Virus record (IMG/VR): IMGVR_UViG_2698536395_000029
Length of the DNA stretch: 15,001 bases
Reading direction: 5' to 3' (one strand)
DNA from: a virus
Lineage: Duplodnaviria > Heunggongvirae > Uroviricota > Caudoviricetes
Part shown: positions 1 through 15,001 of the stretch, one piece after another
How positions within the stretch are numbered: position 1 is the stretch's first letter
Layout of the letters: the number at the start of each line of letters is the position of its first letter
Translations under genes and position numbers: made by a program
The notes under the pieces: generated by a model
Database searches by the model: none
Told to the model about the DNA's origin: nothing
The model's input: only the letters and a program-made list of their open reading frames with translations

Positions 1-165
1 ATGGCAAAGCCGATCATCACGCTCAATGGCCTAAAAATCGTCATTATGTTGGGAATGCTGGTCATTATTCTCTGCGGTATCCGTTTTGCCGCCGAGATCA
101 TCGTGCCGTTTATTCTCGCATTATTTATTGCTGTTATATATAACTTATTTCGCATAACACATTGA
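1..165 (+). pseudogene. tqsA: 5' fragment of an AI-2E family transporter gene (TqsA/YdgG-like), interrupted by the inserted element
   Basis: ATG at 1; the first ~45 codons ([45 protein letters not shown]) read like the N-terminal membrane helix of E. coli TqsA as I recall it. After codon 45 the frame enters AT-rich sequence (IYNLFRITH) and stops at 163-165, 54 aa instead of ~340. Identification is from memory, not a search. Confidence 0.5.
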
Positions 166-186
166 TTTAATTAAATAATTAACACC

Positions 187-211
187 GCAAAAAGTGCCAA
201 AAATCGCAAAA
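187..211. promoter_or_regulatory. Phased A-tracts (probable intrinsically bent DNA) in the left arm
   Basis: gcAAAAAgtgccAAAAAtcgcAAAAtg: A4-5 tracts recurring at roughly 10-bp spacing, as in att arms and IHF-bent regions. Confidence 0.4.
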
Positions 212-233
212 TGACTACACCAGTGACTACACC
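212..233. repeat. Tandem direct repeat TGACTACACC x2 (12-bp period); candidate integrase arm-type site
   Basis: Exact 10-mer at 212-221 and 224-233, about 80-100 bp inside the inferred left junction. Confidence 0.5.
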
Positions 234-250
234 GTTCGGTGCACTGTATG

Positions 251-276
251 AAACAACGTGGAACAAATAGACACAA
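251..276 (+). promoter_or_regulatory. Phased hexamer array AAACAA-N4-GAACAA-N4-ACACAA (10-bp period)
   Basis: Hexamers at 251-256, 261-266 and 271-276. The 15-mer AACAACGTGGAACAA (252-266) recurs exactly at 7715-7729. Confidence 0.5.
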
Positions 277-344
277 GAAATATACAGGCGGATCATCTTT
301 CCAGGGGGAAGCACACCAATTCATGAGGGGCGTTAATGTCGATA

Positions 345-356
345 TGGGGATCCCCA
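345..356. repeat. 12-bp perfect palindrome TGGGGATCCCCA
   Basis: Reads identically on both strands. Followed at 361-377 by the inverted repeat CCGGAA-T5-TTCCGG. Confidence 0.6.
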
Positions 357-499
357 CCTACCGGAATTTTTTTCCGGTTAAACGTTAATCAGGCTGGTGG
401 GCTTTACCTGTTCGGTAGGTGTTATGATTATCGTAATACCTTTCCCCCAATGGGGTAAAAGCATCAACCGTAACGAAAGTCGTTATGGTTGCCACTGAT

Positions 500-577
500 A
501 CCCCAAATTTGGGTATCACGAGTAAGCCCCAAAATCTGGGTGTTACTCTTACTACCCAAACTACGGGTAGTTTCCGT
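500..577. repeat. Three tandem ~26-bp units, each a small CCCAAA...GGGT palindrome, ending in a 9-bp stem (AAACTACGG / CCGTAGTTT)
   Basis: Units 500-525 (taccccaaatttgggtatcacgagta), 526-551 (agccccaaaatctgggtgttactctt) and 552-577 (actacccaaactacgggtagtttccg). A related motif cccccaatgggg lies at 445-456. Confidence 0.6.
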
Positions 578-589
578 AGTTTCATGGTC

Positions 590-609
590 GAGTTGCAGAT
601 CTGCAACTC
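590..609. repeat. 20-bp perfect palindrome GAGTTGCAGATCTGCAACTC
   Basis: Exact reverse-complement symmetry centred on AGATCT. Confidence 0.7.
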
Positions 610-863
610 CCCCATTAACCACAGGCGAATTTCCGCCTTCGGTCATTCCTTAATCATCTGCGTAATCATAATGATTATTCAGCAAGCGCAATTTTGCGCT
701 TTGCTTAAAGTTCAGCGAGTTACCGCGCCGACTTCCTCAAATTGAGGTTTCCGAAAATATCAGCGGGTTAGCGATTAAGCTGACCATTAATTAAACTGCG
801 AAAATGTCGTAGTTGTGAGGGGTGTAGCCAACCCATTTTTGGGCCGTCGGGAATATCAACCAG

Positions 864-1145
864 TTACCGCCGCAACCGCTCCGGCTTCTTCCAGTGGTAC
901 GTGATTTTCTCCTTCTCCCGATACAGTTCAACGCGGCGATTGTAGGCCAGCATTTCAAGAACGCGGATCCGTATGTCGCGCATATCCGCATCATTAAGCT
1001 GGATACCATCACGGCGCATCACCTCAGCAACAACACGCGCATAATTTTCGGCTGTCACGCTGTCCGGCTGCGTGGTCTGTTCGTCAGCCTGCTGGCTGAT
1101 TCCAGAGACGCGGCGGATTAATCGCAGTATTTCGGCTTCTGTCAT
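864..1145 (-). CDS. Hypothetical protein (93 aa), last gene of the packaging operon
   Basis: ATG at 1145 preceded by GAGGT; begins 14 nt after the TerL stop on the same strand. No family recognised. Confidence 0.5.
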   Translation of the reverse strand: MTEAEILRLIRRVSGISQQADEQTTQPDSVTAENYARVVAEVMRRDGIQLNDADMRDIRIRVLEMLAYNRRVELYREKEKITYHWKKPERLRR

Positions 1146-1158
1146 GCTGCTGACCTCA

Positions 1159-2820
1159 TTACACCCCGCTAAATTCTTCCAGTTTCTGGCGGTGGCTGTC
1201 GCTTATATCAAAAGCAAAATCCTCATGCTCTGCCTGGAATGTACCAAACGCCATCAGCGCCGCTACGCTCGGGTCTATCTTGTTCGGTGATTTTTTCTTG
1301 TTCGGCTTGATATTGGCGTTCGCGTCACTCTGCATCACGACGTTACTCATCGACCAGGACAACACCGGATCGCCACGATGCACAATCACCCTGCGGTTAA
1401 CAAAAACTTCGAACGATTTCGCCGCCGGACTGAATCTGAGGTAGGTTTGCGGGAACGGCTCCACCTCAAAACCAGCCCCCTGTAATTGCGTCCTGAGATG
1501 CGTGGCGTTCCACGTATCAAAGCCCACCAGCCTGATATTAAATTTCTCCGCATCCTGCATGATGTCATCTCTGATCCGGTCGTAATCAATGCAGTCACCT
1601 GGCGTTGTGCGTATCCAGCCCGCTTTAGCCCACTGGCGATAGACAGCGCGGTTTTTATTGGCGGGGTTCTGTAGCTGGAACTCCGGCAGATAATGACGGG
1701 AAACCAGCATGATATTTTTACCGACCGGAAAGGCATAGCACACGCTGGAAATATCGCTGGTTGATGATAAGTCCAGCCCCGCGTAACACTCCTGCCCGTG
1801 TAAATCTTCCTCCGTGAACGTTCCGGCACACTCAGCCCATGCGCCGTTACCCATCCACGGGGTAGCCCCCTGGCACCAGATATTAAATCGCTTTGTCATC
1901 ATCTCCACCCACTGCGACGGAATACCCCGCGCTTTCTGGATGGTTGAGGCCAGTTTTTCACGATCGACGGAAACATCAATATTAGGGTTCGCCTTTATCC
2001 ACATCGCCGGATCATCAACCTCGTTTTCGTCGTCCAGCTCGTAAATCAGTACAAAAATTGAATCGTTAACCTCTTCGCCGTCCAGGATCTGGCAGCAATA
2101 ATCATAGTGCTGTTTACAGGCTGAAACGACGTTGCTGCCTGATGTGGTAATGGCAAATAACAGCCCTTCGGGACGTGCGCCCATCCCCAGCTCAAGCGCG
2201 GAATAAACGCCGTTATCGGGGTGCAAGTGGTATTCGTCCACGATGGAAAGGCTTGGGTTTGTTCCCTCGATGGTTGCCGCTTTTGCTGCCAGCGGCTTTA
2301 ACAGGCTGTTGCTTTTCGGGTGTATCACCTTATGCGCCTGAATATTCACCCGCCTGCGTAACGGTCGGGATAAAAGGCACATCTGACGCGCATCATCAAA
2401 GACGATCCGCGCCTGGTCACGGCTCACCGCTGCGGTGTAGATATCCTGCTGACCGTTCTCCATAATCAGAAACCAGTTAGCCAGAATCGCGGCGGTCGTG
2501 GATTTCGCATTTTTGCGCGGCACTTCGATAAAGGCGCTCGTGTATTTGCGCCGTCCGGTGGCCTTAACCTTAAAGCCGAGGATGCACGCAAAGGCGAACT
2601 GCTGCCACGGCTCCAGCTCAATGGGTCTGCCACGCATCGGTCCTTTTACGTGCGGGCACACCCTGGAAAAGGCAATAAACCGCTCCACAACCTCACGATC
2701 GAACGTGTAAAGGGGGCTTTTAAGGTCCGAAAAGTACCGTTTAACGGCCTGTTTCAGCCGTTTACAGGCCGGAATTTTGCCCGTTTTTACGTCTTCTGCG
2801 TACTTATTCCAGGCGGTCAA
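1159..2820 (-). CDS. terL: Terminase large subunit (Terminase_1-like ATPase/nuclease)
   Basis: 553 aa; Walker-A-like PRKNAKST near residue 100; size and position after TerS. Start per ORF track is TTG at 2820, overlapping the TerS stop; next in-frame ATG is ~60 codons in, so the exact start is uncertain. Confidence 0.9.
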   Translation of the reverse strand: MTAWNKYAEDVKTGKIPACKRLKQAVKRYFSDLKSPLYTFDREVVERFIAFSRVCPHVKGPMRGRPIELEPWQQFAFACILGFKVKATGRRKYTSAFIEVPRKNAKSTTAAILANWFLIMENGQQDIYTAAVSRDQARIVFDDARQMCLLSRPLRRRVNIQAHKVIHPKSNSLLKPLAAKAATIEGTNPSLSIVDEYHLHPDNGVYSALELGMGARPEGLLFAITTSGSNVVSACKQHYDYCCQILDGEEVNDSIFVLIYELDDENEVDDPAMWIKANPNIDVSVDREKLASTIQKARGIPSQWVEMMTKRFNIWCQGATPWMGNGAWAECAGTFTEEDLHGQECYAGLDLSSTSDISSVCYAFPVGKNIMLVSRHYLPEFQLQNPANKNRAVYRQWAKAGWIRTTPGDCIDYDRIRDDIMQDAEKFNIRLVGFDTWNATHLRTQLQGAGFEVEPFPQTYLRFSPAAKSFEVFVNRRVIVHRGDPVLSWSMSNVVMQSDANANIKPNKKKSPNKIDPSVAALMAFGTFQAEHEDFAFDISDSHRQKLEEFSGV

Positions 2821-3160
2821 GCTCGTCCTCTTCTTCTGTTTCCGGTGGGTTTTTACGGCGGCTTATCGGGTCAAAACCGAGCAAGGAGGCCATTTTTATC
2901 ATCACCCTTTCAGCGTCTGATTTCGCGCTTAATGCGGGGTTTCTGCTCTCGCCGCCCTGACTGTTAACAATGCTGAACCCGCGCGCCGCAAGGTCTGCGA
3001 CGGCTTTCCGGTAAATGGAGTAGTTGACACAATACAGTTCCAGATTGCTCCAGTCGGCGGGGGTCAGGTCTCCCCGTTCCGCAAGCTGCCGCGATTTTTC
3101 CCGCCACTGCTTCACGGCGATGTCATCCAGGTAGGCGGGGGCTTTCGGTGGTCTTGCCAT
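2804..3160 (-). CDS. terS: Terminase small subunit (P27-family-like)
   Basis: 118 aa; N-terminus MARPPKAPAYLDD and the YCVNYSIY motif are typical of P27-type TerS; sits immediately upstream of and overlapping TerL. Confidence 0.8.
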   Translation of the reverse strand: MARPPKAPAYLDDIAVKQWREKSRQLAERGDLTPADWSNLELYCVNYSIYRKAVADLAARGFSIVNSQGGESRNPALSAKSDAERVMIKMASLLGFDPISRRKNPPETEEEDELDRLE

Positions 3161-3448
3161 GCTTATTTTTCGTCAGATTATTTTTCAAAAAATTCCCGTG
3201 CATAAAAATTTGAGGAGGCGTTCGGTGCCCGGCGGGGTCGGGTTTGTCCTGAAAACGCCCCCCACCCCGTCATACAGCCTCATCAGCGATTGCGGAAACA
3301 TTCCATAACCTCGCGGTCACGGTCGGTTAATCGCTTCGCTGTGATGCGTTCTGCGCGTCCTGACGCTTTATCTTTATGCCCTGTTTCCTGTGTCTTCCAT
3401 GCGTCACGCTGCCTTATAAGTCCACGGATAAGGCGGTTTTGTTCCCGC
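3161..3448. other. Candidate cos (packaging) region between HNH and TerS
   Basis: 288-bp non-coding gap in the HNH-gap-TerS-TerL arrangement where HK97-like cos phages carry cos. Contains the G/C-rich tract ggtgcccggcggggtcgggtttgtcc (~3225-3250). Position-based inference only. Confidence 0.35.
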
Positions 3449-3889
3449 TCATTCATCAGCGTCATACATCCAGTTATTGCGGTTAGCGGCCCGTTCTTCC
3501 TCTTCACGAAATCCACCTGCGGCACGCTTGCTTTTTGTTGCCGGATCAAGCCACTTCGTTTTCTGGTTATGACACGCCTGGCACAATGGCTGATGGTTCC
3601 ATTCGGGCCAGAAGAGAACATCATCACCGCCATTAATCGGGATAATGTGATCCACCACCACGGCGGGCGTATATATCCCCTTCTCAAGGCATCGCACGCA
3701 TAACGGGTTTTTACTCAGATACATGGCGCGGTATTTTTCCCACTGTCTGGAGTACCCACGCGCGCGGCGGTGTCCTCGTCTGGCATCCTCTGCACGCCAT
3801 GCCGCCCGCCTGTGCTCCTCACACTTGCCGGACTTAACGCGCCTGTTACAGCCTGGTTCTGTACATCGTCTTAATGGTTGCCACGGCAT
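3449..3889 (-). CDS. HNH endonuclease (terminase-associated)
   Basis: 146 aa; cysteine pairs CTEPGC and CVRC, then DHIIP...N...W..NHQPLCQACHNQKT, an HNH signature. ATG at 3889 overlaps the connector stop. Confidence 0.9.
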   Translation of the reverse strand: MPWQPLRRCTEPGCNRRVKSGKCEEHRRAAWRAEDARRGHRRARGYSRQWEKYRAMYLSKNPLCVRCLEKGIYTPAVVVDHIIPINGGDDVLFWPEWNHQPLCQACHNQKTKWLDPATKSKRAAGGFREEEERAANRNNWMYDADE

Positions 3890-4185
3890 CAGTACACCCC
3901 CACATCACGGTAAGCCGTCCAGAGCGCGCCTATCGTCATGGGTACGCGCGTTTTTGCGTTATCCGCTACCAGCTGGCGATTCTCGTACAGGTGAGCGATA
4001 AACATCATGCAGCCAATCTTTATGGCTGGCGTGAACTCCAGCCCGTCATCAAAGCGCCTGCCTATATGTATCTGGCACGCCTCAAGCGATGCGGCAATGT
4101 ATCCGCTGATTAACTGGTCTTCCTCGTCGCCATCGATGCGGCAATGGAGTTTCACTTCTTCCAGGGTGATAAGTTCTTCTGTCAT
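3889..4185 (-). CDS. Head-tail connector protein (gp6-like)
   Basis: 98 aa; N-terminus MTEELITLEEVKLHCRIDGDEEDQLISGYIAAS matches the gp6-like connector pattern (LEE.K.HLRID.DDED.LI). SD GAGGG upstream; ATGA overlap with the adaptor gene. Confidence 0.75.
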   Translation of the reverse strand: MTEELITLEEVKLHCRIDGDEEDQLISGYIAASLEACQIHIGRRFDDGLEFTPAIKIGCMMFIAHLYENRQLVADNAKTRVPMTIGALWTAYRDVGVY

Positions 4186-4520
4186 TTTTCCGCGCCCTCA
4201 CGACAAAGAATTTCAAGGCGTGTCCTGGCGGCATCCGGCAGCGGCTGCCCGATGATATTCAGTACACGCCCCGCCAGCGGCCCCGTATTGACCTTTATCC
4301 GGCTGGTGGCGTTGATGTCCTTCCGGTACCGTATCCAGATCCTTACGGTACCAATCGCCAGCTCTGCACCCGATGAAATGGCCTCCTTGCTGCTGATCAT
4401 GTTCACGCTTGCCCAGAGTGTGTGACCGTCCTCCCACGTTTCGAGTATTTCGCCGGTTATATCCCTGGTCTGTTTCAGGGTCTGAATCGTTACCCTGTCA
4501 CGCAGTCGCCCTATGTTCAT
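4182..4520 (-). CDS. Head-tail adaptor / head-closure protein
   Basis: Start taken at internal ATG 4520 (MNIGRLRDRVTIQ), which has a GAGGGAG SD and an ATGA overlap with the portal stop; the track's longer ORF starts at 4562. The motif RIWIRYRKDI...LEILCRE fits the head-tail adaptor family. Confidence 0.65.
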   Translation of the reverse strand: MNIGRLRDRVTIQTLKQTRDITGEILETWEDGHTLWASVNMISSKEAISSGAELAIGTVRIWIRYRKDINATSRIKVNTGPLAGRVLNIIGQPLPDAARTRLEILCREGAEK

Positions 4521-5728
4521 TCCGGTTTTTCTCCCTCGCTGATTTTTACTTCCTGTTTCCATGCCTGGCTGAACTCATCACCACCATCACGCGGGGACAG
4601 CCCTTCACGTTCGCGGGCTTCGTTCGGGCACATAACGCCGGATTTGATGCCGCGTTCATAGGTGGCAAAGCGTTCGCCAGGTGTGGCCCGTAACAGGTCC
4701 GCGCTGTCAAACTCCACCTGATACCGGATACCAGGTACAGGCGAGGCCACCAGCAGGGCGTTTTTTATCTGCTGCTCAAAGTTCGCCAGCCACGGGCGCA
4801 TTGTCATGGTGAGAAATGCGCGGCTTGCCTCGCTGAAATTGCTGTAGGTGCTGTTGCTGTATTCCTGCAGAAAAATCGGCGAGACGTTGAACATTCGGGC
4901 GATGTCTTCAATGGTGAAGCGACGGGAGGCCAGCCATTCAGCATCCTGATTACTCATGCCCAGCTGCTGATAGCTCATACCCCCTTCAAGGATGGGCGTT
5001 TTTCCGGCGTTTCTGGCCCCTTTGTAGCGTTCCAGTGCGGCTAATGCCTGTTTGCCCTTCACGCCGTCCAGCCATTCGCCTGACGTGATAACCCCTGCCG
5101 CCATCATGCCATCACGCATCACGCTCGCGCCGTGGCGTTGTTGGGCCAGCCCAAGCCCCAGCGATTCGCGGCAGATGGTTACAGGTGAGCGCCCCATAAA
5201 ACCGTCATCCGTGGAGTAACGAAGGTGGAGAACCTCCCACGGTAAATAGTTGCGGGTGTTTCCGGTGTAGGCGTCAGTGATGCAGTAGCGCCAGTTGTGT
5301 TCGCCTGTCTGCTCCACGTTCACCGACTGCGGCGGGTAAGGATGTAAAGCCACCGGAAAACCATCACGCCCCCACTGAATCACCGCATAAGCATTACCGT
5401 TTAACAGGCAGTGGCGGATCATCATTCGCTTAAACTGGTAGGGGGTTTGCCATGCGTTCGGGCGCTCGTTGAGGATGTGATCGACCGGATGAGAATCAAG
5501 CCACTCGCGGGCCTCCTTCCCCTTCTCATTGCGTACCAGGTACAGGTAACACGGCATGGTAGCCACCGCCTCAGAGATGACCGTCACGGCGTTCATGACG
5601 GCGGGCAGTGATTCCGCTGTCCCCGATGATACGTACTCACCCGCCCCCGTGTTCGATGTGCCAGCCAGCGCCATAAACTCATCAAGCGTCATGCTGCGCT
5701 GCTCTTTTTTTCTTCTGAAAGGCCACAT
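4517..5728 (-). CDS. Portal protein (HK97 family)
   Basis: 403 aa; length, composition and position between protease and adaptor; ATG at 5728 two nt after the protease stop. Confidence 0.85.
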   Translation of the reverse strand: MWPFRRKKEQRSMTLDEFMALAGTSNTGAGEYVSSGTAESLPAVMNAVTVISEAVATMPCYLYLVRNEKGKEAREWLDSHPVDHILNERPNAWQTPYQFKRMMIRHCLLNGNAYAVIQWGRDGFPVALHPYPPQSVNVEQTGEHNWRYCITDAYTGNTRNYLPWEVLHLRYSTDDGFMGRSPVTICRESLGLGLAQQRHGASVMRDGMMAAGVITSGEWLDGVKGKQALAALERYKGARNAGKTPILEGGMSYQQLGMSNQDAEWLASRRFTIEDIARMFNVSPIFLQEYSNSTYSNFSEASRAFLTMTMRPWLANFEQQIKNALLVASPVPGIRYQVEFDSADLLRATPGERFATYERGIKSGVMCPNEAREREGLSPRDGGDEFSQAWKQEVKISEGEKPE

Positions 5729-5729
5729 A

Positions 5730-6302
5730 TCACACCCCCGCTAAATCCGCCCACCAGCGGCGATTATCCGCACGCGGCATTTTTTCGGGGTGCTGCTCGT
5801 ACAGGGAGCGGCGGGCCAGCTCCACGCCGGAATCAGGGTAAGCCGGTACGGATGTGACGGTAATTTCGTACAGTTCCGCAACCAGCACGGTGCGCACGCA
5901 TGGATCTGTTGTGGTATCCCATACATCCTTACGGGAACGAAAGCCAAAGCTCATGCCGGATATATCACCACGTTTAACCAGTTCGATAACGTCCCGCCCT
6001 GTGCTGGTATCCGGTGGGGTCAGTTCAAAGCGTAACCCTGTTTCGTCCTCTTCCAGTTTCAGCGTGCCGGAACGGGTACGCCCCAGCAACATGCTGTGGT
6101 CATGCTCATACAGGCCGCGAACGTCATTACCCGCCGCAAGCCATTCAGTAAACGCTCCCCGCTGGAATTTTTCGTAAAACTCCCCCCATAGCAGCTCTGA
6201 AAGCTTATCCCAGCGAACAACGTAGCCTGTAAGCGTGTTGCTGGCGCTGGTGGTGATTTCCGATGACCGGATTTCCATACTCTTCATAATTTTTTCACCC
6301 AT
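5730..6302 (-). CDS. Prohead maturation protease (HK97 / U35-S78 family)
   Basis: 190 aa; motifs GYVVRWDKLS...GAF...LYEHD typical of HK97 prohead protease; lies directly after the capsid gene. Start may be ATG 6302 or ATG 6287. Confidence 0.8.
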   Translation of the reverse strand: MGEKIMKSMEIRSSEITTSASNTLTGYVVRWDKLSELLWGEFYEKFQRGAFTEWLAAGNDVRGLYEHDHSMLLGRTRSGTLKLEEDETGLRFELTPPDTSTGRDVIELVKRGDISGMSFGFRSRKDVWDTTTDPCVRTVLVAELYEITVTSVPAYPDSGVELARRSLYEQHPEKMPRADNRRWWADLAGV

Positions 6303-6311
6303 AAAACACTA

Positions 6312-6331
6312 AAGGGGCTTTTAAGCCCCTT
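6312..6331 (-). terminator. Stem-loop with T-rich tail between capsid and protease (likely partial terminator/attenuator)
   Basis: AAGGGGC-ttttaa-GCCCCTT; on the minus strand the hairpin is followed by TTTAGTGTTTTAT, 10 nt after the capsid stop. Confidence 0.4.
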
Positions 6332-6341
6332 CTGTATGCTG

Positions 6342-7499
6342 TTAATCGTCGTCCTGTGGCAGTTCCAGAATCTTGATCGCGTTCGAATCCACCACGCCAC
6401 CGCCTAAATATTTCTGCGTGAAAATTTTGATGAAGCCCGGCTCTGTGAGGTTGTCCGGTCTGGTGCGAACACCTGTTTCGTGATCAACAATGTAGTAACC
6501 GCGTTTGAAGTCACCCAGGGCAATAACGTTATCAGGCATAAACTCCAGATATTCGACCGGAAGGCCCAGCAACGTATCAGGATCACCCGCCTGTAAACGG
6601 TCGCGCCAGATATAATCACCGTTCGCGTTCTTCACCTTCTGAAGTTTTGCCGCCGTCGTGGAGTTAACCACCCAGACCGCGTTTTTGCGGTATTTTTTAC
6701 GTAATGCAAATTTCAGGTCGATCAGCGGGTCCGCAGATGTCCACGCCAGAGATTCGGAAGGTTTAATTACCTGCAACGTACCAAAATCACGCTCTTTGTC
6801 GTTCTTCTCTGCACGGGGTACGGATAAAAAACCTTTTGCTTTTTTGTCACCGTCGCCCACAACCAGATCGCTTTCTTCGGTTTCCGTGAAGGTGTCGCCA
6901 ATCTCACCCGTCAGCCATGAAAGGATGTCCACATCGGAAAAATCCACGATTTCCTGTGTGGTGCGCGGGTACGCATAGACCGGATACAGCTTAATGCTCA
7001 CCTCGTTAATCTGCGGGGGGCTGGTCTGTTCGCGTGCCTTACCCTCTTCACCGTGGTTAACGGTCGCACCGCCAGCGGAAACAAGCTGCTTAAACTCGTT
7101 GCTGCTGATTTTCTTCACGGTACAGATGCGGCGCATGGTGGATTCATCCGCCAGCATTCGCATGATTTCGGTGTTCAGTTCAGGGATAACGGTATAACCA
7201 CCATCAGCGGGAACGCCTGTACTTAATGCGCGGGTTTCACCTGTCAGAATGTAGTTGCGTAGTTCTGCGGGGTCAGTGGTCTGACTGCTTTTACCTGGCT
7301 TGCTGCGCTCTTCGTCTGCAATGGCTTCAAGGCGGGAAATGTCTTTATCGAGGGATTCAGCTTTAGCGCGTAATTCGTCAAATTTTGCGCCCTCAGCATC
7401 GTTAAGACTGCGGTTTTCTTTTTCCGCGTTCTCCAGCATGTCGCGCATCTGATTTTTAATGGCGGTTTTCTGCTGGCGTAATTCGATTATTCTCGGCAT
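6342..7499 (-). CDS. Major capsid protein (HK97 fold) with N-terminal coiled-coil delta/scaffold-like region
   Basis: Start set at ATG 7499 (MPRIIELRQQ); the track's upstream start at 7547 is GTG. The charged, helical N-terminal ~100 aa followed by a ~280-aa body is the HK97 pattern. Confidence 0.85.
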   Translation of the reverse strand: MPRIIELRQQKTAIKNQMRDMLENAEKENRSLNDAEGAKFDELRAKAESLDKDISRLEAIADEERSKPGKSSQTTDPAELRNYILTGETRALSTGVPADGGYTVIPELNTEIMRMLADESTMRRICTVKKISSNEFKQLVSAGGATVNHGEEGKAREQTSPPQINEVSIKLYPVYAYPRTTQEIVDFSDVDILSWLTGEIGDTFTETEESDLVVGDGDKKAKGFLSVPRAEKNDKERDFGTLQVIKPSESLAWTSADPLIDLKFALRKKYRKNAVWVVNSTTAAKLQKVKNANGDYIWRDRLQAGDPDTLLGLPVEYLEFMPDNVIALGDFKRGYYIVDHETGVRTRPDNLTEPGFIKIFTQKYLGGGVVDSNAIKILELPQDDD

Positions 7500-7506
7500 A
7501 AAAAAA

Positions 7507-7536
7507 GTCCTGGGGTTAAGTAAGGAACTCCAGGAC
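7507..7536 (-). promoter_or_regulatory. Hairpin whose 3' arm contains the capsid Shine-Dalgarno, followed by T7 and the capsid ATG
   Basis: Minus strand reads GTCCTGG-(16 nt)-CCAGGAC-TTTTTTT-ATG; the AGGA of the putative SD sits inside the stem. Confidence 0.45.
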
Positions 7537-7713
7537 GCGGCAAACACTCAACCGTTTTTCATAAGGAAATCAGTAATCGCACCGATCGTTTTCCCGCCTG
7601 GTAATGAATATTGGCGAGCACATTAACAGGCGGGAAAGTGGCCCCAGCGTCCTGGCACCACGGGCGAGAATACTCATGATTCAGTTCGGGTAAAATATGC
7701 CGATCCTGTCAGT

Positions 7714-7739
7714 GAACAACGTGGAACAACCACGAACAA
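7714..7739 (+). promoter_or_regulatory. Phased hexamer array GAACAA-cgtg-GAACAA-ccac-GAACAA (10-bp period) upstream of the head operon
   Basis: Hexamers at 7714-7719, 7724-7729 and 7734-7739, about 215-240 bp upstream of the capsid ATG. Confidence 0.5.
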
Positions 7740-7750
7740 ATAATTTACAA

Positions 7751-7779
7751 AAAATGACAAAAAGCCGGATTGCTCCGGC
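7751..7779 (-). terminator. Rho-independent terminator after the 74-aa orphan gene
   Basis: Minus strand GCCGGA-gcaa-TCCGGC followed by TTTTTGTCATTTT; 12 nt after the stop at 7791. Confidence 0.6.
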
Positions 7780-7790
7780 TGTATGCGTGC

Positions 7791-8015
7791 TCAGTCCCTG
7801 ATCCCTTTCAGAAATTCTATCAATGCATCTATCTGTTCAGGATTTACCGCCAGCATTTCACCGGATAGAGCACATCTAACAAAACCATGCTGATCCTTTT
7901 CAATCAGTGCGCCCGTCTCCAGGAATGCGCGGTAATCATTGATGCTCATCGTCTCCATGTTGTCAGCATGGTATTTATCACGCTGTTTTAATATCTCATC
8001 AAATTTCATCGGCAT
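7791..8015 (-). CDS. Hypothetical protein (74 aa), orphan gene bracketed by two near-identical terminators
   Basis: ATG at 8015 with AGAGGA SD 8 nt upstream (MPMKFDEILKQ...); the track's longer start at 8093 has no SD. Acidic, no family recognised. Confidence 0.55.
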   Translation of the reverse strand: MPMKFDEILKQRDKYHADNMETMSINDYRAFLETGALIEKDQHGFVRCALSGEMLAVNPEQIDALIEFLKGIRD

Positions 8016-8110
8016 TGTTTTTTCCTCTGTTGTGTCTGTTTGTTTCAGATAGTAACTATGCCAGACCGTGACGAAAACCCGGTAATGCGCCATACCGTTT
8101 CAACTGGTGC

Positions 8111-8133
8111 AAAAAAAGCCGGATTTCTCCGGC
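8111..8133 (-). terminator. Rho-independent terminator after the PerC-like gene
   Basis: Minus strand GCCGGA-gaaa-TCCGGC followed by TTTTTTT; nearly identical to the hairpin at 7764-7779. Confidence 0.65.
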
Positions 8134-8140
8134 TGTGTGA

Positions 8141-8413
8141 TTAGCTGTCCTGGTAATTGCGCCATATTTCATCACCAGCACCATCTATCCCCATTTCGGC
8201 ATAAGTGCGATCGACTGCCTTTTTCAGGTCTCCGTAATTATCCGGTGGCTCCGGTGGCCTCTGTGCCTTCCTGCAACATTCCAGCCGTCGCATCGTAACC
8301 TGATGCCGTTCCTTGTCTGTCTCCACCAGCAGCATGACTTCACCCCATCGCGCCGCCGCCCTCCGGTAAAAGCCTTTCGCCTCGAGTTCTTCCGCTATGC
8401 GGTCATGTACCAT
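8141..8413 (-). CDS. PerC-family-like transcriptional regulator (90 aa)
   Basis: Start taken at ATG 8413 (MVHDRIAEEL) with GAGGGGG SD. The motif AEELEAKGFYRRAAARWGEV...MRRLEC resembles the PerC/Pch signature (A..LE..G.WRRAA..W). From memory. Confidence 0.5.
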   Translation of the reverse strand: MVHDRIAEELEAKGFYRRAAARWGEVMLLVETDKERHQVTMRRLECCRKAQRPPEPPDNYGDLKKAVDRTYAEMGIDGAGDEIWRNYQDS

Positions 8414-8423
8414 CGCCACCCCC

Positions 8424-8834
8424 TCAGAACGGAATACCGTCACCGTAAGGGTCATCGCCTCCCGCTGGTGGCTGATTACCCTGTGTGCCTGTGGTTTTGC
8501 GTCTGTTCCCGCCAGGAAGTGCCGCACGGGCACTGATTACGCTGTCTGCAATAACCTGATAACCCTGCCGCGTTTCCCCATTCTGTCCGGTCCACTGGCT
8601 GACCTGCATCGTGCCGGATACGCTGGCAACGTCGCCTTTTTGATGTTTAGCCAGGAAGTCGGCCTGCTTACCAAATGCGATGACCGATAGCCATAACGTC
8701 GCCTGCCCATCCTGCGCCTGACTACATGGCAGCGATACCGCCATACGCGCCAGCGTCATCGGTGTACCCTTGCTGGTCTGTTTTACCTGCGGGTCGTCCA
8801 CCAGCCGCCCGTAAGCTGCTATCTGTGCTGTCAT
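8424..8834 (-). CDS. ssb: Single-stranded DNA-binding protein
   Basis: 136 aa; the OB-fold core aligns with E. coli SSB landmarks (LWLSVIAFGKQADFLAKHQKGD vs [22 protein letters not shown]); Gly/Pro/Gln-rich linker; acidic tail DDPYGDGIPF like the SSB DDDIPF tip. Confidence 0.8.
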   Translation of the reverse strand: MTAQIAAYGRLVDDPQVKQTSKGTPMTLARMAVSLPCSQAQDGQATLWLSVIAFGKQADFLAKHQKGDVASVSGTMQVSQWTGQNGETRQGYQVIADSVISARAALPGGNRRKTTGTQGNQPPAGGDDPYGDGIPF

Positions 8835-9109
8835 GATTCCACCTCTCCGGTTTTAACGTTGATGGTTGTTACCTGTTCCGCTTCGGCAATCTCCCGCTCT
8901 GTCAGCGTGGCAAAATTTGCCGCCGTCGTGGTCATGAATGCGCTTATCAGTTCGGGATGTGCTTTCGCGTATCCTTCCCCCGCGTGGCGGTCTATCGTTC
9001 TGATTGCCACCTTTAAAGCGTGCTCTGTCATGTCTAACGCGCGATATTTCGGTTCTGTTCTGTCTCTGCGTTTTTTGAGTGATTTATTAAATTTCCCTGA
9101 AGTGTGCAT
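8831..9109 (-). CDS. Hypothetical protein (92 aa), first gene after the origin
   Basis: ATG at 9109; stop overlaps the SSB start (ATGA). No family recognised. Confidence 0.5.
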   Translation of the reverse strand: MHTSGKFNKSLKKRRDRTEPKYRALDMTEHALKVAIRTIDRHAGEGYAKAHPELISAFMTTTAANFATLTEREIAEAEQVTTINVKTGEVES

Positions 9110-9158
9110 ATTTATTTTTACCCCCTCGTTTAAAAAGTTTTGAGTTGTGCCTCCCCTT

Positions 9159-9382
9159 GTCTACCTTATCTACCTTAGTGGCCCTCATACCAGTAATGGC
9201 GCGGCTTTCAGCTGGGTAGAGTGCTTTTATCCACTATCTACCCCGTGTCTACCTCCCTGTCTGATTCAGGTAAAATCAGGTAGAGAGGGTAGATAGTGGG
9301 TAGACAGTAAAAAAAGGCTATCTACCTAACTTAATGCACTGAATTAAATGTATTTTTCTTTACTCAGGTAGACAGGGTAGAC
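9159..9382. repeat. Iteron-type replication origin
   Basis: At least 11 copies of the 7-mer GGTAGA[C/T/G] or its complement in both orientations (9159, 9168, 9215, 9236, 9247, 9279, 9288, 9299, 9320, 9367, 9376), often at 9-11 bp spacing, flanking an AT-rich stretch at 9330-9366. Lies directly downstream of the primase stop. Confidence 0.75.
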
Positions 9383-9397
9383 AGCAATTACAAAAAA

Positions 9398-11152
9398 TTA
9401 TAAAAACGCGTCGCACTCGTCTGTTGTTATTGCGTTAGTCTGCGTTACTCCCTTAACTTTCCGCGTAATATATTCATGTCCGTAAACTTTCGCGGCTGGC
9501 TTCATAGCCTTGCCAAAGTCATTTACGTTTAGCGGTTTGCTCCTGCCTGCGTACGCCATAAACGCCAGATAGACGCGGTAAAGGCTGTTTCTGGTCGTGT
9601 ACTTCACTGAATCGCCACCGCCGCCCATCATCAGGCCGCGTGCTTCCTCCAGAAAATTCAGGAACTGGCAAAACTCAATAACCGGATCCGTCTGTTGCTT
9701 TATTGCCAGAGCTTCATCACCGTCACGCTGTTCCAGTAGTAAAGCCCGTGCCTTCTCAGGGTCGGTAAAGTTCGCCAGCAATCGGCGGATAATGACAGGG
9801 ATTTCAGCCGCGATCTTTTCCGGTAGCTCCCTGTCTTTTTCGGCCTCACTGACGATATTGTCGAAACGGAAAATCACGCGACGACGTGCCACACCTCCGG
9901 CCCGTTCGGTGAATATCATCGGGTTATTGTTGGTCGCCAGCACCACCGCCCTGATTACAGCCGTGAAACGCTTTTCGTATTTCGGGTTAATTTCCACGGG
10001 GTCACCGCCCGTGATTTTCTTGATGCCCGTTCCTTCGCCTGTATATTTCGGCTGGTCAGCCAGGACGATAAGACGACTCCCGACAACCTGCGCACGTCCA
10101 CCAGCATCATCAAGCGATGTCATTTCAGCGCTTACCGTGTTCTGTTTCCCTGCCAGAAGGCTGGCTATGTGCGTGAATGTACTTTTACCGCTCCCGCCGT
10201 CTCCGGTGGCCTCAATAAACATCTGCCAGTCGTACCGGTTCGCCATAATCATGTACAGCGCGGCACATATACGCATCATCTTGCGCGGGTCTTTTCCGGC
10301 TGCGTGCTCAAGCCATTTATGAAAGTTTGGCGCGTTATCGCGGATGTTCTCCCCTGGTGCTGGTGGCGTGTACTCAATGCCGTTGTGCGTGGTGATCCAG
10401 TTCTCCGGCGTGTGCGGGGAAAATTCCCCCGTTTTCAGGTCAAGCGCACCATTGGCGAACGGCAGCAAATCGCCGGACGGCTCGCCCATTGGTTCGGCAA
10501 TAACTTTTAACGCTTCCACGGCGTTATTGATTACGCGCTTGCTGAAAGTGGCCCTGTGCTCTGAATAGATCGCCACCATTTCGCGGCTAAGTTCCATTGT
10601 GCTGACCGGACACCATACCCCGCCGCGCCATACGTGAACGATTTCACTTTCAGGATGTACGCAAACGCCATCAAAGCGATCGGCAAGCAGCTGCGCGCGC
10701 TCACTGTCCGCCATCTGCGAAAGTTGCGCCTTTTGCTTTACCGGAAGCTCAATGACCAGACCATCAGAAAGATTCTGGCGCTCACGAGCCAGATATTCGC
10801 GCCAGTTCTCCACCTTCTGACCGTGCATACCATCAGGGTAAAAATTTGCATCCTGTACGCCTGCCGCCGCCAGCTTCTGACCAATCGCCTTTATCATTAC
10901 TGGCGCAAGATATCCGGCCCTGAATATGCGCACGGATTTTCTGCCTTCCGGCACAATTTGCAGCTTATCCAGTTCGGATAACTGCTGCTCCCCAAGCCAC
11001 ACAGGAGGCTCATTATCTCCGGCCATACGCGCGTCATGTTCCTGCCATTGTTTTGCGTGTGACCAGGCATCACTACCCGCAAAAATAATGACTTCTGTTT
11101 CTTTGTGTTTTATGCCGCGTGACTGCTGTTTTACGTTCGGTGCCAGTTTCAT
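9398..11152 (-). CDS. Primase/helicase replication protein (P4-alpha-like; D5-type NTPase C-terminal domain)
   Basis: 584 aa; Walker A GDGGSGKST at ~residue 318 with the surrounding D5/P4-family helicase context; N-terminal primase-like region; iteron origin immediately downstream. Confidence 0.85.
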   Translation of the reverse strand: MKLAPNVKQQSRGIKHKETEVIIFAGSDAWSHAKQWQEHDARMAGDNEPPVWLGEQQLSELDKLQIVPEGRKSVRIFRAGYLAPVMIKAIGQKLAAAGVQDANFYPDGMHGQKVENWREYLARERQNLSDGLVIELPVKQKAQLSQMADSERAQLLADRFDGVCVHPESEIVHVWRGGVWCPVSTMELSREMVAIYSEHRATFSKRVINNAVEALKVIAEPMGEPSGDLLPFANGALDLKTGEFSPHTPENWITTHNGIEYTPPAPGENIRDNAPNFHKWLEHAAGKDPRKMMRICAALYMIMANRYDWQMFIEATGDGGSGKSTFTHIASLLAGKQNTVSAEMTSLDDAGGRAQVVGSRLIVLADQPKYTGEGTGIKKITGGDPVEINPKYEKRFTAVIRAVVLATNNNPMIFTERAGGVARRRVIFRFDNIVSEAEKDRELPEKIAAEIPVIIRRLLANFTDPEKARALLLEQRDGDEALAIKQQTDPVIEFCQFLNFLEEARGLMMGGGGDSVKYTTRNSLYRVYLAFMAYAGRSKPLNVNDFGKAMKPAAKVYGHEYITRKVKGVTQTNAITTDECDAFL

Positions 11153-11448
11153 TTTTTACCCCTGAATACGTTAAGCATCTTTTTTATTTCCTGAATATTG
11201 GCGCGTGCTTTCTTCCTGCTGGTTGGTTTACTGCGGGGCGCTGCCTGTACCAGAGAAAAATCACGCCGAAACTGATAAACAGGCATCACGCAATCATATT
11301 CGTAGCCTTCACGGCGGTAGGTTACGCGCCGTTCTTCCACGCCCTTAATCATTACCGTGCCGCCGTACTGGTCGCGGTAAATATCACCGCGCGTAAATTT
11401 AGGGTGAGTGTTGCCACTGGCAGTTAAGCCAGAATATTTAAGTTTCAT
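11149..11448 (-). CDS. Hypothetical basic protein (99 aa)
   Basis: ATG at 11448 with GGAG SD; stop overlaps the primase ATG (ATGA). Confidence 0.55.
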   Translation of the reverse strand: MKLKYSGLTASGNTHPKFTRGDIYRDQYGGTVMIKGVEERRVTYRREGYEYDCVMPVYQFRRDFSLVQAAPRSKPTSRKKARANIQEIKKMLNVFRGKK

Positions 11449-11453
11449 TATTT

Positions 11454-11687
11454 TTATTCTCCGGTGTGCTGTTCTTTATATCTGTCGTGCAATAGATCTA
11501 TTTCTTGCAGTTCCATTATTACAGGCTCAAGAAGCGTTATTAATGCCGTGGCAATTCTTGATTTTTGTTTGTCGCGTTCATTGTCGCCAAGTGTTTCAAG
11601 CCATATGCGCAATATTTCCAGCATGTTTTCACTGTGAGAAAGTGCAAGAAATGCGCGGTATATTGTTTCGTGGTAAATATCACGCAT
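11454..11687 (-). CDS. Hypothetical protein (77 aa)
   Basis: ATG at 11687 with GAGGATG SD; overlaps the upstream gene by 8 nt. Confidence 0.5.
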   Translation of the reverse strand: MRDIYHETIYRAFLALSHSENMLEILRIWLETLGDNERDKQKSRIATALITLLEPVIMELQEIDLLHDRYKEQHTGE

Positions 11688-11913
11688 GGCTTACATCCTC
11701 AGGAAATTTTCTTCTGTAATGCGCCTCTGCCACATATTCCGCATAATCGGCGGCGATATTCAGTACATCAAGCCCCGTTGATTTATATTCTCTCGTGGAA
11801 AGTAAGAAAAAAGCCGCTCTAATAAGCTCTGGCATTGACGAAAGCGCATCAGCCGCATCATCAGGAACGCCGGAAAATTCCTGTTTCAGGGAATTAAAAC
11901 GATCATCACGCAT
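11680..11913 (-). CDS. Hypothetical acidic protein (77 aa)
   Basis: Start set at ATG 11913 (MRDDRFNS) with GGGGGTGG SD; the track's 11940 start lacks an SD and overlaps the upstream gene. Confidence 0.5.
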   Translation of the reverse strand: MRDDRFNSLKQEFSGVPDDAADALSSMPELIRAAFFLLSTREYKSTGLDVLNIAADYAEYVAEAHYRRKFPEDVSHA

Positions 11914-12145
11914 AACCACCCCCATTTTCACAATCAGCAATCAGGATGGCTTTAGCCTCATTCAGCGCCATATCAGCACTAAGTTGCATAACCGCCAGCG
12001 AATGAGGAACGAAAGCCCCGGCATATTCTGTTTCACTGGTGTCGTGCTTATGCGCCCTGTCAGCAATAACAGAAATATCAATCAGCGCATGCATTAGCGT
12101 TATGATGGCTTCGGCGGCTGCGTCCGGACGGGTGTTATTGCACAT
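11906..12145 (-). CDS. Hypothetical protein (79 aa)
   Basis: ATG at 12145 preceded by CAGGAGG; overlaps the stop of the 68-aa gene. Confidence 0.5.
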   Translation of the reverse strand: MCNNTRPDAAAEAIITLMHALIDISVIADRAHKHDTSETEYAGAFVPHSLAVMQLSADMALNEAKAILIADCENGGGYA

Positions 12146-12341
12146 GGCACACCTCCTGACGAATACGGGCAGCGAATACCATCACGCAGCCAGCCGGAGA
12201 TTGCTGGCGTGCTTCCTGTTCGCTGGTGGCCTCAATGGTAATCACGCGCGGTTGTGCCGTGCTCAGGGCGATAAAACGCCAGATGTATTTATTCAGGTCG
12301 TGCGAGTCCCGCCCTTGCGGGTGTGTGGTATGATTTCTCAT
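12135..12341 (-). CDS. Hypothetical protein (68 aa); first gene of the replication operon, possibly Icd-like
   Basis: ATG at 12341 with GAGGT SD. It is the only plausible part of the 342-aa track ORF; the upstream 274 codons are Cys/Arg/Ser-rich antisense of real plus-strand genes. The motif YIWRFIALS...EARQQ...VFAAR vaguely recalls Icd-like proteins (low confidence). Confidence 0.5.
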   Translation of the reverse strand: MRNHTTHPQGRDSHDLNKYIWRFIALSTAQPRVITIEATSEQEARQQSPAGCVMVFAARIRQEVCHVQ

Positions 12342-12379
12342 AGCTACCTCGATACTTTCGCTATCGTTGGTGGTTAGAA

Positions 12380-12410
12380 GCCCTGCGAGTGGTAACGACA
12401 CTTGCGGGGC
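12380..12410. promoter_or_regulatory. Imperfect 12-bp inverted repeat in the divergent control region
   Basis: GCCCTGCGAGTG-gtaacga-CACTTGCGGGGC (10/12 complementary at DNA level); lies in the 5' leader of the minus-strand operon. Confidence 0.45.
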
Positions 12411-12438
12411 TTTGCATTTATGCACCTTGATAATCTCA

Positions 12439-12474
12439 AGGTGTGGCCCACTATATGCTTTAGGTGTGGCCCAC
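12439..12474. promoter_or_regulatory. Two exact 13-bp direct repeats AGGTGTGGCCCAC (candidate operator) overlapping a sigma70-like promoter
   Basis: Copies at 12439-12451 and 12462-12474, 23 bp apart; TTGATA at 12427-12432 and TATACT at 12506-12511 are plausible promoter hexamers upstream of the gene starting at 12541. Confidence 0.5.
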
Positions 12475-12540
12475 GTCAAGGGTTTTATTTGTGCTTTTTC
12501 TGTGTATACTGTCCCCCACCAATCCAACAGAGGAATAGAA

Positions 12541-12720
12541 ATGGCAACGGGTACAACAAACGCAAAATCACAAGCTCTAAAGGCTCGTGTACCACACGAA
12601 ATAGTAAACGCCATGGAATCAGTGAAAGAATCAGGCGAAAGCACATCACAATTCATCATTGCGTCAATGCAAGGCGAGATCAAACGCCGCCAGCGCCGCA
12701 AGGCCAAAGAATCAGAATAA
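12541..12720 (+). CDS. Small DNA-binding protein, probable ribbon-helix-helix fold (59 aa)
   Basis: ATG at 12541 with AGAGGAA SD. The pattern LKARVPHEIVNAMESVKESGESTSQFIIASMQGEI (strand, helix, G-S/T turn, helix) and a basic tail fit CopG/Arc-type RHH proteins. Confidence 0.55.
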   Translation: MATGTTNAKSQALKARVPHEIVNAMESVKESGESTSQFIIASMQGEIKRRQRRKAKESE

Positions 12721-12762
12721 TCACTATCAGCGCCGTGGTGTGAGGTATTACGGCGCATTGCT

Positions 12763-12951
12763 ATGCAGGACAACACAATGACCGATAAAGAATTGACCAA
12801 AACATTATCACCGGCACGGAAAAGACGGCGCAGAAAGATAGAACATGAATCAGAAAGATTCGCGCCATGTGCTTTTGCCCTTGAGCAATTCCTTAAAGAG
12901 TACAGGGAAAAGCGCTCATTGCAGGTATGGCAACGAACTGAACCAGACTGA
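12763..12951 (+). CDS. Hypothetical basic protein (62 aa; start may be 12778)
   Basis: ORF 43 nt downstream of the RHH gene on the same strand, with a poly-basic stretch ARKRRRRK; the SD is weak, so coding status is uncertain. Confidence 0.4.
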   Translation: MQDNTMTDKELTKTLSPARKRRRRKIEHESERFAPCAFALEQFLKEYREKRSLQVWQRTEPD

Positions 12952-13036
12952 TTGCATTGCCCACCAGCCTGATAGCGGCTATCATCCCCGTGCTTATGTT
13001 TGGGATCACACACACAAACGGCGCAGCGGGTTATCT

Positions 13037-13064
13037 GTTCAGAAAGGCGGCTCCATTTCGGGGC
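13037..13064 (+). terminator. Rho-independent terminator ending the plus-strand RHH operon
   Basis: GCGGCTCC-atttc-GGGGCCGC (8-bp stem with one G-U pair) followed by T7. Confidence 0.75.
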
Positions 13065-13220
13065 CGCTTTTTTTATGCCTGAAAAACCCCAATTTTGTGG
13101 TTTTCCAGTCTCACCAGGGCGAACGAATCCCCGCCCACGTTCTGGCGTATATTCAATCTTCATGGTTATAGCTCTGTGTTCAGATGATTGATGTGTGGCG
13201 GCTGTGTGCCGCCAGCGTGA

Positions 13221-13409
13221 TTAATGAACTGCCTTGCAGCTATCCTTCCAGGCCAGAACCTCGGATAAAGACCAGCCAACGGAACGACCGCCAAGTTTAC
13301 GACGTGATGGGAATTGTCCGGCCTTTTCCAGGCGGTAGCGGCATGAGCGGCTAAGGCCTGTTAGCTTTTCGCATTCTTTTTCACGTATAAACCGATCAGT
13401 GCTTAACAC
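13221..13409 (-). CDS. alpA: AlpA-family transcriptional regulator / excisionase-like HTH protein
   Basis: 62 aa; LTGLSRSCRYRLEKAGQFPSRRKLGGRSVGWSLSEVLAW matches the AlpA signature (TGLSRST.YR....G.FP.P.KLG.R.V.W...EV..W). Start is GTG at 13409 with AAGGGGG SD. Confidence 0.85.
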   Translation of the reverse strand: MLSTDRFIREKECEKLTGLSRSCRYRLEKAGQFPSRRKLGGRSVGWSLSEVLAWKDSCKAVH

Positions 13410-13568
13410 TATTGCCCCCTTTCGTTTCTTAAAGAGTTATTTCGTGTTCTATTGCGTTGGGATGTGTCTGATTGTGTCAGGATGATTCAGAGTTGGCAAA
13501 TGTTGAGGTCGTATGGTTTACAGAAACAGGAATAATCAGGATAAAATCATTTAAATTCATGTTAATAC

Positions 13569-13600
13569 AAAGGCATAAAATATTGTTTCATGCCTTTTTT
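13569..13600 (+). terminator. Terminator-like hairpin on the plus strand in the int-alpA intergenic region
   Basis: AAAGGCAT-(13-nt loop)-ATGCCTTT followed by TTTTTTCTC; no plus-strand gene upstream, so function unclear. Confidence 0.3.
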
Positions 13601-13692
13601 CTCGCCATTTAAAGAGTGATTCGCTAGTGTATAAAAAACCAGTAACACATTAAAAATCAGCCACTTATAAATCCGTACACTTTTTCGCCTCT

Positions 13693-13737
13693 TGTTCGTA
13701 GTTGTTCCGCATTGTTGCTCATTGTTGCATGTTGTAT
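13693..13737 (-). promoter_or_regulatory. Array of four to five TTGTT[C/G] hexamers at exact 10-bp phasing (minus strand GAACAA/CAACAA)
   Basis: Hexamers at 13693, 13703, 13713, 13723 and a degenerate one at 13732; about 285-330 bp upstream of alpA and 50-90 bp downstream of the int stop. Confidence 0.55.
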
Positions 13738-13750
13738 CTGTTCGCATATC

Positions 13751-13766
13751 CAGTATGCGCATACTG
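13751..13766. promoter_or_regulatory. 16-bp perfect palindrome CAGTATGCGCATACTG
   Basis: Exact dyad symmetry 18 bp downstream of the int stop; no U-run on the int strand, so more likely an operator than a terminator. Confidence 0.45.
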
Positions 13767-13783
13767 AAAAAACACGAAAAAAA

Positions 13784-15001
13784 TTATTTTCTTCTGGCTA
13801 CTGGTAGCGTGGTTACGTTTTCATGTGTTCCCGCCAGTATCCCTAACCGCTCCGTCCACATATCCAGCGCATTGCGTTTAGCATCCAGATAACGGGAATG
13901 ATTATAAACTCGCTGCATTCCTGGCATCTGATGACCTGTAAGCTGCTCCACGACATGCGGATCAACGCCTAAATCGTTCAGCATGGTTGTAAAGGTGCGC
14001 CGGATGTCATGCAGTGACCAGTGAGGATGATTAAGCCTCCTGTGCGCTAATCTTCCATACTGCGATACGCTGGCCTCCTGTTTCGCTTCCCCCAGCAATA
14101 AGCCCGTGTGCCTGTTCTGCTCCACCAGCTGCGTGACGAACGGCAGGATCGCTTCCGGTATGGGCCGGAATATTGCGACCTTCGTTTTGCTGTGCTCCTT
14201 CGGAACGGTCCATAGCATTTCCGTAAAATCCCACTCCCCGATCTCCGATAGCCTCAGTTCTACCGTCCTGGCTCCGAAGACAATCAGGAGGCGGATTAAC
14301 GCGACGTAGTAAGGGGAAAATATTTTTTTGTCCAGTGCCTGCAATAATTCGCCAAGTTCTTTGTTACTTAAGACACGTTCGCTTATATCCGGTTTTTTCC
14401 CAACGTCCGCCACGTTCAGATCGTCCAGAACGTTGCTGATTGCATAGCGCCGCCTACGGCAGAACTTAAGCGCCTGTTTGCACGCCTGTAGCACGAATCC
14501 GGCAGTAACAGGCGTTCGCTTTGCCACCTGGTCAAAACAGGCCAGCCAGTGCCGTAGCTCGCATTTATCCAGCGGCATAGCACCAATCTGCTGTATTACG
14601 TGATTATTAAGTCGCCTTTTCAGGGCGATATAATCCACGCGGTTTTCCTTTACGTAATACTCAAGCCAGTAGGTGAGCGCATCGCCAACCGTTACGGGCT
14701 TTAACGCTTCCTGTACGGTGTAATTCATCTCATGACGTGGATTTTTCCCCTCAGCCAGCCATGTGCGACACTGTGCGGCTTTTTCCCTGGCTGCTTTCAG
14801 GCTCAGATCAGGATAACTTCCCAGCTTAATGCGTTCGGGTCGTGTCTCCCTTCCCGTTCCGGCCCTGTATGTGAAATACCAGGTCAATTTCCCTGATGTT
14901 AAATATTTCACGCTCAGGTTTCCGCCATCACTATAAAACGTGTTTTTCTCCGCTGGCTTACCATGAAGTTTCCTTAGCAAGGTATCGCTCAGTTTGTTCA
15001 T
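13784..15001 (-). CDS. int: Tyrosine integrase (P4/CP4-57-type, N-terminal arm-binding domain plus catalytic domain)
   Basis: 405 aa; ATG at 15001, the window edge. The N-terminus (LSDTLLRKLHGKPAEK...YSDGGNLSVKY...WYFTYR) follows the P4-type arm-binding pattern; the C-terminus has HDIRRT and RVYNHSRY consistent with the H-x-x-R and catalytic Tyr. Confidence 0.9.
   Translation of the reverse strand: MNKLSDTLLRKLHGKPAEKNTFYSDGGNLSVKYLTSGKLTWYFTYRAGTGRETRPERIKLGSYPDLSLKAAREKAAQCRTWLAEGKNPRHEMNYTVQEALKPVTVGDALTYWLEYYVKENRVDYIALKRRLNNHVIQQIGAMPLDKCELRHWLACFDQVAKRTPVTAGFVLQACKQALKFCRRRRYAISNVLDDLNVADVGKKPDISERVLSNKELGELLQALDKKIFSPYYVALIRLLIVFGARTVELRLSEIGEWDFTEMLWTVPKEHSKTKVAIFRPIPEAILPFVTQLVEQNRHTGLLLGEAKQEASVSQYGRLAHRRLNHPHWSLHDIRRTFTTMLNDLGVDPHVVEQLTGHQMPGMQRVYNHSRYLDAKRNALDMWTERLGILAGTHENVTTLPVARRK

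Follow-up and report, generated by a model that had tools for sequence, protein, structure and literature searches.

The locus considered here raises the question of what kind of element carries the genes of a complete phage head and of DNA packaging with no tail genes beside them. The window (the whole stretch of DNA analysed, 15,001 nucleotides) very probably holds a capsid-forming PICI (phage-inducible chromosomal island; cf-PICI) integrated in the host gene tqsA, a mosaic sibling of EcCIEDL933, the family prototype, which is carried by E. coli O157:H7 EDL933 (Alqurainy et al., bioRxiv 10.1101/2022.09.08.507074). The element is real, yet already known in E. coli as a near-identical variant of this published, experimentally characterised island. 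The traits that define the family are all found, namely its size, the bounding att sites, the int-alpA-primase backbone and a packaging module without tail genes, and each of the nine packaging proteins has its full length and shares 95.5-100% identity with its EcCIEDL933 counterpart; both support the capsid-forming PICI proposed in a preliminary description of this DNA. The novelty claimed there was overstated, as the packaging module lies in 538 of 5,426 complete E. coli genomes (~10%) and its gene order has already been published.

Boundaries and packaging module

The island is 15,060 bp long, interrupts tqsA and is bounded by a 9-bp direct repeat, TGCTGTTAT. Its left part is organised as follows.

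1..137, plus strand: 5' fragment of tqsA (AI-2 exporter), interrupted by the island (K-12 tqsA alignment to the att core; PGAP partial gene in strain 20.1)
129..137, unstranded: att core TGCTGTTAT at the junction on the TerL side (both junctions compared with uninterrupted K-12 tqsA in a three-way alignment)
212..233, plus: tandem TGACTACACC x2, putative integrase arm-type site (76-nt imperfect repeat between the two att arms)
252..276, minus: TTGTT-N5 three times in phase (10-bp period) within the att arm, putative sites for AlpA (Xis/Vis-like)

The start first proposed, 136, is almost exact; the right end lies ~190 bp beyond the window, where the second att copy was found (window-equivalent 15189-15197). 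The tandem TGACTACACC recurs in that arm, just outside the window, and alignment shows it to be conserved in EcCIEDL933 and classical PICIs. In strain 20.1, whose copy is the closest in the database (two differences from the window), the flanks are core genes, with mdtJI and 5' tqsA on one side and 3' tqsA and pntBA on the other. Rightward extension leads through the att repeat directly into core host genes, and no tail, lysis or repressor genes were found in these flanks.

The packaging operon runs on the minus strand in the order capsid, protease, portal, head closure, head-tail connector, HNH, 60-aa protein, TerS, TerL. Percentages in this and the following list are identities to the EcCIEDL933 counterpart.

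6342..7499, minus: major capsid protein (HK97 fold), 385 aa (TIGR01554)
5730..6302, minus: prohead serine protease (S78, HK97 family; PF04586, TIGR01543; 99.5%)
4517..5728, minus: portal protein (HK97 family; PF04860, E = 9e-91; TIGR01537; 99.5%)
4182..4520, minus: head completion/closure protein (Hc1; PF05521, phrog_25, TIGR01563; 95.5%)
3889..4185, minus: gp6-like head-tail connector (PHROG 'adaptor Ad1'; PF05135, phrog_40, TIGR01560; 99%)
3449..3889, minus: HNH endonuclease (PF01844; 98.6%)
3283..3465, minus: 60-aa protein (phrog_3173; 100%)
3161..3282, minus: candidate cos region, intergenic, with G-rich tracts, upstream of terS
2804..3160, minus: small terminase TerS (P27 family; PF05119, TIGR01558; 100%)
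1159..2820, minus: large terminase TerL, 553 aa, intact (Pfam TerL_ATPase and TerL_nuclease)
864..1145, minus: 93-aa conserved hypothetical protein, the island's last gene (phrog_1561, E = 1.5e-55; 93.5%)

Gene content and order are supported by Pfam, PHROG and NCBIfam HK97 equivalogs, the last of which agree with the Pfam calls on the packaging genes. Every gene of the full set claimed in the preliminary description is present and intact, and no head gene has decayed into a pseudogene. The order given there (capsid, protease, portal, then HNH, TerS, TerL) is correct; what was taken for an oddity is the published conserved order of proteobacterial cf-PICIs. As also stated there, no tail, holin, endolysin or CI-type repressor gene occurs in any ORF scanned with Pfam and PHROG.

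In particular, TerL is identical to that of EcCIEDL933 at 546 of 553 residues without gaps, and its nearest solved structure is 6z6d ('Terminase large subunit'), which we take to be HK97 TerL. The portal matches PDB portal proteins, including the RcGTA 'Phage portal protein, HK97 family'. The capsid protein shares 382 of 385 residues with PDB 9GYI, the T=4, 47.5-nm EcCIEDL933 capsid solved by cryo-EM (bioRxiv 10.1101/2025.02.11.637232). The closure protein differs from that of the prototype at 5 of 112 residues; since adaptor and connector proteins are published to set tail compatibility, the helper range could differ. The 60-aa protein appears, from gene order, to correspond to EcCIEDL933 'gene 1792', mutation of which severely reduces transfer, and HNH proteins have a published role as terminase cofactors in HK97-type cos packaging. 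Moreover, cf-PICIs have been reported to have cohesive ends. The G-rich block of the candidate cos is kept in the 70%-identical cf-PICI vB_KppS-Ant, whose linear record ends within the block. A lambda-type cosN was not found in the element, which fits self-contained packaging. Homologues of the 93-aa protein occupy the equivalent place in classical PICIs.

Backbone and non-coding elements

The remainder is the satellite backbone that had been claimed, with P4-type integrase, AlpA, P4-family primase and iteron origin all confirmed. On the minus strand, integrase is followed by AlpA, an Icd-like protein, DUF4222, the primase/helicase with the origin, SSB and PerC, and then by the packaging operon.

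13784..15001, minus: P4-type tyrosine integrase (Arm-DNA-bind_3 and Phage_integrase; 91%), annotated GTG start 12 nt beyond the window end
13692..13736, plus: five phased TTGTT-N5 repeats in the int-alpA intergenic region, conserved in EcCIEDL933
13221..13409, minus: AlpA regulator/excisionase-type HTH protein (PF05930, E = 5e-18; phrog_2790; 98%)
12715..13163, minus: truncated ash-like gene, corresponding to codons 1-149 of an EcCIEDL933 gene for a 247-aa protein (98% over 149 aa; PGAP pseudogene)
12541..12720, plus: YlcI/YnfO-family small protein, the sole plus-strand gene (phrog_949; PGAP)
12135..12341, minus: Icd-like cell-division inhibitor homologue (NF033153, phrog_6196)
11454-11687, 11680-11913 and 11906-12145, minus: three small hypothetical genes of a variable region (function-less PHROGs; no or weak EcCIEDL933 match)
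11149..11448, minus: DUF4222 protein (PF13973; 92%)
9398..11152, minus: primase/SF3 helicase (P4-family C-terminal domain), 584 aa (D5_N, DUF5906, Pox_D5; phrog_864 'DNA primase')
9153..9390, unstranded: iteron replication origin with ~12 copies of GGTAGAnAG or its complement, facing either way (repeat search)
8831..9109, minus: 92-aa hypothetical protein (phrog_1231; 89%)
8424..8834, minus: single-stranded DNA-binding protein SSB (PF00436; 99%)
8141..8413, minus: PerC-family regulator, accessory (PF06069, E = 2.5e-44; 92%)
7791..8015, minus: 74-aa hypothetical protein (phrog_1957; 100%)
7715..7780, minus: terminator-like hairpin (7763-7780) and, after it, TTGTT three times in phase (7715-7739), upstream of the capsid operon
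686..871, unstranded: a short GC hairpin plus downstream AATATCAnCnnGTTACCGC, IHF-consensus-like, as a unit present three times (repeat search, alignment)
380..660, unstranded: non-coding array of ~seven consecutive hairpins or palindromes, core cassette 492-614 (fold z-scores -8.9 and -8.7)

The primase matches TIGR01613 ('primase, P4 family') at 109.1 bits, just above the cut-off of 108.7, and its match to the EcCIEDL933 replicase is confined to the N-terminal 163 aa (82%). The iterons lie directly downstream of its stop codon: within 9153-9390 GGTAGAnAG occurs in 7 exact copies, besides degenerate ones, against 0.19 expected, and 0/200 shuffles reach 7. This block has no homology to EcCIEDL933. 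PerC-like genes are common among Gram-negative PICIs. A truncated gene located comparably to the ash-like one is annotated 'ash family' in another PICI.

Phased TTGTT repeats are present in four places: the two att arms, the region before alpA and the region before the capsid operon. They are enriched (0/100 and 0/200 shuffles), and their positions are conserved in EcCIEDL933, as is the hairpin-TTGTT arrangement before the capsid operon. The latter is a putative AlpA-responsive promoter region, and the five repeats at 13692..13736, read in the light of published work, may be a site of AlpA auto-activation.

The hairpin array has no Rfam or tRNA match. Its cassette occurs in 706 of the 5,426 E. 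coli genomes and is absent from phage records; it is also shared with classical PICIs, and its position matches in classical and helper-embedded PICIs. The consensus for IHF is WATCAAnnnnTTR, and the resemblance of the AATATCAnCnnGTTACCGC units to it suggests putative IHF binding.

Proposed cycle and competing readings

EcCIEDL933 is induced by phages HK106 and HK446 in a process that requires alpA, and it makes small capsids of its own and needs helper tail genes; mutation of any packaging gene abolishes or severely reduces transfer (published experiments). Every functional step in the present copy would follow by analogy with this prototype. A helper phage would turn on alpA, and AlpA would then activate island genes and promote excision, carried out at the TGCTGTTAT core by the P4-type integrase. 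The circle would be replicated from the iteron origin by the primase/helicase, assisted by the island's SSB, while the capsid-protease-portal-closure-connector operon would give rise to small T=4 HK97-fold proheads. HNH, TerS and TerL would cleave a cos belonging to the island, which probably lies in the 122 bp that precede terS, and pack one 15-kb genome per head. Finally, the closure and connector proteins would dock the tail of a helper or bystander siphophage, and lysis would likewise be left to a phage. The island would thereby build and fill its own capsids and take only tails from the helper.

It is unlikely that the island, a cf-PICI by descent, survives here as an immobile relic beyond induction, replication or packaging. 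The ORFs for Int, AlpA, primase and SSB and the nine of the packaging set are all intact, as are the iterons, att repeats and conserved TTGTT clusters. A truncated ash-like gene does adjoin alpA; however, the same arrangement of a partial ash gene with YnfO occurs in another PICI, which points to a common variant and not to private decay. In favour of a relic, the replicase-origin block is a swapped one and not that of the validated prototype, TerL is frameshifted in the sister copy of strain 20.1, so such islands do decay, and none of the resident EDL933 prophages induces the prototype (published).

The head and packaging genes belong to HK97 families, as would those of an HK97-like prophage that had lost its tail, lysis and immunity genes by deletion. 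Such an origin is highly improbable: exact att repeats bound the island, with core genes directly outside and no tail-gene debris; alpA, DUF4222, the P4-family primase and PerC form a PICI backbone; and the genes stand in the conserved order of cf-PICIs, which differs from that of HK97. This compact module is found again in the 538 genomes. Its only matches in the phage collection are 'mini-phage' records of 15-16 kb, short fragments that carry no annotation and a single Klebsiella phage record of 106 kb; among the examined matches, those to the 15-16-kb elements and the fragments, there was no tailed phage. In addition, a published analysis found little gene sharing with 3,725 phage genomes.

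A satellite of the classical PICI or P4-like kind, which builds no capsids and remodels those of its helper, would account for a backbone with 70-88% nucleotide identity in parts to classical E. coli PICIs and for the common distal non-coding cassette, but it has next to no probability, given that the element encodes capsid, protease, portal, closure, connector, HNH and TerL (cf-PICI portal, connector and adaptor being 'forbidden' for a classical PICI in SatelliteFinder), lacks the lambda-type cosN of the classical PICIs examined, and has no ORF annotated as Sid, Psu or Delta in any Pfam or PHROG scan.

Comparison with known systems

The integrated cf-PICI has relatives on several sides. Classical E. 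coli PICIs (EcCICFT073 type) and helper-embedded PICIs have the same backbone of P4-type int, alpA, Icd-like gene, DUF4222, primase and SSB, the same terminal 91-93-aa gene with the hairpin cassette at the equivalent place, and TTGTT and ACTACACC repeats in the att arm. What these PICIs carry is limited to terS, an HTH gene and genes for a capsid-like and a head-decoration protein, together with a lambda-type cosN, and they depend on helper heads, whereas the present element has all head and terminase genes.

Capsid, portal and prohead protease fall into HK97 families, the HNH gene adjoins terS/terL, and the capsid has the N-terminal SxGxxAD motif, here STGVPAD. The gene order of HK97 is TerS-TerL-portal-protease-capsid-connector, in contrast to capsid-protease-portal-closure-connector-HNH-TerS-TerL here, and the element has no tail or lysis genes. 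Sequence identity is low, the matches to solved TerL and portal structures of phage type reaching only E = 1e-42 to 1e-31. The EcCIEDL933 capsid shares the SxGxxAD motif with HK97; it has T=4 and no covalent cross-links, compared with T=7 in HK97 (published).

Satellite phage P4 likewise has a P4-type integrase, an AlpA/Vis-type regulator, the P4-family primase C-terminal domain and helper-dependent virion parts. P4 resizes the helper capsid protein by Sid and relies on helper terminase and cos (published), whereas the present element encodes head and terminase itself. The RcGTA head, also small and HK97-fold, is the next-best solved relative of the capsid (E = 6e-46) and of the portal. RcGTA packages host DNA at random and is not known to have an integrase, a replicon or a cos site, in contrast to this discrete mobile unit with integrase, replicon and candidate cos.

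The closest system is EcCIEDL933, which has the same overall gene order, a similar size (15.4-15.5 kb against 15.06 kb), four TTGTT clusters in common and, across the 8.2 kb that begin with the 92-aa gene and take in SSB, PerC, the whole packaging operon and the island's last gene, 97.3% nucleotide identity. EcCIEDL933 lacks the hairpin cassette of 492-614, and the small genes between alpA and DUF4222 differ. The present copy is set apart by three differences: its attachment site (tqsA, core ATAACAGCA, against the roxA-phoQ intergenic region, core GGACATATTT), a swapped, non-homologous replicase-origin block (584-aa D5_N/DUF5906 protein and GGTAGAnAG iterons against a 710-aa DUF927 protein) and the truncated ash-like gene.

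Boundaries of the island and its host gene

To judge from its sequence, the element in the window is an ordinary capsid-forming phage-inducible chromosomal island (cf-PICI) of an already known kind, a close sibling of EcCIEDL933, the experimentally characterised prototype from E. coli O157:H7 EDL933 (bioRxiv 10.1101/2022.09.08.507074). The window is E. coli chromosomal DNA and differs at 2 positions from strain 20.1 (NZ_AP027170.1), in which core genes directly abut the element: on one side are mdtJI and the initial 137 nt of tqsA, and on the other the remaining tqsA, followed by pntBA. When both junctions were aligned against the uninterrupted tqsA of K-12, the island was found to sit within the tqsA coding sequence, with a 9-bp direct repeat, TGCTGTTAT, at its ends. 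The target is a protein-coding gene, not a tRNA gene, and a tRNA scan of the window gave no match; six attB sites are listed for cf-PICIs in published supplementary tables. The 15,060 bp between the repeats form a discrete integrated unit, within the range of about 10-18 kb expected of cf-PICIs. The preliminary description had placed the start of the island at position 136, which is almost exact, and had anticipated a second att repeat to the right with no tail genes beyond int; extension in that direction revealed the repeat and, beyond it, core genes.

tqsA encodes an AI-2 exporter. Its first 137 nt (about 45 codons; window 1-137) are split from the rest, which begins at position 27189 of L001, the 39-kb locus of strain 20.1 that comprises the window and its flanks, and the ATG contributed by the island at the junction is out of frame when the sequence is read manually. 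Because the 5' part is separated and the new start codon is out of frame, tqsA is probably inactivated in carriers.

Gene content and assignment to the capsid-forming PICIs

Almost all real genes of the window are encoded on the minus strand, and transcription runs from the right end to the left.

Features of the island, in the direction of transcription
188 nt beyond the window end, att repeat, copy 2
13784-15001, minus, P4-type tyrosine integrase (annotated GTG start 12 nt outside the window)
13221-13409, minus, AlpA (PF05930, E = 5e-18)
12715-13163, minus, truncated ash-like gene
12541-12720, plus, YlcI/YnfO small gene
12135-12341, minus, Icd-like gene
between the Icd-like and DUF4222 genes, minus, three small genes, function unassigned
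after these and before the primase/helicase, minus, DUF4222 protein
9398-11152, minus, primase/helicase, 584 aa (D5_N, DUF5906, Pox_D5)
9153-9390, iteron field, 240 bp
after the iterons and before the packaging operon, in this order: 92-aa protein, SSB, PerC-family regulator, 74-aa protein
preceding the packaging operon, terminator-like hairpin
6342-7499, minus, major capsid protein
5730-6302, minus, S78 prohead protease
4517-5728, minus, portal
4182-4520, minus, head closure protein
3889-4185, minus, gp6-like head-tail connector
3449-3889, minus, HNH
3283-3465, minus, 60-aa protein
2804-3160, minus, TerS
1159-2820, minus, TerL
864-1145, minus, 93-aa protein
129-137, att repeat, copy 1

Each module of a cf-PICI can be recognised in this arrangement. 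An integrase gene lies at one end, its product being 91% identical to the Int of EcCIEDL933, and regulation is represented by AlpA, as in cf-PICIs of Proteobacteria (98% identical to its EcCIEDL933 counterpart). The replication module consists of the D5_N/DUF5906 protein, which also matches TIGR01613 ('primase, P4 family') with a score slightly over the cut-off, followed by an origin of iterons. These iterons are real: GGTAGAnAG occurs in 7 exact copies, all within 9234-9384, where 0.19 would be expected and none of 200 shuffles reaches 7, and additional degenerate copies are present in both orientations. The packaging genes are all there, intact and in the published order, and the head module is of the HK97 type, with TIGR01554, TIGR01537 and TIGR01543 each matched far over the cut-off. 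The preliminary description had regarded this head-gene order as unusual and 'reversed'; it is, in fact, the conserved order published for proteobacterial cf-PICIs. No ORF of the window matches tail, holin, endolysin or CI-type repressor families, and neither tail, lysis and immunity genes nor their remnants were found in the window or over 12 kb of flanking sequence to each side, which consists of core genes; lysis genes and a tail module are forbidden components of cf-PICIs in SatelliteFinder. Thus, profile matches confirm the head and packaging set on an int-alpA-primase backbone, without tail, lysis or CI-type repressor genes, that had been noticed from the sequence alone. The gene content, its order and the 95.5-100% identity of the packaging proteins to those of the prototype all support the capsid-forming PICI then proposed.

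A 342-aa ORF at 12135-13163 was rejected as a gene, being a single stop-free frame that runs through the truncated ash-like fragment, the antisense of YnfO and the Icd-like gene. PADLOC recognised no known defence system among ten small or accessory proteins. The PerC-family regulator (8141-8413) is 92% identical to its EcCIEDL933 counterpart; in a paper that credits Porter et al. 2005 for it, the PerC-like protein of EcCIEDL933 is stated to have had no effect on LEE1 promoter fusions, and that paper also demonstrates repression of LEE by the PerC-like protein of another PICI.

The one rival reading that keeps some probability takes this copy for an inactive relic. It can draw on one truncated accessory gene and on a replicon swapped relative to that of the prototype; set against essential ORFs and repeats that are all intact, it is a weak one. 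The frameshift flagged by PGAP in the TerL gene of strain 20.1 stems from the loss of 1 nt at window position 2618 and does not apply to the window, where this base is present and the 553-codon ORF complete; the encoded protein shares 546 of 553 residues with the prototype TerL in a gap-free alignment. The remaining packaging ORFs are all full length, so the head genes are not the degraded pseudogenes that the preliminary description had considered a possible objection. The frameshift in strain 20.1 is itself an example of one island copy that is recently decaying.

A classical PICI or a P4-like satellite, which would depend on a helper for its particles, shares part of this backbone: int, alpA and the C-terminal domain of the primase are P4-like, and these alone. 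A P4-like satellite is characterised by Sid, Psu and Delta, which act in capsid sizing and transactivation, and by the helper's cos; no family annotated as one of these three was seen among the Pfam and PHROG matches of any ORF. Moreover, the island encodes its own capsid, portal, connector, closure protein and TerL, and the portal, connector and adaptor of cf-PICIs are forbidden components of a classical PICI in SatelliteFinder. Both classes are therefore excluded. A decayed HK97-like prophage, complete or defective, is likewise excluded: the element has clean ends and a PICI-type backbone, no tail, lysis or immunity genes are contiguous with the head genes (beyond the window, where such genes would have overturned the first interpretation, strain 20.1 has core genes), the compact unit is widely recurrent, and no tailed phage is among the phage-collection matches examined, a 106-kb Klebsiella record lying outside those.

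The recurrence of the cf-PICI is considerable. Matches to its packaging module exist in 538 of 5,426 complete E. coli genomes, 418 of which cover 80% or more of the module; for the window as a whole, 167 genomes reach this coverage. A search for homologous loci with the 93-aa protein returned two loci only. In a phage collection, six records match the packaging module: two 15-16-kb 'phages' bearing head and terminase genes, a 10.7-kb Pasteurella phage record (TerL only), two short unannotated fragments, and the 106-kb Klebsiella phage record. One of the two small 'phages', vB_KppS-Ant (LR881103.1), has a cf-PICI-like gene layout; a 2.3-kb gene past its terL (2036-4333) carries the annotation 'tail length tape measure protein', which is wrong unless the gene is cargo. 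In a published survey, 13% of Enterobacteriaceae genomes carried cf-PICIs, 969 in all. As cf-PICIs were described in 2022-2023, about a thousand are catalogued and a capsid has been solved, the locus carries little weight as a discovery; it should, however, be labelled a cf-PICI and not a defective prophage.

Mobilisation and non-coding elements

EcCIEDL933 is induced by the helper phages HK106 and HK446, and its induction and transfer require alpA. When its packaging genes are mutated one by one, transfer is lost, and replication and the helper are unaffected; the exception is gene 1792, whose mutant shows severely reduced transfer and whose homologue here appears to be the 60-aa protein. EcCIEDL933 is still transferred by helper capsid and terminase mutants but not by helper tail mutants. 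According to later work, cf-PICIs can release filled heads without tails, which acquire the tails of other phages; tail compatibility is determined by the adaptor and connector proteins, and EcCIEDL933 heads accept HK106 tails but not HK022 tails. Because the packaging proteins of the island studied here are 95.5-100% identical to those of EcCIEDL933, a helper would, by analogy, induce it via AlpA, and it would then build its own small capsids, package only itself, and hijack tails. The same HK106-type tail preference is predicted with modest confidence, since the connector and the closure protein are 99% and 95.5% identical to those of the prototype.

Packaging of cf-PICIs is reported to proceed via cohesive ends. 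A lambda-type cosN, which the classical PICIs examined carry upstream of terS, is absent from the window. For cos, the likely candidate is the gap of 122 bp (3161-3282) that separates the 60-aa gene from terS and holds G-rich tracts. The G-rich block of this gap is kept in vB_KppS-Ant, a 70%-identical cf-PICI filed as a 16.5-kb 'phage', and the linear record of the latter terminates within the block, a hint to the position of cos but no proof of it, as record ends can follow convention.

TTGTT repeats with a 10-bp period (TTGTT-N5) occur in four clusters of 3-5 copies each.

Clusters of phased TTGTT repeats
252-276, att arm
7715-7739, directly upstream of the capsid operon
13692-13736, int-alpA intergenic region, upstream of alpA
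L001 27078-27102, just past the window end, far att arm

The pattern has 14 matches in the 39-kb locus, with 4.0 expected and none of 100 shuffles reaching 14. Four matching clusters are present in EcCIEDL933 (13 matches, 1.75 expected; 0 of 200 shuffles get 13), and a cluster of this kind is present in the att arm of one classical PICI. Xis/Vis-type proteins usually bind phased direct repeats. According to published work, AlpA switches on its own promoter as well as PICI genes, and both excision and replication depend on it. Taken together, these two points suggest that the clusters are putative AlpA sites. Alternatively, they might be arm-type sites of the integrase, a role for which a tandem TGACTACACC pair in both arms looks the better candidate. 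As AlpA sites, the clusters could form one shared operator set, in which case a single protein would link excision, self-activation and transcription of the packaging operon.

Scans for sigma-70 and terminator consensus sequences, which served solely to locate individual hairpins, showed no enrichment over shuffles. Between the capsid and protease genes, a strong terminator-like hairpin (6311-6332; 9 pairs, then a T-rich tail) may act as an attenuator that lifts capsid protein output above that of the downstream genes. The non-coding stretch 380-660 comprises about seven consecutive hairpins, with fold z-scores of -8.9 on one strand and -8.7 on the other, and two perfect palindromes, 20 and 22 bp long, are part of it. 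The array has no Rfam match, either at the gathering threshold over the whole window or at E <= 1 over 130-900. The core of the array (492-614) is carried by 706 of 5,426 E. coli genomes, mostly in one copy each, and by no phage record. In four other loci examined, classical PICIs at clpS and helper-embedded PICIs within a lambdoid capsid gene, the cassette occupies the same position, past the last conserved gene, and its sequence is 92-100% identical across cf-PICIs and classical PICIs and more divergent in the helper-embedded ones; EcCIEDL933, by contrast, lacks it. Inspection of five sequences by eye, a sample too small for a verdict on covariation, gave a mixed picture: one palindrome stays symmetric despite changes on both sides, and others are broken in variants of 77% identity. 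The cassette was rejected as a lambda-type cos site, given the location of cosN in classical PICIs and its absence here, and also as a MITE or REP-like dispersed repeat, since it occurs about once per genome and holds the same position in the four other loci, all of which are PICIs. It could be a satellite-specific mobile regulatory element or a small RNA. In two helper-embedded PICIs inserted in the lambdoid major capsid gene (L009 and L010, 5103-5864), an 'abortive infection family protein' gene lies between the cassette and the att junction, which points to the region distal to the cassette as a place for cargo. Three repeat units lie at 686-871. Each consists of a short, AT-looped GC hairpin and, after it, AATATCAnCnnGTTACCGC, a sequence in agreement with the IHF consensus WATCAAnnnnTTR; the unit is present in more copies in the corresponding distal non-coding region of EcCIEDL933 and of classical PICIs. 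That the TTGTT clusters in the role of a shared AlpA operator, and the cassette in that of a mobile regulator or small RNA, are previously undescribed is a tentative and rather doubtful proposal; both features could extend knowledge of the regulation of Gram-negative PICIs.

Comparison with EcCIEDL933

The EcCIEDL933 locus was taken from the EDL933 chromosome (L004) and compared with the window at the nucleotide and protein levels. The two islands share 97.3% nucleotide identity over an 8,236-bp stretch that spans the 92-aa gene through the last gene. At the protein level, identity is 99.2% for the capsid, 99.5% for the protease, 99.5% for the portal, 95.5% for the head closure protein, 99.0% for the connector, 98.6% for HNH, 100% for the 60-aa protein, 100% for TerS, and 98.7% for TerL. 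Moreover, the capsid protein is identical at 382 of 385 residues to that of PDB 9GYI, the cryo-EM model of the EcCIEDL933 capsid, a T=4 shell of 47.5 nm with the HK97 fold that holds a 15.5-kb genome (bioRxiv 10.1101/2025.02.11.637232).

The att core is ATAACAGCA in tqsA here, whereas it is GGACATATTT between roxA and phoQ in EDL933; apart from the core, the att arms are homologous (window 129-137; L004 about 1140 and about 16580). With 91% identity and unlike att cores, the two integrases offer a natural comparison from which the determinants of core specificity could be mapped. Within window 9085-12714, compared with L004 3618-7539, the replicase core, the iteron origin and the alpA-adjacent small genes are non-homologous to EcCIEDL933. 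Between the two replicases only the first 163 residues match (82%), and EDL933 lacks an equivalent of the iteron field. Different small genes stand between alpA and DUF4222, and the ash-like gene here ends at codon 149; the arrangement of partial ash and YnfO is also found in another PICI. The flanking modules are 92-97% identical to those of EcCIEDL933; replicase and origin have been swapped together, as a unit. The pair thus represents a clean natural module swap, in which attachment specificity and the replicase-origin block have been traded and the packaging operon has stayed almost constant.

Follow-up and report, generated by a model that had tools for sequence, protein, structure and literature searches.

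The window analysed here, by which we mean the whole 15,001-nt stretch of DNA in IMG/VR virus record IMGVR_UViG_2698536395_000029, opens with the start of a host transporter gene, tqsA, and continues into an integrase-bearing island. This locus raises the question of whether the island entered tqsA by site-specific integration and, if it did, whether the gene is inactivated or is rebuilt at the other junction. Our answer, to which we assign a probability of about 95%, is that positions 1-165 are the attL of a ~15.06-kb capsid-forming PICI (cf-PICI) integrated at the published tqsA site, splitting and inactivating tqsA. The insertion itself is confirmed as real, ordinary and already described. 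A full-text literature search for a PICI in tqsA, or for an integrase in ydgG, returned no match; the site stands in a supplementary table, where EcCI042 and EcCIK1516 are listed in tqsA with the core ATAACAGCA (Fillol-Salom et al. 2018, ISME J, PMC6092414 Table S1). The core that we found, TGCTGTTAT, is the reverse complement of that sequence.

The two junctions in tqsA

Window positions 1-137 (plus strand) are 100% identical to nt 1-137 of K-12 tqsA (E 5e-64), with the first mismatch at nt 138, and several thousand complete E. coli genomes contain these 137 nt without a mismatch. This host side of attL holds codons 1-45 of tqsA plus 2 nt. The GC content is 0.44 in positions 1-137, 0.35 in positions 138-300 and 0.51 in the whole island. 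The first-pass annotation, which was made from the letters of the window alone, had described a native tqsA frame of about 45 codons that runs into AT-rich island sequence and stops at 54 aa, and the K-12 alignment agrees with this description. The chimeric ORF (positions 1-165, plus strand, 54 codons and a stop) keeps the ATG start and native codons 1-45, and codon 46 changes from ATT to ATA and still encodes Ile; the product carries 46 TqsA residues followed by the eight island residues YNLFRITH, with the stop codon at 163-165. A Pfam search of the 54-aa product gave no match, and we presume that it is a truncated, nonfunctional remnant.

TqsA, the product of ydgG, is an exporter of AI-2 (PMC7918475). 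Its sole Pfam domain, AI-2E_transport, covers residues 14-328, and the split at residue 46 (codons 43-46 of 344) falls inside it, which bears out the initial proposal of a mobile element within the 5' end of the gene. Alignment with an uninterrupted tqsA allele, the check that had been suggested, puts the junction after nt 137. A recombination core had been guessed at around positions 120-140, and a duplicated 9-bp core, TGCTGTTAT, was found at positions 129-137, corresponding to tqsA nt 129-137. The annotation had also allowed that the tqsA resemblance could be coincidental should no empty-site allele match the start of the window; alleles that match positions 1-137 are abundant.

The right junction, attR, lies outside the window and was taken from genomes 98-100% identical to it. 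Strain 20.1 (NZ_AP027170.1) matches the window at 100.0% over its full length by blast, and the one located difference is a 1-nt indel at position 2618 in terL. In this strain the integrase starts 12 nt past the window end, and TGCTGTTAT occurs again at +188 to +196. The attR core is followed by tqsA nt 138-1035, the remaining 301 codons, and then by pntB. When used as a probe, attR aligned with intact tqsA alleles only from the T at the core onward. The island is 15,059 bp long in strain 20.1, and the window version is one base longer. Both the remainder of tqsA and a repeat of the core had been expected beyond int, and near-identical genomes contain both; the core is present as a direct repeat at the two junctions in six carrier genomes.

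A capsid-forming PICI and its att sites

Every gene of the island to which a function could be assigned is encoded on the minus strand. A noncoding left end of 726 bp (138-863), which forms the attP arm distal to int, is followed by the last gene of the island, encoding a 93-aa protein (phrog_1561; 864-1145). Beyond it lie the genes for TerL (1159-2820; Pfam TerL_ATPase and TerL_nuclease), a P27-family TerS (2804-3160; Terminase_4), an HNH endonuclease of the packaging module (3449-3889; Pfam HNH), a head-tail adaptor (3889-4185; phrog_40), a head closure protein (4182-4520; phrog_25), the portal (4517-5728; Phage_portal, 9e-91), an HK97-type prohead serine protease (5730-6302; Peptidase_S78) and a major capsid protein of the HK97 fold family (6342-7499, PGAP coordinates; Phage_capsid, 3e-61). 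A PerC-family regulator (8141-8413) and SSB (8424-8834), both assigned by annotation or PHROGs, precede the primase/replicase (9398-11152; D5_N, DUF5906 and Pox_D5), and the right part of the window encodes an AlpA-family regulator/excisionase (13221-13409; Phage_AlpA, 5e-18) and the tyrosine integrase (13784-15001; Arm-DNA-bind_3 and Phage_integrase), whose first four codons, with a GTG start, lie in the 12 nt beyond the window end according to PGAP. An Icd-like ORF and other small ORFs occupy the region between alpA and the primase gene. There, one uninterrupted ORF of 342 aa (positions 12135-13163, minus strand) matches the transcriptional repressor phrog_6196 with its C-terminal ~80 residues, and the Icd-like stretch called by PGAP falls at this end; in related genomes PGAP calls three features here, namely a short Icd-like gene, a YlcI/YnfO gene on the opposite strand and a pseudogene, and the gene model is uncertain. 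As a separate observation, strain 20.1 is without one base at position 2618 and has a terL with a frameshift annotation; the window encodes an intact TerL of 553 aa.

The island contains int, alpA and a primase/replicase gene in one direction of transcription, as is typical of the PICI core, together with genes for a major capsid protein, prohead protease, portal, connectors, HNH endonuclease, TerS and TerL. No tail or lysis gene was found in it by annotation or by family match (Pfam, PHROGs). An integration, excision and replication set combined with its own head and packaging genes in ~15 kb, free of tail and lysis genes, is the published gene set of cf-PICIs (10.1101/2022.09.08.507074). Judged by its genes and sequence, the element is a cf-PICI of ~15.06 kb, a class whose members are induced by a helper phage and form small capsids to which helper tails are added. 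EcCI042 and EcCIK1516 share the target gene, the 9-bp core and the int-alpA type of integration module with the window element; however, they are classical PICIs of ~11 kb that use helper capsids, whereas the window element has 15 kb and its own capsid and packaging genes. cf-PICIs are known to use six attB sites, four of them common to classical PICIs (10.1101/2022.09.08.507074).

The closest known architecture is that of EcCIEDL933, the prototype, whose locus is ycfD-phoQ (PMC6092414 Table S1). The same table counts the 15.5-kb islands of EDL933 and Sakai (HNH; terL) among the close relatives of the EcCICFT073 integrase, and EcCICFT073 occupies ycfD-phoQ. Window positions 852-9085 align with the ycfD-phoQ island of O157:H7 at 97.3% identity (8,236 bp), the capsid and packaging block is near-identical to that of EcCIEDL933 and the TerS protein accession is identical; the int-alpA region is 92.5% identical to that of the O157 island. 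The two differ in the primase module (DUF927 in EcCIEDL933 versus D5_N/DUF5906 here), in parts of the regulatory region and in the target, given that EcCIEDL933 occupies an intergenic site with the core GGACATATTT and disrupts no gene, whereas the window element lies inside tqsA. We derived the cores for tqsA and ycfD-phoQ independently, and the published ATAACAGCA and GGACATATTT are their reverse complements.

In the explanation that we favor, the tyrosine integrase would have inserted the island by site-specific recombination at TGCTGTTAT, tqsA nt 129-137. Tyrosine integrases require identity in the overlap region (PMC10111431), and strand exchange should therefore occur within the 9 bp of identity. 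Each end of the island carries a co-oriented 11-mer doublet, (A/G)TGACTACACC-A-GTGACTACACC, that is found nowhere else in the island; the copy in the left end, ATGACTACACC-A-GTGACTACACC, lies at positions 211-233 (plus strand), and the second belongs to the arm next to int, past the window end. Measured from the centre of the core, their near edges stand at 78 and 133 bp, compared with ~81 and 132 bp for the doubled motif in the attPs of related PICIs (PMC10111431). By analogy with those sites, the doublets are candidate arm-type Int sites. The attPs of the helper-embedded PICI integrases described by Tommasini et al. (2023, PMC10111431) likewise have two co-oriented doublets with a 12-bp period, placed asymmetrically on either side of the core; the motif is TGTATTGC in those PICIs and ACTACACC here, and their motif was reported to be absent from other PICIs (PMC10111431). 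We infer that recombination proceeds by this mechanism, that the doublets serve as arm sites and that the island is competent for excision.

The reconstructed attPs of the tqsA and ycfD-phoQ types are homologous in both arms; they differ in a cassette of 31 bp around the core, and in the arm doublets the ycfD-phoQ type has TTAACTACACC where the tqsA type has GTGACTACACC. The two integrases (ycfD-phoQ type: locus L004, 31031-32260) are 91% identical with 37 differences, 22 of which fall within the first 100 residues; the arm-binding domain spans residues 4-91. The differences in this domain match the doublet change from GTGACTACACC to TTAACTACACC and the swap of the 31-bp cassette. This pair of integrases represents a compact natural change of specificity, possibly useful to recombinase engineers. 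Among one-genome-per-species contigs, the sole match to the integrase was a ycfD-phoQ-type locus in Shigella flexneri.

The noncoding left end has further features. Positions 160-505 form a block that is kept in PICIs at other att sites (alignment of the O157 and W24 islands), and positions 330-760 contain eight short perfect palindromes with AT-rich centres and stems of 5-7 bp (for example, GATACCCcaaatttGGGTATC at 497), compared with 0.9 +/- 0.9 expected from 300 dinucleotide shuffles. Palindromes with other stem sequences also occur in the O157 island, in the stretch that corresponds to this array but has diverged from it; compared at the level of the whole stretch, this suggests that palindromy rather than sequence is conserved in the left end. 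Positions 138-870 gave no match by blastn against 50,697 phage records and no tandem array by TRF, and an Rfam search of the whole window returned only a sub-threshold miRNA chance match. We considered that the block could be a lambda-type cos site and rejected this, given that lambda-type cosN is absent from the window and that the cosN copies of the W24 island fall outside the shared block. Separately, the motif AACGTGGAACAA, with variants of one or two mismatches and in some cases a 10-bp spacing, was seen at positions 255-266, 7718-7729 and ~13702-13733 and in the attR locus (L003, 19081-19102), that is, in each att arm, ahead of the capsid operon and between int and alpA; it also occurs in the O157 and W24 islands and may be an operator bound by AlpA or by a different regulator of the island.

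Carriers, independent insertions and excision

Frequencies were determined in 5,426 complete E. coli genomes. tqsA was found in 5,423 of these, and more than 5,000 have an empty tqsA site. The gene lies in two separate places in 254 of the 5,426 genomes; 247 have the attR junction described here, and 208 have attL with the same left end. Roughly 250 genomes thus have an island at this site. In the six carriers, the junctions are identical to the nucleotide, the islands measure 11,749-15,717 bp and the host tqsA alleles are 0, 10, 12 or 14 nt away from K-12. E. coli W24 carries an 11.7-kb classical PICI at the same nucleotide (L006, 19138-30886). This PICI has lambda-like genes for the capsid, decoration and TerS proteins, and lambda-type cosN occurs in it twice (L006, 20173 and 21038). 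Its presence at the same core indicates that one int-attP module serves two satellite classes, and the two island classes together with the several host alleles make several independent integrations at the tqsA core likely. NZ_CP042934.2 (L007), which is labelled E. coli 042, has a 4.69-Mb genome with an intact tqsA encoding a protein identical to that of K-12, and it was left out of the carrier set for this reason. EcCI042 was described in tqsA of strain 042 from FN554766.1 (Fillol-Salom 2018, PMC6092414), and NZ_CP042934.2 comes either from a derivative that has lost the island or from another, or wrongly labelled, strain.

Insertions in tqsA had been noticed in broader surveys. Bobay et al. 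(2013) counted tqsA among the genes disrupted by prophage integration (PMC3603311), and Mageeney et al. (2020, NAR) listed the islands Eco282.16.tqsA, Eco557.15.tqsA and Eco33.11.tqsA and scored the site as "disrupted without restoration" (PMC7192596). These TIGER islands of 11-16 kb agree with the window element in size and in disrupting a domain without restoring it; neither survey recognised the tqsA islands as PICIs or cf-PICIs. The first-pass remark that disruptive integration within a gene is the rarer mode is also in line with PMC7192596.

Because both junctions keep the 9-bp core, precise excision by Int and AlpA would be expected to regenerate an intact tqsA, probably upon induction of the satellite by a helper phage. 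The reconstructed attP is GATAAAATGCTGTTATATATAAC. When the left side of attL was joined to the right side of attR in silico, five of the six carriers yielded an intact TqsA of 344 aa with 0-1 amino acid differences from K-12. In the sixth, EcPF40 (L008, 17502-18407), the 3' fragment of tqsA is interrupted by the nonsense mutation S298*, an internal stop that PGAP also flagged. In at least one lineage, then, the divided gene is undergoing decay, and excision would not repair it there. No match to the excised junction, GATAAAATGCTGTTATATATAACTTATT, was found in IMG/VR viral contigs or JGI metagenome contigs.

We considered that the satellite might act as a regulated switch, so that AI-2 export could be turned off and on again in living cells with a physiological payoff. 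This would add a function to the explanation given above and does not replace it. Several points would fit: one type of integrase places a cf-PICI and a classical PICI at the same nucleotide in several host backgrounds, a conserved AI-2E_transport domain is split without restoration, joining the halves in silico repairs the gene in most carriers and tqsA was named as a candidate by Mageeney et al. (PMC7192596). Elements that split genes have precedents in Listeria phi10403S at comK, skin at sigK and SPbeta at spsM in B. subtilis, an S. aureus phage at hlb and E. coli phages at mlrA (PMC7192596). As here, these are insertions inside a coding sequence that do not restore the gene and whose precise excision would; however, regulated excision and a host phenotype have been shown for them, whereas the tqsA case is a genotype, produced by a helper-dependent satellite. 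The excision of PICIs needs alpA expression activated by a helper phage (10.1101/2022.09.08.507074) and hence occurs under lytic conditions, where the cell would probably gain little from a restored gene. The decay in EcPF40 and the lack of matches to the excised form in IMG/VR and JGI metagenome contigs also speak against a switch, and islands with 91%-identical integrases use the intergenic ycfD-phoQ site, and thus gene disruption is not a family trait. We regard a physiological switch as unlikely on this evidence. The broader proposal that the choice of tqsA is adaptive, with PICI and cf-PICI satellites reversibly altering AI-2 export and biofilm formation and excision restoring tqsA, seems to us improbable to the same degree; the precise site, the several independent islands and the mostly undecayed halves would favor it, and against it stand the single decayed allele and the fact that PICIs excise in a lytic setting.

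The fate of tqsA in carriers

While the island is resident, carriers contain two tqsA fragments and no second copy (at most two places per genome). PGAP calls both halves pseudogenes, and it annotates the 3' fragment as lacking its N-terminus in each of the six carriers for which the annotation was consulted. No promoter-like site facing the 3' fragment was found in positions 18800-19500 of the attR locus (L003), and a promoter and terminator scan of both junctions gave nothing that exceeds the shuffle expectation. One could imagine that the 3' fragment still yields a functional, N-terminally truncated TqsA from Met54, so that the insertion would be phenotypically silent. Such a product would retain 284 of the 327 AI-2E_transport profile positions, and the fragment is intact in five of the six carriers. 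It would nevertheless be without profile positions 1-42, which correspond to the first transmembrane segments; no obvious Shine-Dalgarno sequence precedes Met54, no promoter-like site lies upstream and one lineage has a nonsense mutation in the fragment. We consider a functional product from Met54 very unlikely.

The first-pass annotation had left two outcomes side by side, inactivation of the transporter or a gene rebuilt with an island-supplied 5' end, and the attR sequence upholds the former and speaks against the latter. For tqsA to be rebuilt, the island would have to provide a start codon and the first transmembrane helix, in the way that phages integrating in icd or in tRNA genes complete their targets. 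The island side of attR does contain an ORF in frame with the 3' portion of tqsA (L003, 19000-19182), which stays open for 60 codons; however, it ends in TGA TAA directly before AAT-GCT-GTT-ATT at the core. The encoded peptide (60 residues) is hydrophilic and does not resemble TqsA residues 1-43, attP and attB share only the 9 bp, and the island brings no sequence that would complete tqsA. The absence of a promoter-like site towards tqsA, the PGAP fragments that lack an N-terminus in 6/6 carriers and the survey score of disruption without restoration (PMC7192596) likewise argue against it, and we give this reading even less credence than a product from Met54. That the 137-nt match is a coincidence, or a relic unrelated to integration, is impossible in view of its 100% identity (E 5e-64), the syntenic flanks (mdtJI-ydgV upstream and pntBA past attR) and the empty sites in more than 5,000 genomes.

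Integration at the tqsA core with loss of the gene remains our explanation. Given that the two stop codons before the attR core leave no island-supplied 5' end, the data support that tqsA is inactivated rather than rebuilt while the island is resident, a loss of function that we read from the truncation. By splitting the AI-2 exporter gene inside AI-2E_transport without a replacement 5' end, the insertion would turn tqsA off. A polar effect on the neighbors is not expected, given that tqsA is flanked by the divergent mdtJI/ydgV and the convergent pntBA.

Collectively, our findings indicate that phage satellites have made natural tqsA knockouts of ~4.6% of the complete E. coli genomes, and these insertions matter wherever tqsA, AI-2 or biofilms are compared across strains. 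If the choice of tqsA were adaptive after all, the induction of the satellite or of its helper phage would be linked to AI-2 signalling.

Follow-up and report, generated by a model that had tools for sequence, protein, structure and literature searches.

Probable tandem arm-type integrase sites on the int-distal arm of a capsid-forming phage-inducible chromosomal island in Escherichia coli tqsA

Near the left end of a 15,001-nucleotide viral sequence (Caudoviricetes; IMG/VR record IMGVR_UViG_2698536395_000029), hereafter the window, the exact 10-mer TGACTACACC occurs twice on the + strand, at 212-221 and 224-233, 12 bp from start to start. An earlier note, made from the sequence alone, placed this repeat 50-100 bp inside an integration junction and took it for a candidate integrase arm site. 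The question is whether the repeats belong to an attachment site and, if so, which protein would read them. The evidence gathered here is comparative and structural, all of it in silico, and on this evidence we consider it likely, with considerable confidence, that 210-233 represents two arm-type Int sites on the int-distal (P'-like) attP arm of a capsid-forming phage-inducible chromosomal island (cf-PICI) in tqsA.

Judged by its gene content, the window is a ~14.6-kb cf-PICI integrated in E. coli tqsA. The two halves of tqsA flank int, alpA and genes for a primase, SSB, PerC, major capsid protein, protease and portal. Head closure and connector proteins, an HNH endonuclease, TerS and TerL are also encoded, whereas annotation of identical records and Pfam place no tail or lysis genes between the tqsA halves. 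In this respect, as in its size, its gene set and its use of a site that prophages leave unused, the island conforms to the EcCIEDL933 type. The gene set agrees with that of the published cf-PICI family (bioRxiv 10.1101/2022.09.08.507074), and tqsA is already listed among the genes broken by integrative elements (PMC7192596). The island begins at 138 and carries all of its genes on the minus strand. From the right end, the order is int, alpA, Icd-like and small ORFs, a D5-type primase, SSB and PerC, followed by the HK97-type major capsid protein, prohead protease, portal, head closure protein and head-tail connector, and finally by the HNH endonuclease, a P27-family TerS, TerL and a conserved 93-residue ORF. 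The landmarks needed below are:

1-137, + strand: 5' part of tqsA (ydgG), the left half of attB, annotated in identical genomes as a truncated 'pheromone autoinducer 2 transporter'
864-1145, - strand: conserved 93-aa ORF
13221-13409, - strand: alpA, 62 aa, from annotation and Pfam Phage_AlpA (E 5e-18)
13784-15001, - strand: tyrosine integrase gene int, with its annotated GTG start ~11 nt past the window end

E. coli strain 20.1 has essentially the same sequence as the window, save for a difference of 1 nt in length that appears to fall in terL, frameshifted in that record. Its first 1200 nt, which span the int-distal junction, are covered to at least 80% in 196 complete E. coli genomes. One junction with 97.8% identity (H5/L210) has all 27 of its differences inside the 93-aa ORF and is uninformative for the arm. 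No Rfam family reached its gathering threshold anywhere in the window.

The boundary between chromosome and island lies at 137/138. When window 1-137 is joined to the sequence beyond the other copy of TGCTGTTAT (16688-16696 in L002, a genome like the source), an intact tqsA results, with 100% identity to the best-matching genomes; this rebuilt empty site is present at a coverage of at least 80% in 5169 genomes. With the junction at this position, the repeats lie 75-96 bp inside the island, within the range that the earlier note had given. Since int occupies the far end of the island, on the minus strand, they are on the int-distal arm. The features of this arm are:

121-128: B-type half-site TTATTTAT, inside the tqsA 5' part
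129-137, no strand assigned: core identity block TGCTGTTAT, common to both junctions and attB
129-135: probable 7-bp overlap (strand exchange) TGCTGTT, deduced from the L003 inverted repeat
136-143, no strand assigned: candidate core-type Int half-site C', ATATATAA, from distal/proximal arm alignments
155-167, - strand: exact IHF consensus, AATCAATGTGTTA = WATCAANNNNTTR, from a consensus scan
189-211, + strand: three A-tracts (189-193, 199-203 and 208-211), with starts 10 and 9 bp apart
210-233, + strand: tandem pair of 12-bp units, AATGACTACACC then AGTGACTACACC, the proposed arm-type Int sites of a P'-like arm
250-276, + strand: heptamers GAAACAA (250-256), GGAACAA (260-266) and GACACAA (270-276), candidate sites for AlpA (recombination directionality factor, RDF, or activator)

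The organization of the core is best seen in a related island, L003, whose core is a perfect inverted repeat, TGATAAAA / TATGTCC / TTTTATCA. This repeat is the reason for placing a 7-bp overlap between inverted core-type half-sites. The core of the present island would accordingly read TGATAAAA / TGCTGTT / ATATATAA, where ATATATAA matches, imperfectly and in inverted orientation, the conserved TGATAAAA of the int-proximal side. On this side, the core sequence ..AACACTAnnTGATAAA.. is kept in 6/6 islands, whereas the crossover sequences differ. The arm motif TGACTACACC is unlike the core half-sites TGATAAAA and ATATATAA, and the pairs lie inside attP and outside the crossover core.

Both 10-mers are exact, as the earlier note described, and the real repeat unit is 12 bp rather than 10. 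On its own, a tandem 10-mer is unremarkable in 15 kb, as at least one exact 10-mer repeated within 30 bp arises in 27% of first-order Markov simulations of that length, and the window holds two further loci of this kind. What raises the pair far above chance is its recurrence, as an identical 23-mer on the other arm and in a natural circular attP, and at the same position in all relatives examined. Elsewhere in the window there is a single copy with 0-1 mismatches, inverted and ~600 bp away. We considered this sequence, TGGCTACACC (821-830, 1 mismatch), as a third arm site and rejected it on account of its distance from the core (~690 bp) and of the 2 mismatches in the corresponding L003 and L004 sequences. 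If up to 2 mismatches are allowed, the window contains 19 matches where 8.3 are expected; these are located in coding regions.

Between the core and the pair, adjoining an A+T-rich stretch (165-180), the match at 155-167 is a candidate IHF site by virtue of its fit to the consensus. Read from the arm sequences of relatives, the match is exact in L003 and in the circular contig L049, and L004 and L007 each deviate from it at 1 position. The adjacent A-tracts are as the earlier note described (A5 at 189-193, A5 at 199-203 and A4 at 208-211), and three phased tracts of at least four A occur in ~1.5% of simulations of the 723-bp non-coding stretch. Only the middle tract (199-203) is invariant in six distal arms, while the other two vary. 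The earlier suggestion of bending-protein sites on this arm is thus supported in part, by the exact IHF consensus. With one of three tracts invariant, the A-tracts may possibly act as an intrinsic bend or as a flanking element of the arm sites.

The earlier note had also proposed that the same motif be sought near the other junction, where its absence would have counted against the proposal, and it is indeed there. The int-proximal arm lies just outside the window (L002 16513-16687). At L002 16538-16560 it contains the 23-mer TGACTACACCAGTGACTACACCG, identical to window 212-234 and in the same orientation, separated from the annotated int start by 26 nt and from the core by 128 bp. The order along this arm is the int GTG (L002 16512), the Shine-Dalgarno sequence AGAGGGGG, 12 nt, AGTGACTACACC AGTGACTACACC G, 128 bp, TGCTGTTAT and the 3' part of tqsA. 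The two arms have in common a ~90-bp cassette, in which the 12-mer pair is followed, after a 16-bp linker, by three heptamers with a phasing of 10 bp. On the proximal arm, the heptamers that follow the pair are GCTACAA, GAAACAA and GGAACAA, and two to three extra GAAACA-type repeats adjoin the core.

Scanning IMG/VR for the motif brought up a metagenomic contig (L049) of 11,098 nt with a 119-nt terminal overlap, equivalent to a 10,979-bp circle. It carries an uninterrupted attP, in which int is followed by the pair, 128 bp, TGCTGTTAT, 74 bp and a second pair, with the two pairs 233 bp apart. Compared with a composite of the window and L002, the proximal arm plus core has 0 mismatches, the 55 bp between the core and window ~200 has 9, and window 201-291, which includes the second and third A-tracts, the pair and the heptamers, again has 0. 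Because L049 carries an intact attP, it confirms the assignment of the junction and core, and the island sides of both junctions are one contiguous site in the excised or replicating form.

The integrase itself has the domain expected of a protein that uses arm sites. Residues 8-95 match Pfam PF13356 (Arm-DNA-bind_3; E 1.4e-18), and the catalytic domain PF00589 is also present. The N terminus matches PDB entries 3JTZ and 3RMP by sequence (E 1.5e-5). In Foldseek searches with an AF2 model, which was built from a single sequence and is of moderate confidence (pLDDT 70.8), the only significant matches were 3JU0, 3JTZ and 3RMP, the arm-type binding domains of the HAI7, HPI and 'P4-like' integrases. 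The DUF4102 arm-binding domain defines the IntSXT/P4 subgroup of tyrosine recombinases (PMC8138268). Since Int possesses such an N-terminal domain, it is expected to need arm sites.

Related islands were found in E. coli by similarity to int rather than by the motif, and L003-L007 were retrieved whole. Together with more distant relatives they are, by locus, site or host, identity of Int, pair and heptamer:

Window/L002: tqsA; Int the reference; AGTGACTACACC twice; GRAACAA
L003: phoQ/roxA; Int 91% (nt); ATTRACTACACC twice; GRAACAA
L004: smrA/abgR; Int 81% (nt); ATTRACTACACC twice; GRAACAA
L005 and L006: clpS/cspD; Int 76% (nt); ATTRACTACACC twice; CGAACAA
L007: thiM/rcnR; Int 70% (nt); AACTGACCACAC twice; CGAACAA
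L009-L011: Kosakonia, Raoultella and Phytobacter; Int ~54% (aa); ACTGACTACAC(C/A) twice; TGAACAA
L100: viral contig; TTGACTACAC twice; TAAACAA
L012 and L013: Erwinia and Phytobacter sp. V91; Int ~50% (aa); TGATACACC twice; degenerate A-rich repeats in L012, no AlpA match in L013

All six E. coli islands have the tandem pair on both arms, with a period of 12 bp and in one orientation. The distal pair is ~68-76 bp from the identity block, as counted from coordinates, and a near-gapless alignment puts the proximal pair ~128 bp from the core, as here. In the Kosakonia, Raoultella, Phytobacter and Erwinia relatives, the pair is found ~25 nt upstream of int, also with a 12-bp period, and the Kosakonia-type pair occurs among viral contigs in both int-proximal and distal contexts. 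Genuine island contexts have exactly two units each. The contigs from the IMG/VR motif scan were chosen by the motif itself and provide no measure of its conservation. A search of genome contigs with an Int alignment gave only 6 loci, whose distal arms lie beyond the 10 kb retrieved, and most Int-selected viral contigs end at the int start and thus added few proximal arms. Motif matches in L081, L036, L088, L097, L079 and others were set aside as coding low-complexity repeats in unrelated viruses.

The comparison bears on two other explanations of the repeats. As they are found at the end of the island that carries the terminase genes, in a long non-coding stretch and ~930 bp downstream of terL, they could serve packaging (cos/pac, TerS) or be replication iterons. 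The same pair, though, is found in classical PICIs that have a different packaging module (L003-L005), and it is also found beside int. L005, a classical PICI, and L006, a capsid-forming one, have the same arms at the same site, and by these sequences the arms are independent of the packaging module. The cos of classical PICIs lies upstream of rpp (PMC9026076), for which reason a hairpin cluster at 445-625 was also rejected as cos. As for replication, there are only two copies per island end, far from the primase gene. We regard a packaging or replication role as extremely unlikely.

Alternatively, the similarity of the arms could be a functionless old duplication or the remnant of a tandem insertion, with the 10-mer repeated by chance or slippage. 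The simulated frequency of tandem 10-mers given above and the homology of the ~90-bp cassettes would fit such an origin. However, the 23-mer and the heptamers are exact in the two cassettes while the linker between them has diverged, and the pair persists across att sites and in genera where Int identity is ~50%. It is also present in the excised circular form, and its distal copy stands to the island side of a single core, which is the wrong place for a remnant. Finally, in L007 the pair has changed in concert on both arms, which a duplication leaves unexplained. This explanation is therefore very unlikely.

If the pairs are Int arm sites, their sequence should follow the arm-binding domain. 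The classes that can be distinguished, by the N-terminal domain of Int and the 12-mer unit that accompanies it, are:

..SVKYLTSGKLTWYFTYR (window type): AG-TGACTACACC
..SVRHSTSGLLTWYFTYR: AT-TRACTACACC
..EIKHSKGGKLTWYFRYR (L007): TGACCACAC
..SW(V/I)FSYR: TGATACACC

The window Int, with KYL..K, is paired with AG-TGAC, whereas RHS..L is paired with AT-TAAC, and on both arms of L007, TGACCACAC accompanies an Int with GLEIKHSKGG..FRYR. The Int residues that vary between classes (annotated positions 36-38, 42 and 48) map in the AF2 model to strands 2 and 3 and the turn between them. In the arm-binding domains of lambda and Tn916, this sheet enters the major groove, and by analogy it may bear on the specificity for the pair here. 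Across the sequences compared, the pair co-varies with the arm-binding domain of Int and not with other proteins, with the qualification that the ~4-5 motif classes are phylogenetically related and not independent of one another. Linkage could explain part of the co-variation on the proximal arm, where the pair is 26 nt from int, but the distal pair is 14 kb away and its co-variation goes beyond linkage. The recurrence on both arms, the Int domain, the conservation and the co-variation together support the earlier proposal that the int-distal arm carries integrase arm-type sites.

The same set of islands can be used to ask whether the pair is instead bound by AlpA or another small HTH protein, with the Int arm sites elsewhere, for example at the RAACAA heptamers. 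For proteins of the AlpA/Xis winged-helix type, the typical targets are direct repeats arranged head to tail at intervals of about one helical turn, and the pair adjoins the int start, where an activator could act. The attL of KplE1, with its five cooperative TorI sites, also speaks for such an arrangement (PMC3509656). Yet L003 and L004, whose AlpA helix is ..CRYRLEK, and L005 and L006, with ..TRYELEK, all carry ATTRACTACACC, while L005/L006 and L007 have the same AlpA and different pairs. The 12-mers are thus unchanged across AlpA classes and changed within one, which is not the behavior of RDF sites. It is the heptamers that partition perfectly by AlpA class:

..CRYRLEK: GRAACAA, matching in 59 of 67 arms
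..TRYE(L/M)EK: CGAACAA, matching in 13 of 14 arms
..TRY(M/L)MEK: TGAACAA, matching in 6 of 9 arms
..TRYQLEK: TAAACAA, matching in the 1 arm available

Among all loci with both features, a set that contains redundant sequences, there is no cross-class case. The two parts of the arms can be seen to change separately: between L003/L004 and L005/L006, the Int class and pair are the same and AlpA and the heptamer differ, whereas between L005/L006 and L007, AlpA and the heptamer are the same and Int and the pair differ. A third natural swap is the mosaic distal arm of L047, where an upstream flank resembling the smrA type is combined with CGAACAA heptamers and an AlpA of the RYELEK class. Linkage cannot account for this partition between heptamers and pair, because int and the pair stand between alpA and the heptamers, and because the distal arm is 14 kb from int. 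Owing to their perfect partition with AlpA class, the heptamers are the better AlpA candidate, and on these sequence comparisons AlpA most likely binds at the RAACAA heptamers of both arms. Assignment of the 12-mer pair to AlpA is correspondingly improbable, and we return to the pair as the probable site of Int.

A mechanism in keeping with these assignments can be proposed. The N-terminal domain of Int would bind each 12-bp unit (core TGACTACAC), with the units occupied side by side, and the identical proximal pair would bring the total to 2 + 2 arm sites for four Int protomers. IHF at 155-167, perhaps helped by the A-tracts, would fold the distal arm back and so let the catalytic domains of arm-bound Int reach TGATAAAA / TGCTGTT / ATATATAA. 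AlpA bound to the heptamers may set directionality, with a bias to excision, and/or drive transcription of int. The sequences directly show the sites and their positions, the junction and core, the natural attP, the Int domain, and the conservation and co-variation; from these we infer Int binding, bending by IHF and the A-tracts, the 7-bp overlap, the assignment of AlpA and autoregulation of int.

With regard to autoregulation, the proximal pair is separated by 12 nt from the Shine-Dalgarno sequence, and Int bound to it would probably also repress int, in the manner of KplE1, where the IntS arm sites overlap the int promoter (PMC2951348). Sigma-70 promoter and terminator scans of both arms found no promoter for int, and because none was detected near the proximal pair, autoregulation is put forward as a conjecture. 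Taken further, the pair could be mainly a transcriptional operator, for Int autoregulation or for an island repressor, with the distal copy a duplicate irrelevant to recombination. The position of the proximal pair just upstream of the ribosome-binding site and the repression by KplE1 IntS of its own promoter via an arm site (PMC2951348) are in line with this. However, the circular attP and each of the six E. coli islands retain an exact distal copy, its distance from the core constant at ~70-75 bp, and in L007 it has changed together with the proximal one. In addition, no consensus promoter is found. A role chiefly as an operator is quite improbable, although an operator role is compatible with, and not exclusive of, a role as arm sites.

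A further possibility, which we offer tentatively and consider rather doubtful, is that attP consists of two copies, in the same orientation, of a composite cassette whose parts are exchanged independently, namely two candidate Int arm sites, the 16-bp linker and three candidate AlpA heptamers. Independent exchange of the Int and AlpA parts is suggested by the contrasts within L003-L006 and within L005-L007 and by the mosaic distal arm of L047. If this were true, AlpA would act on both arms, unlike the RDF arrays of lambda and KplE1, which are one-armed. The distal cassette would face int only once the island is circular, and might thus provide a second, excision-dependent control of int.

The arrangement resembles known attachment sites in part. 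In lambda, a heterobivalent tyrosine integrase uses its N-terminal domain to bind P'1-P'3, with more sites on the other arm. As on the lambda P' arm, the order here is core, candidate IHF site (H' in lambda) and proposed tandem arm-type repeats about one helical turn apart. Unlike lambda, the present island has two proposed sites on each arm, the same in sequence on both, in one orientation and with 12-bp spacing. The arm-binding domain is of the DUF4102/P4 rather than the lambda type, and int is transcribed away from attP, starting 26 nt from the proximal pair. The P4 and P4-like islands (HPI and HAI7; 3JTZ, 3JU0 and 3RMP) have the same arm-binding fold and Pfam family, and likewise an AlpA/Vis-type small HTH partner and a satellite or island lifestyle. 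The domain identity is ~27-34%, and the likeness rests on domain and lifestyle rather than on arm-site sequences. Whereas P4-like elements target tRNA 3' ends, these PICIs target protein-coding or intergenic sites with identity blocks of 9-14 bp. The attP of P2, 186 and HP1 also has 2 + 2 direct arm repeats flanking the core, but with an integrase of the IntP2 subgroup, a Cox-type RDF and other motifs. In KplE1/HK620 (IntS, TorI), the 5' end of int abuts the attachment site, as it does here. In that module attL overlaps the intS promoter, and Int arm-type and several RDF sites upstream of int lead to negative autoregulation (PMC2951348, PMC3509656). In the present island, the pair and five to six heptamers fill the 175 bp between int and the core in a comparable way, though integrase, RDF and motifs differ and the heptamer array is on both arms.

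A full-text search with the motif strings returned no relevant paper, and no description of these motifs was found in the searchable literature. Of the attachment sites, the cf-PICI paper describes only attB in the forms used (bioRxiv 10.1101/2022.09.08.507074), and searchable papers on these islands give only core att sequences and attB sites. As far as in-silico comparison goes, the repeats have all the properties of arm-type sites of a heterobivalent tyrosine integrase. Such sites are an ordinary and expected part of an attP of this kind, and for this family they are without earlier description. The general understanding of site-specific recombination is unchanged, and the finding will come as no surprise to specialists. 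What it does provide is a concrete map of attP, with the core, the probable 7-bp overlap, half-sites, a candidate IHF site, four probable arm sites and candidate AlpA sites, for satellites that are widespread in E. coli and other enterobacteria and include both classical and capsid-forming PICIs. The natural swaps of motif and protein among these islands offer a handle on how arm specificity and the control of directionality are encoded and exchanged, and may help in designing orthogonal integration systems from them.

The island interrupts tqsA after codon ~45, dividing the gene in two; the tqsA reading frame then runs to a stop at window 163-165. Across window 1-165 and its annotation, there is no in-frame restoration of the 3' part of the gene by the island, and with the frame ending at this stop, tqsA is inactivated in carriers. 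Genes known to be interrupted by integrative elements include tqsA (PMC7192596).

The core in tqsA was compared with those of related E. coli islands whose integrases are 70-91% identical at the DNA level:

Window 121-143, core of the island in tqsA
L003 6195-6210 and 17397-17411, cores of the classical PICI at phoQ/roxA
L004, core of the island at smrA/abgR
L005, core of the island at clpS/cspD
L007, core of the island at thiM/rcnR

The crossover sequences differ among these integrases (TGCTGTT, TATGTCC, TCACGAT, AACTATC and an ACGGGTA-like sequence), but despite this variation the proximal half-site, TGATAAA(A/T), is unchanged across the islands. From this comparison, the integrase family looks as if it retargets through an altered overlap and distal half-site.

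Several other repeats lie in the int-distal part of the window, close to the ORF at 864-1145:

Window 708-725, 756-773 and 852-869, three copies of an 18-mer like AATATCAGCGGGTTAGCG, 78-100% identical
Window 821-830, minus strand, TGGCTACACC, an inverted copy of the 10-mer with one mismatch

The 18-mer copies follow one another at intervals of 48 and 96 bp; they lie immediately downstream of the ORF and overlap its end, in a region that is in part common to L003. The inverted 10-mer copy is found 34 nt beyond the stop codon of the same ORF, and both L003 and L004 have copies with two mismatches in the same relative place. We discarded it as an arm site because the core, ~690 bp away, is too far. 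The pattern TRACTACACCNNTRACTACAC also matches long tandem arrays in unrelated viral contigs (L081, L036, L088, L097 and L079), some from giant viruses; these were rejected as att sites, and the arrays are a coding repeat of the Pro/Val/Thr type.

Between the att arm and this ORF at 864-1145, which encodes 93 aa, four strong hairpins are clustered in a non-coding stretch at window 445-625, with RNA fold z-scores of -8.5 on the plus strand and -8.9 on the minus strand against 200 shuffles. An Rfam scan of the window returned no family match for the cluster. A sub-module at 492-614 is 92-100% conserved in both classical and capsid-forming PICIs with differing Int classes, its few differences falling mostly at loop positions. 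The cluster was ruled out as the PICI cos site; in classical PICIs, cos is located upstream of rpp.

The near-identical record NZ_AP027170.1 aligns over 15,000 bases to the 15,001 of the window, a difference of 1 nt. In the window, 1159-2820 contains an intact TerL ORF of 553 aa, whereas terL is annotated as frameshifted in NZ_AP027170.1. Together these point either to a different assembly as the origin of the window or to an indel error in NZ_AP027170.1. The annotation of the identical record also differs over a second ORF:

Window 12135-13163, minus strand, ORF of 342 aa

This ORF covers both a short Icd-like gene and a truncated 'hypothetical protein' of that annotation. A Pfam search with it gave no matches; at the equivalent position, L004 encodes an Icd-like protein of 470 aa.

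The att site at clpS/cspD is occupied by two kinds of island, the classical PICI L005, which carries capsid, decoration and rpp-type 'TerS' genes, and the capsid-forming PICI L006, which has its own terminase, portal and HNH genes. Although their packaging genes differ, int, alpA and both arms are near-identical, which argues that the recombination and packaging modules are swapped between islands as units.

In both arms of the island in tqsA, the 12-mer pair is followed by phased RAACAA heptamers, the int-proximal arm being represented by L002, a source-like genome locus:

Window 250-276, phased RAACAA heptamers
L002 16576-16605 and 16648-16675, phased RAACAA heptamers

The L002 heptamers include more that adjoin the core on the int side. 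At all loci, with no exceptions, the first bases of the heptamers track the recognition helix of AlpA, in which the residue following 'RY' is R, E, M or Q. If the heptamers are RDF-type sites, their presence on two arms would be an unusual arrangement.

Follow-up and report, generated by a model that had tools for sequence, protein, structure and literature searches.

Recombination directionality factors (RDFs) bind one-turn tandem repeats head to tail and need at least about three adjacent sites (PMC7498355). The RDFs of P2-like phages and of P4 also regulate promoters far from att through att-like sites (PMC7498355). In phage 186, Apl has five direct repeats at att and another seven in the pR-pL interval, spaced 10 to 11 bp apart, and it binds only where at least three sites are adjacent; P4 Vis both excises and regulates promoters (PMC7498355). 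For KplE1 TorI, the site cores are GTTCG, GATCG, and GTCCG, and a block of three sites 2 nt apart (10-bp phasing) lies next to the -35 of PintS (PMC2951348). Dual-purpose RDF/regulators with phased boxes at att and promoters are already known, and include Cox, Apl, Vis, and TorI.

The AlpA protein of Gram-negative PICIs is described as the counterpart of P4 Vis (PMC6092414). In EcCICFT073, AlpA activates PalpA and not Pint, and AlpA alone leads to int-dependent excision and replication of the island without raising Pint (PMC6092414). The activation was shown on a cloned alpA promoter region, the extent of which was not given, and the helper phage factor that induces alpA is not known (PMC6092414). 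Published work also reports that an alpA mutation abolishes induction and transfer of EcCIEDL933, and alpA overexpression has been used to boost cf-PICI production. In helper-embedded PICIs (HE-PICIs), the motif tgTGTATTGCa occurs as two doublets, 81 and 132 bp from the attP center, and the choice of binder was left open, with AlpA, an unknown protein, and the arm domains of Int as the options (PMC10111431). That motif was reported as unique to HE-PICIs, and phased TTGTTC arrays were not described (PMC10111431). In the searchable literature, we found no description of the DNA target of AlpA in Gram-negative PICIs and none of phased TTGTTC arrays or a direct cis-link to the capsid operon of cf-PICIs.

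We analyzed a 15,001-nucleotide stretch of DNA (the window; IMG/VR record IMGVR_UViG_2698536395_000029), which is 100% identical to positions 2219696-2234695 of the E. coli strain 20.1 chromosome. The island it holds is a capsid-forming PICI (cf-PICI) of the EcCIEDL933 type, ~15 kb long and inserted in tqsA. Its genes match the cf-PICI set described previously (10.1101/2022.09.08.507074). Islands of this type have int, alpA, primase, HK97-type capsid, protease, portal, connector, HNH, TerS, and TerL genes and a dedicated att site but no tail or lysis genes, and the RefSeq annotation of the identical locus shows this gene set. All of the island genes are on the minus strand, in the order int, alpA, an icd-like gene, primase, ssb, perC, a 74-aa open reading frame, and the capsid/packaging operon. 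The genes that matter here are as follows.

13784-15001, minus strand: int, a P4-type tyrosine integrase with an Arm-DNA-bind_3 domain; the gene runs to window-equivalent 15012
13221-13409, minus strand: alpA, a 62-aa protein of the Phage_AlpA family (Pfam PF05930, E 5e-18)
9398-11152, minus strand: primase
6342-7498, minus strand: major capsid protein gene by annotation, first in the capsid/packaging operon
864-1145, minus strand: a 93-aa open reading frame, also part of the capsid/packaging operon (RefSeq annotation of the identical locus)

After the capsid gene come the protease, portal, connector, HNH, terS, and terL genes, down to position 1159. In the annotation of the identical RefSeq locus, terL (window 1159-2820) is frameshifted, so this island copy may be packaging-defective.

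Some other features of the window were seen along the way. A long word, AAAGCCCACCAGCCTGAT(A), is present in three copies: in the left noncoding arm (388-405, as the reverse complement), inside terL (1519-1537), and downstream of alpA (12959-12975). In minus-strand RNA, the arm copy would be able to pair with both of the others, reminiscent of RNA immunity of the P4 type. At the arm position, EcCICFT073, the SS52 island, the Shigella island, L077, and L128 all retain a 14-mer core of this word, and other cf-PICIs have the core in terL. Between the last gene and the att arm, positions 450-620 are dense with imperfect palindromes, such as TGATACCCCAA/TTTGGGTATCA and a pair of 33-nt arms at 499-569. 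This cluster is kept in L017 (about 2920-3000), a cf-PICI with a different integrase, and is a candidate cos/packaging site or structured RNA. An Rfam scan of the whole window found no family at its threshold.

The first-pass annotation had singled out an exact 15-mer shared by the left arm and the region upstream of the head operon, and it proposed a common protein-binding site that would link the two, for which alpA was the factor to be tested. The 15-mer, AACAACGTGGAACAA, is indeed present at 252-266 and 7715-7729, both on the plus strand. A further copy with two mismatches is at 13702-13716 on the opposite strand. With up to two mismatches, 0.06 matches to AACAACGTGGAACAA are expected, and three were reached in 0 of 200 shuffles. 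The annotation had put the chance of a lone exact pair at around one in ten, which was fair: some 15-mer is repeated in 31% of mononucleotide shuffles, and the unshuffled window has other repeated 15-mers too. Since a lone exact pair is not rare, the significance rests on the phased context. Each copy lies in an array of three units with 10-bp phasing, as had been claimed, although in the left array the third unit, ACACAA, is degenerate. These two arrays are real, but they are half of a system of four. The arrays, named A to D here, are listed with their units read as TTGTT.

247-276, minus strand: array A, three 10-bp units, TTGTGTCTAT TTGTTCCACG TTGTTTCATA, in the int-distal att arm; holds the first copy of the 15-mer
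7710-7739, minus strand: array B, TTGTTCGTGG TTGTTCCACG TTGTTCACTG, upstream of the capsid operon; holds the second copy of the 15-mer
13692-13741, plus strand: array C, five units, TTGTTCGTAG TTGTTCCGCA TTGTTGCTCA TTGTTGCATG TTGTATCTGT, between the int stop codon and alpA
Window-equivalent 15069-15102 (L001 18069-18102), outside the window: array D, four units, 57-90 bp upstream of the int start codon

The phasing is far beyond chance. Within the window, ACAA-N6-ACAA-N6-ACAA had five matches (0.00 expected) and AACAA-N5-AACAA had six (0.04 expected), all of them in three noncoding places. A looser chain rule found three arrays in the window, compared to 0.03 per shuffled window, and none in 48.8 kb of flanking chromosome from five loci. 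Related islands provided 32 distinct arrays with 138 units, for which the unit consensus is TTGTTC(C/G)(A/T)CG. The commonest single unit among the 138 is TTGTTCCACG, and AACAACGTGGAACAA in gene-strand reading is simply this unit plus the TTGTT of the next. Therefore, the identity of positions 252 and 7715 arises because both are the consensus unit followed by TTGTT, and it does not signify a special relation between the two sites. The same string is also present in array C of other PICIs. A scan of viral contigs for three TTGTTC-N4 units had more than 120 matches, mostly in unrelated phages, so the motif alone is not diagnostic and only the PICI matches are informative.

All four arrays have at least three direct repeats with exact 10-bp spacing, as is characteristic of RDF arrays. 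Arrays A, C, and D have three, five, and four units, and array B has three, or up to five if two weaker units upstream of it are counted. Arrays A, B, and D have one orientation, and array C has the other. The consensus of the att arrays also holds for B and C, and C is upstream of alpA in the int-alpA spacer. We rejected iterons of a replication origin as an explanation because there is no array in 9110-9397, downstream of primase, where relatives have distinct TTCACC iterons.

In relatives, the box cores and their phase are kept, and the spacers, unit number, and flanks diverge. EcCICFT073 (L014 4652-4675), the SS52 island, the Shigella island, and others have an identically placed equivalent of array A. 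Counterparts of A, C, and D occupy the corresponding positions in EcCICFT073 and in a classical PICI of O157:H7. The int-alpA spacer of the CFT073 island has diverged beyond detection by megablast, yet it has six phased units, and the invariant columns of its alignment are the AACAA cores. Among 47 distinct int-alpA spacers from viral contig loci with an AlpA at least 88% identical, 46 have three to six phased units, which lie at -276 to -350 relative to the start of alpA. This spacer exists in at least eight versions, one of which has a clean 10-bp unit duplication, and unit number varies in 10-bp steps. Array C and the int stop codon are separated by DNA that includes a perfect 16-bp palindrome, CAGTATGCGCATACTG (13752-13767). 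The SS52 and Shigella versions have this palindrome, as the window does, whereas EcCICFT073 has a deletion of it.

E. coli and Shigella cf-PICIs carry array B ahead of the capsid gene, even where int and alpA are just 64 to 76% identical (L016, L077, L105, and L107). Classical PICIs carry the same alpA and have the same terminator hairpin, but it is followed by unrelated DNA from which array B is absent. Array B is specific to cf-PICIs. Not all cf-PICIs follow the pattern of the window. Array B is degenerate in L017 and L018, two cf-PICIs with no annotated PerC; the arm arrays of L018 are intact. In cf-PICIs with a 62 to 68% identical AlpA, the arm arrays are kept, sometimes in degenerate form, and array C is absent. 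Directly upstream of alpA, these islands instead have two GTGATATCAC palindromes (L016 15478-15507; L017 15725-15755), and they have an extra gene between int and alpA. This replacement of array C suggests that a different input controls alpA there. L077 combines a head module of the window type (99% identical), including an identical array B, with a 64% identical AlpA and TTGTTCG arm arrays. It also has a three-unit TTGTTCG array (1455-1479) immediately 3' of alpA in the direction of transcription, which may mark one more promoter under AlpA control, that of the next operon.

The att arms contain a second type of repeat beside the boxes.

129-137: probable crossover core TGCTGTTAT, inside tqsA; the other junction is at L001 18188-18196
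211-235, plus strand: 11-mer GTGACTACACC in two copies with 12-bp spacing, ~90 bp from the crossover core

The interrupted tqsA has an identity block in common at its two ends, and this 9-mer is probably where crossover occurs. Each arm has a GTGACTACACC doublet followed by a box array in the same orientation; the second doublet and array D are just upstream of int, outside the window. The doublets are about 90 and 144 bp from the core. P4, which has an Int of the same type, has annotated doubled 12-bp arm repeats in attP at 75 and 134 bp from its core, but we found no TTGTTC arrays beside those doublets. The HE-PICI motif has the same tandem doublet form and placement as the island doublets. 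However, equivalent doublets with other sequences are present in ordinary PICIs and cf-PICIs, and there each adjoins a box array.

The sequence of the doublet follows the integrase. The window and EcCICFT073 have GTGACTACACC, and it is replaced by CTGACCACACA with a 68% identical Int, by CTGACTGCAC with a 54% identical Int, and by GTGTATCACTC with a 50% identical Int. The boxes are (T)TGTTCG throughout, and across Int alleles of 54 to 100% identity they stay constant while the adjoining doublet changes. This covariation suggests that the doublets are probably the integrase arm-type sites, and it implies separate binders for doublets and boxes. Arrays A and D then occupy the position expected of RDF arrays, in an att arm beside the putative Int arm-type sites.

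Upstream of the capsid operon, array B is set between a terminator and a putative promoter.

7762-7779, minus strand: intrinsic terminator hairpin AGCCGGAGCAATCCGGCT followed by a T-run, at the end of the upstream operon and just before array B
7740-7760, minus strand: conserved box TTTTGTAAATTAT (7752-7740) and two weak TTGT units, immediately upstream of array B
7667-7694, minus strand: putative weak sigma-70 promoter, found by eye, with TTTACC (7694-7689), a 16-bp spacer, and TATTCT (7672-7667)

Array B is 25 bp upstream of this putative capsid operon promoter and would span about -50 to -79, a typical position for an upstream activator. The candidate TTTACC-16-TATTCT aligns with TTTACA-16-TATGTT in L016, a diverged cf-PICI. 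A sigma-70 scan around array B found no promoter scoring at least 9/12, which fits activator dependence. The same scan found no consensus promoter near array A, B, or D and two weak candidates 130 to 190 bp downstream of array C. Strong structure is predicted for the capsid gene leader (7499-7662, minus strand; minimum free energy, -66.6 kcal/mol; z, -5.2). One of its hairpins has 17 bp (7637-7590). Another (7536-7500) precedes a U7 run, abuts the ATG at 7498, and looks like a terminator, an attenuator, or a structure that occludes the start codon.

Cf-PICIs of three other genera have a different repeat at the array B position. In those of Erwinia psidii, Rosenbergiella, and Citrobacter, three TTACCC units with 10-bp phasing are found between the same flanks.

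L003 3944-3975: three TTACCC units, Rosenbergiella
L004 9797-9830: three TTACCC units, Citrobacter
L005 9792-9823: three TTACCC units, Erwinia

Cf-PICIs of E. coli, Shigella, Erwinia, and Rosenbergiella all retain the TTTTGTAAATTAT box, whichever repeat follows it (TTGTTC or TTACCC). Citrobacter has a version with one mismatch, TTTTGTAAATTTT, and Gilliamella has a looser one. The TTACCC units overlap a terminator-like hairpin (CCCCTGTCTCTGACGGGGG and a T-run). In the Erwinia and Citrobacter islands, the two for which the regulatory end is available, an HTH_17 excisionase-like protein replaces AlpA. TTACCC goes with HTH_17 and TTGTTC goes with AlpA, so the repeat cassette at the B position changes with the regulatory module. 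However, in the same two islands we found no TTACCC arrays at the att arms or the regulator gene, and the arms have a GGTATCC doublet and AAATAC-type phased repeats. Therefore, a link between the arms and the capsid operon is not universal but belongs to the AlpA/TTGTTC lineage.

AlpA of the window is an RDF-family protein, both by its Pfam assignment and by its excisionase fold. The AlphaFold model is a winged helix (pLDDT 87). Its best structural match is the GIsul2 excisionase (TM 0.79/0.86), followed by RdfS, TorI, and MerR-type wings. By sequence, the sole match in the PDB is 8c3t, an AlpA-family protein (E 2.6e-6), and a literature search found no paper on that entry. The AlpA of Pseudomonas aeruginosa was considered and rejected as a model, because it shares the name alone. 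The Pseudomonas protein is structurally like the 21Q antiterminator and reads GGGACG (PMC9371919). Its class is defined by a C-terminal helix-turn-helix with contacts up to H142, by GGGACG between -35 and -10, and by loading onto RNA polymerase, whereas the island AlpA is a 62-aa protein with the fold of an excisionase.

We propose that AlpA would bind the TTGTTC boxes cooperatively, head to tail every 10 bp, as a short filament, in the manner of Xis, Cox, Apl, and TorI. At arrays A and D, it would bend the DNA and steer Int toward excision. At array C, it would mediate the published positive autoregulation of alpA, and at array B it would switch on the capsid/packaging operon from a weak promoter that is insulated by a terminator. 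One protein would then couple excision, its own amplification, and capsid production. To this proposal, our analysis contributes the arrays with their statistics, positions, and conservation, and the family and fold of AlpA. The literature contributes autoactivation by AlpA, int-dependent excision by AlpA, and the need for alpA in cf-PICI induction. AlpA as the binder, the position of the capsid promoter, and activation at array B are what we infer. As far as in silico evidence goes, a common protein-binding site, as the first-pass annotation had envisaged, is supported: the arrays exceed chance, their phased cores are conserved, they occupy RDF-type positions, and the island encodes AlpA.

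Each of the known systems resembles part of this proposal and differs in another. P2 Cox is also a small RDF of the helix-turn-helix type with one-turn direct repeats, acting both as an att excisionase and as a promoter regulator. Three TTAAAG units with 10-bp phasing are upstream of vis in P4 (9176-9205), and we take these to be the boxes through which P2 Cox activates PLL. This action of Cox on the P4 late promoter was reportedly described by Saha et al. in 1989 (cited in PMC7498355). However, Cox is not an AlpA homologue, its box has a different sequence, and it acts in trans from the helper phage, whereas AlpA is the satellite's own. Also unlike the Cox system, here the arrays are on both att arms and the target is the capsid/packaging operon. 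Apl is likewise a dual-purpose RDF and transcription regulator, but it represses, whereas the role proposed for AlpA at arrays B and C is activation, and its fold family and motif differ. TorI is a winged-helix RDF on which the AlpA model superposes (1z4h, TM 0.64), and its site cores resemble TTGTTCG. However, its sites are described on attL only, it represses intS, and it has no known role at structural gene promoters; phmmer found no sequence similarity between TorI and AlpA at E≤1. P4 Vis is just remotely related to PICI AlpA, and P4 has no capsid operon.

On balance, we think AlpA is probably the protein that binds the TTGTTC boxes. Tandem one-turn repeats at att and at promoters, the RDF precedents, and the published AlpA data together make it the most economical binder, and both the module swap in L077 and the HTH_17/TTACCC replacement fit a shared box specificity. 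Several observations go against it. Islands with a 62 to 68% identical AlpA have GTGATATCAC palindromes in place of array C, and in the HTH_17 lineage the repeats at position B differ from those in the arms. RDF sites are classically on one att arm, but the boxes here are on both. Arrays B and C face opposite ways, and C has a greater distance to its candidate promoter (about -70 to -115, versus -50 to -79 for B), so one simple activation geometry does not fit both. Finally, array D is upstream of int, yet published Pint reporters did not respond to AlpA (PMC6092414).

The integrase itself might instead bind the boxes as arm-type sites of its N-terminal domain and also regulate the alpA and capsid operon regions. 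Arrays on both att arms are what arm-type sites would look like, the island Int has the Arm-DNA-bind_3 domain, and the box-bearing islands all carry one integrase clade. Autoregulation through arm sites is known for IntS (PMC2951348). Furthermore, Int alleles covary with AlpA alleles in our sample, so sequence alone cannot fully separate the two proteins; the sample for AlpA against the boxes was a clade with 62 to 100% AlpA identity, and the viral contig locus search returned mostly close relatives. Even so, beside each array there is a better arm-site candidate, the doubled 11-mer, which has P4-like spacing and covaries with Int. The constancy of the boxes across Int alleles and the distance of two of the four arrays, B and C, from att (7.4 kb and 1.3 kb) do not fit Int arm-type sites. 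We know of no precedent for the activation of capsid genes by an integrase, and we consider this explanation quite unlikely. A binder other than AlpA and Int is unlikely too, if a somewhat better prospect. It could be an island product (PerC, the YlcI/YnfO-like protein, or the 74-aa or 93-aa hypothetical protein), the helper phage inducer, or a host response regulator that reads 10-bp repeats. A helper phage factor does induce alpA, as mentioned above, and PerC-family activators are encoded next to array B, which is degenerate in the two islands with no annotated PerC. Against PerC, the arm arrays are intact in one of these two, L018, and classical PICIs have PerC but not array B. To our knowledge, the motif has no convincing match to the consensus of OmpR, ArcA, PhoB, CpxR, DnaA, or IHF. 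One-turn tandem repeats inside att arms are, moreover, an RDF signature (PMC7498355).

It is very improbable that the arrays have no site-specific function and are duplication or recombination remnants or bent DNA, with the 15-mer identity due to chance. Repeated 15-mers do occur in shuffled windows, and PICI modules do recombine, as L077 illustrates. However, such remnants would not explain periodic conservation across at least 32 distinct arrays, in which cores are kept and spacers are free, or changes of unit number in exact 10-bp steps. Nor would they explain the fixed positions of the arrays relative to att, alpA, and the capsid promoter, or their absence from the controls (shuffles and flanking chromosome). 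Whatever probability these explanations and AlpA binding leave over goes to mixed or unforeseen cases.

If AlpA is the binder, a broader reading is that AlpA of cf-PICIs is a single master switch that wires excision, its own amplification, and capsid production and packaging together through one type of box. We offer this tentatively, as a possibility that we rate below AlpA binding itself. If it is true, capsid production would be independent of the late regulators of the helper, and this would account for the tail-less capsids that are reportedly released without a helper. The regulator cassette upstream of the conserved promoter, which is swapped between lineages (TTGTTC/AlpA versus TTACCC/HTH_17), would then be a modular, exchangeable "regulator plug" for satellite late operons.

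Such control by AlpA would be new for these satellites, as far as the searched literature goes. AlpA is the master activator of Gram-negative PICIs, and a defined box would make its regulon predictable from sequence. If the box model is true, it explains how AlpA triggers excision without raising int transcription, and it provides a reason for cf-PICIs to make capsids on their own schedule. The distinction between doublets and boxes would separate Int arm sites from RDF sites in P4-type attP regions, a question that the HE-PICI study left open. A defined box would also be a handle for the engineering of PICI-based delivery vehicles.

Follow-up and report, generated by a model that had tools for sequence, protein, structure and literature searches.

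The window analysed here is a stretch of 15,001 nucleotides of viral DNA (IMGVR_UViG_2698536395_000029) and holds a capsid-forming PICI (cf-PICI) of E. coli, for which the host gene tqsA is the site of insertion. The islands in E. coli FORC_069 and AREA_504 are 100% identical to the window sequence. All island genes are on the minus strand, in the order 93-aa gene (864-1145), terL, P27-family terS, hnh, head connectors, portal, protease, HK97-type capsid, perC, ssb, primase and tyrosine integrase. This is the gene order reported for capsid-forming PICIs of Proteobacteria (bioRxiv 10.1101/2022.09.08.507074). The broken tqsA gene is transcribed on the plus strand, directed into the island, and its remainder picks up beyond the integrase end in the 100%-identical genome. 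A non-coding trailer, 340-863, lies between the 93-aa gene, the last of the helper-induced operon, and the att arm with tqsA (Table 1). No published description of 340-863 was found, none of the papers searched has any of four diagnostic strings from the region, and the trailer is undiscussed in the PICI literature that was examined.

Table 1. Features of the trailer and of the sites discussed with it (window coordinates)
Feature	Position	Strand	Details
tqsA 5' fragment (AI-2 transporter)	1-150	+	Broken by the island; annotated as partial 'pheromone autoinducer 2 transporter' in the 100%-identical genome
Integrase-specific att arm	156-339		Has a block that recurs toward the opposite end of the island
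TGACTACACC, twice	212-221, 224-233		In att arm
ACAACGTGGAACAA	253-266		In att arm
Block A	340-493		Most widespread non-coding module; from comparison of loci
Perfect 12-bp palindrome TGGGGATCCCCA	345-356		In block A; read from sequence
Long-range stem	355-363/413-421		In block A
Hairpin CCGGAA-TTTTT-TTCCGG	361-377		In block A; read from sequence
Chi site	393-400		In block A
CCCCAATGGGG	445-455		In block A
Hairpin	466-490		In block A
86-aa ORF across the B-core	485-745	+	Weak coding candidate; open frame
B-core	497-609		Sharply bounded 112-bp module of four adjacent hairpins; from fold and comparison
B-core hairpins H1, H2, H3, H4	496-518, 520-548, 558-582, 590-609
Three CCCAAA-N-GGGT units	502-514, 528-541, 555-568		Read from sequence
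Perfect 20-bp palindrome GAGTTGCAGATCTGCAACTC	590-609		Read from sequence
Hairpin GGCG-AATTTC-CGCC, then TTCGG	624-637		Position kept, sequence not
A+T-rich palindrome CTGCGTAATCAT-A-ATGATTATTCAG	658-682		Inverted repeat I9
Inverted repeat AGCAAGCGCAA-TT-TTGCGCTTTGCT	681-704		One extra T; read from sequence
Hairpin-plus-box unit 1	681-725		Hairpin 681-704, box 708-725 (AAGTTCAGCGAGTTACCG)
Hairpin-plus-box unit 2	729-773		Hairpin CCTCAA-A-TTGAGG 735-747, box 756-773 (AATATCAGCGGGTTAGCG)
Gene-adjacent unit	826-869		Hairpin ACCCATTTTTGGG 831-843, box 852-869
93-aa gene (phrog_1561)	864-1145	-	Last of island operon; PHROG E = 1.5e-55
Candidate cos	3161-3282	-	G+C-rich 122-bp spacer between a small post-hnh ORF and terS
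Candidate replication origin	9150-9390		Inverted TCTACC/GGTAGA iterons downstream of primase gene; fold z = -5.2
Chi sites	393, 1524, 4302, 4747, 5751, 6246, 8323, 8464, 8798, 10098, 10359, 12222, 12961, 14122

The chain of about a dozen small palindromes at this end of the E. coli cf-PICI is real. The initial annotation had claimed five symmetric features, and all five are read from the sequence where it placed them. It had also described three tandem units of about 26 bp; the three units stand, the period does not, since GGGT returns every 27 nt. The pattern CCCAAA-N(2-7)-GGGT has 5 matches in the whole window, where shuffles predict 0.23. These are the three units on the plus strand, unit 1 also on the minus strand, and a fourth, inverted copy, and they are confined to 500-568 and 831-843. 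Tandem Repeats Finder did not call the three units as a tandem repeat because the units have only about 10 nt each in common. The 340-710 segment folds at -147.6 kcal/mol on the plus strand (z = -10.4) and at -149.4 kcal/mol on the minus strand (z = -9.75), with 0 of 100 shuffles as good on either strand. In a sliding fold scan of 199 windows, with a mean z of -0.57 and sd of 1.63, the most extreme are 451-600 (z = -9.7) and 526-675 (z = -7.8). The region is the strongest structural outlier of the 15-kb window, and these z values and scan ranks bear out the claim that its density of symmetric sites is real and far above chance. The third-strongest fold outlier, 12301-12525 (z = -5.9), lies within a 342-aa ORF (12135-13163); the genes with which this ORF overlaps have an Icd-like annotation in the identical genome.

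The loci compared were 80 IMG/VR loci anchored on the 93-aa gene, 12 further loci anchored on a diverged 93-aa homologue, and 69 metagenome contigs from a B-specific pattern, about 60 of which are true copies; a contig scan with the 93-aa protein gave one useful locus. The non-coding DNA at 150-863 is a mosaic of four modules, namely an att arm, block A, the B-core and hairpin-plus-box units. Each border of the mosaic (340, 493/494 and 608/609) coincides with a hairpin end or is a few bases from one. The att arm has a 32-nt block plus ACAACGTG(G/A)AACAA that recurs, near-identical, toward the opposite end of the island; only islands with a related att side share this block. Sequence sharing starts exactly at 340 in several PICIs, and islands with other integrases share 340 onward only. 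Because the att-specific sequence ends at 339, the symmetric region is not att, in agreement with the earlier statement that its symmetric sites are not explained by att function alone. An exact 15-nt repeat, AACAACGTGGAACAA, occurs in the att arm (252-266) and upstream of the capsid operon (7715-7729), with a near copy at the other island end, and may be a regulator or integrase site. Block A is present in about 44 of the 80 IMG/VR PICI loci at 82-94% identity. Variants of it have 8-11 bp inserted directly 3' of the 12-bp palindrome, and the stretch of about 405-445 exists in two alternative forms. An alifold of block A gave small hairpins only, with compensatory change almost nil.

The B-core, with its three CCCAAA..GGGT units and the 20-bp palindrome, has a DNA fold z of -6.7. 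It is found in 708 of 5426 complete E. coli genomes (about 13%), mostly as one copy per genome. Its orientation is constant and its distance to the 3' end of the 93-aa gene is 47-450 bp. The edges are fixed within a few bases, with at least three unrelated flanks on the left and at least five on the right. Most contexts have copies at 95-100% identity, one lineage at 74-77%. Hairpins H3 and H4 are invariant across 24 variants, the 74%-identical lineage included, and are uninformative on pairing because neither ever varies. In the B-core pair count 96% of cells are paired, but double changes are seen in only 2 pairs. An A-T to C-G double change is seen in H1 of L152, with L102 as a one-sided intermediate. 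The H1 loop varies freely (CAAATTT, TTTATTT, TGTATTT), and in L119 an unrelated hairpin, CCTCA-CAT-TGAGG, is in place of H1. H2 is disrupted in the L086 lineage. In L086 the central dyad of the 20-bp palindrome survives through a G-C to A-T double change, although the RNA fold has a loop there. The double changes of L086, in H1 and in H4, are at central positions, which an RNA loop would leave unconstrained. These compensated changes point to symmetry at the DNA level, or to templated palindrome correction, and not to RNA selection. Covariation across homologous islands, the check proposed in the initial annotation, gave pairing-preserving double changes in H1, almost none in block A, and invariance in H3 and H4. 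Because pairing is kept yet centres are symmetric and there is no G-U bias, it is dyad symmetry as such that is maintained, whether in RNA, in single-stranded DNA, in the duplex or by templated correction.

Two direct copies of the B-core, 434 bp apart, occur in L102 (4526-5082) and L124 (803-1359). Between them are three copies of GCGGGTTA, an A+T-rich stretch and three copies of TAACCCGC, and judged by its sequence this cassette looks like an origin type. The E. coli 'plasmid' record NZ_CP148328.1 (10,790 bp) carries the B-core and could be a circular PICI that had excised and was taken for a plasmid in the assembly.

The initial annotation found no convincing ORF in the region, and the three small ORFs present have no Pfam or PHROG match and are not annotated as CDS in the 100%-identical RefSeq genome. 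The frame of a minus-strand ORF called by PGAP in some genomes is interrupted by stops in L086 and L087. It is very unlikely that the B-core codes for a small plus-strand protein, ORF 485-745. The frame is open across the B-core in all variants and a 9-nt indel is in frame. The 27-nt GGGT period corresponds to 9 codons, and read in this way the three units would be a 9-residue peptide repeat (TPNLGIT, KPQNLGVT, TTQTTGSF). The dN/dS ratio of about 0.3-0.4, compared with about 1 in the other two frames, comes from just about 20 substitutions and is not significant. The N- and C-termini, however, are unrelated among variants, the start codon is absent in some, and L119 swaps half of the core. A clear ribosome-binding site is lacking, the RefSeq annotation is blank on the plus strand there, and the most variable residues fall on the loop of the H1 hairpin.

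To the right of the B-core the next hairpin (624-637) occurs in five unrelated, self-complementary versions, and other islands have GTGCA/TGCAC, ACGCAA/TTGCGT or CGTAAA/TTTGCG at this site. The stretch of about 620-869 consists of units of about 48 bp, each with a variable hairpin and then a conserved box, AATATCAGCGAGTTACCG. Unit 1 has the direct-repeat families D1 and D2 at a spacing of 48 bp and belongs to a family of units found across loci. In the gene-adjacent unit the hairpin is the fourth CCCAAA..GGGT unit, inverted, and the box overlaps the stop codon of the 93-aa gene. The unit boxes copy the last codons and the stop of this gene, and the number of units differs between islands. Among 28 clusters of box-associated units the stems are wholly different and still complementary, and a G-U strand-bias test on the units gave no bias. 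A resemblance to a Fur box at 666-680 was not significant. Likewise GCGGGTTA was considered as an iteron in the box and rejected, having only a mild excess in the window and differing from the island's own iterons.

The gene that borders the trailer had been taken for the last packaging gene. It is not a recognised packaging gene but the gene for the 93-aa phrog_1561 protein, which follows terL. It is the constant neighbour of the non-coding modules, and follows terL, terS or perC depending on the island. The protein has 965 homologues, and among the 120 matches listed all are 'hypothetical' or 'prophage protein'. It has no Pfam match and no PDB sequence match, and its predicted model has three helices (pLDDT 68) with no significant fold match. 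A role as a DNA binder thus has no support from the family, PDB or fold searches. A weak terminator-like hairpin lies across the 93-aa stop codon (878-861, minus strand).

E. coli PICIs with different integrase, replication and packaging genes carry shuffled sets of these modules, in every case directly after the 93-aa gene and before att or convergent cargo genes. The PICIs that bear them include islands with capsid, decoration and TerS genes, islands with RepA-type instead of primase-type replication, islands at other integration sites, and satellites embedded in prophages. Neither block A nor block B is essential, as many related islands lack the one and many the other. For the 350 nt beyond the 3' end of the 93-aa gene, about 19 of 23 distinct variants have a fold z of about -3 to -10.7, and some of these variants have no sequence in common with the window. 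Two of the 23 have z near 0, among them L053, in which a 486-aa ORF converges on the 93-aa gene and occupies most of the stretch. Cargo genes, in the islands that have them, are convergent with the 93-aa gene, and the hairpins separate the two. For example, in L086 (1601-2362), a PICI embedded in the late region of a lambda-like prophage, an abortive-infection (Abi)-family gene converges on the 93-aa gene and a diverged B-core lies between them. A Klebsiella cf-PICI record has the homologous last gene, then two sequences read as putative canonical intrinsic terminators, then int.

The initial annotation suggested that 340-710 could be a packaging-recognition region for TerS. In favour are its lack of coding sequence, its many repeats and dyads, its location about 450-820 bp past the end of terL (1159) with the 93-aa gene between, and the fact that the two cf-PICI preprints leave the position of cos unstated. 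The reading of 340-710 as a cos or pac region for the island TerS is nevertheless highly improbable. Blocks A and B are also found in PICIs that have a different TerS and no TerL, so the blocks do not follow a cognate terminase. They occur too in PICIs that have a lambda-type cosN and a different TerS, in which the exact 12-nt lambda cosN, GGGCGGCGACCT, is just upstream of terS. One of the latter, the O157 PICI L003, shares block A and has an exact lambda cosN adjoining terS, outside the shared blocks. This O157:H7 island has two exact cosN, inverted, flanking terS at 9919-9930 (+) and 10786-10797 (-). In the window, a search for GGGCGGCGACCT with at most 2 mismatches gave a single match, which lies within the primase gene. 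Many related PICIs lack block A and many lack block B, those without block A including many islands that carry terL, and a blastn search of the region against 50,697 phage records gave no match.

In HK97-type systems cos is located between hnh and terS. The 340-710 region is not in this position but beyond terL and the 93-aa gene, and it is very probably not cos. A G+C-rich spacer does occupy the hnh-terS position. LR881103.1 (vB_KppS-Ant), a linear, virion-derived 16.5-kb record described as an 'induced prophage' and plainly a cf-PICI, ends at a position that aligns with window 3246 and begins 22 nt before terS. It is without about 80 nt that are present before terS in the window. The cf-PICI cos is likely at about 3161-3282, upstream of terS; we infer this placement because the preprints do not state it. 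The known cos sites (lambda cosQ-cosN-cosB, Rpp-type and HK97-type) resemble the hairpin region in being non-coding, with dyads and repeats, and near terminase genes. They differ in that known cos sites are just upstream of terS or, in Rpp-type PICIs, of rpp (PMC9026076), and are tied to terminase type, whereas the hairpin region is across terL, common to terminase types, without cosN and often absent.

A centromere-like site had also been proposed. No partition genes are annotated in the island, and the dozen or so different palindromes contain no iterated site. The palindromes of 340-710 are likewise unlike the iterons of an origin, being all different from each other, and the replication origin is probably at 9150-9390, as suggested by its iterons. 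The initial annotation also proposed a structured non-coding RNA. Hairpins that are retained, or exchanged for others, favour one; the lack of an Rfam match, of promoter and terminator signals and of strand bias argues against it. A scan of Rfam 15 (E up to 1, window 1-1500, both strands) gave no match, and a search for tRNA and tmRNA with ARAGORN gave none. The promoter and terminator scan showed no excess, with 1 terminator-like site at 100-1200 where 1.2 are expected. Within 340-710 there are none, and no hairpin has a U-tract 3' of it on either strand. A putative intrinsic terminator, identified by eye, is present elsewhere in the island after perC and before the capsid operon (7763-7790, minus strand), with AGCCGGAGCAATCCGGCT followed by a T-run; this candidate suggests that the island uses U-tract terminators elsewhere. 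A blastn search against 72,556 plasmids matched only 6 E. coli records, by size and context apparently PICIs or misassigned chromosomal DNA, and a plasmid oriT mimic has no support.

Several known systems share some of these properties. REP elements have a proposed role in stabilising upstream mRNA and punctuating transcription, and such a role is suggested for the PICI modules as well. Like REP/BIME sequences, the PICI modules are short palindromes with G+C stems, stacked in non-coding DNA between convergent transcription units, and fold equally on either strand. However, they have no sequence similarity to REP and are found only in PICIs, at a median of 1 place per genome and at most 6, whereas REP sequences are dispersed in hundreds. 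The PICI modules are also longer and composite, and the B-core is kept in sequence as well as in structure. The putative terminators of the Klebsiella record LR881103.1 are in the same position, after the 93-aa homologue and before att and int, but the E. coli hairpins are without U-tracts. Lambda nut sites consist of boxA plus the boxB hairpin. The hairpin-plus-box units are reminiscent of these, with a conserved box and a few nt later a short G+C stem whose A-rich loop varies by element. The PICI units, however, are at the end of an operon and not at its start, their box is unlike boxA, and they are tandem with no strand bias, so this is a resemblance only.

With the anatomy, the modularity, the fixed position and orientation and a hairpin density that is independent of sequence described, and with the att, origin and likely the cos signals elsewhere, the reading that we tentatively favour is that 340-863 separates the late operon from incoming transcription as a two-way hairpin buffer or 3' trailer. 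It is favoured because cargo genes converge on the region, the tqsA promoter points into it and the Klebsiella relative has terminator-like sequences there; the equally good folding of both strands fits a two-way role. The trailer would be assembled from interchangeable hairpin modules (block A, B-core and hairpin-plus-box units), and the stacked stem-loops would act on transcripts that arrive from both directions. They could set the 3' end of the late operon mRNA and shield it, and could hinder transcription, whether convergent or read-in, that comes from tqsA or cargo genes. In this role they would be closer to extragenic palindromes between convergent genes than to classical U-tract terminators. 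Transcription of the region and an action of the hairpins as RNA are both our inference. The position downstream of the 93-aa gene holds whichever packaging module precedes, and hairpins are replaced by hairpins, as seen in the five right-hand stems, in H1 of L119 and in the 28 unit clusters. The double change in H1 of L152, which preserves pairing, also counts in its favour. Against this reading are the absence of U-tracts and of a terminator excess, the conservation of the B-core sequence, the several palindromes that are perfect through the centre, an invariance of H3 and H4 that exceeds what structure alone requires, the broken H2 of the L086 lineage, and the many related islands without block A or block B.

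A rival reading, which we consider unlikely, is that the palindromes, the B-core above all, are binding sites in duplex DNA for an island or host protein. The invariant B-core dyads AAACTAC..GTAGTTT and GAGTTGCA-N4-TGCAACTC and the CCCAAA..GGGT units at 27-bp spacing would be bound by the 93-aa protein, AlpA, another regulator or a nucleoid protein, and a complex would be nucleated near att. Perfect centres, symmetric double changes at central positions, the constant sequence of H3 and H4 in all variants and the lack of strand bias are consistent with this, as are the strict tie of the B-core, in fixed orientation, to the 93-aa gene and the occurrence of CCCAAA-N-GGGT in this region only within the whole window. 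However, about a dozen different palindromes cannot all serve one protein, and the spacer of unit 1 and all of H2 vary or break in other lineages. The 93-aa protein has no DNA-binding family or fold, the motifs are not repeated near promoters elsewhere in the island, and the module is missing from about half of the related islands. In a further reading the region would have no dedicated function and would consist of recombination scars stacked just past the last gene, at the point where cargo swaps. Illegitimate or homologous exchanges would have left the scars, and template switching would create and perfect the palindromes. The sharp mosaic borders at or near hairpin ends argue for this, together with the unit boxes that copy the end of the 93-aa gene in varying number, the dispensability of the modules, and the cassette inserted between two B copies in L102 and L124. 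It is again an unlikely explanation, since the B-core is 95-100% identical amid unrelated flanks and is present in 708 genomes, and hairpin density recurs in unrelated sequences at the same position, which is unexpected unless a mutational process generates hairpins.

It has also been considered that the B-core is a discrete cis element peculiar to enterobacterial PICIs, either a hairpin-based site for recombination and cargo insertion or a DNA or RNA decoy for a helper-phage or host factor. The best lead for this reading is the duplication of B copies around a cassette with iterons and an A+T-rich stretch, and we regard the reading as distinctly unlikely. If true, the B-core would be a new satellite module, shuffled independently of the integration, replication and packaging modules. 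If it is a site recognised by a protein or recombinase, it would provide a new handle on the acquisition of cargo by satellites.

PICIs have been dissected by gene and their non-coding ends have been ignored. E. coli PICIs of several packaging types have in common a modular, hairpin-dense trailer, and this is where cargo such as defence genes inserts. If the hairpins of the favoured two-way buffer insulate the late operon, this would explain the tolerance of insertion in active genes such as tqsA and of swaps of convergent cargo. For the packaging site of cf-PICIs, the analysis indicates that the place to look is upstream of terS and not in the hairpin region.

The island is also rich in exact Chi sites (GCTGGTGG). 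There are 14 in 15 kb, 6 on the plus strand and 8 on the minus strand, compared with 0.43 expected from shuffles. Related islands have about 1 per kb, compared with 0.13-0.6 per kb in the flanking chromosome, and the 6 sites of the Klebsiella cf-PICI record are all on the same strand. This excess suggests that satellite DNA is protected from RecBCD.

Follow-up and report, generated by a model that had tools for sequence, protein, structure and literature searches.

Capsid-forming PICIs (cf-PICIs) are recently described, widespread satellites that build their own heads and borrow only tails. Packaging that is exclusive to such an element presupposes a private cos site, and the locus described here raises the question of where that site lies: is the DNA between an HNH endonuclease gene and a small terminase gene the place at which the terminase of the satellite cuts, and, if so, is the site its own or a copy of that of a helper phage? 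We addressed this question in a 15,001-nt stretch of viral DNA (IMG/VR record IMGVR_UViG_2698536395_000029), the whole of which we refer to as the window.

Pfam and PHROG searches identified the window as a cf-PICI with its genes on the minus strand (Table 1). The HNH protein is 38% identical to HK97 gp74 (BLASTP, E 1e-18) and the large terminase (TerL) is 27% identical to HK97 gp2 over 506 residues (E 2e-47); the small terminase (TerS) exhibited no detectable similarity to HK97 gp1, either in sequence comparison or through PHROG. We presume that the HNH protein is a cofactor for cos cleavage and that TerS is the subunit that recognises cos. Many E. coli genomes carry chromosomal copies that match the gap region at 100% identity, and it was found in 489 of 5,426 complete genomes. 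In RefSeq, one identical copy on a chromosome is annotated with, in addition, an integrase, a primase, an SSB and a PerC-type regulator, and with no tail or lysis genes. An island of ~15 kb that carries an integrase and a replication module as well as capsid, protease, portal and head-tail connector genes together with hnh-terS-terL, without tail or lysis genes, has the gene content by which cf-PICIs are defined (Alqurainy et al. 2022 preprint; He et al. 2025 preprint). Directly after terL there is also a 93-aa open-reading frame (864-1145, minus strand; phrog_1561, E 1.5e-55), which is apparently absent from some relatives with an identical TerS, for example L013.

Table 1. Head and packaging genes of the window and elements of the predicted cos site. 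Offsets are counted from the predicted cut; information content (bits, maximum 2) is from 176 distinct sequences and is inflated for blocks that were used as search patterns, including the A/T block.
Feature	Position	Strand	Support or remark
Major capsid protein	6342-7547	(-)	Pfam/PHROG
S78 prohead protease	5730-6302	(-)	Pfam/PHROG
Portal	4517-5728	(-)	Pfam/PHROG
Head completion protein	4182-4562	(-)	Pfam/PHROG
gp6-like connector	3889-4185	(-)	Pfam/PHROG
HNH endonuclease, HK97 gp74 homologue	3449-3889	(-)	Pfam HNH, E 1.8e-8; phrog_144
Small ORF, 57 aa, MNEREQNRL...REVMECFRNR	3283-3456	(-)	RefSeq CDS; start overlaps HNH stop (ATGAATGA)
G-box GGGGTGGGGGGCGTTTTCAGGAC	3246-3268	(-)	-54 to -32; 1.57 bits mean
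Spacer AAACCCGACCCCGCCGGGCAC	3225-3245	(-)	5' 16 nt (-31 to -16) hypervariable, 0.84 bits
Predicted 10-nt cohesive end CGAACGCCTC, C-rich 10-mer	3215-3224	(-)	1.48 bits
A/T-rich block CTCAAATTTTTATGCACGGGAATTTTTTGAAAAATAA	3178-3214	(-)	+1 to +37, predicted first-packaged end; 1.67-1.93 bits (search pattern)
CACGGGAATTTTTTG within the A/T block	3186-3200	(-)	+15 to +29, place of the mapped HK97 TerS binding site
Variable leader and ribosome-binding region before the terS start codon	3161-3177	(-)	0.75 bits
Small terminase TerS, P27 / Terminase_4 family	2804-3160	(-)	PF05119, E 1.3e-23; phrog_83
Large terminase TerL, HK97 type, ATPase and nuclease domains	1159-2820	(-)	Pfam TerL_ATPase, TerL_nuclease

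An earlier note on this DNA had proposed a cos site in the 288-bp interval between HNH and TerS (3161-3448), and had pointed to a G/C-rich tract within it. The interval is correct as a pair of open-reading frame boundaries (HNH, TerS and TerL calls), and the tract is present at ~3215-3270. The gene order on which that proposal drew, HNH, site, terS, terL, holds as well, but the HNH gene is not the immediate neighbour of terS: ~174 bp of the 288 bp are taken up by a small open-reading frame (RefSeq start at 3465, WP_000174068), so that HNH and terS do not adjoin and the true non-coding gap measures 122 bp (3161-3282). This small open-reading frame stays intact in 125 of 126 related loci, and in 122 loci its end lies 14 nt ahead of the G-box. 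It is 57 aa long in E. coli and 50 aa long in Klebsiella-type elements, both forms sharing the N-terminal motif MNE... and the C-terminal motif ...RE(V/L)(M/R)ECFRNR, and it is absent from the Pasteurella elements. The product is basic and matches phrog_3173 (E 6e-37), with no Pfam match. The position of the gene suggests a role in packaging for its product.

Homologous regions were gathered in four ways, by TerS protein similarity, by TerL similarity among phage records, by a G-box pattern and by a degenerate A/T-block pattern, and the 176 distinct sequences in an ungapped alignment around the site were used for information content. Throughout these sequences conserved blocks alternate with hypervariable spacer whilst the spacing of the blocks is fixed, and the same layout is found in the Pasteurella elements Pmp7 and Pmp8, in which TerL is only 68% identical. 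Each block was also seen in loci fetched by the other routes, as well as in Pmp7 and Pmp8. The 3' end of the spacer, GGCAC, is conserved (1.58 bits) and directly adjoins the cut predicted for the other strand, and the adjoining 10-mer has the family consensus C-R-M-C-Y-G-C-C-Y-C. A 28-mer of the A/T block, CTCAAATTTTTATGCACGGGAATTTTTT, is present in one copy in the window compared with 0 expected in shuffles. By analogy with lambda cosQ, the G-box possibly serves in the termination of packaging.

The stretch formed by the spacer and the 10-mer (-31 to -1) exists in 91 distinct variants. Dyad symmetry in the spacer is weakly above that of shuffled sequences (mean best stem 3.37 vs. 2.89 ± 0.17; the observed mean was equalled or exceeded in 4 of 500 shuffles), and no fixed centre of symmetry was found across the spacer variants. 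Many of these variants (3230-3245 and equivalents, L002-L364) contain a short inverted repeat, such as CCCG..CGGG, CCTC..GAGG or GGTGCC-A-GGCACC. The spacer at 3230-3245 and the small basic phrog_3173 protein could be imagined as an additional layer of specificity, in which a fourth packaging factor is paired with a lineage-private DNA mark; this would stop co-resident cf-PICI lineages from packaging each other's DNA, but we think it unlikely.

Two assemblies from relatives of the island break at this site. The first, vB_KppS-Ant (LR881103), is a linear record of 16,548 nt, for which virion DNA in lysates of K. pneumoniae DSM 30104 was sequenced (Nextera XT) and assembled (SPAdes) and for which the authors gave >99% identity to the host chromosome (PMC8006926). 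The record opens 22 nt ahead of terS and stops 12 nt past the G-box. Over flanks of 4,176 and 3,755 nt it is 100% identical to the chromosome of K. pneumoniae ATCC 13883, which between these flanks holds 69 extra bases that are absent from vB_KppS-Ant and equivalent to window 3177-3245. We take ATCC 13883 and DSM 30104 to be the same type strain. Libraries made by tagmentation usually fall short of either end of a molecule by some tens of bases. The genes of vB_KppS-Ant encode a capsid protein, protease, portal, connectors, HNH, TerS, TerL, integrase and primase; judged by this gene content and by the 100% identity to ATCC 13883, the record is packaged cf-PICI DNA and not the filamentous ssDNA prophage as which it was published (PMC8006926). 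It presumably corresponds to KpCIDSM30104, the DSM 30104 cf-PICI for which cohesive cos ends have been reported (He et al. 2025 preprint). After terL the record also contains a 2.3-kb CDS labelled tape measure protein, which is without a counterpart in the window.

The second is the metagenome contig IMGVR_UViG_3300022664_000095 (15,518 nt, composed of L256 at 1-14263 and L140 at 14264-15518), which starts with CTCAAATTTTTACGCACGG, ends with ...GCAAGGCAC (...GGCAC) and has no terminal repeat. Its first base is the equivalent of window position 3214 and its last base that of 3225. All integrated relatives (176 distinct sequences) read GGCAC, the 10-mer and then CTCAAATTTTT, and the contig therefore lacks exactly those 10 nt. 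A degenerate-motif scan of bulk metagenome contigs returned 105 loci, of which 0 started at the site, with no pile-up of ends; the base-level placement of the cut thus comes from one contig, and if the library of that contig was tagmented the 10-nt deficit would be a coincidence. Both breaks are in Klebsiella-type relatives, whose cos core differs from that of the window at several bases.

Other records were uninformative on ends. The IMG/VR contigs fetched by TerS similarity are mostly prophage predictions from isolate genomes, and OR845787 is a 1.6-kb low-coverage contig with 77% identity. PQ569648, a 106.5-kb Klebsiella phage record, was set aside, as the sequence upstream of its cf-PICI-like terS is unrelated and contains neither an HNH gene nor a cos. 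The cf-PICI-like terS and terL of this record (PQ569648.1, 87984-95642; TerL 82% identical) point to a chimeric assembly or to acquisition of both genes by a large phage.

For HK97 itself the cos site has been mapped: the overhangs are 3' and 10 nt long, TerS binds at +15 to +29 downstream of the cut and needs T16, a C:G pair at 21 and an A-tract at 24-29, and cleavage requires TerL and TerS and is stimulated by HNH (PMC11331095, PMC9410871). In the HK97 record, which opens with GTTTGAATTTAACGCTAACCCGATTTTTTTAG and closes with ...GGGCAGGGGGGGGGATC...ATGACCGCCGCCAAA, terS lies at base 50 and the HNH gene is found at the right end. When HK97 and the metagenome contig are aligned without gaps, HK97 +1 lies opposite the first base of the contig. 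Both HK97 and the Klebsiella-type cf-PICI relatives have ACGC at +12 to +15, where the window reads ATGC, and a GA with a T-tract behind it begins at +22 in HK97 and at +21 in the Klebsiella-type relatives and the contig, with the T-tract of the window running from +23. The distance of the G-run upstream of the left end is 42 vs. 44 nt in the HK97/cf-PICI comparison. Nucleotide alignment of the whole region with the HK97 cos is modest (z 2.8-3.5 above shuffles), so the case for an HK97-type site is one of layout and register and not of sequence identity; similarly, as the TerS proteins are not detectably similar, 3186-3200 is put forward as the TerS site by position only.

We conclude with high confidence that window 3178-3268 is the island's own HK97-type cos. 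The proposal of a cos between HNH and terS is thereby borne out by the HK97-like TerL and HNH, by the assembly breaks in relatives and by the HK97 register, and the ends that had been expected at ~3200-3300 can be narrowed, since the predicted overhang falls within that range and the functional site is confined to ~3178-3268. The terminase probably nicks the minus strand at 3215|3214 and the plus strand at 3224|3225, leaving CGAACGCCTC-3' on the HNH-side end. The 3' polarity of this overhang is suggested by the loss, rather than duplication, of the 10-mer and by analogy with HK97, whilst the exact bases of cutting in this E. coli element are predicted from the ends of its relatives.

The breaks might instead be assembly artefacts at G/C homopolymers in an island that is packaged by the headful (pac) mode, or that has its cos elsewhere. 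The G and C runs of the region can lower sequencing coverage, and the break signal is present in two assemblies only, with no end pile-up among the bulk metagenome contigs. A headful genome, however, assembles as a circle or with a terminal overlap and not with a clean internal deficit such as that of the contig, which has no repeat at its termini. Different laboratories and methods produced the two breaks, which nonetheless bracket the same bases, and the 10-nt deficit has the length of the HK97 overhang and matches the left end of HK97 in register. Genome assemblies by the hundred cross the region without a break. Cohesive ends have also been reported experimentally for a Klebsiella relative (He et al. 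2025 preprint), and the window contains no second copy of the motif. We regard an artefact of this kind as improbable.

Some E. coli relatives exhibit a second cos-like motif, ..GGGACCGCCCGCC(C/T)CGTCAAATTTTTACACCCGCG.., a few hundred bases beyond terL (L013:5323, L054:5785, L061:5788 and L079:6315 on the plus strand; L121:12812, L129:12515 and L165:10131 as reverse-complement offsets), which is absent from the window. It adjoins an apparent host junction, lacks the T-tract block, and could be a pseudo-cos or what is left of a tandem satellite.

Alternatively, the gap could be no DNA cleavage site at all but punctuation of the operon: a promoter, an attenuator or terminator, or a structured leader in the mRNA through which the terminase genes are regulated. 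It does lie inside a co-directional late operon just upstream of terS, and its G-run and C-run can pair on paper, but the RNA of the gap folds no better than shuffled sequence (z -0.40; 63 of 200 shuffles fold at least as well) and a consensus fold contains 0 compensatory pairs. There is no terminator-like site in the gap, the sole promoter-like match is weak and on the opposite strand, and no credible Rfam match was obtained, the one hit (E 0.64, 21 bits vs. a gathering score of 50 bits) being in the HNH gene outside the gap. A regulatory role would, moreover, leave the breaks of the virion-derived and metagenome assemblies at the site unexplained, and we consider this reading very improbable.

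Least probable of all is that the site is a copy of the helper phage cos, recognised by the helper terminase in the manner of P4 or the cos-type SaPIs: HK106 and HK446, the reported helpers of EcCIEDL933, carry the HK97 cos (96-99% identity), and the layout of that helper site resembles that of the window, but a distant-mode blastn search with the window gap as query found no HK97-like phage, the 10-mer is CGAACGCCTC here, where the HK97 record closes with the 10 bases CGCCGCCAAA, the +15 to +29 block is CACGGGAATTTTTTG here vs. CTAACCCGATTTTTT and is unlike at position 21, a position that the HK97 TerS needs for binding (PMC11331095), the TerS belongs to another family than that of HK97, and phage and cf-PICI packaging are mutually exclusive (Alqurainy et al. 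2022 preprint). As the gap lacks BLAST-level similarity to the HK97-type cos of HK106 and HK446, we take the site to be the satellite's own and not a helper copy, which agrees with what the earlier note had suggested.

With the site at 3178-3268 as the island's own cos, packaging would most likely proceed as follows. After induction the island would replicate into concatemers, on which the P27-family TerS would bind the A/T-rich block beside terS at approximately +15 to +29 (3186-3200). The HK97-type TerL, with the help of HNH, would then nick both strands, the nicks being 10 bp apart and flanking CGAACGCCTC (3215-3224), which would result in 10-nt 3' cohesive ends. On the HK97 analogy, packaging would start on the terS side with 3214 as the first base (CTCAAATTTTT...), pass through terS and terL and continue round the unit-length genome, and would end at the next cos, so that the HNH gene, the small open-reading frame and the G-box enter the head last. 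The cohesive end and the terminase-binding block differ from those of the helper HK97-type cos, and the satellite terminase would for this reason package satellite DNA and not helper DNA.

The biology is what a specialist would expect of an HK97-type module. In our literature search, cf-PICI papers state that these elements have their own packaging module and cohesive ends, and we found no position or sequence of a cf-PICI cos in them. What is added here is that position, a predicted 10-mer and a conserved layout, the location itself being the expected one, narrowed with public data to within ~10 bases for the cut. The site may help to explain why helper and satellite packaging do not cross, and ~3178-3268 is a concrete target for mutagenesis and for cf-PICI-based delivery vectors. 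The layout, which is conserved from Escherichia and Klebsiella to Pasteurella, offers a signature with which cf-PICI cos sites can be found in genomes and viromes.

Amongst the closest known systems is the HK97 cos, with which the site shares the gene order HNH, cos, terS, terL, homologous TerL and HNH proteins, the succession of a G-run, ~42-44 nt, a C-rich 10-mer at the cut and an A/T-rich block, and, as predicted here, a cohesive end of 10 nt. It differs from HK97 in having no BLAST-level nucleotide similarity, with an unlike 10-mer and an unlike +15 to +29 block, in its TerS (P27/Terminase_4, phrog_83, vs. phrog_5601 in HK97) and in the conserved small open-reading frame between HNH and cos. 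Furthermore, the packaging genes come first in the packaged HK97 genome, whilst here the site lies inside a 15-kb satellite in which head genes precede HNH. The cf-PICIs EcCIEDL933 and KpCIDSM30104 are elements of the same type, in the order int, replication, capsid, protease, portal, connectors, hnh, terS, terL; packaging in cf-PICIs is self-encoded and exclusive (Alqurainy et al. 2022 preprint), and for KpCIDSM30104, cohesive ends are reported and the virion assembly breaks at the homologous site.

The cos of lambda (cosQ-cosN-cosB, with a 12-nt 5' overhang and the IHF site I1) is likewise tripartite, its cut site being preceded by a conserved element and followed, ahead of the small-terminase gene, by a region to which terminase binds, but its overhang has another length and, if the polarity suggested here is correct, the opposite polarity, its terminase families are unlike and no HNH protein is involved. 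A lambda-type cos was rejected for the window on the HK97-type terminase, the 10-nt deficit and the gap of the window element, which has no match to the IHF consensus WATCAANNNNTTR. In Pasteurella Pmp7 (L084:775-787) and Pmp8 (L085:2586-2598) the bases spanning the predicted cut, AATCAAATTTTTA, match WATCAANNNNTTR perfectly, and the E. coli and Klebsiella variants read CCTCAAATTTTTA at the same bases, with two mismatches to this consensus. P4 and the cos-type SaPIs such as SaPIbov5, which borrow the cos of their helper, and the Rpp PICIs, which redirect the helper TerS, resemble the island in that the satellite carries a cos for its encapsidation; unlike in all of these, the cos described here is matched to the satellite's own terminase genes and is dissimilar to that of the helper.

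Follow-up and report, generated by a model that had tools for sequence, protein, structure and literature searches.

A conserved gene for a small acidic protein, bounded by twin predicted terminators, in a satellite of the EcCIEDL933 family

Capsid-forming PICIs (cf-PICIs) are a widespread and recently recognised class of phage satellites, in which several conserved small genes still lack a known role. Two general notions bear on such genes: morons, in the sense of Hendrix and Juhala, are extra genes with their own promoter and terminator that lie between genes adjacent in relatives, and segments bounded by short direct repeats or hairpins can be deleted through recombination or replication slippage. 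The prototype cf-PICI is EcCIEDL933 (element Sp7 of O157 Sakai), for which alone helper-dependent induction and transfer via helper tails have been shown experimentally (bioRxiv 10.1101/2022.09.08.507074). Reportedly, neither the titre nor the plating of the helpers HK106 and HK446 is reduced by EcCIEDL933, and when every gene of its putative packaging module was mutated, transfer of the mutant in 'hypothetical gene 1792' was severely reduced, not abolished (bioRxiv 10.1101/2022.09.08.507074). A variable cargo region adjoins the packaging operon in this satellite family, and immune systems are expected before and after that operon; the cassette described here lies at the border of this region (bioRxiv 10.1101/2025.02.11.637232). 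The cassette contains a gene for a 74-aa acidic protein, of which no description by name was found in the accessible EcCIEDL933 literature.

Gene organization of the island

The window, i.e. the whole stretch of 15,001 nucleotides analysed here, is 99.987% identical to the genome of E. coli strain 20.1 (NZ_AP027170), with one gap and one mismatch across 15 kb. All of its genes are on the minus strand and belong to an island of ~15 kb inserted in tqsA, between the two halves of the gene. According to Pfam and RefSeq, the island begins with genes for an integrase, an HTH regulator, an Icd-like protein, a DUF4222 protein, and a D5-type primase, followed by an iteron-rich origin, a 92-aa ORF, SSB, a PerC-family regulator, and the cassette with the 74-aa gene. 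The last part comprises an HK97-type capsid, an S78 protease, portal, closure, and connector proteins, an HNH protein, TerS, and TerL. Pfam matches were obtained for the capsid, S78 protease, portal, TerL, and D5 primase, all of which are listed in the RefSeq annotation of NZ_AP027170. TerL is annotated there as frameshifted, although its ORF is intact in the window. The main features outside the cassette are as follows.

1159-2820, TerL (intact 553-aa ORF in the window)
6342-7499, minus strand, HK97-type capsid gene (ATG at 7499)
8141-8413, minus strand, PerC-family regulator gene (PchE type; Pfam PF06069 PerC, E 7.6e-44; 273-nt CDS in RefSeq), the last gene before the cassette
9110-9398, 3' of the primase gene, replication origin with many GGTAGA(C/T)A iterons
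9398-11152, minus strand, D5-type primase gene

The island thus combines an integrase, a regulator/replication module, and its own HK97-type head and packaging genes; its size is within the ~10-18 kb known for cf-PICIs, and no tail or lysis genes are annotated. Judged by this gene content, the window is a cf-PICI of the EcCIEDL933 family. The genes of EcCIEDL933 are arranged in the same way: int, the HTH regulator gene, the replication genes, the origin, ssb, perC, and the 74-aa gene are followed by those for the capsid, the protease, the portal, the closure and connector proteins, HNH, TerS, and TerL. Its capsid is 99% identical to that of the window, and its 74-aa protein is 100% identical. 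The two elements differ in their integration sites (roxA/phoQ for EcCIEDL933, tqsA for the island of the window), in the presence of a DUF927 protein in EcCIEDL933 where the window has the D5-type primase, and in perC, the window allele of which is 92% identical to the EcCIEDL933 copy. This order of genes confirms that the cassette is located between the replication/regulatory block and the head genes, as was originally predicted.

ECs1588 in Sp7 of O157 Sakai has been named PchE (PMC2323221). It was equated with the perC copy of EcCIEDL933 by gene order and not by sequence comparison. Expression of pchE is reportedly low in uninduced O157 cells and drops upon SOS induction (PMC6265319, PMC7369912).

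Twin terminators and presence/absence of the 354-nt module

The cassette and its flanking leader consist of the following features.

7500-7755, minus strand, leader of the capsid operon, directly 3' of the cassette; joined to the perC terminator in islands lacking the cassette
7756-7785, minus strand, predicted distal intrinsic terminator (stem 7780-7763, GCAA loop, TTTTTGT), containing the downstream repeat copy (7759-7785); mosaic boundary of the head module
7791-8015, minus strand, gene for the 74-aa acidic protein (phrog_1957), the E. coli allele of a satellite small-protein family
8016-8109, minus strand, leader of the 74-aa gene, with AGAGGA at 8028-8023 and no recognisable sigma-70 promoter
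8110-8139, minus strand, predicted proximal intrinsic terminator (perC terminator; stem 8134-8117, GAAA loop, seven-T run), containing the upstream repeat copy (8113-8139)

The original prediction, which was made from the DNA sequence of the window, had placed two hairpins sharing about 20 of 21 nt at 7764-7779 and 8118-8133. The terminator scan identified both on the minus strand, namely AGCCGGAGAAATCCGGCT followed by TTTTTTT at 8134-8117 (proximal) and AGCCGGAGCAATCCGGCT followed by TTTTTGT at 7780-7763 (distal), and their similarity proved to extend further than had been noticed: the two are parts of a 27-nt direct repeat (7759-7785 and 8113-8139; 25 of 27 positions identical) with a spacing of 354 nt. 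This is the sole direct repeat of such quality in the window, and none of 200 first-order Markov simulations gave one. In each predicted hairpin, five of the seven stem pairs are G-C, and the loop is a GNRA-type tetraloop (GAAA in the proximal and GCAA in the distal copy). Their folding energies are -12.6 (proximal) and -14.4 kcal/mol (distal), with z values of about -3.5 against shuffled sequences, and the G+C-rich stem-loops are followed by runs of seven and five U, respectively, as in Rho-independent terminators. The two predicted terminators are therefore copies of one 27-nt sequence.

The 354-nt unit from repeat to repeat is a module consisting of a 101-nt leader, the 74-aa gene, and a terminator, placed 3' of the perC terminator. 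When related islands were compared, as had been proposed with the original prediction, this unit was found to be present or absent as a whole among islands with 99% identical capsid genes. A megablast search of the region 7560-8540 against 5,426 complete E. coli genomes identified 211 genomes with the full arrangement in an HK97-type context, and other genomes gave two-piece matches with a span shorter by exactly 354 nt. In L001, for example, the 3' flank of perC leads through one hybrid hairpin into the capsid leader, and exactly 354 nt are missing; the perC terminator is joined to the capsid leader in this locus and in ~20 IMG/VR loci. A search for the empty junction indicated ~145 complete E. 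coli genomes with an empty site, a figure extrapolated from 60 evenly spaced rows, and such sites, as apparent repeat-mediated losses, amount to natural knock-outs of the gene. The cassette as such is found in 539 and this type of perC in 729 of the 5,426 genomes. Among IMG/VR loci of the E. coli type, which were sampled through the capsid gene and thus independently of the small gene, 18 contain the 74-aa gene and 21 lack it. In the loci lacking the gene, one hairpin precedes the capsid ATG by 281-283 nt, except for L024, in which there was no strict pattern match. Overall, the cassette is missing from about 40-50% of the E. coli islands that have this capsid module.

Three different alleles of the perC 3' flank were distinguished, each of which occurs both with and without the cassette, and GAAA and GCAA loops are found in either copy of the hairpin as well as in the single hybrid copies. 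These observations suggest several independent events with at least two crossover points. The pattern resembles deletions between short direct repeats or hairpins, in that a 27-nt repeat bounds a precise deletion, one hybrid copy is left, and several crossover points are seen. Recombination or replication slippage between the directly repeated terminators would delete the gene precisely, and homologous exchange between islands could restore it; together, these two processes would explain the recurrent presence/absence polymorphism. The twin terminators themselves may be a by-product of module shuffling. A different kind of deletion was observed in a Shigella flexneri locus (L010, ~9560-9900), in which the start of ssb is joined to the 3' end of perC, and the terminator, the small gene, and the second terminator are intact.

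The order perC-terminator-gene-terminator was also found, with 98.6% protein identity, in a different island in ~300 STEC genomes. This island encodes a RepA-type helicase, its head module is limited to a major capsid protein, a decoration protein, and TerS, and the island is located between roxA and phoQ, which is also the site of EcCIEDL933. The homology between the window and this alternative island ends exactly at the distal hairpin, indicating that head modules have been exchanged at the distal terminator, which is the exact boundary of head-module exchange among islands. The roxA-phoQ sites of NZ_CP018250 and EDL933 are thus occupied by two different satellites that have a common backbone (int, HTH, DUF4222, ssb, perC, the 74-aa gene, and a 93-aa last gene) and unrelated head modules, one HK97-type with portal and terminase and the other with capsid, decoration protein, and TerS only.

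The cassette was originally thought to be transcribed independently. Its own terminator was confirmed (the distal hairpin at 7780-7763 with its T run), but independent transcription was not: a scan for sigma-70-like promoters identified none on the minus strand of 6000-9500, which includes the 101-nt leader, nor upstream of the relatives, and the homologues in L060 and L067 follow perC without a terminator. In these two loci, a divergent allele (46-52% identical) is located 67 and 13 nt after perC, respectively, with its own ribosome-binding site; a single terminator lies 3' of the small gene and is followed by the same conserved capsid leader. This arrangement suggests that an operon of perC and the small gene is ancestral near E. 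coli and that the proximal terminator of the window is derived. Transcription of the 74-aa gene may thus belong to that of the early/perC unit, with the gene at its end; polymerase would either read through the proximal terminator or start at a weak non-consensus promoter, and the distal terminator would insulate the capsid operon. Read-through may be low because the proximal terminator looks strong (7-bp G+C-rich stem and seven U). An activator-dependent promoter of the 74-aa gene could also lie beyond the reach of a consensus scan. The 45 nt of the leader nearest the ATG are invariant between alleles. A riboswitch or attenuator in this leader was considered and dropped, as its fold is no more stable than those of shuffled sequences (z 0.08), and so was an sRNA at the cassette, as no Rfam family reached its gathering score in the window and a hit to RsmZ near the cassette was at chance level. 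RefSeq lists a 42-aa ORF on the minus strand at 8056-8184, which starts within perC and crosses the perC terminator. Its product is named 'hypothetical protein'; in EDL933, the ORF is listed as a pseudogene of 'trigger factor' with a frameshift. This annotation is probably spurious.

The capsid leader contains three TTGTTC repeats with a 10-nt spacing (7714-7749, minus strand) directly after the distal terminator. These repeats are conserved in L067, the capsid of which is only 69% identical, and occur alone in other E. coli genomes. The region may be an activator-dependent promoter or operator (TTGTTC-N16-TATTTT, matching the consensus at 8/12 positions) or a site shared with the excision machinery. 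Further downstream, the leader contains a 17-bp inverted repeat (7590-7637; 94% complementary, 14-nt loop) and, before the capsid ATG, a second hairpin (GTCCTGG...CCAGGAC, ~7508-7537). A similar long inverted repeat with a different sequence occupies the same place in Klebsiella islands (L005, ~9215-9275). An identical 15-nt copy of the TTGTTC-repeat sequence is present at 252-286, near the island end by tqsA.

A small-protein family at a conserved position

As originally predicted, a single small acidic gene with a good ribosome-binding site of its own lies between the hairpins: its product has 74 aa, a mass of 8.6 kDa, and a pI of 4.87, and AGAGGA at 8028-8023 is located seven nt 5' of the ATG. 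The start codon assignment was confirmed by the Met1-Pro2 that is invariant across relatives. Ratios of synonymous to non-synonymous changes between E. coli alleles were 7:5, 8:2, and 12:4, indicating that this is a real gene under purifying selection.

The gene had been described as an orphan, which is correct in so far as no match was found in Pfam, NCBIfam, or PADLOC, but not with regard to relatives. The protein matches the profile of phrog_1957, the function of which is unassigned, over its full length (residues 1-74, E 7.1e-42), and relatives are present in many genera. A word-based search detected only proteins of E. coli and Shigella with at least 92% identity, an exhaustive HMMER scan detected relatives of ~80 aa with 35-42% identity, and a profile search collected 161 proteins, including those from Klebsiella, Citrobacter, Serratia, Raoultella, Enterobacter, Pectobacterium, and Hafnia, all of which are hypothetical and none of which has a Pfam domain; the Pfam scan of all family members gave scattered sub-threshold hits only. 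The family is uniformly acidic (74-87 aa, pI 4.5-5.6) and has 19 invariant residues over at least 10 genera of Enterobacterales. Its best-conserved stretch, D-H-H-x-F-V-R-x-x-L-S-x-E-x-x-A-x-N-x-E-Q, contains many invariant polar residues. A literature search by accession and phrog retrieved no match.

Structure prediction, which had been suggested with the original prediction, yielded a confident AlphaFold2 model (mean pLDDT 83) with the order helix-helix-three strands-helix, but no fold match for the 74-aa protein; a winged-helix fold, in particular, gave no structural match. A search of PDB sequences with the 74-aa protein alone gave chance-level matches. The family profile weakly matched residues 83-121 of N.BspD6I, the DNA-recognition region of this nicking endonuclease (E 0.002), through the motif D-x-x-G-(F/Y)-L-R...G-x-x-L-A. 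A profile match of this level was considered insufficient for inferring a relationship to N.BspD6I.

Relatives with 38-47% identity were found in the same position and on the same strand in Klebsiella, Serratia, Phytobacter, Kosakonia, Enterobacter, Pectobacterium, Kluyvera, Leclercia, and Shigella. In each case, an HK97-type capsid-to-terL module lies 0.3-1.9 kb downstream of the homologue and shares its strand, and in all six loci checked for repeats the homologue lies immediately 3' of origin iterons, which are of two types. Where the window has its GGTAGA(C/T)A origin, iterons of the GTGAACAC or GTGCGGCAT type are present in relatives from other genera. Seven of eight islands with 66-70% identical capsids carry a relative. 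No relative is present in the true-phage loci L073-L078, the capsids of which are 26-32% identical, and a tblastn search with two family members against 50,697 phage records gave no match. By these comparisons, the family is found in phage satellites, directly 3' of the origin or of early genes and upstream of variable cargo and the capsid operon, and is absent from the phage records searched; a single gene thus represents a family that occupies a fixed position across Enterobacterales.

With relatives in the same slot in at least 10 genera, residence of the gene looks ancestral and the empty sites look like deletions. Recent insertion, as had been proposed for the cassette, is therefore not borne out, and the 74-aa gene does not appear to be a recent moron-type add-on of sporadic occurrence. 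Acquisition from a different lineage would also be compatible with the lower G+C content of the cassette and with its separate leader.

In other genera, diverse cargo, mostly on the opposite strand, separates the homologue from the capsid gene. In Kosakonia cowanii (L012, 10373-11861), this cargo includes PDC-M32A/B, a candidate defence pair of PADLOC (E 3e-139 and 4e-49); the cargo of other genera is unrelated and unannotated. The 74-aa gene thus resembles the cargo/defence hotspots of satellites (PICI, P4-like) in bordering a variable region before the packaging operon; it differs from them in being the conserved flank rather than variable cargo and in having no match to a defence model.

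The rule that the gene follows the origin is not absolute, because there are exceptions in Arsenophonus and in IncF plasmids. In pArsFIN15 of Arsenophonus nasoniae (L082, 15,977 bp), the homologue is located directly after terL. This circular element, deposited as a plasmid, has an HK97-type head/packaging module, a VapE-type primase, a plasmid replication initiator, and a RelE/HigA toxin-antitoxin, and may be a plasmid-like capsid-forming satellite. Outside satellites, a distant 72-aa homologue lies among metabolic genes in IncF plasmids, namely beside genes for a choloylglycine hydrolase, a malic enzyme, and an anion permease in pUMNK88_K88 (L080, 8995-9213) and ~20 similar plasmids. CP061267 was rejected as a further plasmid homologue, as it carries roxA and phoQ and is apparently a piece of chromosome in a plasmid record.

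Possible roles of the 74-aa protein

We consider it somewhat probable, on balance, that the 74-aa gene is an old but dispensable gene of the satellite backbone that is lost via the twin terminators, is transcribed at the tail of the early/perC unit, and encodes a protein-binding modulator. The gene would thus be an old resident of the backbone and not a new insert. Its product may bind another protein of the helper, the host, or the satellite in a non-essential modulatory role, rather than regulate through DNA binding or act in defence, a guess drawn from its acidity, small size, conserved polar residues, and dispensability. Among possible functions, we rank a protein-binding modulator first and a packaging accessory second, followed by a regulatory and then a defence role. 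A bolder version, that the protein founds a satellite family manipulating a helper or host protein and that the twin terminators form an on/off switch by which the gene is shed and regained, is speculative and appears rather unlikely; such a manipulator may be, for example, a counter-defence factor, a nuclease inhibitor shielding the replicating satellite DNA, or the partial-transfer 'gene 1792'. If the protein does act on a helper or host target, it would be a new component of satellite biology; otherwise, the locus would represent ordinary mosaic architecture.

An accessory factor that improves the assembly of capsids, the packaging of DNA, or the joining of tails but is not strictly needed is an unlikely alternative. 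In about ten genera, the 74-aa gene and the HK97-type capsid-to-terL module are tightly linked, and in pArsFIN15 the homologue directly follows terL; furthermore, one unnamed hypothetical gene of the EcCIEDL933 packaging module gave a partial defect (bioRxiv 10.1101/2022.09.08.507074), and the 74-aa gene could be this gene 1792. However, two other small hypothetical genes, one in the gap between HNH and terS and the other after terL, are equally good candidates for gene 1792, the 98.6% identical allele is also found in E. coli islands with the unrelated capsid/decoration/TerS-only head module, the 74-aa gene is missing from about 40-50% of the E. coli islands whose capsid genes are 99% identical, and the tblastn search of phage records detected no phage-encoded relative. 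A universally conserved core head-assembly factor, which the original prediction had named as a finding that would speak against it, thus applies in one half: the gene is widely conserved beside the head module but is dispensable in E. coli.

Smaller still is the probability that the cassette is an independently transcribed moron for helper interference or for protection of the host against other phages, as was originally proposed. Like a phage moron, it is an extra unit between genes adjacent in related islands, with its own terminator and an atypical base composition (G+C 44% vs 55% for perC, 58% for ssb, and 51% for the capsid gene); the neighbouring slot carries variable cargo in other genera, including the PADLOC candidate system, and immune systems are expected around the packaging operon (bioRxiv 10.1101/2025.02.11.637232). 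Unlike a moron, it has no detected promoter and is operonic with perC in L060 and L067, and in other genera it is the conserved flank of the variable region rather than part of its cargo. The proposed helper-interference or anti-phage function also failed to gain support: no defence model of PADLOC-DB matched the 74-aa protein at E values up to 0.1, no fold match was obtained, and EcCIEDL933, which encodes the identical protein, reportedly leaves its helpers unaffected (bioRxiv 10.1101/2022.09.08.507074). Moreover, a 74-aa protein without an enzymatic signature would hardly be expected to act as a defence effector on its own.

A small DNA-binding regulator with a wing-like beta-hairpin, which would control the capsid-operon promoter at the TTGTTC repeats or the adjacent cargo genes, is slightly less probable again. 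The weak match of the family profile to the DNA-recognition region of N.BspD6I is consistent with such a role, as is the position of the gene just upstream of the conserved repeat-bearing leader.

A chance ORF between two terminators that yields no protein, which would accord with the lack of functional annotation anywhere, is scarcely credible and is effectively refuted by conservation (38-47% identity and 19 invariant residues over at least 10 genera), the mostly synonymous changes between alleles, the conserved ribosome-binding site and Met-Pro start, and the confidently predicted fold.

Follow-up and report, generated by a model that had tools for sequence, protein, structure and literature searches.

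A pchE-type PerC-family gene on a capsid-forming phage satellite, a candidate host-directed accessory regulator

Introduction

A 15,001-nucleotide stretch of viral DNA (IMG/VR record IMGVR_UViG_2698536395_000029; hereafter the window) carries on its minus strand, upstream of a set of phage head genes, a short reading frame that had been predicted from its letters to encode a PerC-like regulator borne on a helper-dependent phage satellite. The presence of such a gene on such an element raises the question of whom its product serves. The original prediction offered two answers, namely that PerC-type proteins are activators of virulence loci, so that a copy on a satellite would let satellite induction feed into host gene regulation, or else that the protein is the activator of the head operon just downstream. 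We addressed the question through the family and allele of the gene, the element that carries it, its transcription unit, its structural model, its occurrence among related satellites and the leader of the head operon.

Results and Discussion

Identity and reading frame of the perC gene

The open reading frame had been placed exactly: it runs on the minus strand from an ATG at 8413 to a TAA at 8143-8141 and encodes 90 aa (Table 1). The proposed profile search gave a match to Pfam PerC (PF06069) with an E value of 2.5e-44 and 149.9 bits, compared with a gathering cut-off of 22.6 bits, in which residues 1-89 of the protein aligned with positions 1-89 of the 90 in the profile, and PHROGs phrog_994 was matched with an E value of 1.4e-46. 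Membership of the protein in the PerC family is therefore certain and far beyond chance, and the outcome that would have refuted the prediction, a search without significant PerC similarity, did not occur. In the RefSeq record that is 99.987% identical to the window, the same 273-bp CDS is annotated as a 'PerC family transcriptional regulator'. The ATG follows a Shine-Dalgarno-like GAGGGGG at a distance of 5 nt and the stop codon of ssb (TGA, 8426-8424) at 10 nt. A longer, 130-aa reading from a GTG at 8533 would add 40 residues outside the Pfam match; this frame was rejected because the match starts at the internal ATG and because the extension overlaps ssb in another frame.

The window protein also has the general makeup of the family, whose members are small (about 80-105 aa) helical proteins with a conserved N-terminal core. 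Residues G14, Y16, R17, R18, A19, A21, R22 and W23 were invariant in two PerC alignments (A2 and A3), and the core E-x-x-G-x-Y-R-R-A-x-x-R-W was kept in most of the 12 distant PerC representatives inspected, with Y16 replaced by W or D in 3 of them. RefSeq additionally places a 42-aa hypothetical protein, called 'trigger factor' in other records, at 8056-8184 (minus strand) across the 3' end of perC and its terminator; this call is probably spurious.

Table 1. Features of the window that bear on the perC gene and on the head operon (positions in the 15,001-nt stretch)
Feature	Position	Strand	Description	Evidence
HK97-type major capsid gene	6342..7499	-	first gene of head/packaging operon; 99% identical to Sakai ECs_1590	Pfam Phage_capsid, E 2.6e-61
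Leader hairpin	7500..7536	-	hairpin and U7 before the capsid AUG, burying AGGA	RNA fold
Head-operon control region	7714..7752	-	box TTTTGTAAATTATTTG, then three 10-bp-phased TGTTC repeats	leader alignments
Second intrinsic terminator	7758..7780	-	near copy of the first, after orf74	terminator scan
orf74 (phrog_1957)	7791..8015	-	small cassette between perC and head operon; 100% identical to Sakai ECs_1589	PHROGs, E 1.9e-41
First intrinsic terminator	8110..8134	-	after perC; AGCCGGAGAAATCCGGCT, then U7	terminator scan
perC/pchE-type CDS	8141..8413	-	90 aa, stop codon included	ORF, Pfam, RefSeq
Shine-Dalgarno-like element	8417..8425	-	GAGGGGGTG before the perC ATG	read from sequence
ssb	8424..8834	-	directly upstream of perC in one unit; 99% identical to Sakai ECs_1587	Pfam SSB, E 4.2e-17
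orf92 (phrog_1231)	8831..9109	-	first gene of orf-ssb-perC unit; 89% identical to Sakai ECs_1586	PHROGs, E 2.9e-51
alpA	13221..13409	-	master activator of the satellite	Pfam Phage_AlpA, E 5e-18
Phased repeats	13691..13735	+	five 10-bp-phased TTGTT(C/G) repeats, int-alpA intergenic region	

The satellite element

Over 15 kb the window differs by 1 mismatch and 1 indel (99.987% identity) from strain 20.1, a bovine E. coli from Belgium, in which the element interrupts tqsA (RefSeq places it between two tqsA fragments). Pfam recognized, all on the minus strand, a tyrosine integrase with an arm-binding domain, AlpA, a DUF4222 protein of the RgdR type and a D5-type primase, together with an HK97-type capsid protein, prohead protease, portal, HNH, TerS and TerL; no tail or lysis genes were annotated by RefSeq within the element. 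Capsid-forming PICIs (cf-PICIs) of the EcCIEDL933 type are recognized by int and alpA at one end, pri-rep, an HK97 capsid, protease, portal, head-tail connectors, HNH, terS and terL, all within about 15 kb that lack tail and lysis genes. The whole set of marker proteins was found by Pfam and RefSeq annotation, and int, AlpA and the entire head/packaging module showed 91-100% protein identity to Sakai Sp7. Judged by its gene content, the element is a cf-PICI of the EcCIEDL933/CP-933C/Sp7/OI-51 type, and carriage of the gene on a helper-dependent phage satellite was thus confirmed. Sp7 is O-island 51/CP-933C (PMC3378721), and we take Sp7/OI-51, by strain, size and gene content, to be the prototype cf-PICI EcCIEDL933. 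Helper-phage induction via AlpA and transfer in satellite capsids with helper tails (bioRxiv 10.1101/2022.09.08.507074) were demonstrated for EcCIEDL933 only.

The primase/replication module differs from that of Sakai Sp7, the primases being similar over their first 163 residues only. At 9110-9397 lies a PICI replication origin in which GTCTACC/GGTAGA iterons flank an AT-rich stretch; both this origin and the 584-aa primase belong to the EcCICFT073 type, whereas the head module belongs to the EcCIEDL933 type, which makes the element a mosaic. In O157 (PA20), the mapped transcription start of pchE falls in an ori region of a type other than that of the window. A 99-aa DUF4222 protein with an R-G-D motif (11149-11448, minus strand) is 92% identical to RgdR (ECs1581), which is encoded on OI-51 and has been published as activating LEE and repressing motility, and with this RgdR-like protein besides PerC the satellite would carry two small host-directed regulators. 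The terL ORF (1159-2820, minus strand) is intact in the window, with 553 codons and a TTG start as in Sakai, and is marked as frameshifted by RefSeq in the strain 20.1 record. An Rfam scan of the whole window returned no family.

Relationship to pchE and distribution of the gene

The window protein and Sakai PchE (ECs_1588, E. coli O157:H7) are of equal length (90 aa) and identical at 83 of 90 residues (92%). Residues 1-46 are the same in both, all 7 substitutions lie at residues 47-88 in the C-terminal half, and the 15 nucleotide changes relative to Sakai pchE are likewise confined to the 3' half of the gene. Because these changes are limited to the 3' half whereas the flanks checked are 98.5-100% identical to Sakai (ssb DNA, 98.5%; orf74 protein, 100%; capsid protein, 99%), the window perC resembles a recombinant allele and looks like the product of allelic recombination. 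The order orf, ssb, pchE, terminator, orf74, terminator, capsid is common to the window and Sakai. High identity, equal length and a neighbourhood conserved on an OI-51-type element are what orthology with PchE calls for, and on this comparison it is nearly certain that the window carries an allele of pchE, the E. coli PerC homologue known as 'group 3'. Column entropy over 24 distinct PerC sequences from related loci was 0.25 bits for residues 1-50 and 0.92 bits for residues 51-90; the protein thus consists of a conserved core and a variable tail.

Of 5426 complete E. coli genomes, 964 contained pchE-like DNA, and 1119 of its 1120 places were chromosomal. All of the pchE-like records listed were annotated as PerC family regulators, and every sampled context was a PICI backbone. 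Sequenced phages yielded 7 weak PerC hits in 50,697 records. The earlier description of such genes as typically prophage-borne therefore does not apply to the PchE clade. Plasmids carried the PerC family in 145 records, nearly all of them below 60% identity. Five loci, obtained by a pattern scan of genome contigs with a PerC alignment, were used for context and not for statistics. Among the distant PerC members sampled, the neighbourhoods included a lambdoid lysis region and a satellite backbone; one member lay beside an EAL protein, an EcpR-like regulator and an autotransporter, and another beside an invasin/intimin-like adhesin. The recurrence of surface-structure neighbours around these distant members would fit a host-directed regulator.

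The association of pchE with a cf-PICI is already known and ordinary, having been in print since 2012, when PchE was placed among the genes of OI-51 (PMC3378721) and pchE was mapped to OI-51/CP-933C/Sp7 (PMC3378721). In 2018 PerC alleles were recorded on PICIs of Gram-negative bacteria (PMC6092414), and PerC-family regulators are common in Gram-negative PICIs, EcCIEDL933 and EcCICFT073 both encoding PerC-like genes (PMC11773190).

Transcription unit and neighbouring genes

The gap between ssb and perC is only 10 nt, which points to co-transcription of the two genes, and in O157 strain PA20 a polycistronic mRNA ECs1586-ECs1587-pchE has been described whose 5' end lies 10 nt upstream of ECs1586 (PMC7369912). 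perC comes last in an orf-ssb-perC unit with which the replication module ends, and the unit is closed by an intrinsic terminator (RNA fold of -12.8 kcal/mol, z = -3.86, with 0 of 200 shuffles as good). The terminator that follows orf74 folds at -14.4 kcal/mol (z = -3.2), and in EcCICFT073 the same hairpin comes directly after perC. Bracketed in the window by two nearly identical terminators, orf74 resembles an inserted cassette.

For comparison we surveyed 58 IMG/VR loci with a related capsid, 37 of which were cf-PICIs of the E. coli type (capsid protein 98-100% identical) with enough upstream sequence; a further group consisted of seven divergent cf-PICIs (capsid 66-70% identical), in which PerC was sought by HMM without filters. 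orf74 was present in 17 of the 37 E. coli-type elements, and a homologue 41-45% identical to it lay upstream of the capsid gene in 6 of the 7 divergent ones, five of these lacking PerC. orf74 thus tracks the head module better than PerC does.

Function of PchE and the proposed mechanism

Over-expression of PchE represses csgD, csgA, biofilm formation and HEp-2 adhesion, and deletion of pchE raises Congo-red binding slightly, with only a slight change in curli (PMC6265319). PchE also raises fliC, flhDC and motility and lowers stpA expression (PMC7369912), while hns transcription is unaffected by pchE (PMC7369912). The phenotypes in this work, on curli in 2018 and on flagella in 2020 (PMC6265319, PMC7369912), stem mostly from plasmid over-expression. 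These effects and the polycistronic mRNA are known from the literature on a protein that is 92% identical to the one in the window, whereas the family identity, the pchE allele, the synteny and the terminators were obtained here.

Two parts of the original prediction fared less well against this literature. Its picture of PerC-type proteins as activators of virulence loci does not carry over to the PchE group, which is reported not to switch on LEE1 (Porter 2005, cited in PMC11773190 and PMC6265319), and which represses csgD/curli and raises flagellar expression. The PerC-like proteins of EcCIEDL933 and EcCICFT073 are likewise reported to have left LEE1-lacZ unaffected (Porter 2005, cited in PMC11773190; also PMC6265319). 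ler was up more than 2-fold when PchE was over-expressed (PMC7369912). The idea that satellite induction would feed into host regulation met with the opposite behaviour in O157 PA20, where pchE is expressed at a basal level and drops about threefold on SOS induction (PMC7369912); PA20 may, however, lack a helper phage. Overall, the earlier interpretation is partly supported.

A mechanism is suggested by the relative PchA, for which activation of LEE1 depends wholly on silencing by H-NS/StpA/Hha/YdgT (PMC4764244) and which displaces H-NS at LEE1, with H-NS binding reduced both in vivo and in vitro (PMC4764244); this displacement was observed with PchA and not with PchE. By analogy, the window PerC would act in trans on chromosomal surface-structure promoters, turning csgD and curli down and flhDC and fliC up, and it would probably do so by remodelling H-NS-type nucleoprotein complexes in the manner shown for PchA. 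The protein would then be a regulator directed at the host that rides on a satellite backbone. We regard it as reasonably probable that the window gene is in this sense a pchE allele encoding a host-directed accessory regulator of surface-structure genes, working via H-NS-type nucleoprotein complexes.

Structural model and the relation to ANR proteins

The AF2 model of PerC had a mean pLDDT of 83.7, reaching about 95 in residues 1-50 and falling off in the C-terminal part, and placed helices at residues 5-13, 16-27 and 33-50. The protein is accordingly predicted to be all-helical, of about 10 kDa, with a three-helix TPR-like N-terminal core and a variable C-terminal tail. No DNA-binding fold was recognizable in it, and a sequence search found no relative in the PDB. 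As modelled, the fold would be more in keeping with a factor that contacts proteins or remodels the nucleoid than with a classical operator-binding activator.

The ANR profile (NCBIfam NF033650, ANR_neg_reg) matched the window PerC with 17.7 bits and an E value of 0.0023, below the curated cut-off of 32 bits by which membership is defined. The same profile was matched weakly over residues 7-52 by 15 of 16 PerC alleles, with a best E value of 5.7e-4 and every score below the cut-off, and PerC and ANR may be remotely related rather than members of one family. PerC could, on this basis, be an ANR-like anti-activator that binds AraC-type activators and/or H-NS rather than DNA and is mainly a silencer. 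The recurrent matches in residues 7-52 and a TPR-like core that lacks a DNA-binding fold are consistent with such a role, and so are the silencing of LEE1 by EcCIMP1_025, itself suggested to be ANR-like (PMC11773190), and the repression of csgD, eae and lpfA1 by PchE (PMC6265319, PMC7369912). Yet PchE strongly raises flagellar genes, DNA binding has been reported for PchA by ChIP-chip and in vitro (PMC4764244), no partner protein is known for PerC, and the ANR matches themselves all remain under the curated cut-off (17.7 versus 32 bits for the window). We therefore think it unlikely that PerC works as an anti-activator of this kind.

Position of perC on the satellite backbone

In PICIs with HK97 heads perC follows pri-(orf)-ssb-(ProQ), and the same series ending in perC was found in front of lambda-like capsid and decoration genes (EcCICFT073 and locus L010), in front of three large unknown genes (L011), in front of terS-type modules that carry a second perC (L012 and L013) and at the island end in E. 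albertii (L003); a satellite from a metagenome showed this backbone order as well. The second PerC-family gene, at 14116-14418 in L012 and 13548-13850 in L013, is more distant (100 aa) and lies near the far end of the element, besides the backbone copy. To judge from these arrangements, perC belongs to the PICI replication backbone, whatever module is downstream.

Such a place could mean that the ancestral job of PerC lies in satellite biology and that its effects on virulence genes are side effects or a later co-option. PerC would in that case be a backbone anti-silencer, made together with SSB (and with ProQ/FinO in some elements), that frees H-NS-bound promoters of the satellite or of its helper; if so, the freeing would occur during establishment or induction and could include the module downstream of perC. 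We consider this history rather improbable. PerC might serve the satellite-helper relationship by de-silencing incoming satellite DNA or by modulating helper genes, for example tail genes. Two observations speak for such a service: in satellites of E. coli, E. albertii, Pantoea, Erwinia and Lonsdalea, most of which are genera that lack LEE, perC has a fixed backbone position beside ssb and ProQ/FinO, and the family is small and confined (239 cluster representatives with E <= 1e-3 in 1.84 billion proteins). Many PICIs, however, do without PerC (of 16 E. cloacae satellites only 1 has it; PMC13612085), and it is also missing from divergent cf-PICIs, so that it behaves as an accessory gene, and the proposal is accordingly very doubtful.

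Control of the head operon

The perC gene directly precedes the head operon in each of the 37 E. coli-type cf-PICIs, and in EcCICFT073-type PICIs it lies upstream of a capsid-like module. This placement agrees with the second answer of the original prediction, under which PerC would be a late activator: AlpA would turn on the early/replication operon including perC, and PerC would in turn activate or de-silence a capsid/packaging promoter in 7500-7790. The region first named for that promoter, 7548-7790, was too short at one end, since the capsid gene starts at ATG 7499 and the intergenic region therefore spans 7500-7790. The two intrinsic terminators isolate the head operon, and a scan of the minus strand from 7300 to 9500 found no sigma-70 consensus promoter, an absence that an activator-dependent promoter would fit. 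Taken with the leader hairpin, these terminators and the lack of a sigma-70 promoter on the minus strand imply that the head operon needs an activated promoter of its own, and members of the PerC family are known as activators or anti-silencers (PMC4764244).

The comparison among satellites argues against PerC as that activator. Six of the seven divergent cf-PICIs, whose head operons are homologous, had no PerC ORF, and the leader box was the same in the three that were aligned. perC also precedes unrelated modules or the island end, and it is truncated in the cf-PICI L029. PerC alleles that range from 49 to 100% identity to that of the window, including an 82-aa form, stand upstream of a virtually invariant head leader, so that PerC and the leader show no sign of co-evolution. 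Furthermore, uninduced cells already express pchE at a basal level (PMC7369912), so that the head operon would be constitutive if PerC were sufficient. The head leader, finally, bears repeats of the AlpA/att type. PerC is thus disfavoured as head-operon activator: on these comparisons it is probably not dedicated to that operon, the late-activator scheme is highly improbable, and the operon more likely answers to AlpA.

The box TTTTGTAAATTATTTG, at 7737-7752 on the minus strand, occurs once in the window and was the sole block conserved across six aligned cf-PICI leaders; these include three from elements without PerC (L054, L061 and L062), and the form of the box among them is TTTTGTAAATTAT. 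The 10-bp-phased TGTTC repeat is present in 3 copies in the head leader (7714-7740), and a variant pair of phased repeats at 251-267 adjoins the left att end. Sakai, CFT073 and two other PICIs have repeats in the alpA promoter region as well as at each att arm, and an extra copy before the capsid gene was found in every E. coli-type cf-PICI examined and in no non-capsid-forming PICI. None of 300 shuffles yielded two strict phased-repeat chains. When AlpA alleles were compared with the head-leader repeats for co-variation, loci with a 64%-identical AlpA had the same head-leader repeats, and their own alpA regions have a related GTTCG-type phased repeat. The role of AlpA as master activator is established (PMC6092414; bioRxiv 10.1101/2022.09.08.507074); AlpA activates its own promoter and the downstream genes of EcCICFT073 (PMC6092414), and over-expression of alpA alone was used to make EcCIEDL933 capsids (bioRxiv 10.1101/2025.02.11.637232). 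Because of the shared phased repeats, this autoactivation and the production of capsids by alpA over-expression alone, AlpA, an excisionase-type winged-helix protein, would appear to drive the head operon directly. This control and the H-NS mechanism of PerC are the two steps that we infer. With repeats shared by the head leader and the AlpA-controlled alpA promoter region, and with a head operon that in other genera occurs without PerC, a testable model of the cf-PICI capsid switch is at hand.

Two further structures were seen in the leader. The hairpin at 7500-7536 folds at -14.1 kcal/mol (z = -3.65, with 0 of 200 shuffles as good), ends one base before the capsid AUG and is absent from divergent cf-PICIs; as folded, it looks like a terminator or a translational attenuator. 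An 11-bp perfect inverted repeat at 7575-7650 (minus strand), TTTCCCGCCTG ... CAGGCGGGAAA, forms a stem-loop of -28.9 kcal/mol, which is kept with a shorter loop in locus L060. An AT-rich, H-NS-prone composition was not evident at the head promoter (GC about 0.46-0.48), the only strongly AT-rich stretch being the int-alpA region (GC 0.34-0.36). No promoter was conserved between the intergenic regions of the window and EcCICFT073, which are not homologous apart from the shared terminator.

Comparison with known systems

The window PerC, read as a pchE allele and a probable host-directed accessory regulator, can be set beside five known systems. Like the late activators Delta/Ogr of satellite P4 and helper P2, it is a small satellite-encoded regulator encoded before morphogenesis-related genes, a functional likeness that underlies the head-activator reading. 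Ogr/Delta are zinc-finger proteins, and there is no relation to PerC in sequence or fold; the PerC searches returned no such family, and the comparative data do not tie PerC to the head operon. With the ANR family (Aar-type AraC negative regulators) PerC shares a similar size, a weak profile likeness in the N-terminal helices and a predicted helical module of a protein-binding-like kind, but it has an extra C-terminal part of about 40 residues and no known AraC-type partner.

EPEC PerC, from the pEAF plasmid, and EHEC PchA/B/C, from lambdoid prophages, belong to the same Pfam family as the window protein and share its N-terminal G-x-Y-R-R-A-x-x-R-W core; all are small proteins encoded on horizontally acquired DNA that alter surface or virulence transcription. 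They differ in location, PerC and PchA-C lying on a plasmid or in a prophage late region and the window PerC on a satellite backbone, with plasmid homologues less than 60% identical, and in their targets, since PerC and PchA-C activate LEE1/ler whereas PchE is reported not to (cited in PMC11773190, PMC6265319). Closer in setting is EcCIMP1_025, a PerC-family gene on an E. coli PICI that is considered an accessory regulator of host virulence genes (PMC11773190). Its product is reported to share about 40% identity with the PerC-like proteins that EcCIEDL933 and EcCICFT073 encode; it silences LEE1 in C. rodentium, and its gene lies on a classical, non-capsid-forming PICI.

The nearest system is PchE of O157:H7 on Sp7/CP-933C/O-island 51, which the window matches in the orf-ssb-pchE operon, the terminator, orf74 and the HK97 head operon. 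The two elements differ in the primase/ori module, which is of the CFT073 type in the window, and in the site, tqsA as opposed to the roxA-phoQ interval. The window gene is thus a re-identification of pchE, a gene automatically annotated in hundreds of genomes.

Follow-up and report, generated by a model that had tools for sequence, protein, structure and literature searches.

An EcCICFT073-type iteron origin beside the initiator-helicase gene of a capsid-forming PICI in E. coli tqsA

A cf-PICI in tqsA and the repeat array downstream of its replicase gene

The stretch of DNA that we analysed (15,001 nucleotides in all, hereafter the window) is a capsid-forming PICI (cf-PICI), a phage satellite inserted in E. 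coli tqsA, and is neither a phage nor a plasmid. The genes identified in it, from integrase to terminase, all lie on the minus strand. In order, they encode a tyrosine integrase, AlpA, several small proteins (one of them Icd-like), a DUF4222 protein and a 584-aa replicase; the repeat array that is the subject of this report comes next, and after it, still on the minus strand, come genes for a 92-aa protein, an SSB and PerC, and then a head/terminase module. That module comprises an HK97-type major capsid protein, a prohead protease, a portal, head-closure and connector proteins, an HNH endonuclease, TerS and TerL, and the gene set matches the one described for cf-PICIs by Alqurainy et al. (bioRxiv 10.1101/2022.09.08.507074). 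We saw neither tail nor lysis genes in the window. The features that define a PICI, namely an integrase, AlpA and an att site, are all present: the att core ATAACAGCA, which has been reported for PICIs in tqsA, occupies 129–137. It gives one boundary of the island; the opposite boundary is past the integrase and outside the edge of the window. In E. coli O26:H11 the same region, in which the ori segment is identical, is annotated as an insertion into tqsA that splits the gene.

Several other parts of the island bear on its annotation. A mechanically called 342-aa ORF (12135–13163, minus strand) matches an Icd-like cell-division inhibitor over its last ~48 residues alone; in related records the Icd-like end is a 68-aa gene, with a YlcI/YnfO-family gene annotated on the opposite strand and a pseudogene upstream, and the 342-aa ORF probably does not represent a single real gene. 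Upstream of the capsid gene (~7715–7790, minus strand), a terminator-like hairpin, CAGCCGGAGCAATCCGGCTTTTT, is followed by TTTTTGTAAATTATTTGT and then by three TGTTC-containing repeats placed ~10 bp apart (tgttcgtgg ttgttccacg ttgttcactg). The element TTTTTGTAAATTATTTGT likewise stands upstream of the capsid gene in the Klebsiella-type cf-PICI LR881103.1 (~3618–3690), and this region may be a control region of the packaging operon. LR881103.1 is itself filed as a phage ('Escherichia phage vB_KppS-Ant', 16.5 kb); it carries a PICI-type replicase, an iteron ori and then a capsid gene, is of cf-PICI size, and looks like a satellite that was deposited as a phage.

The repeat array fills the 288-bp intergenic gap (9110–9397) between the 584-aa ORF (9398–11152) and the 92-aa ORF (8831–9109), both on the minus strand; the features of the locus are listed in Table 1. 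At least 11 GGTAGA[C/T/G] heptamers in both orientations had been predicted here, and we found exactly 11 matches to GGTAGAB in 9159–9382. Six are on the plus strand (9215, 9279, 9288, 9299, 9367 and 9376) and five on the minus strand (9159, 9168, 9236, 9247 and 9320), and the seventh base is C in five of them, T in four and G in two. These are also the only matches in the 15,001-base window, for which dinucleotide-preserving shuffling of the whole sequence gave a mean of 2.32 matches and a maximum of 7, so that 11 was reached in none of 200 shuffles. Elsewhere in the window the bare hexamer GGTAGA occurs as a single isolated copy, at 14259 inside int, and no second iteron cluster is present in the 15 kb; a cluster of hexamers with one mismatch at 7816–7880 was rejected, as it falls within a coding region and has no iteron-like pattern. 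A distance of 15 bp separates the end of the last iteron from the stop codon (9398–9400) of the 584-aa gene, which bears out the predicted position of the array directly 3' of a replication gene. The further claim that the iterons surround an AT-rich core held in part. In particular, the AT-rich stretch is real (9327–9366; 40 nt, 23% GC), but it lies off-centre and divides the array into groups of nine and two iterons.

The array has instead its own centre of symmetry. About 9270.5, ten of the 11 iterons pair off at exactly mirrored positions, giving five pairs, a number reached by none of 20,000 random placements, and the inverted repeats I1 and I2 have one common centre. Read in gene orientation, with gap lengths in brackets, the layout is < [3] < [40 nt, 23% GC] > [16] < [5] < [3] < [25] > [5] > [16] < [40 nt, 55% GC] > [3] >. 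In the gene-proximal half, the 40-nt AT-rich spacer separates the iteron at 9367 from the inverted iteron at 9320, and a 16-nt spacer precedes the remaining three. The distal half has a degenerate sixth copy at ~9256–9264, just past its edge; with the one or two degenerate copies at 9256–9264 and 9269–9274 the array comes close to 12 iterons, and two E. coli variants carry an extra near-iteron in the central spacer. The leader of the 92-aa gene adjoins the ori and is probably outside the ori proper. A single-strand fold of 9150–9390 was more stable than those of shuffled sequences (z = -4.2); we set it aside as evidence for a cruciform or an RNA, since it restates the dyad symmetry.

Table 1. 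Coordinates of the repeat array, the adjoining replicase gene and other features of the island
Feature	Position	Strand	Basis or description
Integrase (Int)	13784–15001	-	PICI gene set
AlpA	13221–13409	-	PICI gene set
584-aa replication initiator-helicase, annotated 'DNA primase family protein'	9398–11152	-	Pfam D5_N, DUF5906, Pox_D5; TIGR01613
SF3-type helicase core, residues 194–432	9857–10573	-	PDB 7OLA match, E = 3.8e-15
C-terminal origin-binding domain, residues 488–579, putative iteron reader	9416–9691	-	PDB 1KA8 match, E = 7e-7
Natural exchange cassette (ori, helicase and origin-binding domain), replaced as a unit in EcCI042	9086–10777	-	blastn
Whole iteron array, origin of replication (very probable)	9159–9382		11 perfect GGTAGA[C/T/G]; ~225-bp quasi-palindrome centred on 9270.5
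Gene-proximal half, P4 ori1-like layout	9279–9382	-	Iterons 9376, 9367; 9320 inverted; 9299, 9288, 9279
AT-rich spacer, 23% GC, putative DNA-melting site	9327–9366		36–40-nt spacer at the equivalent place in P4 ori1 and relatives
Central 25-nt spacer	9254–9278		Dyad centre; degenerate iteron remnants TCAGACAGG and GGTAAA
Distal half, mirror image of the gene-proximal half	9159–9253	+	Iterons 9159(-), 9168(-), 9215(+), 9236(-), 9247(-)
Mirror spacer, 55% GC, holding the conserved non-iteron block	9175–9214		Spacer composition and variant alignment
Conserved 21-bp non-iteron block CAGTAATGGCGCGGCTTTCAG	9191–9211		18 of 21 columns invariant
Leader and ribosome-binding site of the downstream 92-aa gene (8831–9109)	9110–9143	-	~29 of 32 columns invariant in E. 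coli variants
terS	2804–3160	-	~6 kb from the iteron array

The 584-aa initiator-helicase and related modules in other PICIs

The 584-aa replicase scores above the cut-off for TIGR01613 (P4-family primase C-terminal domain), and its residues 141–579 are 40% identical to residues 324–762 of the P4 alpha protein (440 residues, E = 7e-113). Within this span, the C-terminal segment of the protein matches PDB 1KA8, the crystal structure of the P4 alpha origin-binding domain, and the helicase core matches 7OLA, the self-loading helicase PriRep5 of SaPI5, with a similarity that reflects distant homology and not close family membership. No segment of the replicase aligns to the primase region of alpha (residues 1–323). 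Residues 1–140 (10733–11152, minus strand) match no Pfam family; they match phrog_2850 (unknown function) and, weakly, a primase PHROG. The gene had been predicted to encode a primase, and what stands of that description is a replication initiator-helicase with an SF3 helicase and an origin-binding domain, no primase domain having been detected in the protein. The 'primase' label is annotation, and initiator-helicase is what can be demonstrated. Because the SF3 helicase and the origin-binding domain alone are detectable, the footprinting that had been proposed is better named for an 'initiator-helicase' than for a 'primase', and with no primase domain found, host DnaG may be needed for priming.

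A near-identical module is known from EcCICFT073, the prototype Gram-negative PICI, in which lambda-type cos sites were tested separately from the ori. EcCICFT073 Pri (c1495, 584 aa) is identical to the window replicase at 581 of 584 residues (99%). Its ori occupies the same 288-bp intergenic position and aligns base for base with 9159–9382 at 94.6% identity; all 11 GGTAGA cores are kept in the same places, and the differences (~5% of positions) fall in spacers or in the seventh iteron base, none of them in a hexamer core. The flanking genes are also common to the two elements, with DUF4222 upstream and the small ORF, SSB and PerC downstream. The elements themselves differ, however: EcCICFT073, which belongs to the classical PICIs, lies between ycfD (roxA) and phoQ, lacks a terminase and has another capsid-related module, whereas the window is a cf-PICI in tqsA with an HK97-type capsid, portal, protease, HNH and TerS/TerL.

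The EcCICFT073 pri-ori has been cloned, and a thermosensitive plasmid that carried it was kept at 44 °C (Fillol-Salom et al. 2018, ISME J, PMC6092414, Fig. 2b). [quoted passage not shown] In addition, over-expression of AlpA in a non-lysogen resulted in uncontrolled EcCICFT073 replication that needed both pri and int (PMC6092414). The same authors described an origin organisation common to PICIs, in which iterons lie 3' of pri/rep in two sets that flank an AT-rich region, and stated that it is shared by no other known replicon (PMC6092414). In effect, therefore, the cloning experiment that had been proposed for the window has been done already on the near-identical CFT073 module, and the more functional claims of the original prediction gain support from it. 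The reading of the array as an iteron origin agrees with the pri- and ori-dependent replication of that module; the predicted satellite-type layout corresponds to the organisation described as the shared PICI origin layout; and the predicted helper-independent replication after induction has its parallel in the AlpA-driven replication of EcCICFT073 in a non-lysogen, that is without helper phage (all PMC6092414). The window also shows each of the features by which a Gram-negative PICI ori is recognised, with the array located 3' of pri/rep, an AT-rich spacer within it, a PICI context around it, and identity to the tested module. The repeat array is an EcCICFT073-type PICI origin, a feature already known and here found in a cf-PICI; the reading is not new because a near-identical initiator-plus-origin module was cloned and shown to replicate in 2018.

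A second classical PICI, EcCI042, is informative as a natural exchange. EcCI042 lies at the same tqsA site with the same att core, and its flanks, including the SSB and perC genes, are common to the window (at the protein level, SSB and PerC of EcCI042 and of the O26:H11 island are identical). In a blastn comparison, the two elements are 87–94% identical on both flanks, the alignment ending at 9085 and resuming at 10778. Between these points (9086–10777) the two are unrelated. The swapped segment holds the ori and replicase residues ~126–584, and its EcCI042 counterpart (5727–6959) encodes a RepA-family helicase rather than a D5/alpha-type helicase with an origin-binding domain. The EcCI042 iterons are AAAGTGAGG-like and occupy a ~200-bp gap, and they again lie directly 3' of the replicase. 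The first 122–125 residues of the replicase are common to the window and EcCI042; since these residues are shared by D5/alpha-type and RepA-type replicases, the N-terminal domain is a common module mounted on unrelated helicases. Together with the covariation described below, the EcCI042 swap indicates that the repeats travel with the helicase and the DNA-binding domain, and not with the downstream operon or the packaging genes.

Conservation of the array and its interpretation

We compared seven E. coli variants that have diverged, in the ori region, to 60–73% identity with the window. Among these, 77% of the iteron-core columns are invariant versus 24% of the non-core columns (Fisher p = 1.7e-13). 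One stretch outside the iterons, the 21-bp block CAGTAATGGCGCGGCTTTCAG at 9191–9211, is conserved as strongly as the iterons across these diverged E. coli PICIs, with only 11% of columns invariant in the remainder of the GC-rich spacer. None of the Serratia, Morganella and P4 sequences that we examined contains it. The block might act in cis as an additional site, perhaps for a host factor or for priming, which would matter here because the initiator has no recognisable primase domain. In E. coli PICIs the hexamer CTGAAA occurs close to the single inverted iteron of the distal (crr-like) module (9206–9211, minus strand, in the window), and it occurs also in both P4 crr repeats (~4350 and ~4530) and in LR881103.1 (~3441–3446); this recurrence could reflect a shared motif or a coincidence. 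We also considered a DnaA-box-like sequence, TTATCCACT (9227–9235, plus strand), which matches TTATCCACA at 8 of 9 positions and lies between two iterons. It is present in the closest variants only (the window, CFT073 and Shigella), is missing from the more diverged E. coli origins, and is probably a chance occurrence. The origin region as a whole is widespread: 564 of 5,426 complete E. coli genomes contain a match, all of them chromosomal, and 439 of the 564 hold at least 80% of the region.

Beyond E. coli, a scan of genome contigs with the replicase returned three loci, a number that suffices for a cross-genus comparison and is too small for statistics. The relatives compared have replicases that are 53% (Serratia), 52% (Morganella) and 41% (the Klebsiella-type cf-PICI, 'phage vB_KppS-Ant') identical to that of the window. 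They keep the two-module layout, with spacers of 36–40 nt, and the two long spacers of the Klebsiella and Morganella relatives are each AT-rich (18–22% GC). Their iterons are GTGAAC/ATGAAC, of the P4 type (TGTTCAC). The class of the origin-binding domain tracks the class of the iteron: the Serratia, Morganella and Klebsiella relatives have a domain of the P4 class (YLYHAYLxYM ... DWLP), and the GGTAGA-type elements all fall in one other sequence class of the domain. A literature search on the iteron sequences found nothing relevant to them.

Taken together, these findings make it very probable that 9159–9382 is the vegetative replication origin of the cf-PICI in E. coli tqsA. The reading builds on what the comparisons demonstrate, namely the array and its position, the selective conservation of the iterons, the way in which they are inherited together with the helicase and DNA-binding domain, and near-identity to a module of demonstrated replication function. 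Weighing against it are the facts that replication was demonstrated on the CFT073 module, the ori of which is ~5% different, that loss of the CFT073 ori lowered colony numbers significantly but not to zero, that the AT-rich stretch lies off-centre, and that the protein has no detected primase domain. Signals for the downstream operon may also reside in the region, and the conserved block at 9191–9211 falls outside what the model explains. In the mechanism that we propose, a helper phage would induce AlpA-dependent transcription of the island, leading to production of the adjacent 584-aa P4-alpha-like protein. The C-terminal winged-helix origin-binding domain of this protein would then read the GGTAGA iterons, as may be supposed by analogy with the homologous P4 domain, which reads a different sequence. 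Each of the two mirror-image sets of about six iterons might load one hexameric SF3 helicase, the two being placed head to head, and the duplex would presumably open at the 40-nt AT-rich spacer. The excised circle would be copied by host replication proteins together with the island's own SSB, which is encoded two genes downstream.

The next gene lies directly downstream of the array, the replicase gene is followed by no terminator, and the conserved leader (9110–9143) and the non-iteron block (9191–9211) lie beside or within it, all of which would suit an array that is mainly an operator or promoter through which a transcription factor, or an autoregulating replicase, controls the 92-aa ORF, SSB, PerC and the packaging genes. 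Plasmid iteron origins are, moreover, often autoregulatory sites as well. However, a search of 8800–9700 for sigma-70-like promoters and intrinsic terminators found none on the gene strand (and a chance-level match on the plus strand). In addition, EcCI042 has the same downstream genes, with 94% DNA identity up to 9085, and yet has entirely different repeats along with a different helicase; the layout recurs at P4 ori1, which does not lie upstream of an equivalent operon; and deletion of the near-identical CFT073 ori impairs replication. We consider it quite improbable that control of the operon is the main function of the array, although a secondary regulatory role may accompany its role as an origin.

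Within an origin, the two halves of the array need not be equivalent. According to its annotation, P4 needs both an ori and a crr, each made of alpha-binding type-1 repeats, and the distal half (9159–9253), with its GC-rich spacer, might accordingly be a crr-like cis enhancer or copy-control site that pairs with the gene-proximal half rather than a second loading site. The locus lies 3' of the window replicase, as P4 crr lies directly 3' of the alpha gene; the AT-rich spacer is confined, in E. coli, to the gene-proximal half; and CTGAAA is common to the distal spacer of the window and the spacers of the two P4 crr repeats. Nevertheless, in the way they are laid out the iterons of the distal half mirror P4 ori1 and not a crr unit, and the AT-rich character of both long spacers in the Klebsiella and Morganella relatives fits two equivalent halves, making the crr-like reading unlikely. 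A packaging signal (cos or pac) read by the small terminase of the island is far less probable still. TerS proteins often recognise short repeats, and the island encodes TerS, TerL and HNH, but the array is ~6 kb from terS, co-varies with the helicase and DNA-binding domain instead of the packaging module, and is present in near-identical form in EcCICFT073, which has no terminase genes and whose lambda-type cos was tested apart from its ori. As for a chance cluster or non-functional repeat debris, the absence of any whole-window shuffle that reached 11 matches, the selective conservation of the iteron cores, and the retention of the layout across four genera and in P4 leave it a negligible probability.

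With the array read as an origin, it is this origin and its cognate initiator that decide how autonomously the satellites of a widespread E. coli and Shigella family replicate, as well as their incompatibility and specificity. The finding adds little in itself, as the module had already been characterised; its practical value is one of annotation, an ori now being marked in a cf-PICI. It also places cf-PICIs and classical PICIs in possession of one common rep-ori cassette that is exchanged as a unit. The points that are new are modest ones: the array is exactly dyad-symmetric, its architecture matches P4 ori1, the class of the origin-binding domain pairs with the type of iteron, and a non-iteron block is conserved. 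These observations could guide mechanistic studies of the assembly of self-loading SF3 helicases at satellite origins.

Comparison with phage P4 and SaPI origins

The closest structural counterpart of the gene-proximal half is P4 ori1, in which the layout is < [4] < [37, 22% GC] > [16] < [5] < [4] <. Both consist of two iterons, an AT-rich spacer, one inverted iteron, 16 nt and three further iterons, with successive gaps of 3, 40, 16, 5 and 3 nt in the window versus 4, 37, 16, 5 and 4 nt in P4. The extended iterons are similar as well (GGTAGACAG in the window, GGTGAACAG in P4), although the type-1 iteron of P4 is TGTTCACC and the core in the window is GGTAGA. The replicase likewise has the alpha-type combination of an SF3 helicase and a C-terminal origin-binding domain, but carries an unrelated 140-aa N-terminal domain in place of the primase region of alpha. 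In P4, moreover, the ori and crr are ~4.5 kb apart, with crr next to the alpha gene, whereas the window has a single compact locus of two inverted modules next to its replicase gene. The element as a whole, being controlled by AlpA and having its own capsid, is a PICI and not a P4-like satellite.

The resemblance to SaPIs is of a more general kind. The SaPI Rep and ori were reportedly the subject of work by Ubeda et al. in 2007. The distant similarity of the helicase core to SaPI5 PriRep5, described above, gives the window a SaPI Rep-homologous initiator. In SaPI origins, 6–12 penta- or hexanucleotide iterons lie 3' of rep, split by an AT-rich region and opposed on its two sides, and the SaPI Reps are self-loading SF3-type helicases in which a C-terminal winged helix binds the iterons (Qiao et al. 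2022, PMC9371898). With its 11 hexamer-core iterons the window falls within this range, and an arrangement of at least two iterons per side in opposed orientation is found in it also, where the minus-strand iteron at 9320 faces the plus-strand iterons at 9367 and 9376 across the AT-rich spacer. Sequence similarity to the SaPIs is, however, distant only; their iteron sequences are unrelated and their hosts Gram-positive, and their control by divergent stl/str differs from the unidirectional AlpA control of the window element. The comparison with P4 raises the possibility, which we advance tentatively and rate at a little under an even chance, that the PICI ori is the same evolutionary device as the P4 ori, built as two inverted ori1-like modules of six iterons that load two alpha-like hexamers head to head, with the 21-bp block at 9191–9211 added as a further cis site.

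Follow-up and report, generated by a model that had tools for sequence, protein, structure and literature searches.

A putative early accessory cassette of small genes ahead of the replicase in a capsid-forming-PICI-like island of Escherichia coli O26:H11

The five small open reading frames that precede the primase gene in the DNA studied here are real, tightly packed genes under purifying selection, beyond what chance would produce. With moderate confidence, we read the region as an early cassette of accessory genes, belonging to a left operon of P4 style in a satellite of the capsid-forming-PICI (cf-PICI) type. The window, that is, the whole stretch of 15,001 nucleotides analyzed, is 100% identical in RefSeq to a locus of E. 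coli O26:H11 FWSEC0001 that is inserted in tqsA.

The island and its five small genes

The identical RefSeq locus carries int, alpA, primase, capsid, protease, portal, connectors, HNH, TerS and TerL, and the alpA and primase domains of the window were confirmed by a Pfam profile search. Genes of the kind that define a cf-PICI were all found: int, alpA and a replicase, together with the element's own capsid, protease, portal, connector and terminase, in about 15 kb at a specific site. The same int-alpA-rep backbone followed by capsid, portal, protease, connector, HNH and terminase genes is seen in Gram-negative PICIs and cf-PICIs (EcCICFT073, EcCIEDL933). Judged by this gene content, we take the window for a capsid-forming-PICI-like island from E. 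coli O26:H11. In the literature, cf-PICIs such as EcCIEDL933 are induced by helpers and build their own small capsids, and they need helper tails.

The initial annotation had placed five small ORFs of 68–99 aa before the primase at 12341..11149, and both limits and sizes proved exact. All lie on the minus strand. ORF1 (12341..12135; 68 aa, pI 8.9) is basic and Kil/Icd-like. ORF2 (12145..11906; 79 aa, pI 4.7) is acidic with a predicted helical hairpin. ORF3 (11913..11680; 77 aa, pI 4.8) is likewise acidic and helical; its ATG start was used here, whereas the mechanical ORF list gives 86 aa from a TTG. ORF4 (11687..11454; 77 aa, pI 5.1) is again acidic and helical, and ORF5 (11448..11149; 99 aa, pI 10.3) is very basic and carries DUF4222. 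The primase (11152..9398) lies downstream of ORF5. From ORF1 to the primase the junctions measure −11, −8, −8, +5 and −4 nt, the last being an ATGA overlap of ORF5 and primase. The five ORFs had been described as overlapping. This holds for ORF1/ORF2, ORF2/ORF3 and ORF3/ORF4; ORF4 and ORF5 are separated by a 5-nt gap and thus do not overlap.

Each of the five ORFs has its own Shine-Dalgarno sequence of GGAG/GAGG type 6–11 nt ahead of the start, and all are annotated as CDS in the identical RefSeq locus. They stay open in diverged relatives from E. coli and IMG/VR with a pairwise dN/dS of about 0.1–0.45, reported only where divergence is enough to measure, and across 108 related loci the gene junctions fall almost throughout between −11 and +6 nt. 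A failure of these ORFs to be conserved as coding in related elements had been named at the outset as the observation that would speak against them. They are kept, and that objection therefore falls. The statement that none is structural was also borne out for ORF1–5.

Roughly one in three complete E. coli genomes (1951/5426), EHEC lineages included, carries parts of the region, and about 455 of the 5426 have at least 80% of it. When the five concatenated proteins were compared by tblastn with 50,697 phage records, a single match was returned, a 16.5-kb induced element that is not P1; the cassette was thus not found in deposited phage genomes. A scan of contigs with the DUF4222 alignment recovered 2 loci only, since its patterns were too specific.

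A divergent repressor gene and a structured leader

An operon reading from a divergent promoter had been proposed, and such a promoter could be located on the minus strand at 12439..12479. It is of sigma-70 type, with a −35 TTGACG at 12479–12474 and a −10 TATAGT at 12455–12450; it scores 10 of 12 matches in the promoter scan, and the −35 is conserved in relatives. Two 13-bp operator repeats (12439–12451 and 12462–12474) lie over it. Their positions are fixed, while their sequences change with the allele of the repressor gene. This gene, of the YlcI/YnfO family, runs divergently on the plus strand at 12541..12720 and encodes 59 aa that match NF041551 (YlcI_YnfO_N) at 7.8e-19. At least 20 alleles were found, each paired with its own operators. 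Position-equivalent alleles give matches to Arc, RHH_1, HicB and CopG that all remain below threshold, and a comparison of the protein with the PDB by sequence returned no match. The YlcI-like protein is probably a ribbon-helix-helix (RHH) repressor of the operon, as its profile matches and its pairing with the operators suggest.

Between the promoter and ORF1 the operon has a structured 5′ leader (12342..12443, minus strand) with three hairpins, H1 at 12423–12443, H2 at 12378–12412 and H3 at 12350–12366. The RNA folds at −34.5 kcal/mol (z −3.9). It contains an invariant CUAACCACCAA at 12363–12377, and H3, which keeps its stem while its loop varies, partly sequesters the Shine-Dalgarno sequence. 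H2 was recovered by folding each sequence separately in 31/31 distinct leader variants, with stem sequences that differ; RNAalifold on a MAFFT alignment missed it because stems of varying length were misaligned.

Scanned with Rfam at E≤1, the window showed neither C4/CI nor isrK/seqA RNA, nor anything else relevant. Both are present in the related loci L002 and L003 (78–82 bits) and in P4 (75 bits). Lacking this RNA module, by which P4 and P1 immunity is defined, the window does not allow the P4 mechanism to be simply transferred to it; unlike P4, it has instead a protein-coding repressor gene, divergent and antisense within the long frame described below. Weak symR-like Rfam matches, below threshold, were seen in relatives.

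ORF1 and the open frame behind alpA

ORF1 matches NF033153 (phage_ICD_like) with an E-value of 1.5e-19 and 69.8 bits against a cut-off of 25, over a domain of 48 residues. P4 Kil matches the same profile (1.6e-21, 76.1 bits), and phrog_1743 is matched by both proteins. By these profiles ORF1 is an Icd-like protein of the same family as P4 Kil, as the initial annotation had surmised. Its dN/dS is 0.11–0.34, and its Shine-Dalgarno GAGG stands 6 nt upstream; a search of the PDB by sequence gave no match. Among the genes read from the internal promoter, ORF1 is translated first.

Upstream of ORF1, and in frame with it, 293 codons free of stops extend from the stop codon of alpA to the ORF1 ATG (12342..13220, minus strand), with the first ATG at 13163. 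This Eta-like frame is antisense to ylcI, to orf62 and to the plus-strand terminator, and runs through all three; the terminator hairpin lies inside it at 13047–13067. Over the stretch, the frame has no stop compared with 28 and 13 in the other two, which none of 2000 shuffles equals, and 98 relatives have a median of 268 stop-free codons in it, where the other frames reach 6 and 0. P4 eta behaves alike: its frame stays open from a point inside vis as far as the stop of kil. ORF1 is accordingly nested at the 3′ end of a long open frame after alpA, as kil is in eta.

The upstream partner of the frame, alpA (13221..13409, minus strand; PF05930, 5e-18), is a homologue of P4 vis, its product being 47% identical to ORF88/Vis. 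AlpA is an activator of PICI induction and is required for the induction of cf-PICIs (PMC6092414; 10.1101/2022.09.08.507074). According to PMC10111431, P4 makes both Eta and the nested Kil, and translation of eta, as relayed there, disrupts a terminator hairpin and shields the RNA from Rho. No clear Shine-Dalgarno sequence precedes the Eta-like ATG at 13163, which stands 58 nt past the alpA stop, and in locus L001 (100% related) the frame is out of phase with alpA; a coupling of the two is for these reasons something that we infer.

Variable middle genes

Between ORF1 and ORF5 the content of related cassettes varies from 1 to 6 genes, drawn from at least 15 families, mostly acidic, with two fixed flanks and mosaic levels of identity. 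Families were clustered with strict coverage and the L098 chimera was removed, as fusions otherwise merge ORF1, ORF2 and ORF3. ORF2 (dN/dS 0.13–0.45; 36/94 related cassettes) matches phrog_5146 and the N-terminal half of phrog_2512. ORF3 (dN/dS about 0.1–0.3 at measurable divergence; 25/94) matches phrog_24341 and the C-terminal half of the same phrog_2512. ORF4 matches phrog_2196 at 3e-41, with a dN/dS of 0.16–0.34 at measurable divergence; its relatives form 527 database clusters, all of unnamed E. coli proteins without a Pfam domain, and it is the commonest gene directly ahead of DUF4222 (44/88 cassettes). ORF2–4 are acidic helical mini-proteins whose genes belong to a pool shuffled among elements.

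At the ORF2/ORF3 junction (11906..11926, minus strand) a G-run is followed by ATGCGTGA. Alignment with L004 and L011 indicates that one base more or less in the G-run separates two overlapping genes from one 154-aa fusion. The fusion occurs in many E. coli, and AlphaFold2 predicts it to be helical at low confidence (pLDDT 56). Counted over the cassettes, ORF2 and ORF3 are fused in 11, adjacent but separate in 10, and divided by an intervening gene in 12. The family they form has only 63 representatives among 1.84 billion proteins. No informative domain was seen in larger proteins with ORF2/3-like segments, among them P0302 and P0242, the latter a read-through frame of the L012 type.

ORF5 and the N-terminal domain of the replicase

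DUF4222 (PF13973) is matched by ORF5 over profile positions 1–53 of 53 with 85.7 bits against a cut-off of 27. The protein is an SH3/Tudor/KOW-like beta-barrel with a basic C-terminal helix; a PDB search by sequence found no match, and a BFVD fold search yielded uncharacterized small barrels only. The gene behind it begins with a domain of about 125 aa (10778..11152, minus strand) that is common to D5-type primases, RepA-helicases and DUF927 replicases, with 62–82% identity by tblastn over residues 1–125/163 to RepA- and DUF927-type proteins. In Pfam, the primase residues before 153 match no domain. DUF4222 stands directly ahead of the replicase in 87/87 cases with this N-terminal domain and in 0/7 without it, across three replicase types. 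DUF4222 is thus a likely partner of the domain, as this co-occurrence suggests, although the co-inheritance could be plain physical linkage and not interaction.

The copy-number regulator of P4, Cnr, is a binding partner of the alpha protein, whose DNA binding it modulates. Like cnr, ORF5 is a small gene immediately ahead of the replication initiator, and it is co-inherited with the N-terminal domain of the replicase. The analogy is positional only: Cnr belongs to DUF5375, whereas ORF5 is a basic DUF4222 beta-barrel with no sequence relationship to it, and neither ORF4 nor ORF5 matches the Cnr profile (PF17345), which P4 orf106 matches at 2.9e-63. The likeness of ORF5 to P4 ORF151 is weak, with suggestive motifs but an hhalign probability of only 12–13% and no bridging sequences.

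Alternative readings

Two other accounts of the gene structure have to be weighed. The openness of the Eta-like frame in most relatives, and the 135-, 310- or 410-aa "Icd-like" proteins, or a pseudogene, that RefSeq sometimes annotates there, would agree with a single real product of 342 aa, from ATG 13163 to the stop at 12135, in which case ORF1 would be no separate gene and ylcI and orf62 on the plus strand would be artefacts. We regard this as very doubtful. Translated, the upstream stretch gives a Cys-, Arg- and Ser-rich sequence that is poorly conserved (40–77% identity) and marked by local frame-compensating indels, while openness and a total length in multiples of 3 are preserved. The ylcI gene matches a curated family and shows the allele-operator pairing, and a promoter-like −10 and a strong terminator belong to the plus-strand unit itself. 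The Shine-Dalgarno sequence and ATG of ORF1 are conserved behind a conserved leader, and the P4 precedent cited above is one of both products being made. It is also unlikely, if a little less so, that ORF2 and ORF3 are a frameshifted and decaying copy of a single 154-aa gene, which would leave the window with four functional genes. The fused form is indeed very common (at least 120 clusters), and the window differs from it by one base of the G-run. However, both halves are intact with a dN/dS below 1, an ATG and an SD-like GGGGGTGG are present, and the ATGCGTGA junction is the same as that between ORF3 and ORF4. Moreover, the separate adjacent pair is about as frequent as the fusion, and, besides the cassettes with an intervening gene, ORF2 occurs without ORF3 in 14.

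As to what these separate genes do, the initial annotation had taken their position for a slot of helper manipulation, for example derepression or interference. The position does match the site of the helper derepressor in the P4 operon; the families do not follow, as none was matched for either function, and ORF5 looks tied to the replication protein instead. One version is that ORF2–4 are derepressors of the P4 epsilon type, which would bind the helper repressor, switch the helper on and so gain the needed tails. ORF2 is placed as epsilon is, directly after kil with an overlapping junction; its residues 44–67 resemble epsilon 53–76 (YIPH...LNELKA and FVPH...LNEAKA; blastp, phmmer), and a satellite with its own capsids would profit from inducing tail donors. 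The likeness is weak. None of ORF2–5 matches the Pfam family "Derepression" (PF25738) at E≤1, which epsilon itself matches at 9.2e-51; hhalign of the ORF2/3 profile with epsilon reaches a probability of only 13% (P 0.002) over 24 columns only; 0/63 family representatives link to epsilon (best E 0.02 in that set of 63), and ORF2 and epsilon fall in different PHROGs. An epsilon-type function is improbable on this evidence. A somewhat better candidate, though still one we would not expect to hold, is that ORF2–4 are proteins of counter-defence or host takeover (DNA mimics, or inhibitors of restriction and defence), expressed first upon entry or induction and swapped between satellites under the pressure of an arms race. 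They are small, acidic and helical, they stand at the start of an early operon, and their variable content between fixed flanks and their narrow distribution would fit. On the other side, no named anti-restriction or anti-defence family was matched in Pfam, NCBIfam or PHROGs, and the argument is one of composition and variability alone. For the five proteins, no interference or defence family was matched in PADLOC-DB at E≤0.1.

Discussion

Following our preferred reading, that of a P4-style left operon, the cassette could work as follows. In the quiescent island, the YlcI-like RHH protein would sit on both operators over the promoter and keep the operon off. A helper phage would turn on alpA, and upstream transcripts would then be translated through the Eta-like frame, which would break the terminator hairpin and shield the RNA from Rho in the manner described for P4 eta. 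Transcription would thereby extend into ORF1 and the genes behind it, and translation of ORF1 would be handed on to ORF2–5 and the primase via the overlapping stop/start junctions. ORF1 probably also blocks division of the host cell, like P1 Icd and P4 Kil. ORF5 is probably a cofactor or regulator acting with the N-terminal domain of the replicase at initiation, and ORF2–4 would be swappable accessory proteins directed at helper phage or host.

A wider reading joins two proposals. The stretch from the Kil/Icd-like gene to DUF4222 may be a dedicated exchange site at which E. coli satellites swap small acidic effectors directed at helper phages or at the defences of the host. Control of the entire operon may in turn lie with a switch so far undescribed in Gram-negative PICIs, in which a heteroimmune family of RHH master repressors has its genes on the opposite strand within the Eta-like translated frame; transcription driven by AlpA, with translation along this frame, may at once open the operon and silence the repressor gene by running into it. 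Taken jointly, this is a speculative picture that may well fail in one part or another. In Gram-negative PICIs the global repressor is unclear, and only AlpA, Pri-Rep and Int are homologous to P4 (PMC6092414); the cited PICI literature describes neither these five genes nor the repressor-operator pair nor the structured leader. The YlcI-like protein is a candidate for the role of master repressor, and it comes in many immunity types; the same literature knows no such repressor for Gram-negative PICIs. PICI and cf-PICI regulation is tied, through testable hypotheses, to the well-studied eta/kil logic of P4, and the variable slot is a place to look for proteins of helper control or counter-defence. 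This bears on the induction of satellites that spread virulence genes and on their movement from strain to strain.

The P4 left operon has the order vis – eta/kil (with CI RNA) – epsilon – orf151 – cnr (orf106) – alpha, with 8-nt overlaps. The window shares the AlpA/Vis homologue, the long open frame with a nested Kil/Icd-like ORF, small genes overlapping by 8 nt, and a primase-helicase. It differs in that ORF2–5 are not recognized members of epsilon, ORF151 or Cnr, and in its replicase, which is of a shorter D5 type. In P1 immI, expression of ant needs translation of icd, and Icd inhibits cell division. Similar to the immI region of P1 and P7 (c4 – icd – ant), the first translated ORF of the window is Icd-like (NF033153), and by analogy its translation would be expected to drive the overlapping gene downstream; unlike immI, the window lacks both a c4 RNA and, downstream, an antirepressor of the Ant type. 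In some relatives antA/antB stand upstream instead. The zone of small genes also corresponds to the "Bro zone" that PMC10111431 places between the integration and replication zones.

An island carrying the operon of small genes

The 1.4 kb around the five-gene stretch match the chromosome of E. coli O26:H11 FWSEC0001 at 100% identity; in that record the island is about 14 kb long and its site is tqsA. At least part of the 1.4-kb query is found in 1824–1951 of 5426 complete E. coli genomes, and about 410–455 of those with matches carry at least 80% of it. On one strand the island encodes an integrase, an AlpA-family regulator, the five small genes, a 'DNA primase family protein', an SSB and a PerC-family regulator (8141–8413, minus strand, downstream of the SSB gene), followed by genes for the major capsid protein, prohead protease, portal, head closure, connector, HNH, TerS and TerL. 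Its gene content is that of the capsid-forming PICIs, known from the description of EcCIEDL933. For a PerC-like protein encoded by a related PICI, repression of LEE expression has been reported (PMC11773190).

The five genes lie on the minus strand as ORF1 (12341–12135, 68 aa), ORF2 (12145–11906, 79 aa), ORF3 (11913–11680, 77 aa counted from ATG), ORF4 (11687–11454, 77 aa) and ORF5 (11448–11149, 99 aa), and the primase follows on the same strand from 11152. In order, the genes overlap by 11, 8 and 8 nt at the first three junctions, ORF4 and ORF5 are separated by 5 nt, and ORF5 runs 4 nt (ATGA) into the primase; a separate Shine-Dalgarno sequence for each start lies inside the preceding gene. 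The initial annotation of five overlapping ORFs at 12341–11149 was therefore exact in its limits and right about the overlaps, except for the gap before ORF5. In comparisons with 14 loci from E. coli, Shigella and E. albertii, reading frames are kept and dN/dS is about 0.1–0.45 for every ORF whose divergence can be measured, so the ORFs are indeed conserved as coding. Each of ORF1–ORF5 also matches a PHROG family of equal length, and in 108 related loci nearly all gene junctions fall between −11 and +6 nt. These features together show that all five are real genes. The interpretation first placed on the stretch stands in part, namely in this coding status and in the nature of ORF1.

ORF1 and the long open frame before it

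ORF1 matches the NCBIfam model phage_ICD_like (E 1.5e-19), as does the 65-aa Kil protein of P4 (1.6e-21), and the two proteins also have phrog_1743 in common; the earlier guess that the first ORF may be Icd-like is thereby supported. The label 'transcriptional repressor' that PHROG gives these families most likely goes back to an ORF formerly listed in P4 as the 'cI gene product', within which Kil lies. The frame of ORF1 does not begin at its ATG. Upstream of it, 293 codons (12342–13220, minus strand) run without a stop from the TAA of alpA, the homologue of P4 vis, to the ORF1 ATG, whereas 28 and 13 stops interrupt the other two frames over the same stretch, and none of 2000 shuffles was as stop-free. 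In 98 non-identical relatives, the frame of ORF1 is free of stops for a median of 268 codons ahead of its ATG, versus 6 and 0 for the two alternative frames. This frame, which we call Eta-like after P4 eta, opens in most E. coli loci at or within the 3′ end of alpA or antA, whichever gene precedes it in the same direction. ORF1 is a Kil/Icd-like protein within an Eta-like frame.

The Eta-like frame is antisense to two plus-strand genes, ylcI and orf62, and also spans the promoter region and a terminator. Its translation in the window looks non-protein-like and is poorly conserved, yet openness and a length in multiples of three are retained, which suggests that it is translated as a conduit and does not form a folded domain. 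Over parts of this frame RefSeq annotates a pseudogene or long 'Icd-like' proteins. In one E. coli relative (L012, 3045–4277), 689 codons pass without a stop in the frame of ORF1, which crosses a non-protein-like insert of about 1 kb, continues into ORF2/ORF3-like sequence and is named in RefSeq a 410-aa 'Icd-like protein'. The first cassette ORF of another locus (L098) is a natural in-frame chimera of 40 Icd-like N-terminal residues and an ORF2-like C-terminal half, joined at a short SE(Q/T)E motif common to both parents. Some relatives have an antirepressor-family gene, antA/antB, between alpA and the ylcI region (L013, 4636–5436; L014, 5322–6122); in L014 the Eta-like frame begins at the 3′ end of this gene rather than of alpA.

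A candidate repressor and its probable operators

Antisense inside the Eta-like frame, ylcI (12541–12720, plus strand) encodes a 59-aa protein of the YlcI/YnfO family (NF041551, 7.8e-19). The operon promoter region on the minus strand (12439–12479; −35 at 12479–12474, −10 at 12455–12450) contains two copies of a 13-bp repeat, one directly after the −35 (12462–12474) and one over +1 (12439–12451). Among 101 related loci, the divergent protein occurs as at least 20 alleles. The repeats keep their positions, but their sequence is particular to each allele; the −35 and the leader do not change with the allele. This pairing has the pattern of a repressor-operator immunity pair. The YlcI-like protein is thus a probable repressor of the operon and may be a master repressor that comes in many immunity types. 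The position-equivalent alleles match Arc, RHH_1, HicB and CopG, in all cases below threshold. A global repressor of Gram-negative PICIs has been described as unclear (PMC6092414), and the PICI literature compared makes no mention of a divergent YlcI/YnfO-family candidate.

Downstream of ylcI, the 62-aa orf62 (12763–12951, plus strand) has no family match; its protein is 100% conserved in several loci with differing ylcI. After it stands a strong intrinsic terminator (13047–13074, plus strand) with an 8-bp stem plus T7, a hairpin that could act as well on minus-strand transcripts derived from alpA.

Comparison with the P4 left operon

The nearest known system is the P4 left operon, with which the island has in common the architecture, the alpA/vis gene and the eta/kil device. 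The P4 frame is open from within vis (8821) as far as the stop codon of kil (8168), the same pattern as that of the Eta-like frame, and P4 makes Eta as well as the Kil nested in it (PMC10111431). The small genes after kil, however, are not demonstrably homologous between the two, and in the window a candidate protein repressor takes the place of the P4 RNA immunity module. In P4 and in two related loci (L002 and L003), the C4/CI antisense RNA and its isrK/seqA target lie just upstream of the Icd-like domain; neither was found in the window at E≤1. Compared with L003, ORF1 consists of the first 18 codons after the leader fused straight to the Icd domain, without the RNA module. The N-terminal part of the P4 eta/kil open frame is Pfam Phage_ASH. 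This model and the RefSeq 'ash family protein' pseudogenes of L002 and L003 overlie the DNA of C4/CI and isrK/seqA (L002 3739–3924; L003 2758–2959; P4 8420–8705), so the 'Ash' protein family largely represents RNA genes translated inside the eta frame.

The five small genes are not described in the PICI literature compared. The region is a common one, for which specific hypotheses are now at hand, and nothing in it is categorically new.

ORF5 and the replicase

ORF5 is a full-length DUF4222 protein (1.5e-24), very basic (pI 10.3) and strongly conserved. Its AF2 model, confident in the core (pLDDT about 90), predicts a five-stranded SH3/Tudor/KOW-like barrel with a basic C-terminal helix. The first 125 or so residues of the replicase (residues 1–125, 10778–11152, minus strand) form a separate module, 62–82% identical across replicases of the D5-type primase, RepA-helicase and DUF927 kinds (comparison with loci L004 and L011); it has no Pfam domain, and its only match is phrog_2850, of unknown function. 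Among 94 complete cassettes, recovered by searching IMG/VR and E. coli for the leader motif, DUF4222 directly precedes the replicase in 87. The N-terminal domain is present in all 87 of these, on a D5-type primase in 51, a RepA helicase in 20 and a DUF927 protein in 16, whereas DUF4222 precedes none of the seven replicases without it. From this co-occurrence we infer that ORF5 works with the N-terminal domain at initiation. Simple linkage of two neighboring sequences could also produce the association. P4 Cnr is a positional analogue of ORF5 with an unrelated sequence.

The variable genes between ORF1 and ORF5

ORF2–4 are acidic (pI 4.7–5.1), predicted to be helical, and without a match in Pfam, NCBIfam, PADLOC or PDB. 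They are members of a variable gene set: relatives have one to six genes from at least 15 families between ORF1 and ORF5. ORF4 occurs in 45 of the 94 cassettes, ORF2 in 36 and ORF3 in 25, and only four have exactly the gene order of the window. Identity among relatives jumps between one gene and the next, a sign of recombination at gene boundaries. In many E. coli, ORF2 and ORF3 are a single 154-aa protein, and the fused and split forms differ by one base in a G-run before ATGCGTGA. Fused, adjacent but separate, and interrupted arrangements are about equally frequent, which suggests, though it does not prove, that the two products act together. Their family counts just 63 representatives in a set of 1.84 billion proteins. 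A short ORF2 motif weakly resembles P4 epsilon, and ORF2 is not detected by epsilon's own Pfam family. Helper derepression, counter-defence and a regulatory role are all three possible for ORF2–4.

A conserved structured leader

Between its predicted start and the ATG of ORF1, the RNA folds into three predicted hairpins (−34.5 kcal/mol, z −3.9). Its conserved structured part (12350–12443, minus strand) has no Rfam match. The second hairpin (12378–12412) is present in all 31 distinct variants with wholly different, covarying stem sequences, at a mean energy of −16.8 kcal/mol and a mean z of −3.6, and ends 1–2 nt upstream of an invariant CUAACCACCAA. In the third, after CUAACCACCAA, the stem is retained, the 7-nt loop varies, and there is partial pairing with the Shine-Dalgarno sequence. 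The order of hairpin then motif is reminiscent of the boxB-boxA arrangement of rrn.

Follow-up and report, generated by a model that had tools for sequence, protein, structure and literature searches.

The 199-bp region between two divergent genes of a phage satellite (12342-12540) is most likely the on/off switch of a capsid-forming island, in which a small protein with a predicted ribbon-helix-helix (RHH) fold appears to bind three matching 11-bp sites to shut off both the replication genes of the island and its own gene. A protein repressor of this kind was not thought to exist in satellites of Gram-negative bacteria. We hold this explanation with fairly good confidence on comparative grounds, although binding and repression are inferred from sequence and there is no experimental evidence for either of them or for any transcript. 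The region was examined within a window of 15,001 nucleotides, the whole stretch of DNA analysed, which corresponds to a ~15-kb capsid-forming PICI (cf-PICI) related to EcCIO42 and partly to P4.

To establish the identity of the element, Pfam searches and the RefSeq annotation of the identical record were used. They revealed int, alpA, a D5_N primase, SSB, HK97 capsid, protease, portal, connectors, HNH, TerS and TerL, without tail genes, in an island located between the two halves of tqsA. In this copy TerL is annotated as frameshifted, and helper induction through alpA with packaging into its own small capsids and helper tails has been shown for EcCIEDL933 only. The primase is 40% identical to P4 alpha. 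A relative at the same tqsA site in strain 042 is probably the published EcCIO42. In contrast to P4, no sid, psu or delta genes are annotated in the identical RefSeq record, nor did any Pfam hit among the ORFs scanned suggest one, and the C4 and isrK RNAs of Rfam, found in P4 with the same search, were not detected in the window or in eight related loci.

The gap is exactly the space between the ATG of a minus-strand Icd/Kil-like gene (12341) and the ATG of a small plus-strand gene (12541). The sequence-only reading had reported two exact 13-bp direct repeats overlapping a plausible promoter, and this was confirmed: AGGTGTGGCCCAC occurs exactly at 12439-12451 and 12462-12474, with a start-to-start spacing of 23 bp that leaves a 10-bp gap, and there is no other exact copy in the window. 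In 5000 dinucleotide-preserving shuffles of the 199 bp, the longest non-overlapping exact direct repeat never reached 13 nt, the maximum being 12, seen 4 times. The repeats overlap a sigma-70-like promoter on the minus strand, here called P(-) (12450-12479), which scored 10 of 12 in a promoter scan and consists of TTGACG (12479-12474), an 18-nt spacer and TATAGT (12455-12450). A third, degenerate copy of the repeat core, CTGTCCCCCAC, had been missed. It lies at 12509-12519, where it overlaps the end of the -10 hexamer TATACT (12505-12510) of the promoter of the small gene, P(+).

The plus-strand gene (12541-12720) encodes a 59-aa protein of the YlcI/YnfO family (NCBIfam NF041551; Pfam DUF3950), scoring 67.4 bits against a family cutoff of 30; the 700481 variant also hits DUF3950, at 28.3 bits against a cutoff of 25. 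The protein shows an N-terminal beta-strand followed by two helices and gives a confident RHH model. Pfam on the single protein gave nothing, and scanning all family members gave only sub-threshold RHH hits, namely CB_ParB_C in 10 of 40 members (best 3e-4), plus PSK_trans_fac, Arc, HicB_lk_antitox and RHH_5. A PDB sequence-profile search gave nothing, and tblastn of the protein against 50,697 phage records found no match.

Comparison with about 60 related loci from many genera of Enterobacterales revealed the same layout, in which a GTG-N5-CAC site occurs three times at about -100, -76 and -31 from the ATG of the small gene. In the window the first site, O1 (12441-12451), is GTGTGGCCCAC and overlaps the last 2 nt of the minus-strand -10 and the predicted start site. 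The second, O2 (12464-12474), is also GTGTGGCCCAC and fills the promoter spacer directly next to the minus-strand -35; the best minus-strand -35 (TTGAnG) abuts O2 at the same position in 52 of 57 distinct loci. The third, O3 (12509-12519), overlaps the -10/start of the protein's own promoter, and its 9-mer core sits at -31 from the ATG in nearly all loci and matches O1/O2 of the same locus. As O3 in this window differs from O1/O2 at 3 of 11 positions, autoregulation may be weak here. GTATACT is conserved in most loci at a fixed distance from the ATG, and TATACT is the commonest best-scoring -10, in 20 of 57 loci, but P(+) has no recognisable -35, only a T-rich upstream tract. An 8-bp perfect inverted repeat, CACCTTGA/TCAAGGTG (12423-12443), whose right arm overlaps O1, recurs in many loci, and in loci with an inverted O1 the operator reads as the palindrome AAGGTG-N5-CACCTT.

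The central 5 bp of the sites fall into about 20 classes, which change together with the N-terminal arm and beta-strand of the protein. Locus pairs whose beta-strand decapeptide differs by at most one residue share 87% (O2) and 92% (O3) of the operator core, whereas all other pairs share only 27% and 31%; the flanking spacer is 70% against 57% identical. Positions 4-6, 11-15 and 17 of the protein are almost fully determined by operator class, other variable positions being much less so. These statistics overstate independence, as the loci are related by descent. Moreover, the window and E. coli 042 are 98-99% identical to the right of RHH codon ~44, but identity falls to 55-65% across the N-terminal part of the RHH gene and the operators, as expected for a swapped cassette. 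The EcCIEDL933-type locus has a different, Arc-like RHH at the same place with its own 14-bp palindrome, though it lacks a good P(-). Altogether this constitutes strong comparative evidence for a repressor-operator module, and supports, as far as sequence analysis can take it, the proposal of the sequence-only reading that an RHH protein autoregulates here and represses the divergent operon. Co-resident elements never shared a type (0 of 16 pairs), but permutation gave P = 0.15 and this was not used as evidence. The layout is a feature of the satellite subfamily and not of the whole protein family, since K-12 ynfO is not in a satellite but between cos/nohA and the lysis region of the Qin prophage, and no comparable triple site was seen upstream.

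These comparisons also bear on other readings of the repeats. Short repeats near replication genes are often iterons and AlpA is the known activator, so the sites could belong to the primase, AlpA or the integrase. This is very unlikely, as the window and E. coli 042 share 99% Int and 98% AlpA yet have different repeat cores, 042 and the O157 locus share the same replication genes but have unrelated repeats and unrelated RHH proteins, and the window and Dryocola (locus L006) share the repeat and the RHH type but no detectable Icd or primase similarity, while the cores follow the RHH beta-strand. It is also improbable that the RHH protein is the antitoxin of a type II pair with the downstream plus-strand ORF2 (12778-12951), the repeats merely autoregulating that pair. 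ORF2 was detected by tblastn only in the four E. coli comparison loci and in none of the 59 genome-scan loci, and in Xenorhabdus the RHH gene is followed directly by convergent alpA. In addition, two of the three sites sit on the divergent promoter, and the 59-aa protein has no C-terminal extension for binding a toxin.

P(-) is the promoter of an operon whose first gene is the Icd/Kil-like gene (12135-12341, minus strand, 68 aa), which matches NF033153 at 1.5e-19; P4 Kil matches the same model at 1.6e-21. This link came only from the profile model, as tblastn of the Icd-like protein found one satellite-like record and not P4, and a direct tblastn against P4 also failed. Overlapping genes continue in an unbroken chain down to the primase (9398-11152), so that repression of P(-) necessarily represses replication genes transcribed from it, whereas control of the packaging genes further downstream, included in the original proposal, is not established. 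In the proposed mechanism, occupancy of O1 and O2 keeps the island silent and O3 provides negative autoregulation. Alternatively, the RHH protein could be only a local safeguard for the toxic Icd/Kil-like gene, acting with an antisense RNA like a toxin-antitoxin module, with induction depending on AlpA alone. In support of this, Icd/Kil-like proteins are toxic, P4 Kil causing cell killing (PMC10111431), the leader RNA described below resembles the type I antitoxin SymR, and alpA mutation alone abolishes EcCIEDL933 induction. We consider this possibility unlikely, though less so than the other alternatives, because of the chain of overlapping genes and because the three-operator divergent layout and the many specificity types resemble immunity regions more than toxin-antitoxin operators.

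The inverted repeat in the operon leader, previously described as a 12-bp imperfect one, is real and longer, with arms at 12378-12391 and 12399-12412 of 14 nt each and 86% complementary; all 14 positions pair if G-U pairs are allowed on the plus strand. It is not an operator but the terminator-like stem (SL1, 12378-12412) of a conserved candidate plus-strand cis-antisense RNA (12336-12428), which also contains a second hairpin (SL2, 12350-12366) and a U-rich tail, and covers the ribosome-binding site and AUG of the Icd/Kil-like gene. The plus-strand consensus fold is -27.3 kcal/mol with 22 pairs, 17 showing compensatory changes, against -7.6 kcal/mol with 13 pairs for the minus strand, and G-U pairs number 28 (+57) on the plus strand against 3 (+1) on the minus strand. 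The window sequence folds at -41.6 kcal/mol (z -6.8). A minus-strand attenuator was rejected, as on that strand the hairpin has C-A mismatches and no U-tract.

This RNA resembles the antisense RNA SymR (Rfam RF01809). The resemblance is below the Rfam gathering score, with full-length hits of 32-35 bits against a threshold of 61 in three of the related loci (L010, L015 and L030), and symR was not among the hits for the window itself, for which a first Rfam scan gave no relevant match. Matches are nevertheless reciprocal, as our own model (R1) retrieves the annotated K-12 symR at the right place and strand, at 32.9 bits. The symR promoter is known to lie inside the symE reading frame (PMC1891008), and a possible extended -10 (TGGTATGAT, 12326-12334, plus strand) lies inside the first codons of the Icd-like gene, with a TGn-TAnnnT motif at the equivalent place in the other loci; this evidence is weak, being confounded by coding constraint. 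Here, however, the target gene is Icd/Kil-like and not the AbrB-fold SymE, and no LexA control is evident.

The whole switch, including the repressor gene in antisense, lies inside a long minus-strand reading frame (12135-13163, 342 aa). It starts 58 nt after the stop of alpA (13221-13409, minus strand, 62 aa; PF05930 at 5e-18), with which it is co-oriented, runs antisense through ORF2 and the RHH gene, and is in frame with the Icd/Kil-like gene. The frame is stop-free in 47 of 60 loci, and 33 stops were counted in it against 320 and 308 in the other two minus-strand frames. This parallels the nested kil/eta genes of P4, where eta contains kil and the internal promoter PLE (PMC10111431). AlpA is required for EcCIEDL933 induction and activates downstream genes in EcCICFT073, and we infer that helper-induced, AlpA-dependent transcription from upstream could be read and translated straight through the switch, bypassing the repressor and running antisense to its gene. 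This logic does not replace AlpA, and AlpA-driven read-through probably offers a repressor-insensitive route into the operon. The frame is broken in 13 of 60 loci, and in E. coli 042 and E02 it stops inside the intergenic region, so read-through translation cannot be essential everywhere.

As this frame is open and under selection to stay open, and PGAP annotates part of it (labelling its 5' part a pseudogene), the small plus-strand gene could be regarded as a spurious shadow ORF and the repeats as coding features of the long gene. This is the least likely of the alternatives. The small protein belongs to a curated family that also occurs outside this context, such as K-12 YnfO, and has invariant residues, a ribosome-binding site and a conserved -10, whereas the long frame is rich in Cys, Ser and Arg and only its nested C-terminal Icd-like domain matches a family.

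Among known systems, the arrangement appears comparable to the immI region of phage P22, where Mnt and Arc RHH repressors probably act on closely spaced divergent promoters together with the sar antisense RNA, although here there is a single RHH gene, of the YlcI/YnfO family, and the target is a kil and replication operon rather than an antirepressor gene. Three sites probably also lie between the divergent promoters of lambda OR, but here the predicted fold is RHH rather than helix-turn-helix, and no Cro-like partner, cleavage domain or SOS link is evident. As with the Stl/Rpr master repressors of Gram-positive PICIs (SaPIs), the repressor gene is divergent from the operon of a phage-inducible island, but the protein family and size are unrelated, and no evidence exists that a helper-phage protein inactivates the RHH protein, AlpA-dependent read-through being the likelier release route. 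Literature searches found no description of an RHH or YlcI/YnfO regulator in PICIs or cf-PICIs. A broader and only tentative possibility is that many Gram-negative PICIs and cf-PICIs carry an undescribed three-layer immunity switch, in which about 20 exchangeable repressor types would define heteroimmune groups of satellites, a SymR-like RNA guards the toxic Icd/Kil-like gene, and AlpA-driven transcription through a frame kept open only to be translated would bypass the repressor and silence its gene at the same time. This would explain how islands that depend on AlpA stay silent and then commit to induction.

The published view is that Gram-negative PICIs are transcribed in one direction and switched on by AlpA; whether any repressor exists is described as unclear, and the difference from the Stl-controlled Gram-positive islands is called a mystery (PMC6092414). 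The candidate repressor proposed here is present at ≥80% query coverage in 457 of 5426 complete E. coli genomes, with partial matches in 1520, and occurs in many Enterobacterales genera and in the strain 042 island. It also provides the first functional proposal for the YlcI/YnfO (DUF3950) family, and a natural set of operator-protein pairs from which an RHH recognition code could be read. PICI control is linked to the P4 kil/eta read-through logic, in that the same DNA would encode a repressor on one strand and, on the other, a reading frame kept open only so that ribosomes can translate through it. If the specificity types act as immunity groups, they would shape which satellites can coexist and cross-regulate, which matters for engineered PICI "drones".

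The window is 100% identical to part of the chromosome of E. coli strain 20.1 and covers nearly all of a ~15-kb island inserted in tqsA. Its minus strand carries, in order, int and alpA (PF05930), an Icd-like gene followed by a chain of overlapping small genes, a D5_N primase, SSB and a PerC-like gene, HK97-type capsid, protease, portal, head-completion and connector genes, and finally HNH, TerS and TerL. This is the gene set of a capsid-forming PICI (cf-PICI), as defined for EcCIEDL933 (10.1101/2022.09.08.507074). A close relative with 99% identical integrase sits at the same site in E. coli 042 and is probably the published EcCIO42 (PMC6092414), and the primase is also 40% identical to P4 alpha. 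The large terminase gene (1160-2820, minus strand) is annotated as a frameshifted pseudogene in the identical RefSeq record, but in the window it reads as a single 553-aa ORF from a TTG start with both TerL domains; this copy of the island may or may not be able to package DNA. The PerC-family regulator (8141-8413, minus strand), which also gives a weak ANR-family hit, lies between the replication and capsid modules, and a related gene in EcCIMP1 was reported to repress LEE expression (PMC11773190). Between int and alpA there is, in addition, a 66-aa ORF (13562-13762, minus strand) not annotated by PGAP, with a weak treble-clef (DUF2116) hit at E = 0.0015.

A sequence-only reading had pointed to exact 13-bp direct repeats overlapping a plausible promoter and to an inverted repeat in the operon leader, and all of these features are present. 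The 199 bp at 12342-12540 separate the ATG of the Icd-like gene (12341, minus strand) from the ATG of a 59-codon plus-strand gene (12541). The sequence AGGTGTGGCCCAC occurs exactly at 12439-12451 and at 12462-12474, and none of 5000 dinucleotide shuffles produced a 13-nt exact direct repeat in 199 bp. A minus-strand promoter, hereafter P(-) (TTGACG, 18 nt, TATAGT; 10 of 12 matches), has its spacer filled by the second repeat, whereas its -10 and start region are covered by the first. The inverted repeat of the leader has 14-nt arms at 12378-12391 and 12399-12412.

The protein encoded by the plus-strand gene, for which a ribbon-helix-helix (RHH) fold is predicted from a model of the monomer, was placed by NCBIfam in the YlcI/YnfO family (67.4 bits), which PHROGs lists as of unknown function. 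Only 90 cluster representatives match the family profile among 1.84 billion proteins, so the family is small. Its namesake YnfO of E. coli K-12 (L066:2757-2990, our K-12 ynfO locus) lies in the Qin prophage between cos/nohA and ydfO, not in a satellite, and no comparable triple site was seen upstream of it. The satellite switch is therefore one specialised use of the family. Downstream of the RHH gene lies a small basic ORF, ORF2 (12778-12951, plus strand; MTDKELTKTLSPARKRRRRKIEHESERF...), which matches PHROG 21027, of unknown function. It is 81-100% conserved in the E. coli variants and is not annotated by PGAP, but it was not detected by tblastn in any of the 59 loci from other species, and it lies in the shadow frame of a long minus-strand ORF described below.

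To look for comparative evidence of a repressor-operator pair, we compared four E. coli variants and 59 loci from other Enterobacterales, whose genera include Xenorhabdus, Pectobacterium, Serratia, Yersinia, Citrobacter, Proteus, Morganella and Hafnia. The gene order recurs, as at least 40 of the 59 loci keep recognisable pieces of an arrangement in which int, alpA, the Icd-like gene and the primase follow one another on the minus strand, with the RHH gene on the plus strand between alpA and the divergent Icd-like gene. The 150 nt upstream of the RHH ATG always show the same order of elements, namely leader hairpins, site O1, a TAnnnT -10 on the minus strand, site O2, (G/T/C)TCAA, which is the minus-strand -35 (TTGAnG), a T-rich tract, GTATACT, site O3, and the ribosome-binding site and ATG. 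An unbiased repeat search placed the three copies at about -100 (or -111), -76 and -31 from the ATG in nearly every locus.

The sites have the form GTG-N5-CAC, with constant arms and a central 5 bp that falls into about 20 classes tracking the protein. Thus, proteins with residues 9-18 reading KSQALKARVP or KSQSLKSRVP are found with operator GTGTGGCCCAC, KSKKLEARVP with GTGTCAGCCAC, KSQMTTVRIP with GTGAAATACAC, KSQQLNARFP with GTGAATCGCAC, KSLQVSVRLP with GTGAACACCAC, KSKRFDVRVP with TGTCGGACAC and KSQKMSARVP with CTGGCACCCA, and further classes follow the same pattern. Locus pairs whose decapeptides differ by at most one residue share 87% (O2) and 92% (O3) of core positions, while all other pairs share 27% and 31%, which is about chance; for the neighbouring spacer the corresponding values are 70% against 57%. 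Moreover, protein positions 4-6, 11-15 and 17 are almost fully determined by operator class, whereas other variable positions (27, 31, 54-56) are much less so. The former positions are the N-terminal arm and the predicted beta-strand, the latter being the element that RHH proteins typically use to read bases. As the loci share ancestry, these statistics do not come from independent samples; however, the same protein type pairs with the same core in different genera while the flanks diverge. Genomes that carry two to four of these elements, namely Xenorhabdus innexi (loci L016, L041, L043 and L053) and eight others, always carry different RHH and operator types (0 of 16 co-resident pairs share a type), which is what heteroimmunity would predict, but this is not significant by permutation (P = 0.15).

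A natural swap shows the same co-variation. The window and E. coli 042 are 98-99% identical from RHH codon ~44 rightwards but only 55-65% identical across the N-terminal part of the RHH gene and the operator block, and all three sites changed together. At the same place, the EcCIEDL933-type island of E. coli O157:H7 NE92 (locus L002) carries an unannotated Arc-like RHH ORF of 57 aa (L002:2238-2408, plus strand; PHROG 228, 1.5e-6) with a different site, the perfect 14-bp palindrome ATGGTAATTACCAT, next to the conserved GTCAA element, although no good minus-strand -10 is visible there. The possibility that the repeats are iterons, AlpA sites or integrase arm sites was also considered, but the repeats do not follow Int, AlpA or the replication proteins, which argues against all three.

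O2 (12464-12474) abuts the -35 of P(-) and fills the spacer, and O1 (12441-12451) overlaps the last bases of the -10 and the predicted start. The best minus-strand promoter has its -35 at the same position in 52 of 57 distinct loci. O3 (12509-12519) overlaps the last two bases of the TATACT -10 of the RHH promoter and its predicted start. This is the arrangement expected for repression of the operon promoter plus negative autoregulation, both of which are inferred here from sequence alone, and it resembles lambda OR and P22 immI in outline. In the window O3 differs from O1/O2 at 3 of 11 positions, whereas in Dryocola, which has the same protein type, it differs at 1 position, so autoregulation may be weak here. 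A perfect 8-bp inverted repeat, CACCTTGA/TCAAGGTG (12423-12443), has its right arm overlapping O1 and recurs in many loci; in loci where O1 is inverted relative to O2 and O3, the site reads as the 17-bp palindrome AAGGTG-N5-CACCTT, and it could be an extended operator or a 5' hairpin of the P(-) transcript. The Icd-like gene and the next genes overlap one another down to the primase, and P(-) therefore controls at least the replication module, control of the packaging genes further downstream not being established.

The inverted repeat of the leader appears to be an RNA element of the opposite strand. Two stem-loops are conserved in the leader, SL1 (12378-12412) and SL2 (12350-12366), with a conserved linker (G)TTGTGGTTAGA between them. 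The consensus fold has an energy of -27.3 kcal/mol on the plus strand, with 22 predicted pairs, 17 of them with compensatory changes, compared to -7.6 kcal/mol and 13 predicted pairs on the minus strand. G-U pairs number 28 on the plus strand against 3 on the minus strand among the core pairs, and 57 against 1 in five extra pairs. On the plus strand SL1 is followed by a U-rich tail, and the window sequence 12338-12428 folds at -41.6 kcal/mol (z -6.8). The symR model of Rfam aligned full-length to this plus-strand region in three loci at 32-35 bits, below the gathering score of 61. In the reverse direction, a covariance model built from the satellite sequences found the annotated K-12 symR gene at the right place and strand with 32.9 bits, scored 66 bits on the window (12336-12428) and 54 bits on the EcCIEDL933-type locus, and found nothing in P4. 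SymR is a cis-antisense RNA over the 5' end of symE, and its promoter lies inside the symE reading frame (PMC1891008). In the window a TGGTATGAT extended -10 sits at 12326-12334, inside the first Icd-like codons, although this evidence is weak because the bases are also under coding constraint. We therefore interpret the hairpin as the terminator of a candidate antisense RNA that would cover the ribosome-binding site and AUG of the Icd/Kil-like gene. The Rfam int-alpA RNA motif (RF02996) scored above its gathering score in three related loci (L010:5966-6038, L024:5461-5529 and L030:847-913, minus strand), but was not found in the window, even at E <= 1.

A long reading frame runs through the whole switch. 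The minus-strand ORF from 13163 to 12135 (342 aa) starts 58 nt after the alpA stop, runs antisense through ORF2 and the RHH gene with wobble positions coinciding, crosses the intergenic region and is in frame with the Icd-like gene. In 47 of 60 loci this frame is stop-free from inside the first minus-strand gene to beyond the RHH stop, over 179-413 codons, whereas the other two minus-strand frames are interrupted every few codons. Over 59 distinct 186-nt intergenic sequences the frame has 33 stops, compared to 320 and 308 in the other two, in which no locus is free of stops. In the EcCIEDL933-type island of NE92 the frame is open through the Arc-like ORF (323 codons), and PGAP labels that stretch an incomplete Icd-like pseudogene. 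The predicted amino-acid sequence of the long ORF is rich in Cys, Ser and Arg, and its upstream part matches no family, only the nested C-terminal Icd-like domain doing so. Selection therefore seems to act only on keeping the frame open.

P4 has the same arrangement. Kil (65 aa) is the C-terminal part of Eta (199 aa), which starts upstream of the internal promoter PLE, just after the alpA homologue, and translation of eta lets transcripts from the upstream late promoter escape termination (PMC10111431). P4 Kil matches the same Icd-like model as the window gene, at 1.6e-21. AlpA is needed for induction and activates downstream genes, and by analogy we infer that AlpA-dependent transcription would read and translate through the switch, giving a repressor-insensitive route into the operon while running antisense to the repressor gene. 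As the frame is broken in 13 loci, including 042 and E02, this route cannot be indispensable everywhere.

The literature searched describes Gram-negative PICIs as unidirectional, activated by AlpA and with no clear repressor, to which the helper-embedded PICI paper adds immunity RNAs of the P4 type in some elements. In these searches we found no paper that mentions an RHH or YlcI/YnfO regulator in these islands, and the same Rfam search that finds C4 and isrK in P4 found neither here. The module is common, as the switch plus RHH gene was found at ≥80% query coverage in 457 of 5426 complete E. coli genomes, with partial matches in 1520. Each of its ingredients is of a known kind; what is new is the combination, its place in PICIs and cf-PICIs, and the antisense embedding of the repressor gene in a frame kept open for translation. 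With binding, repression and expression of the RNA all inferred from sequence, the module looks like a protein-based replacement for the RNA immunity of P4 within a P4-like architecture, to which an RHH switch of the P22 immI kind and a SymR-like RNA are added.
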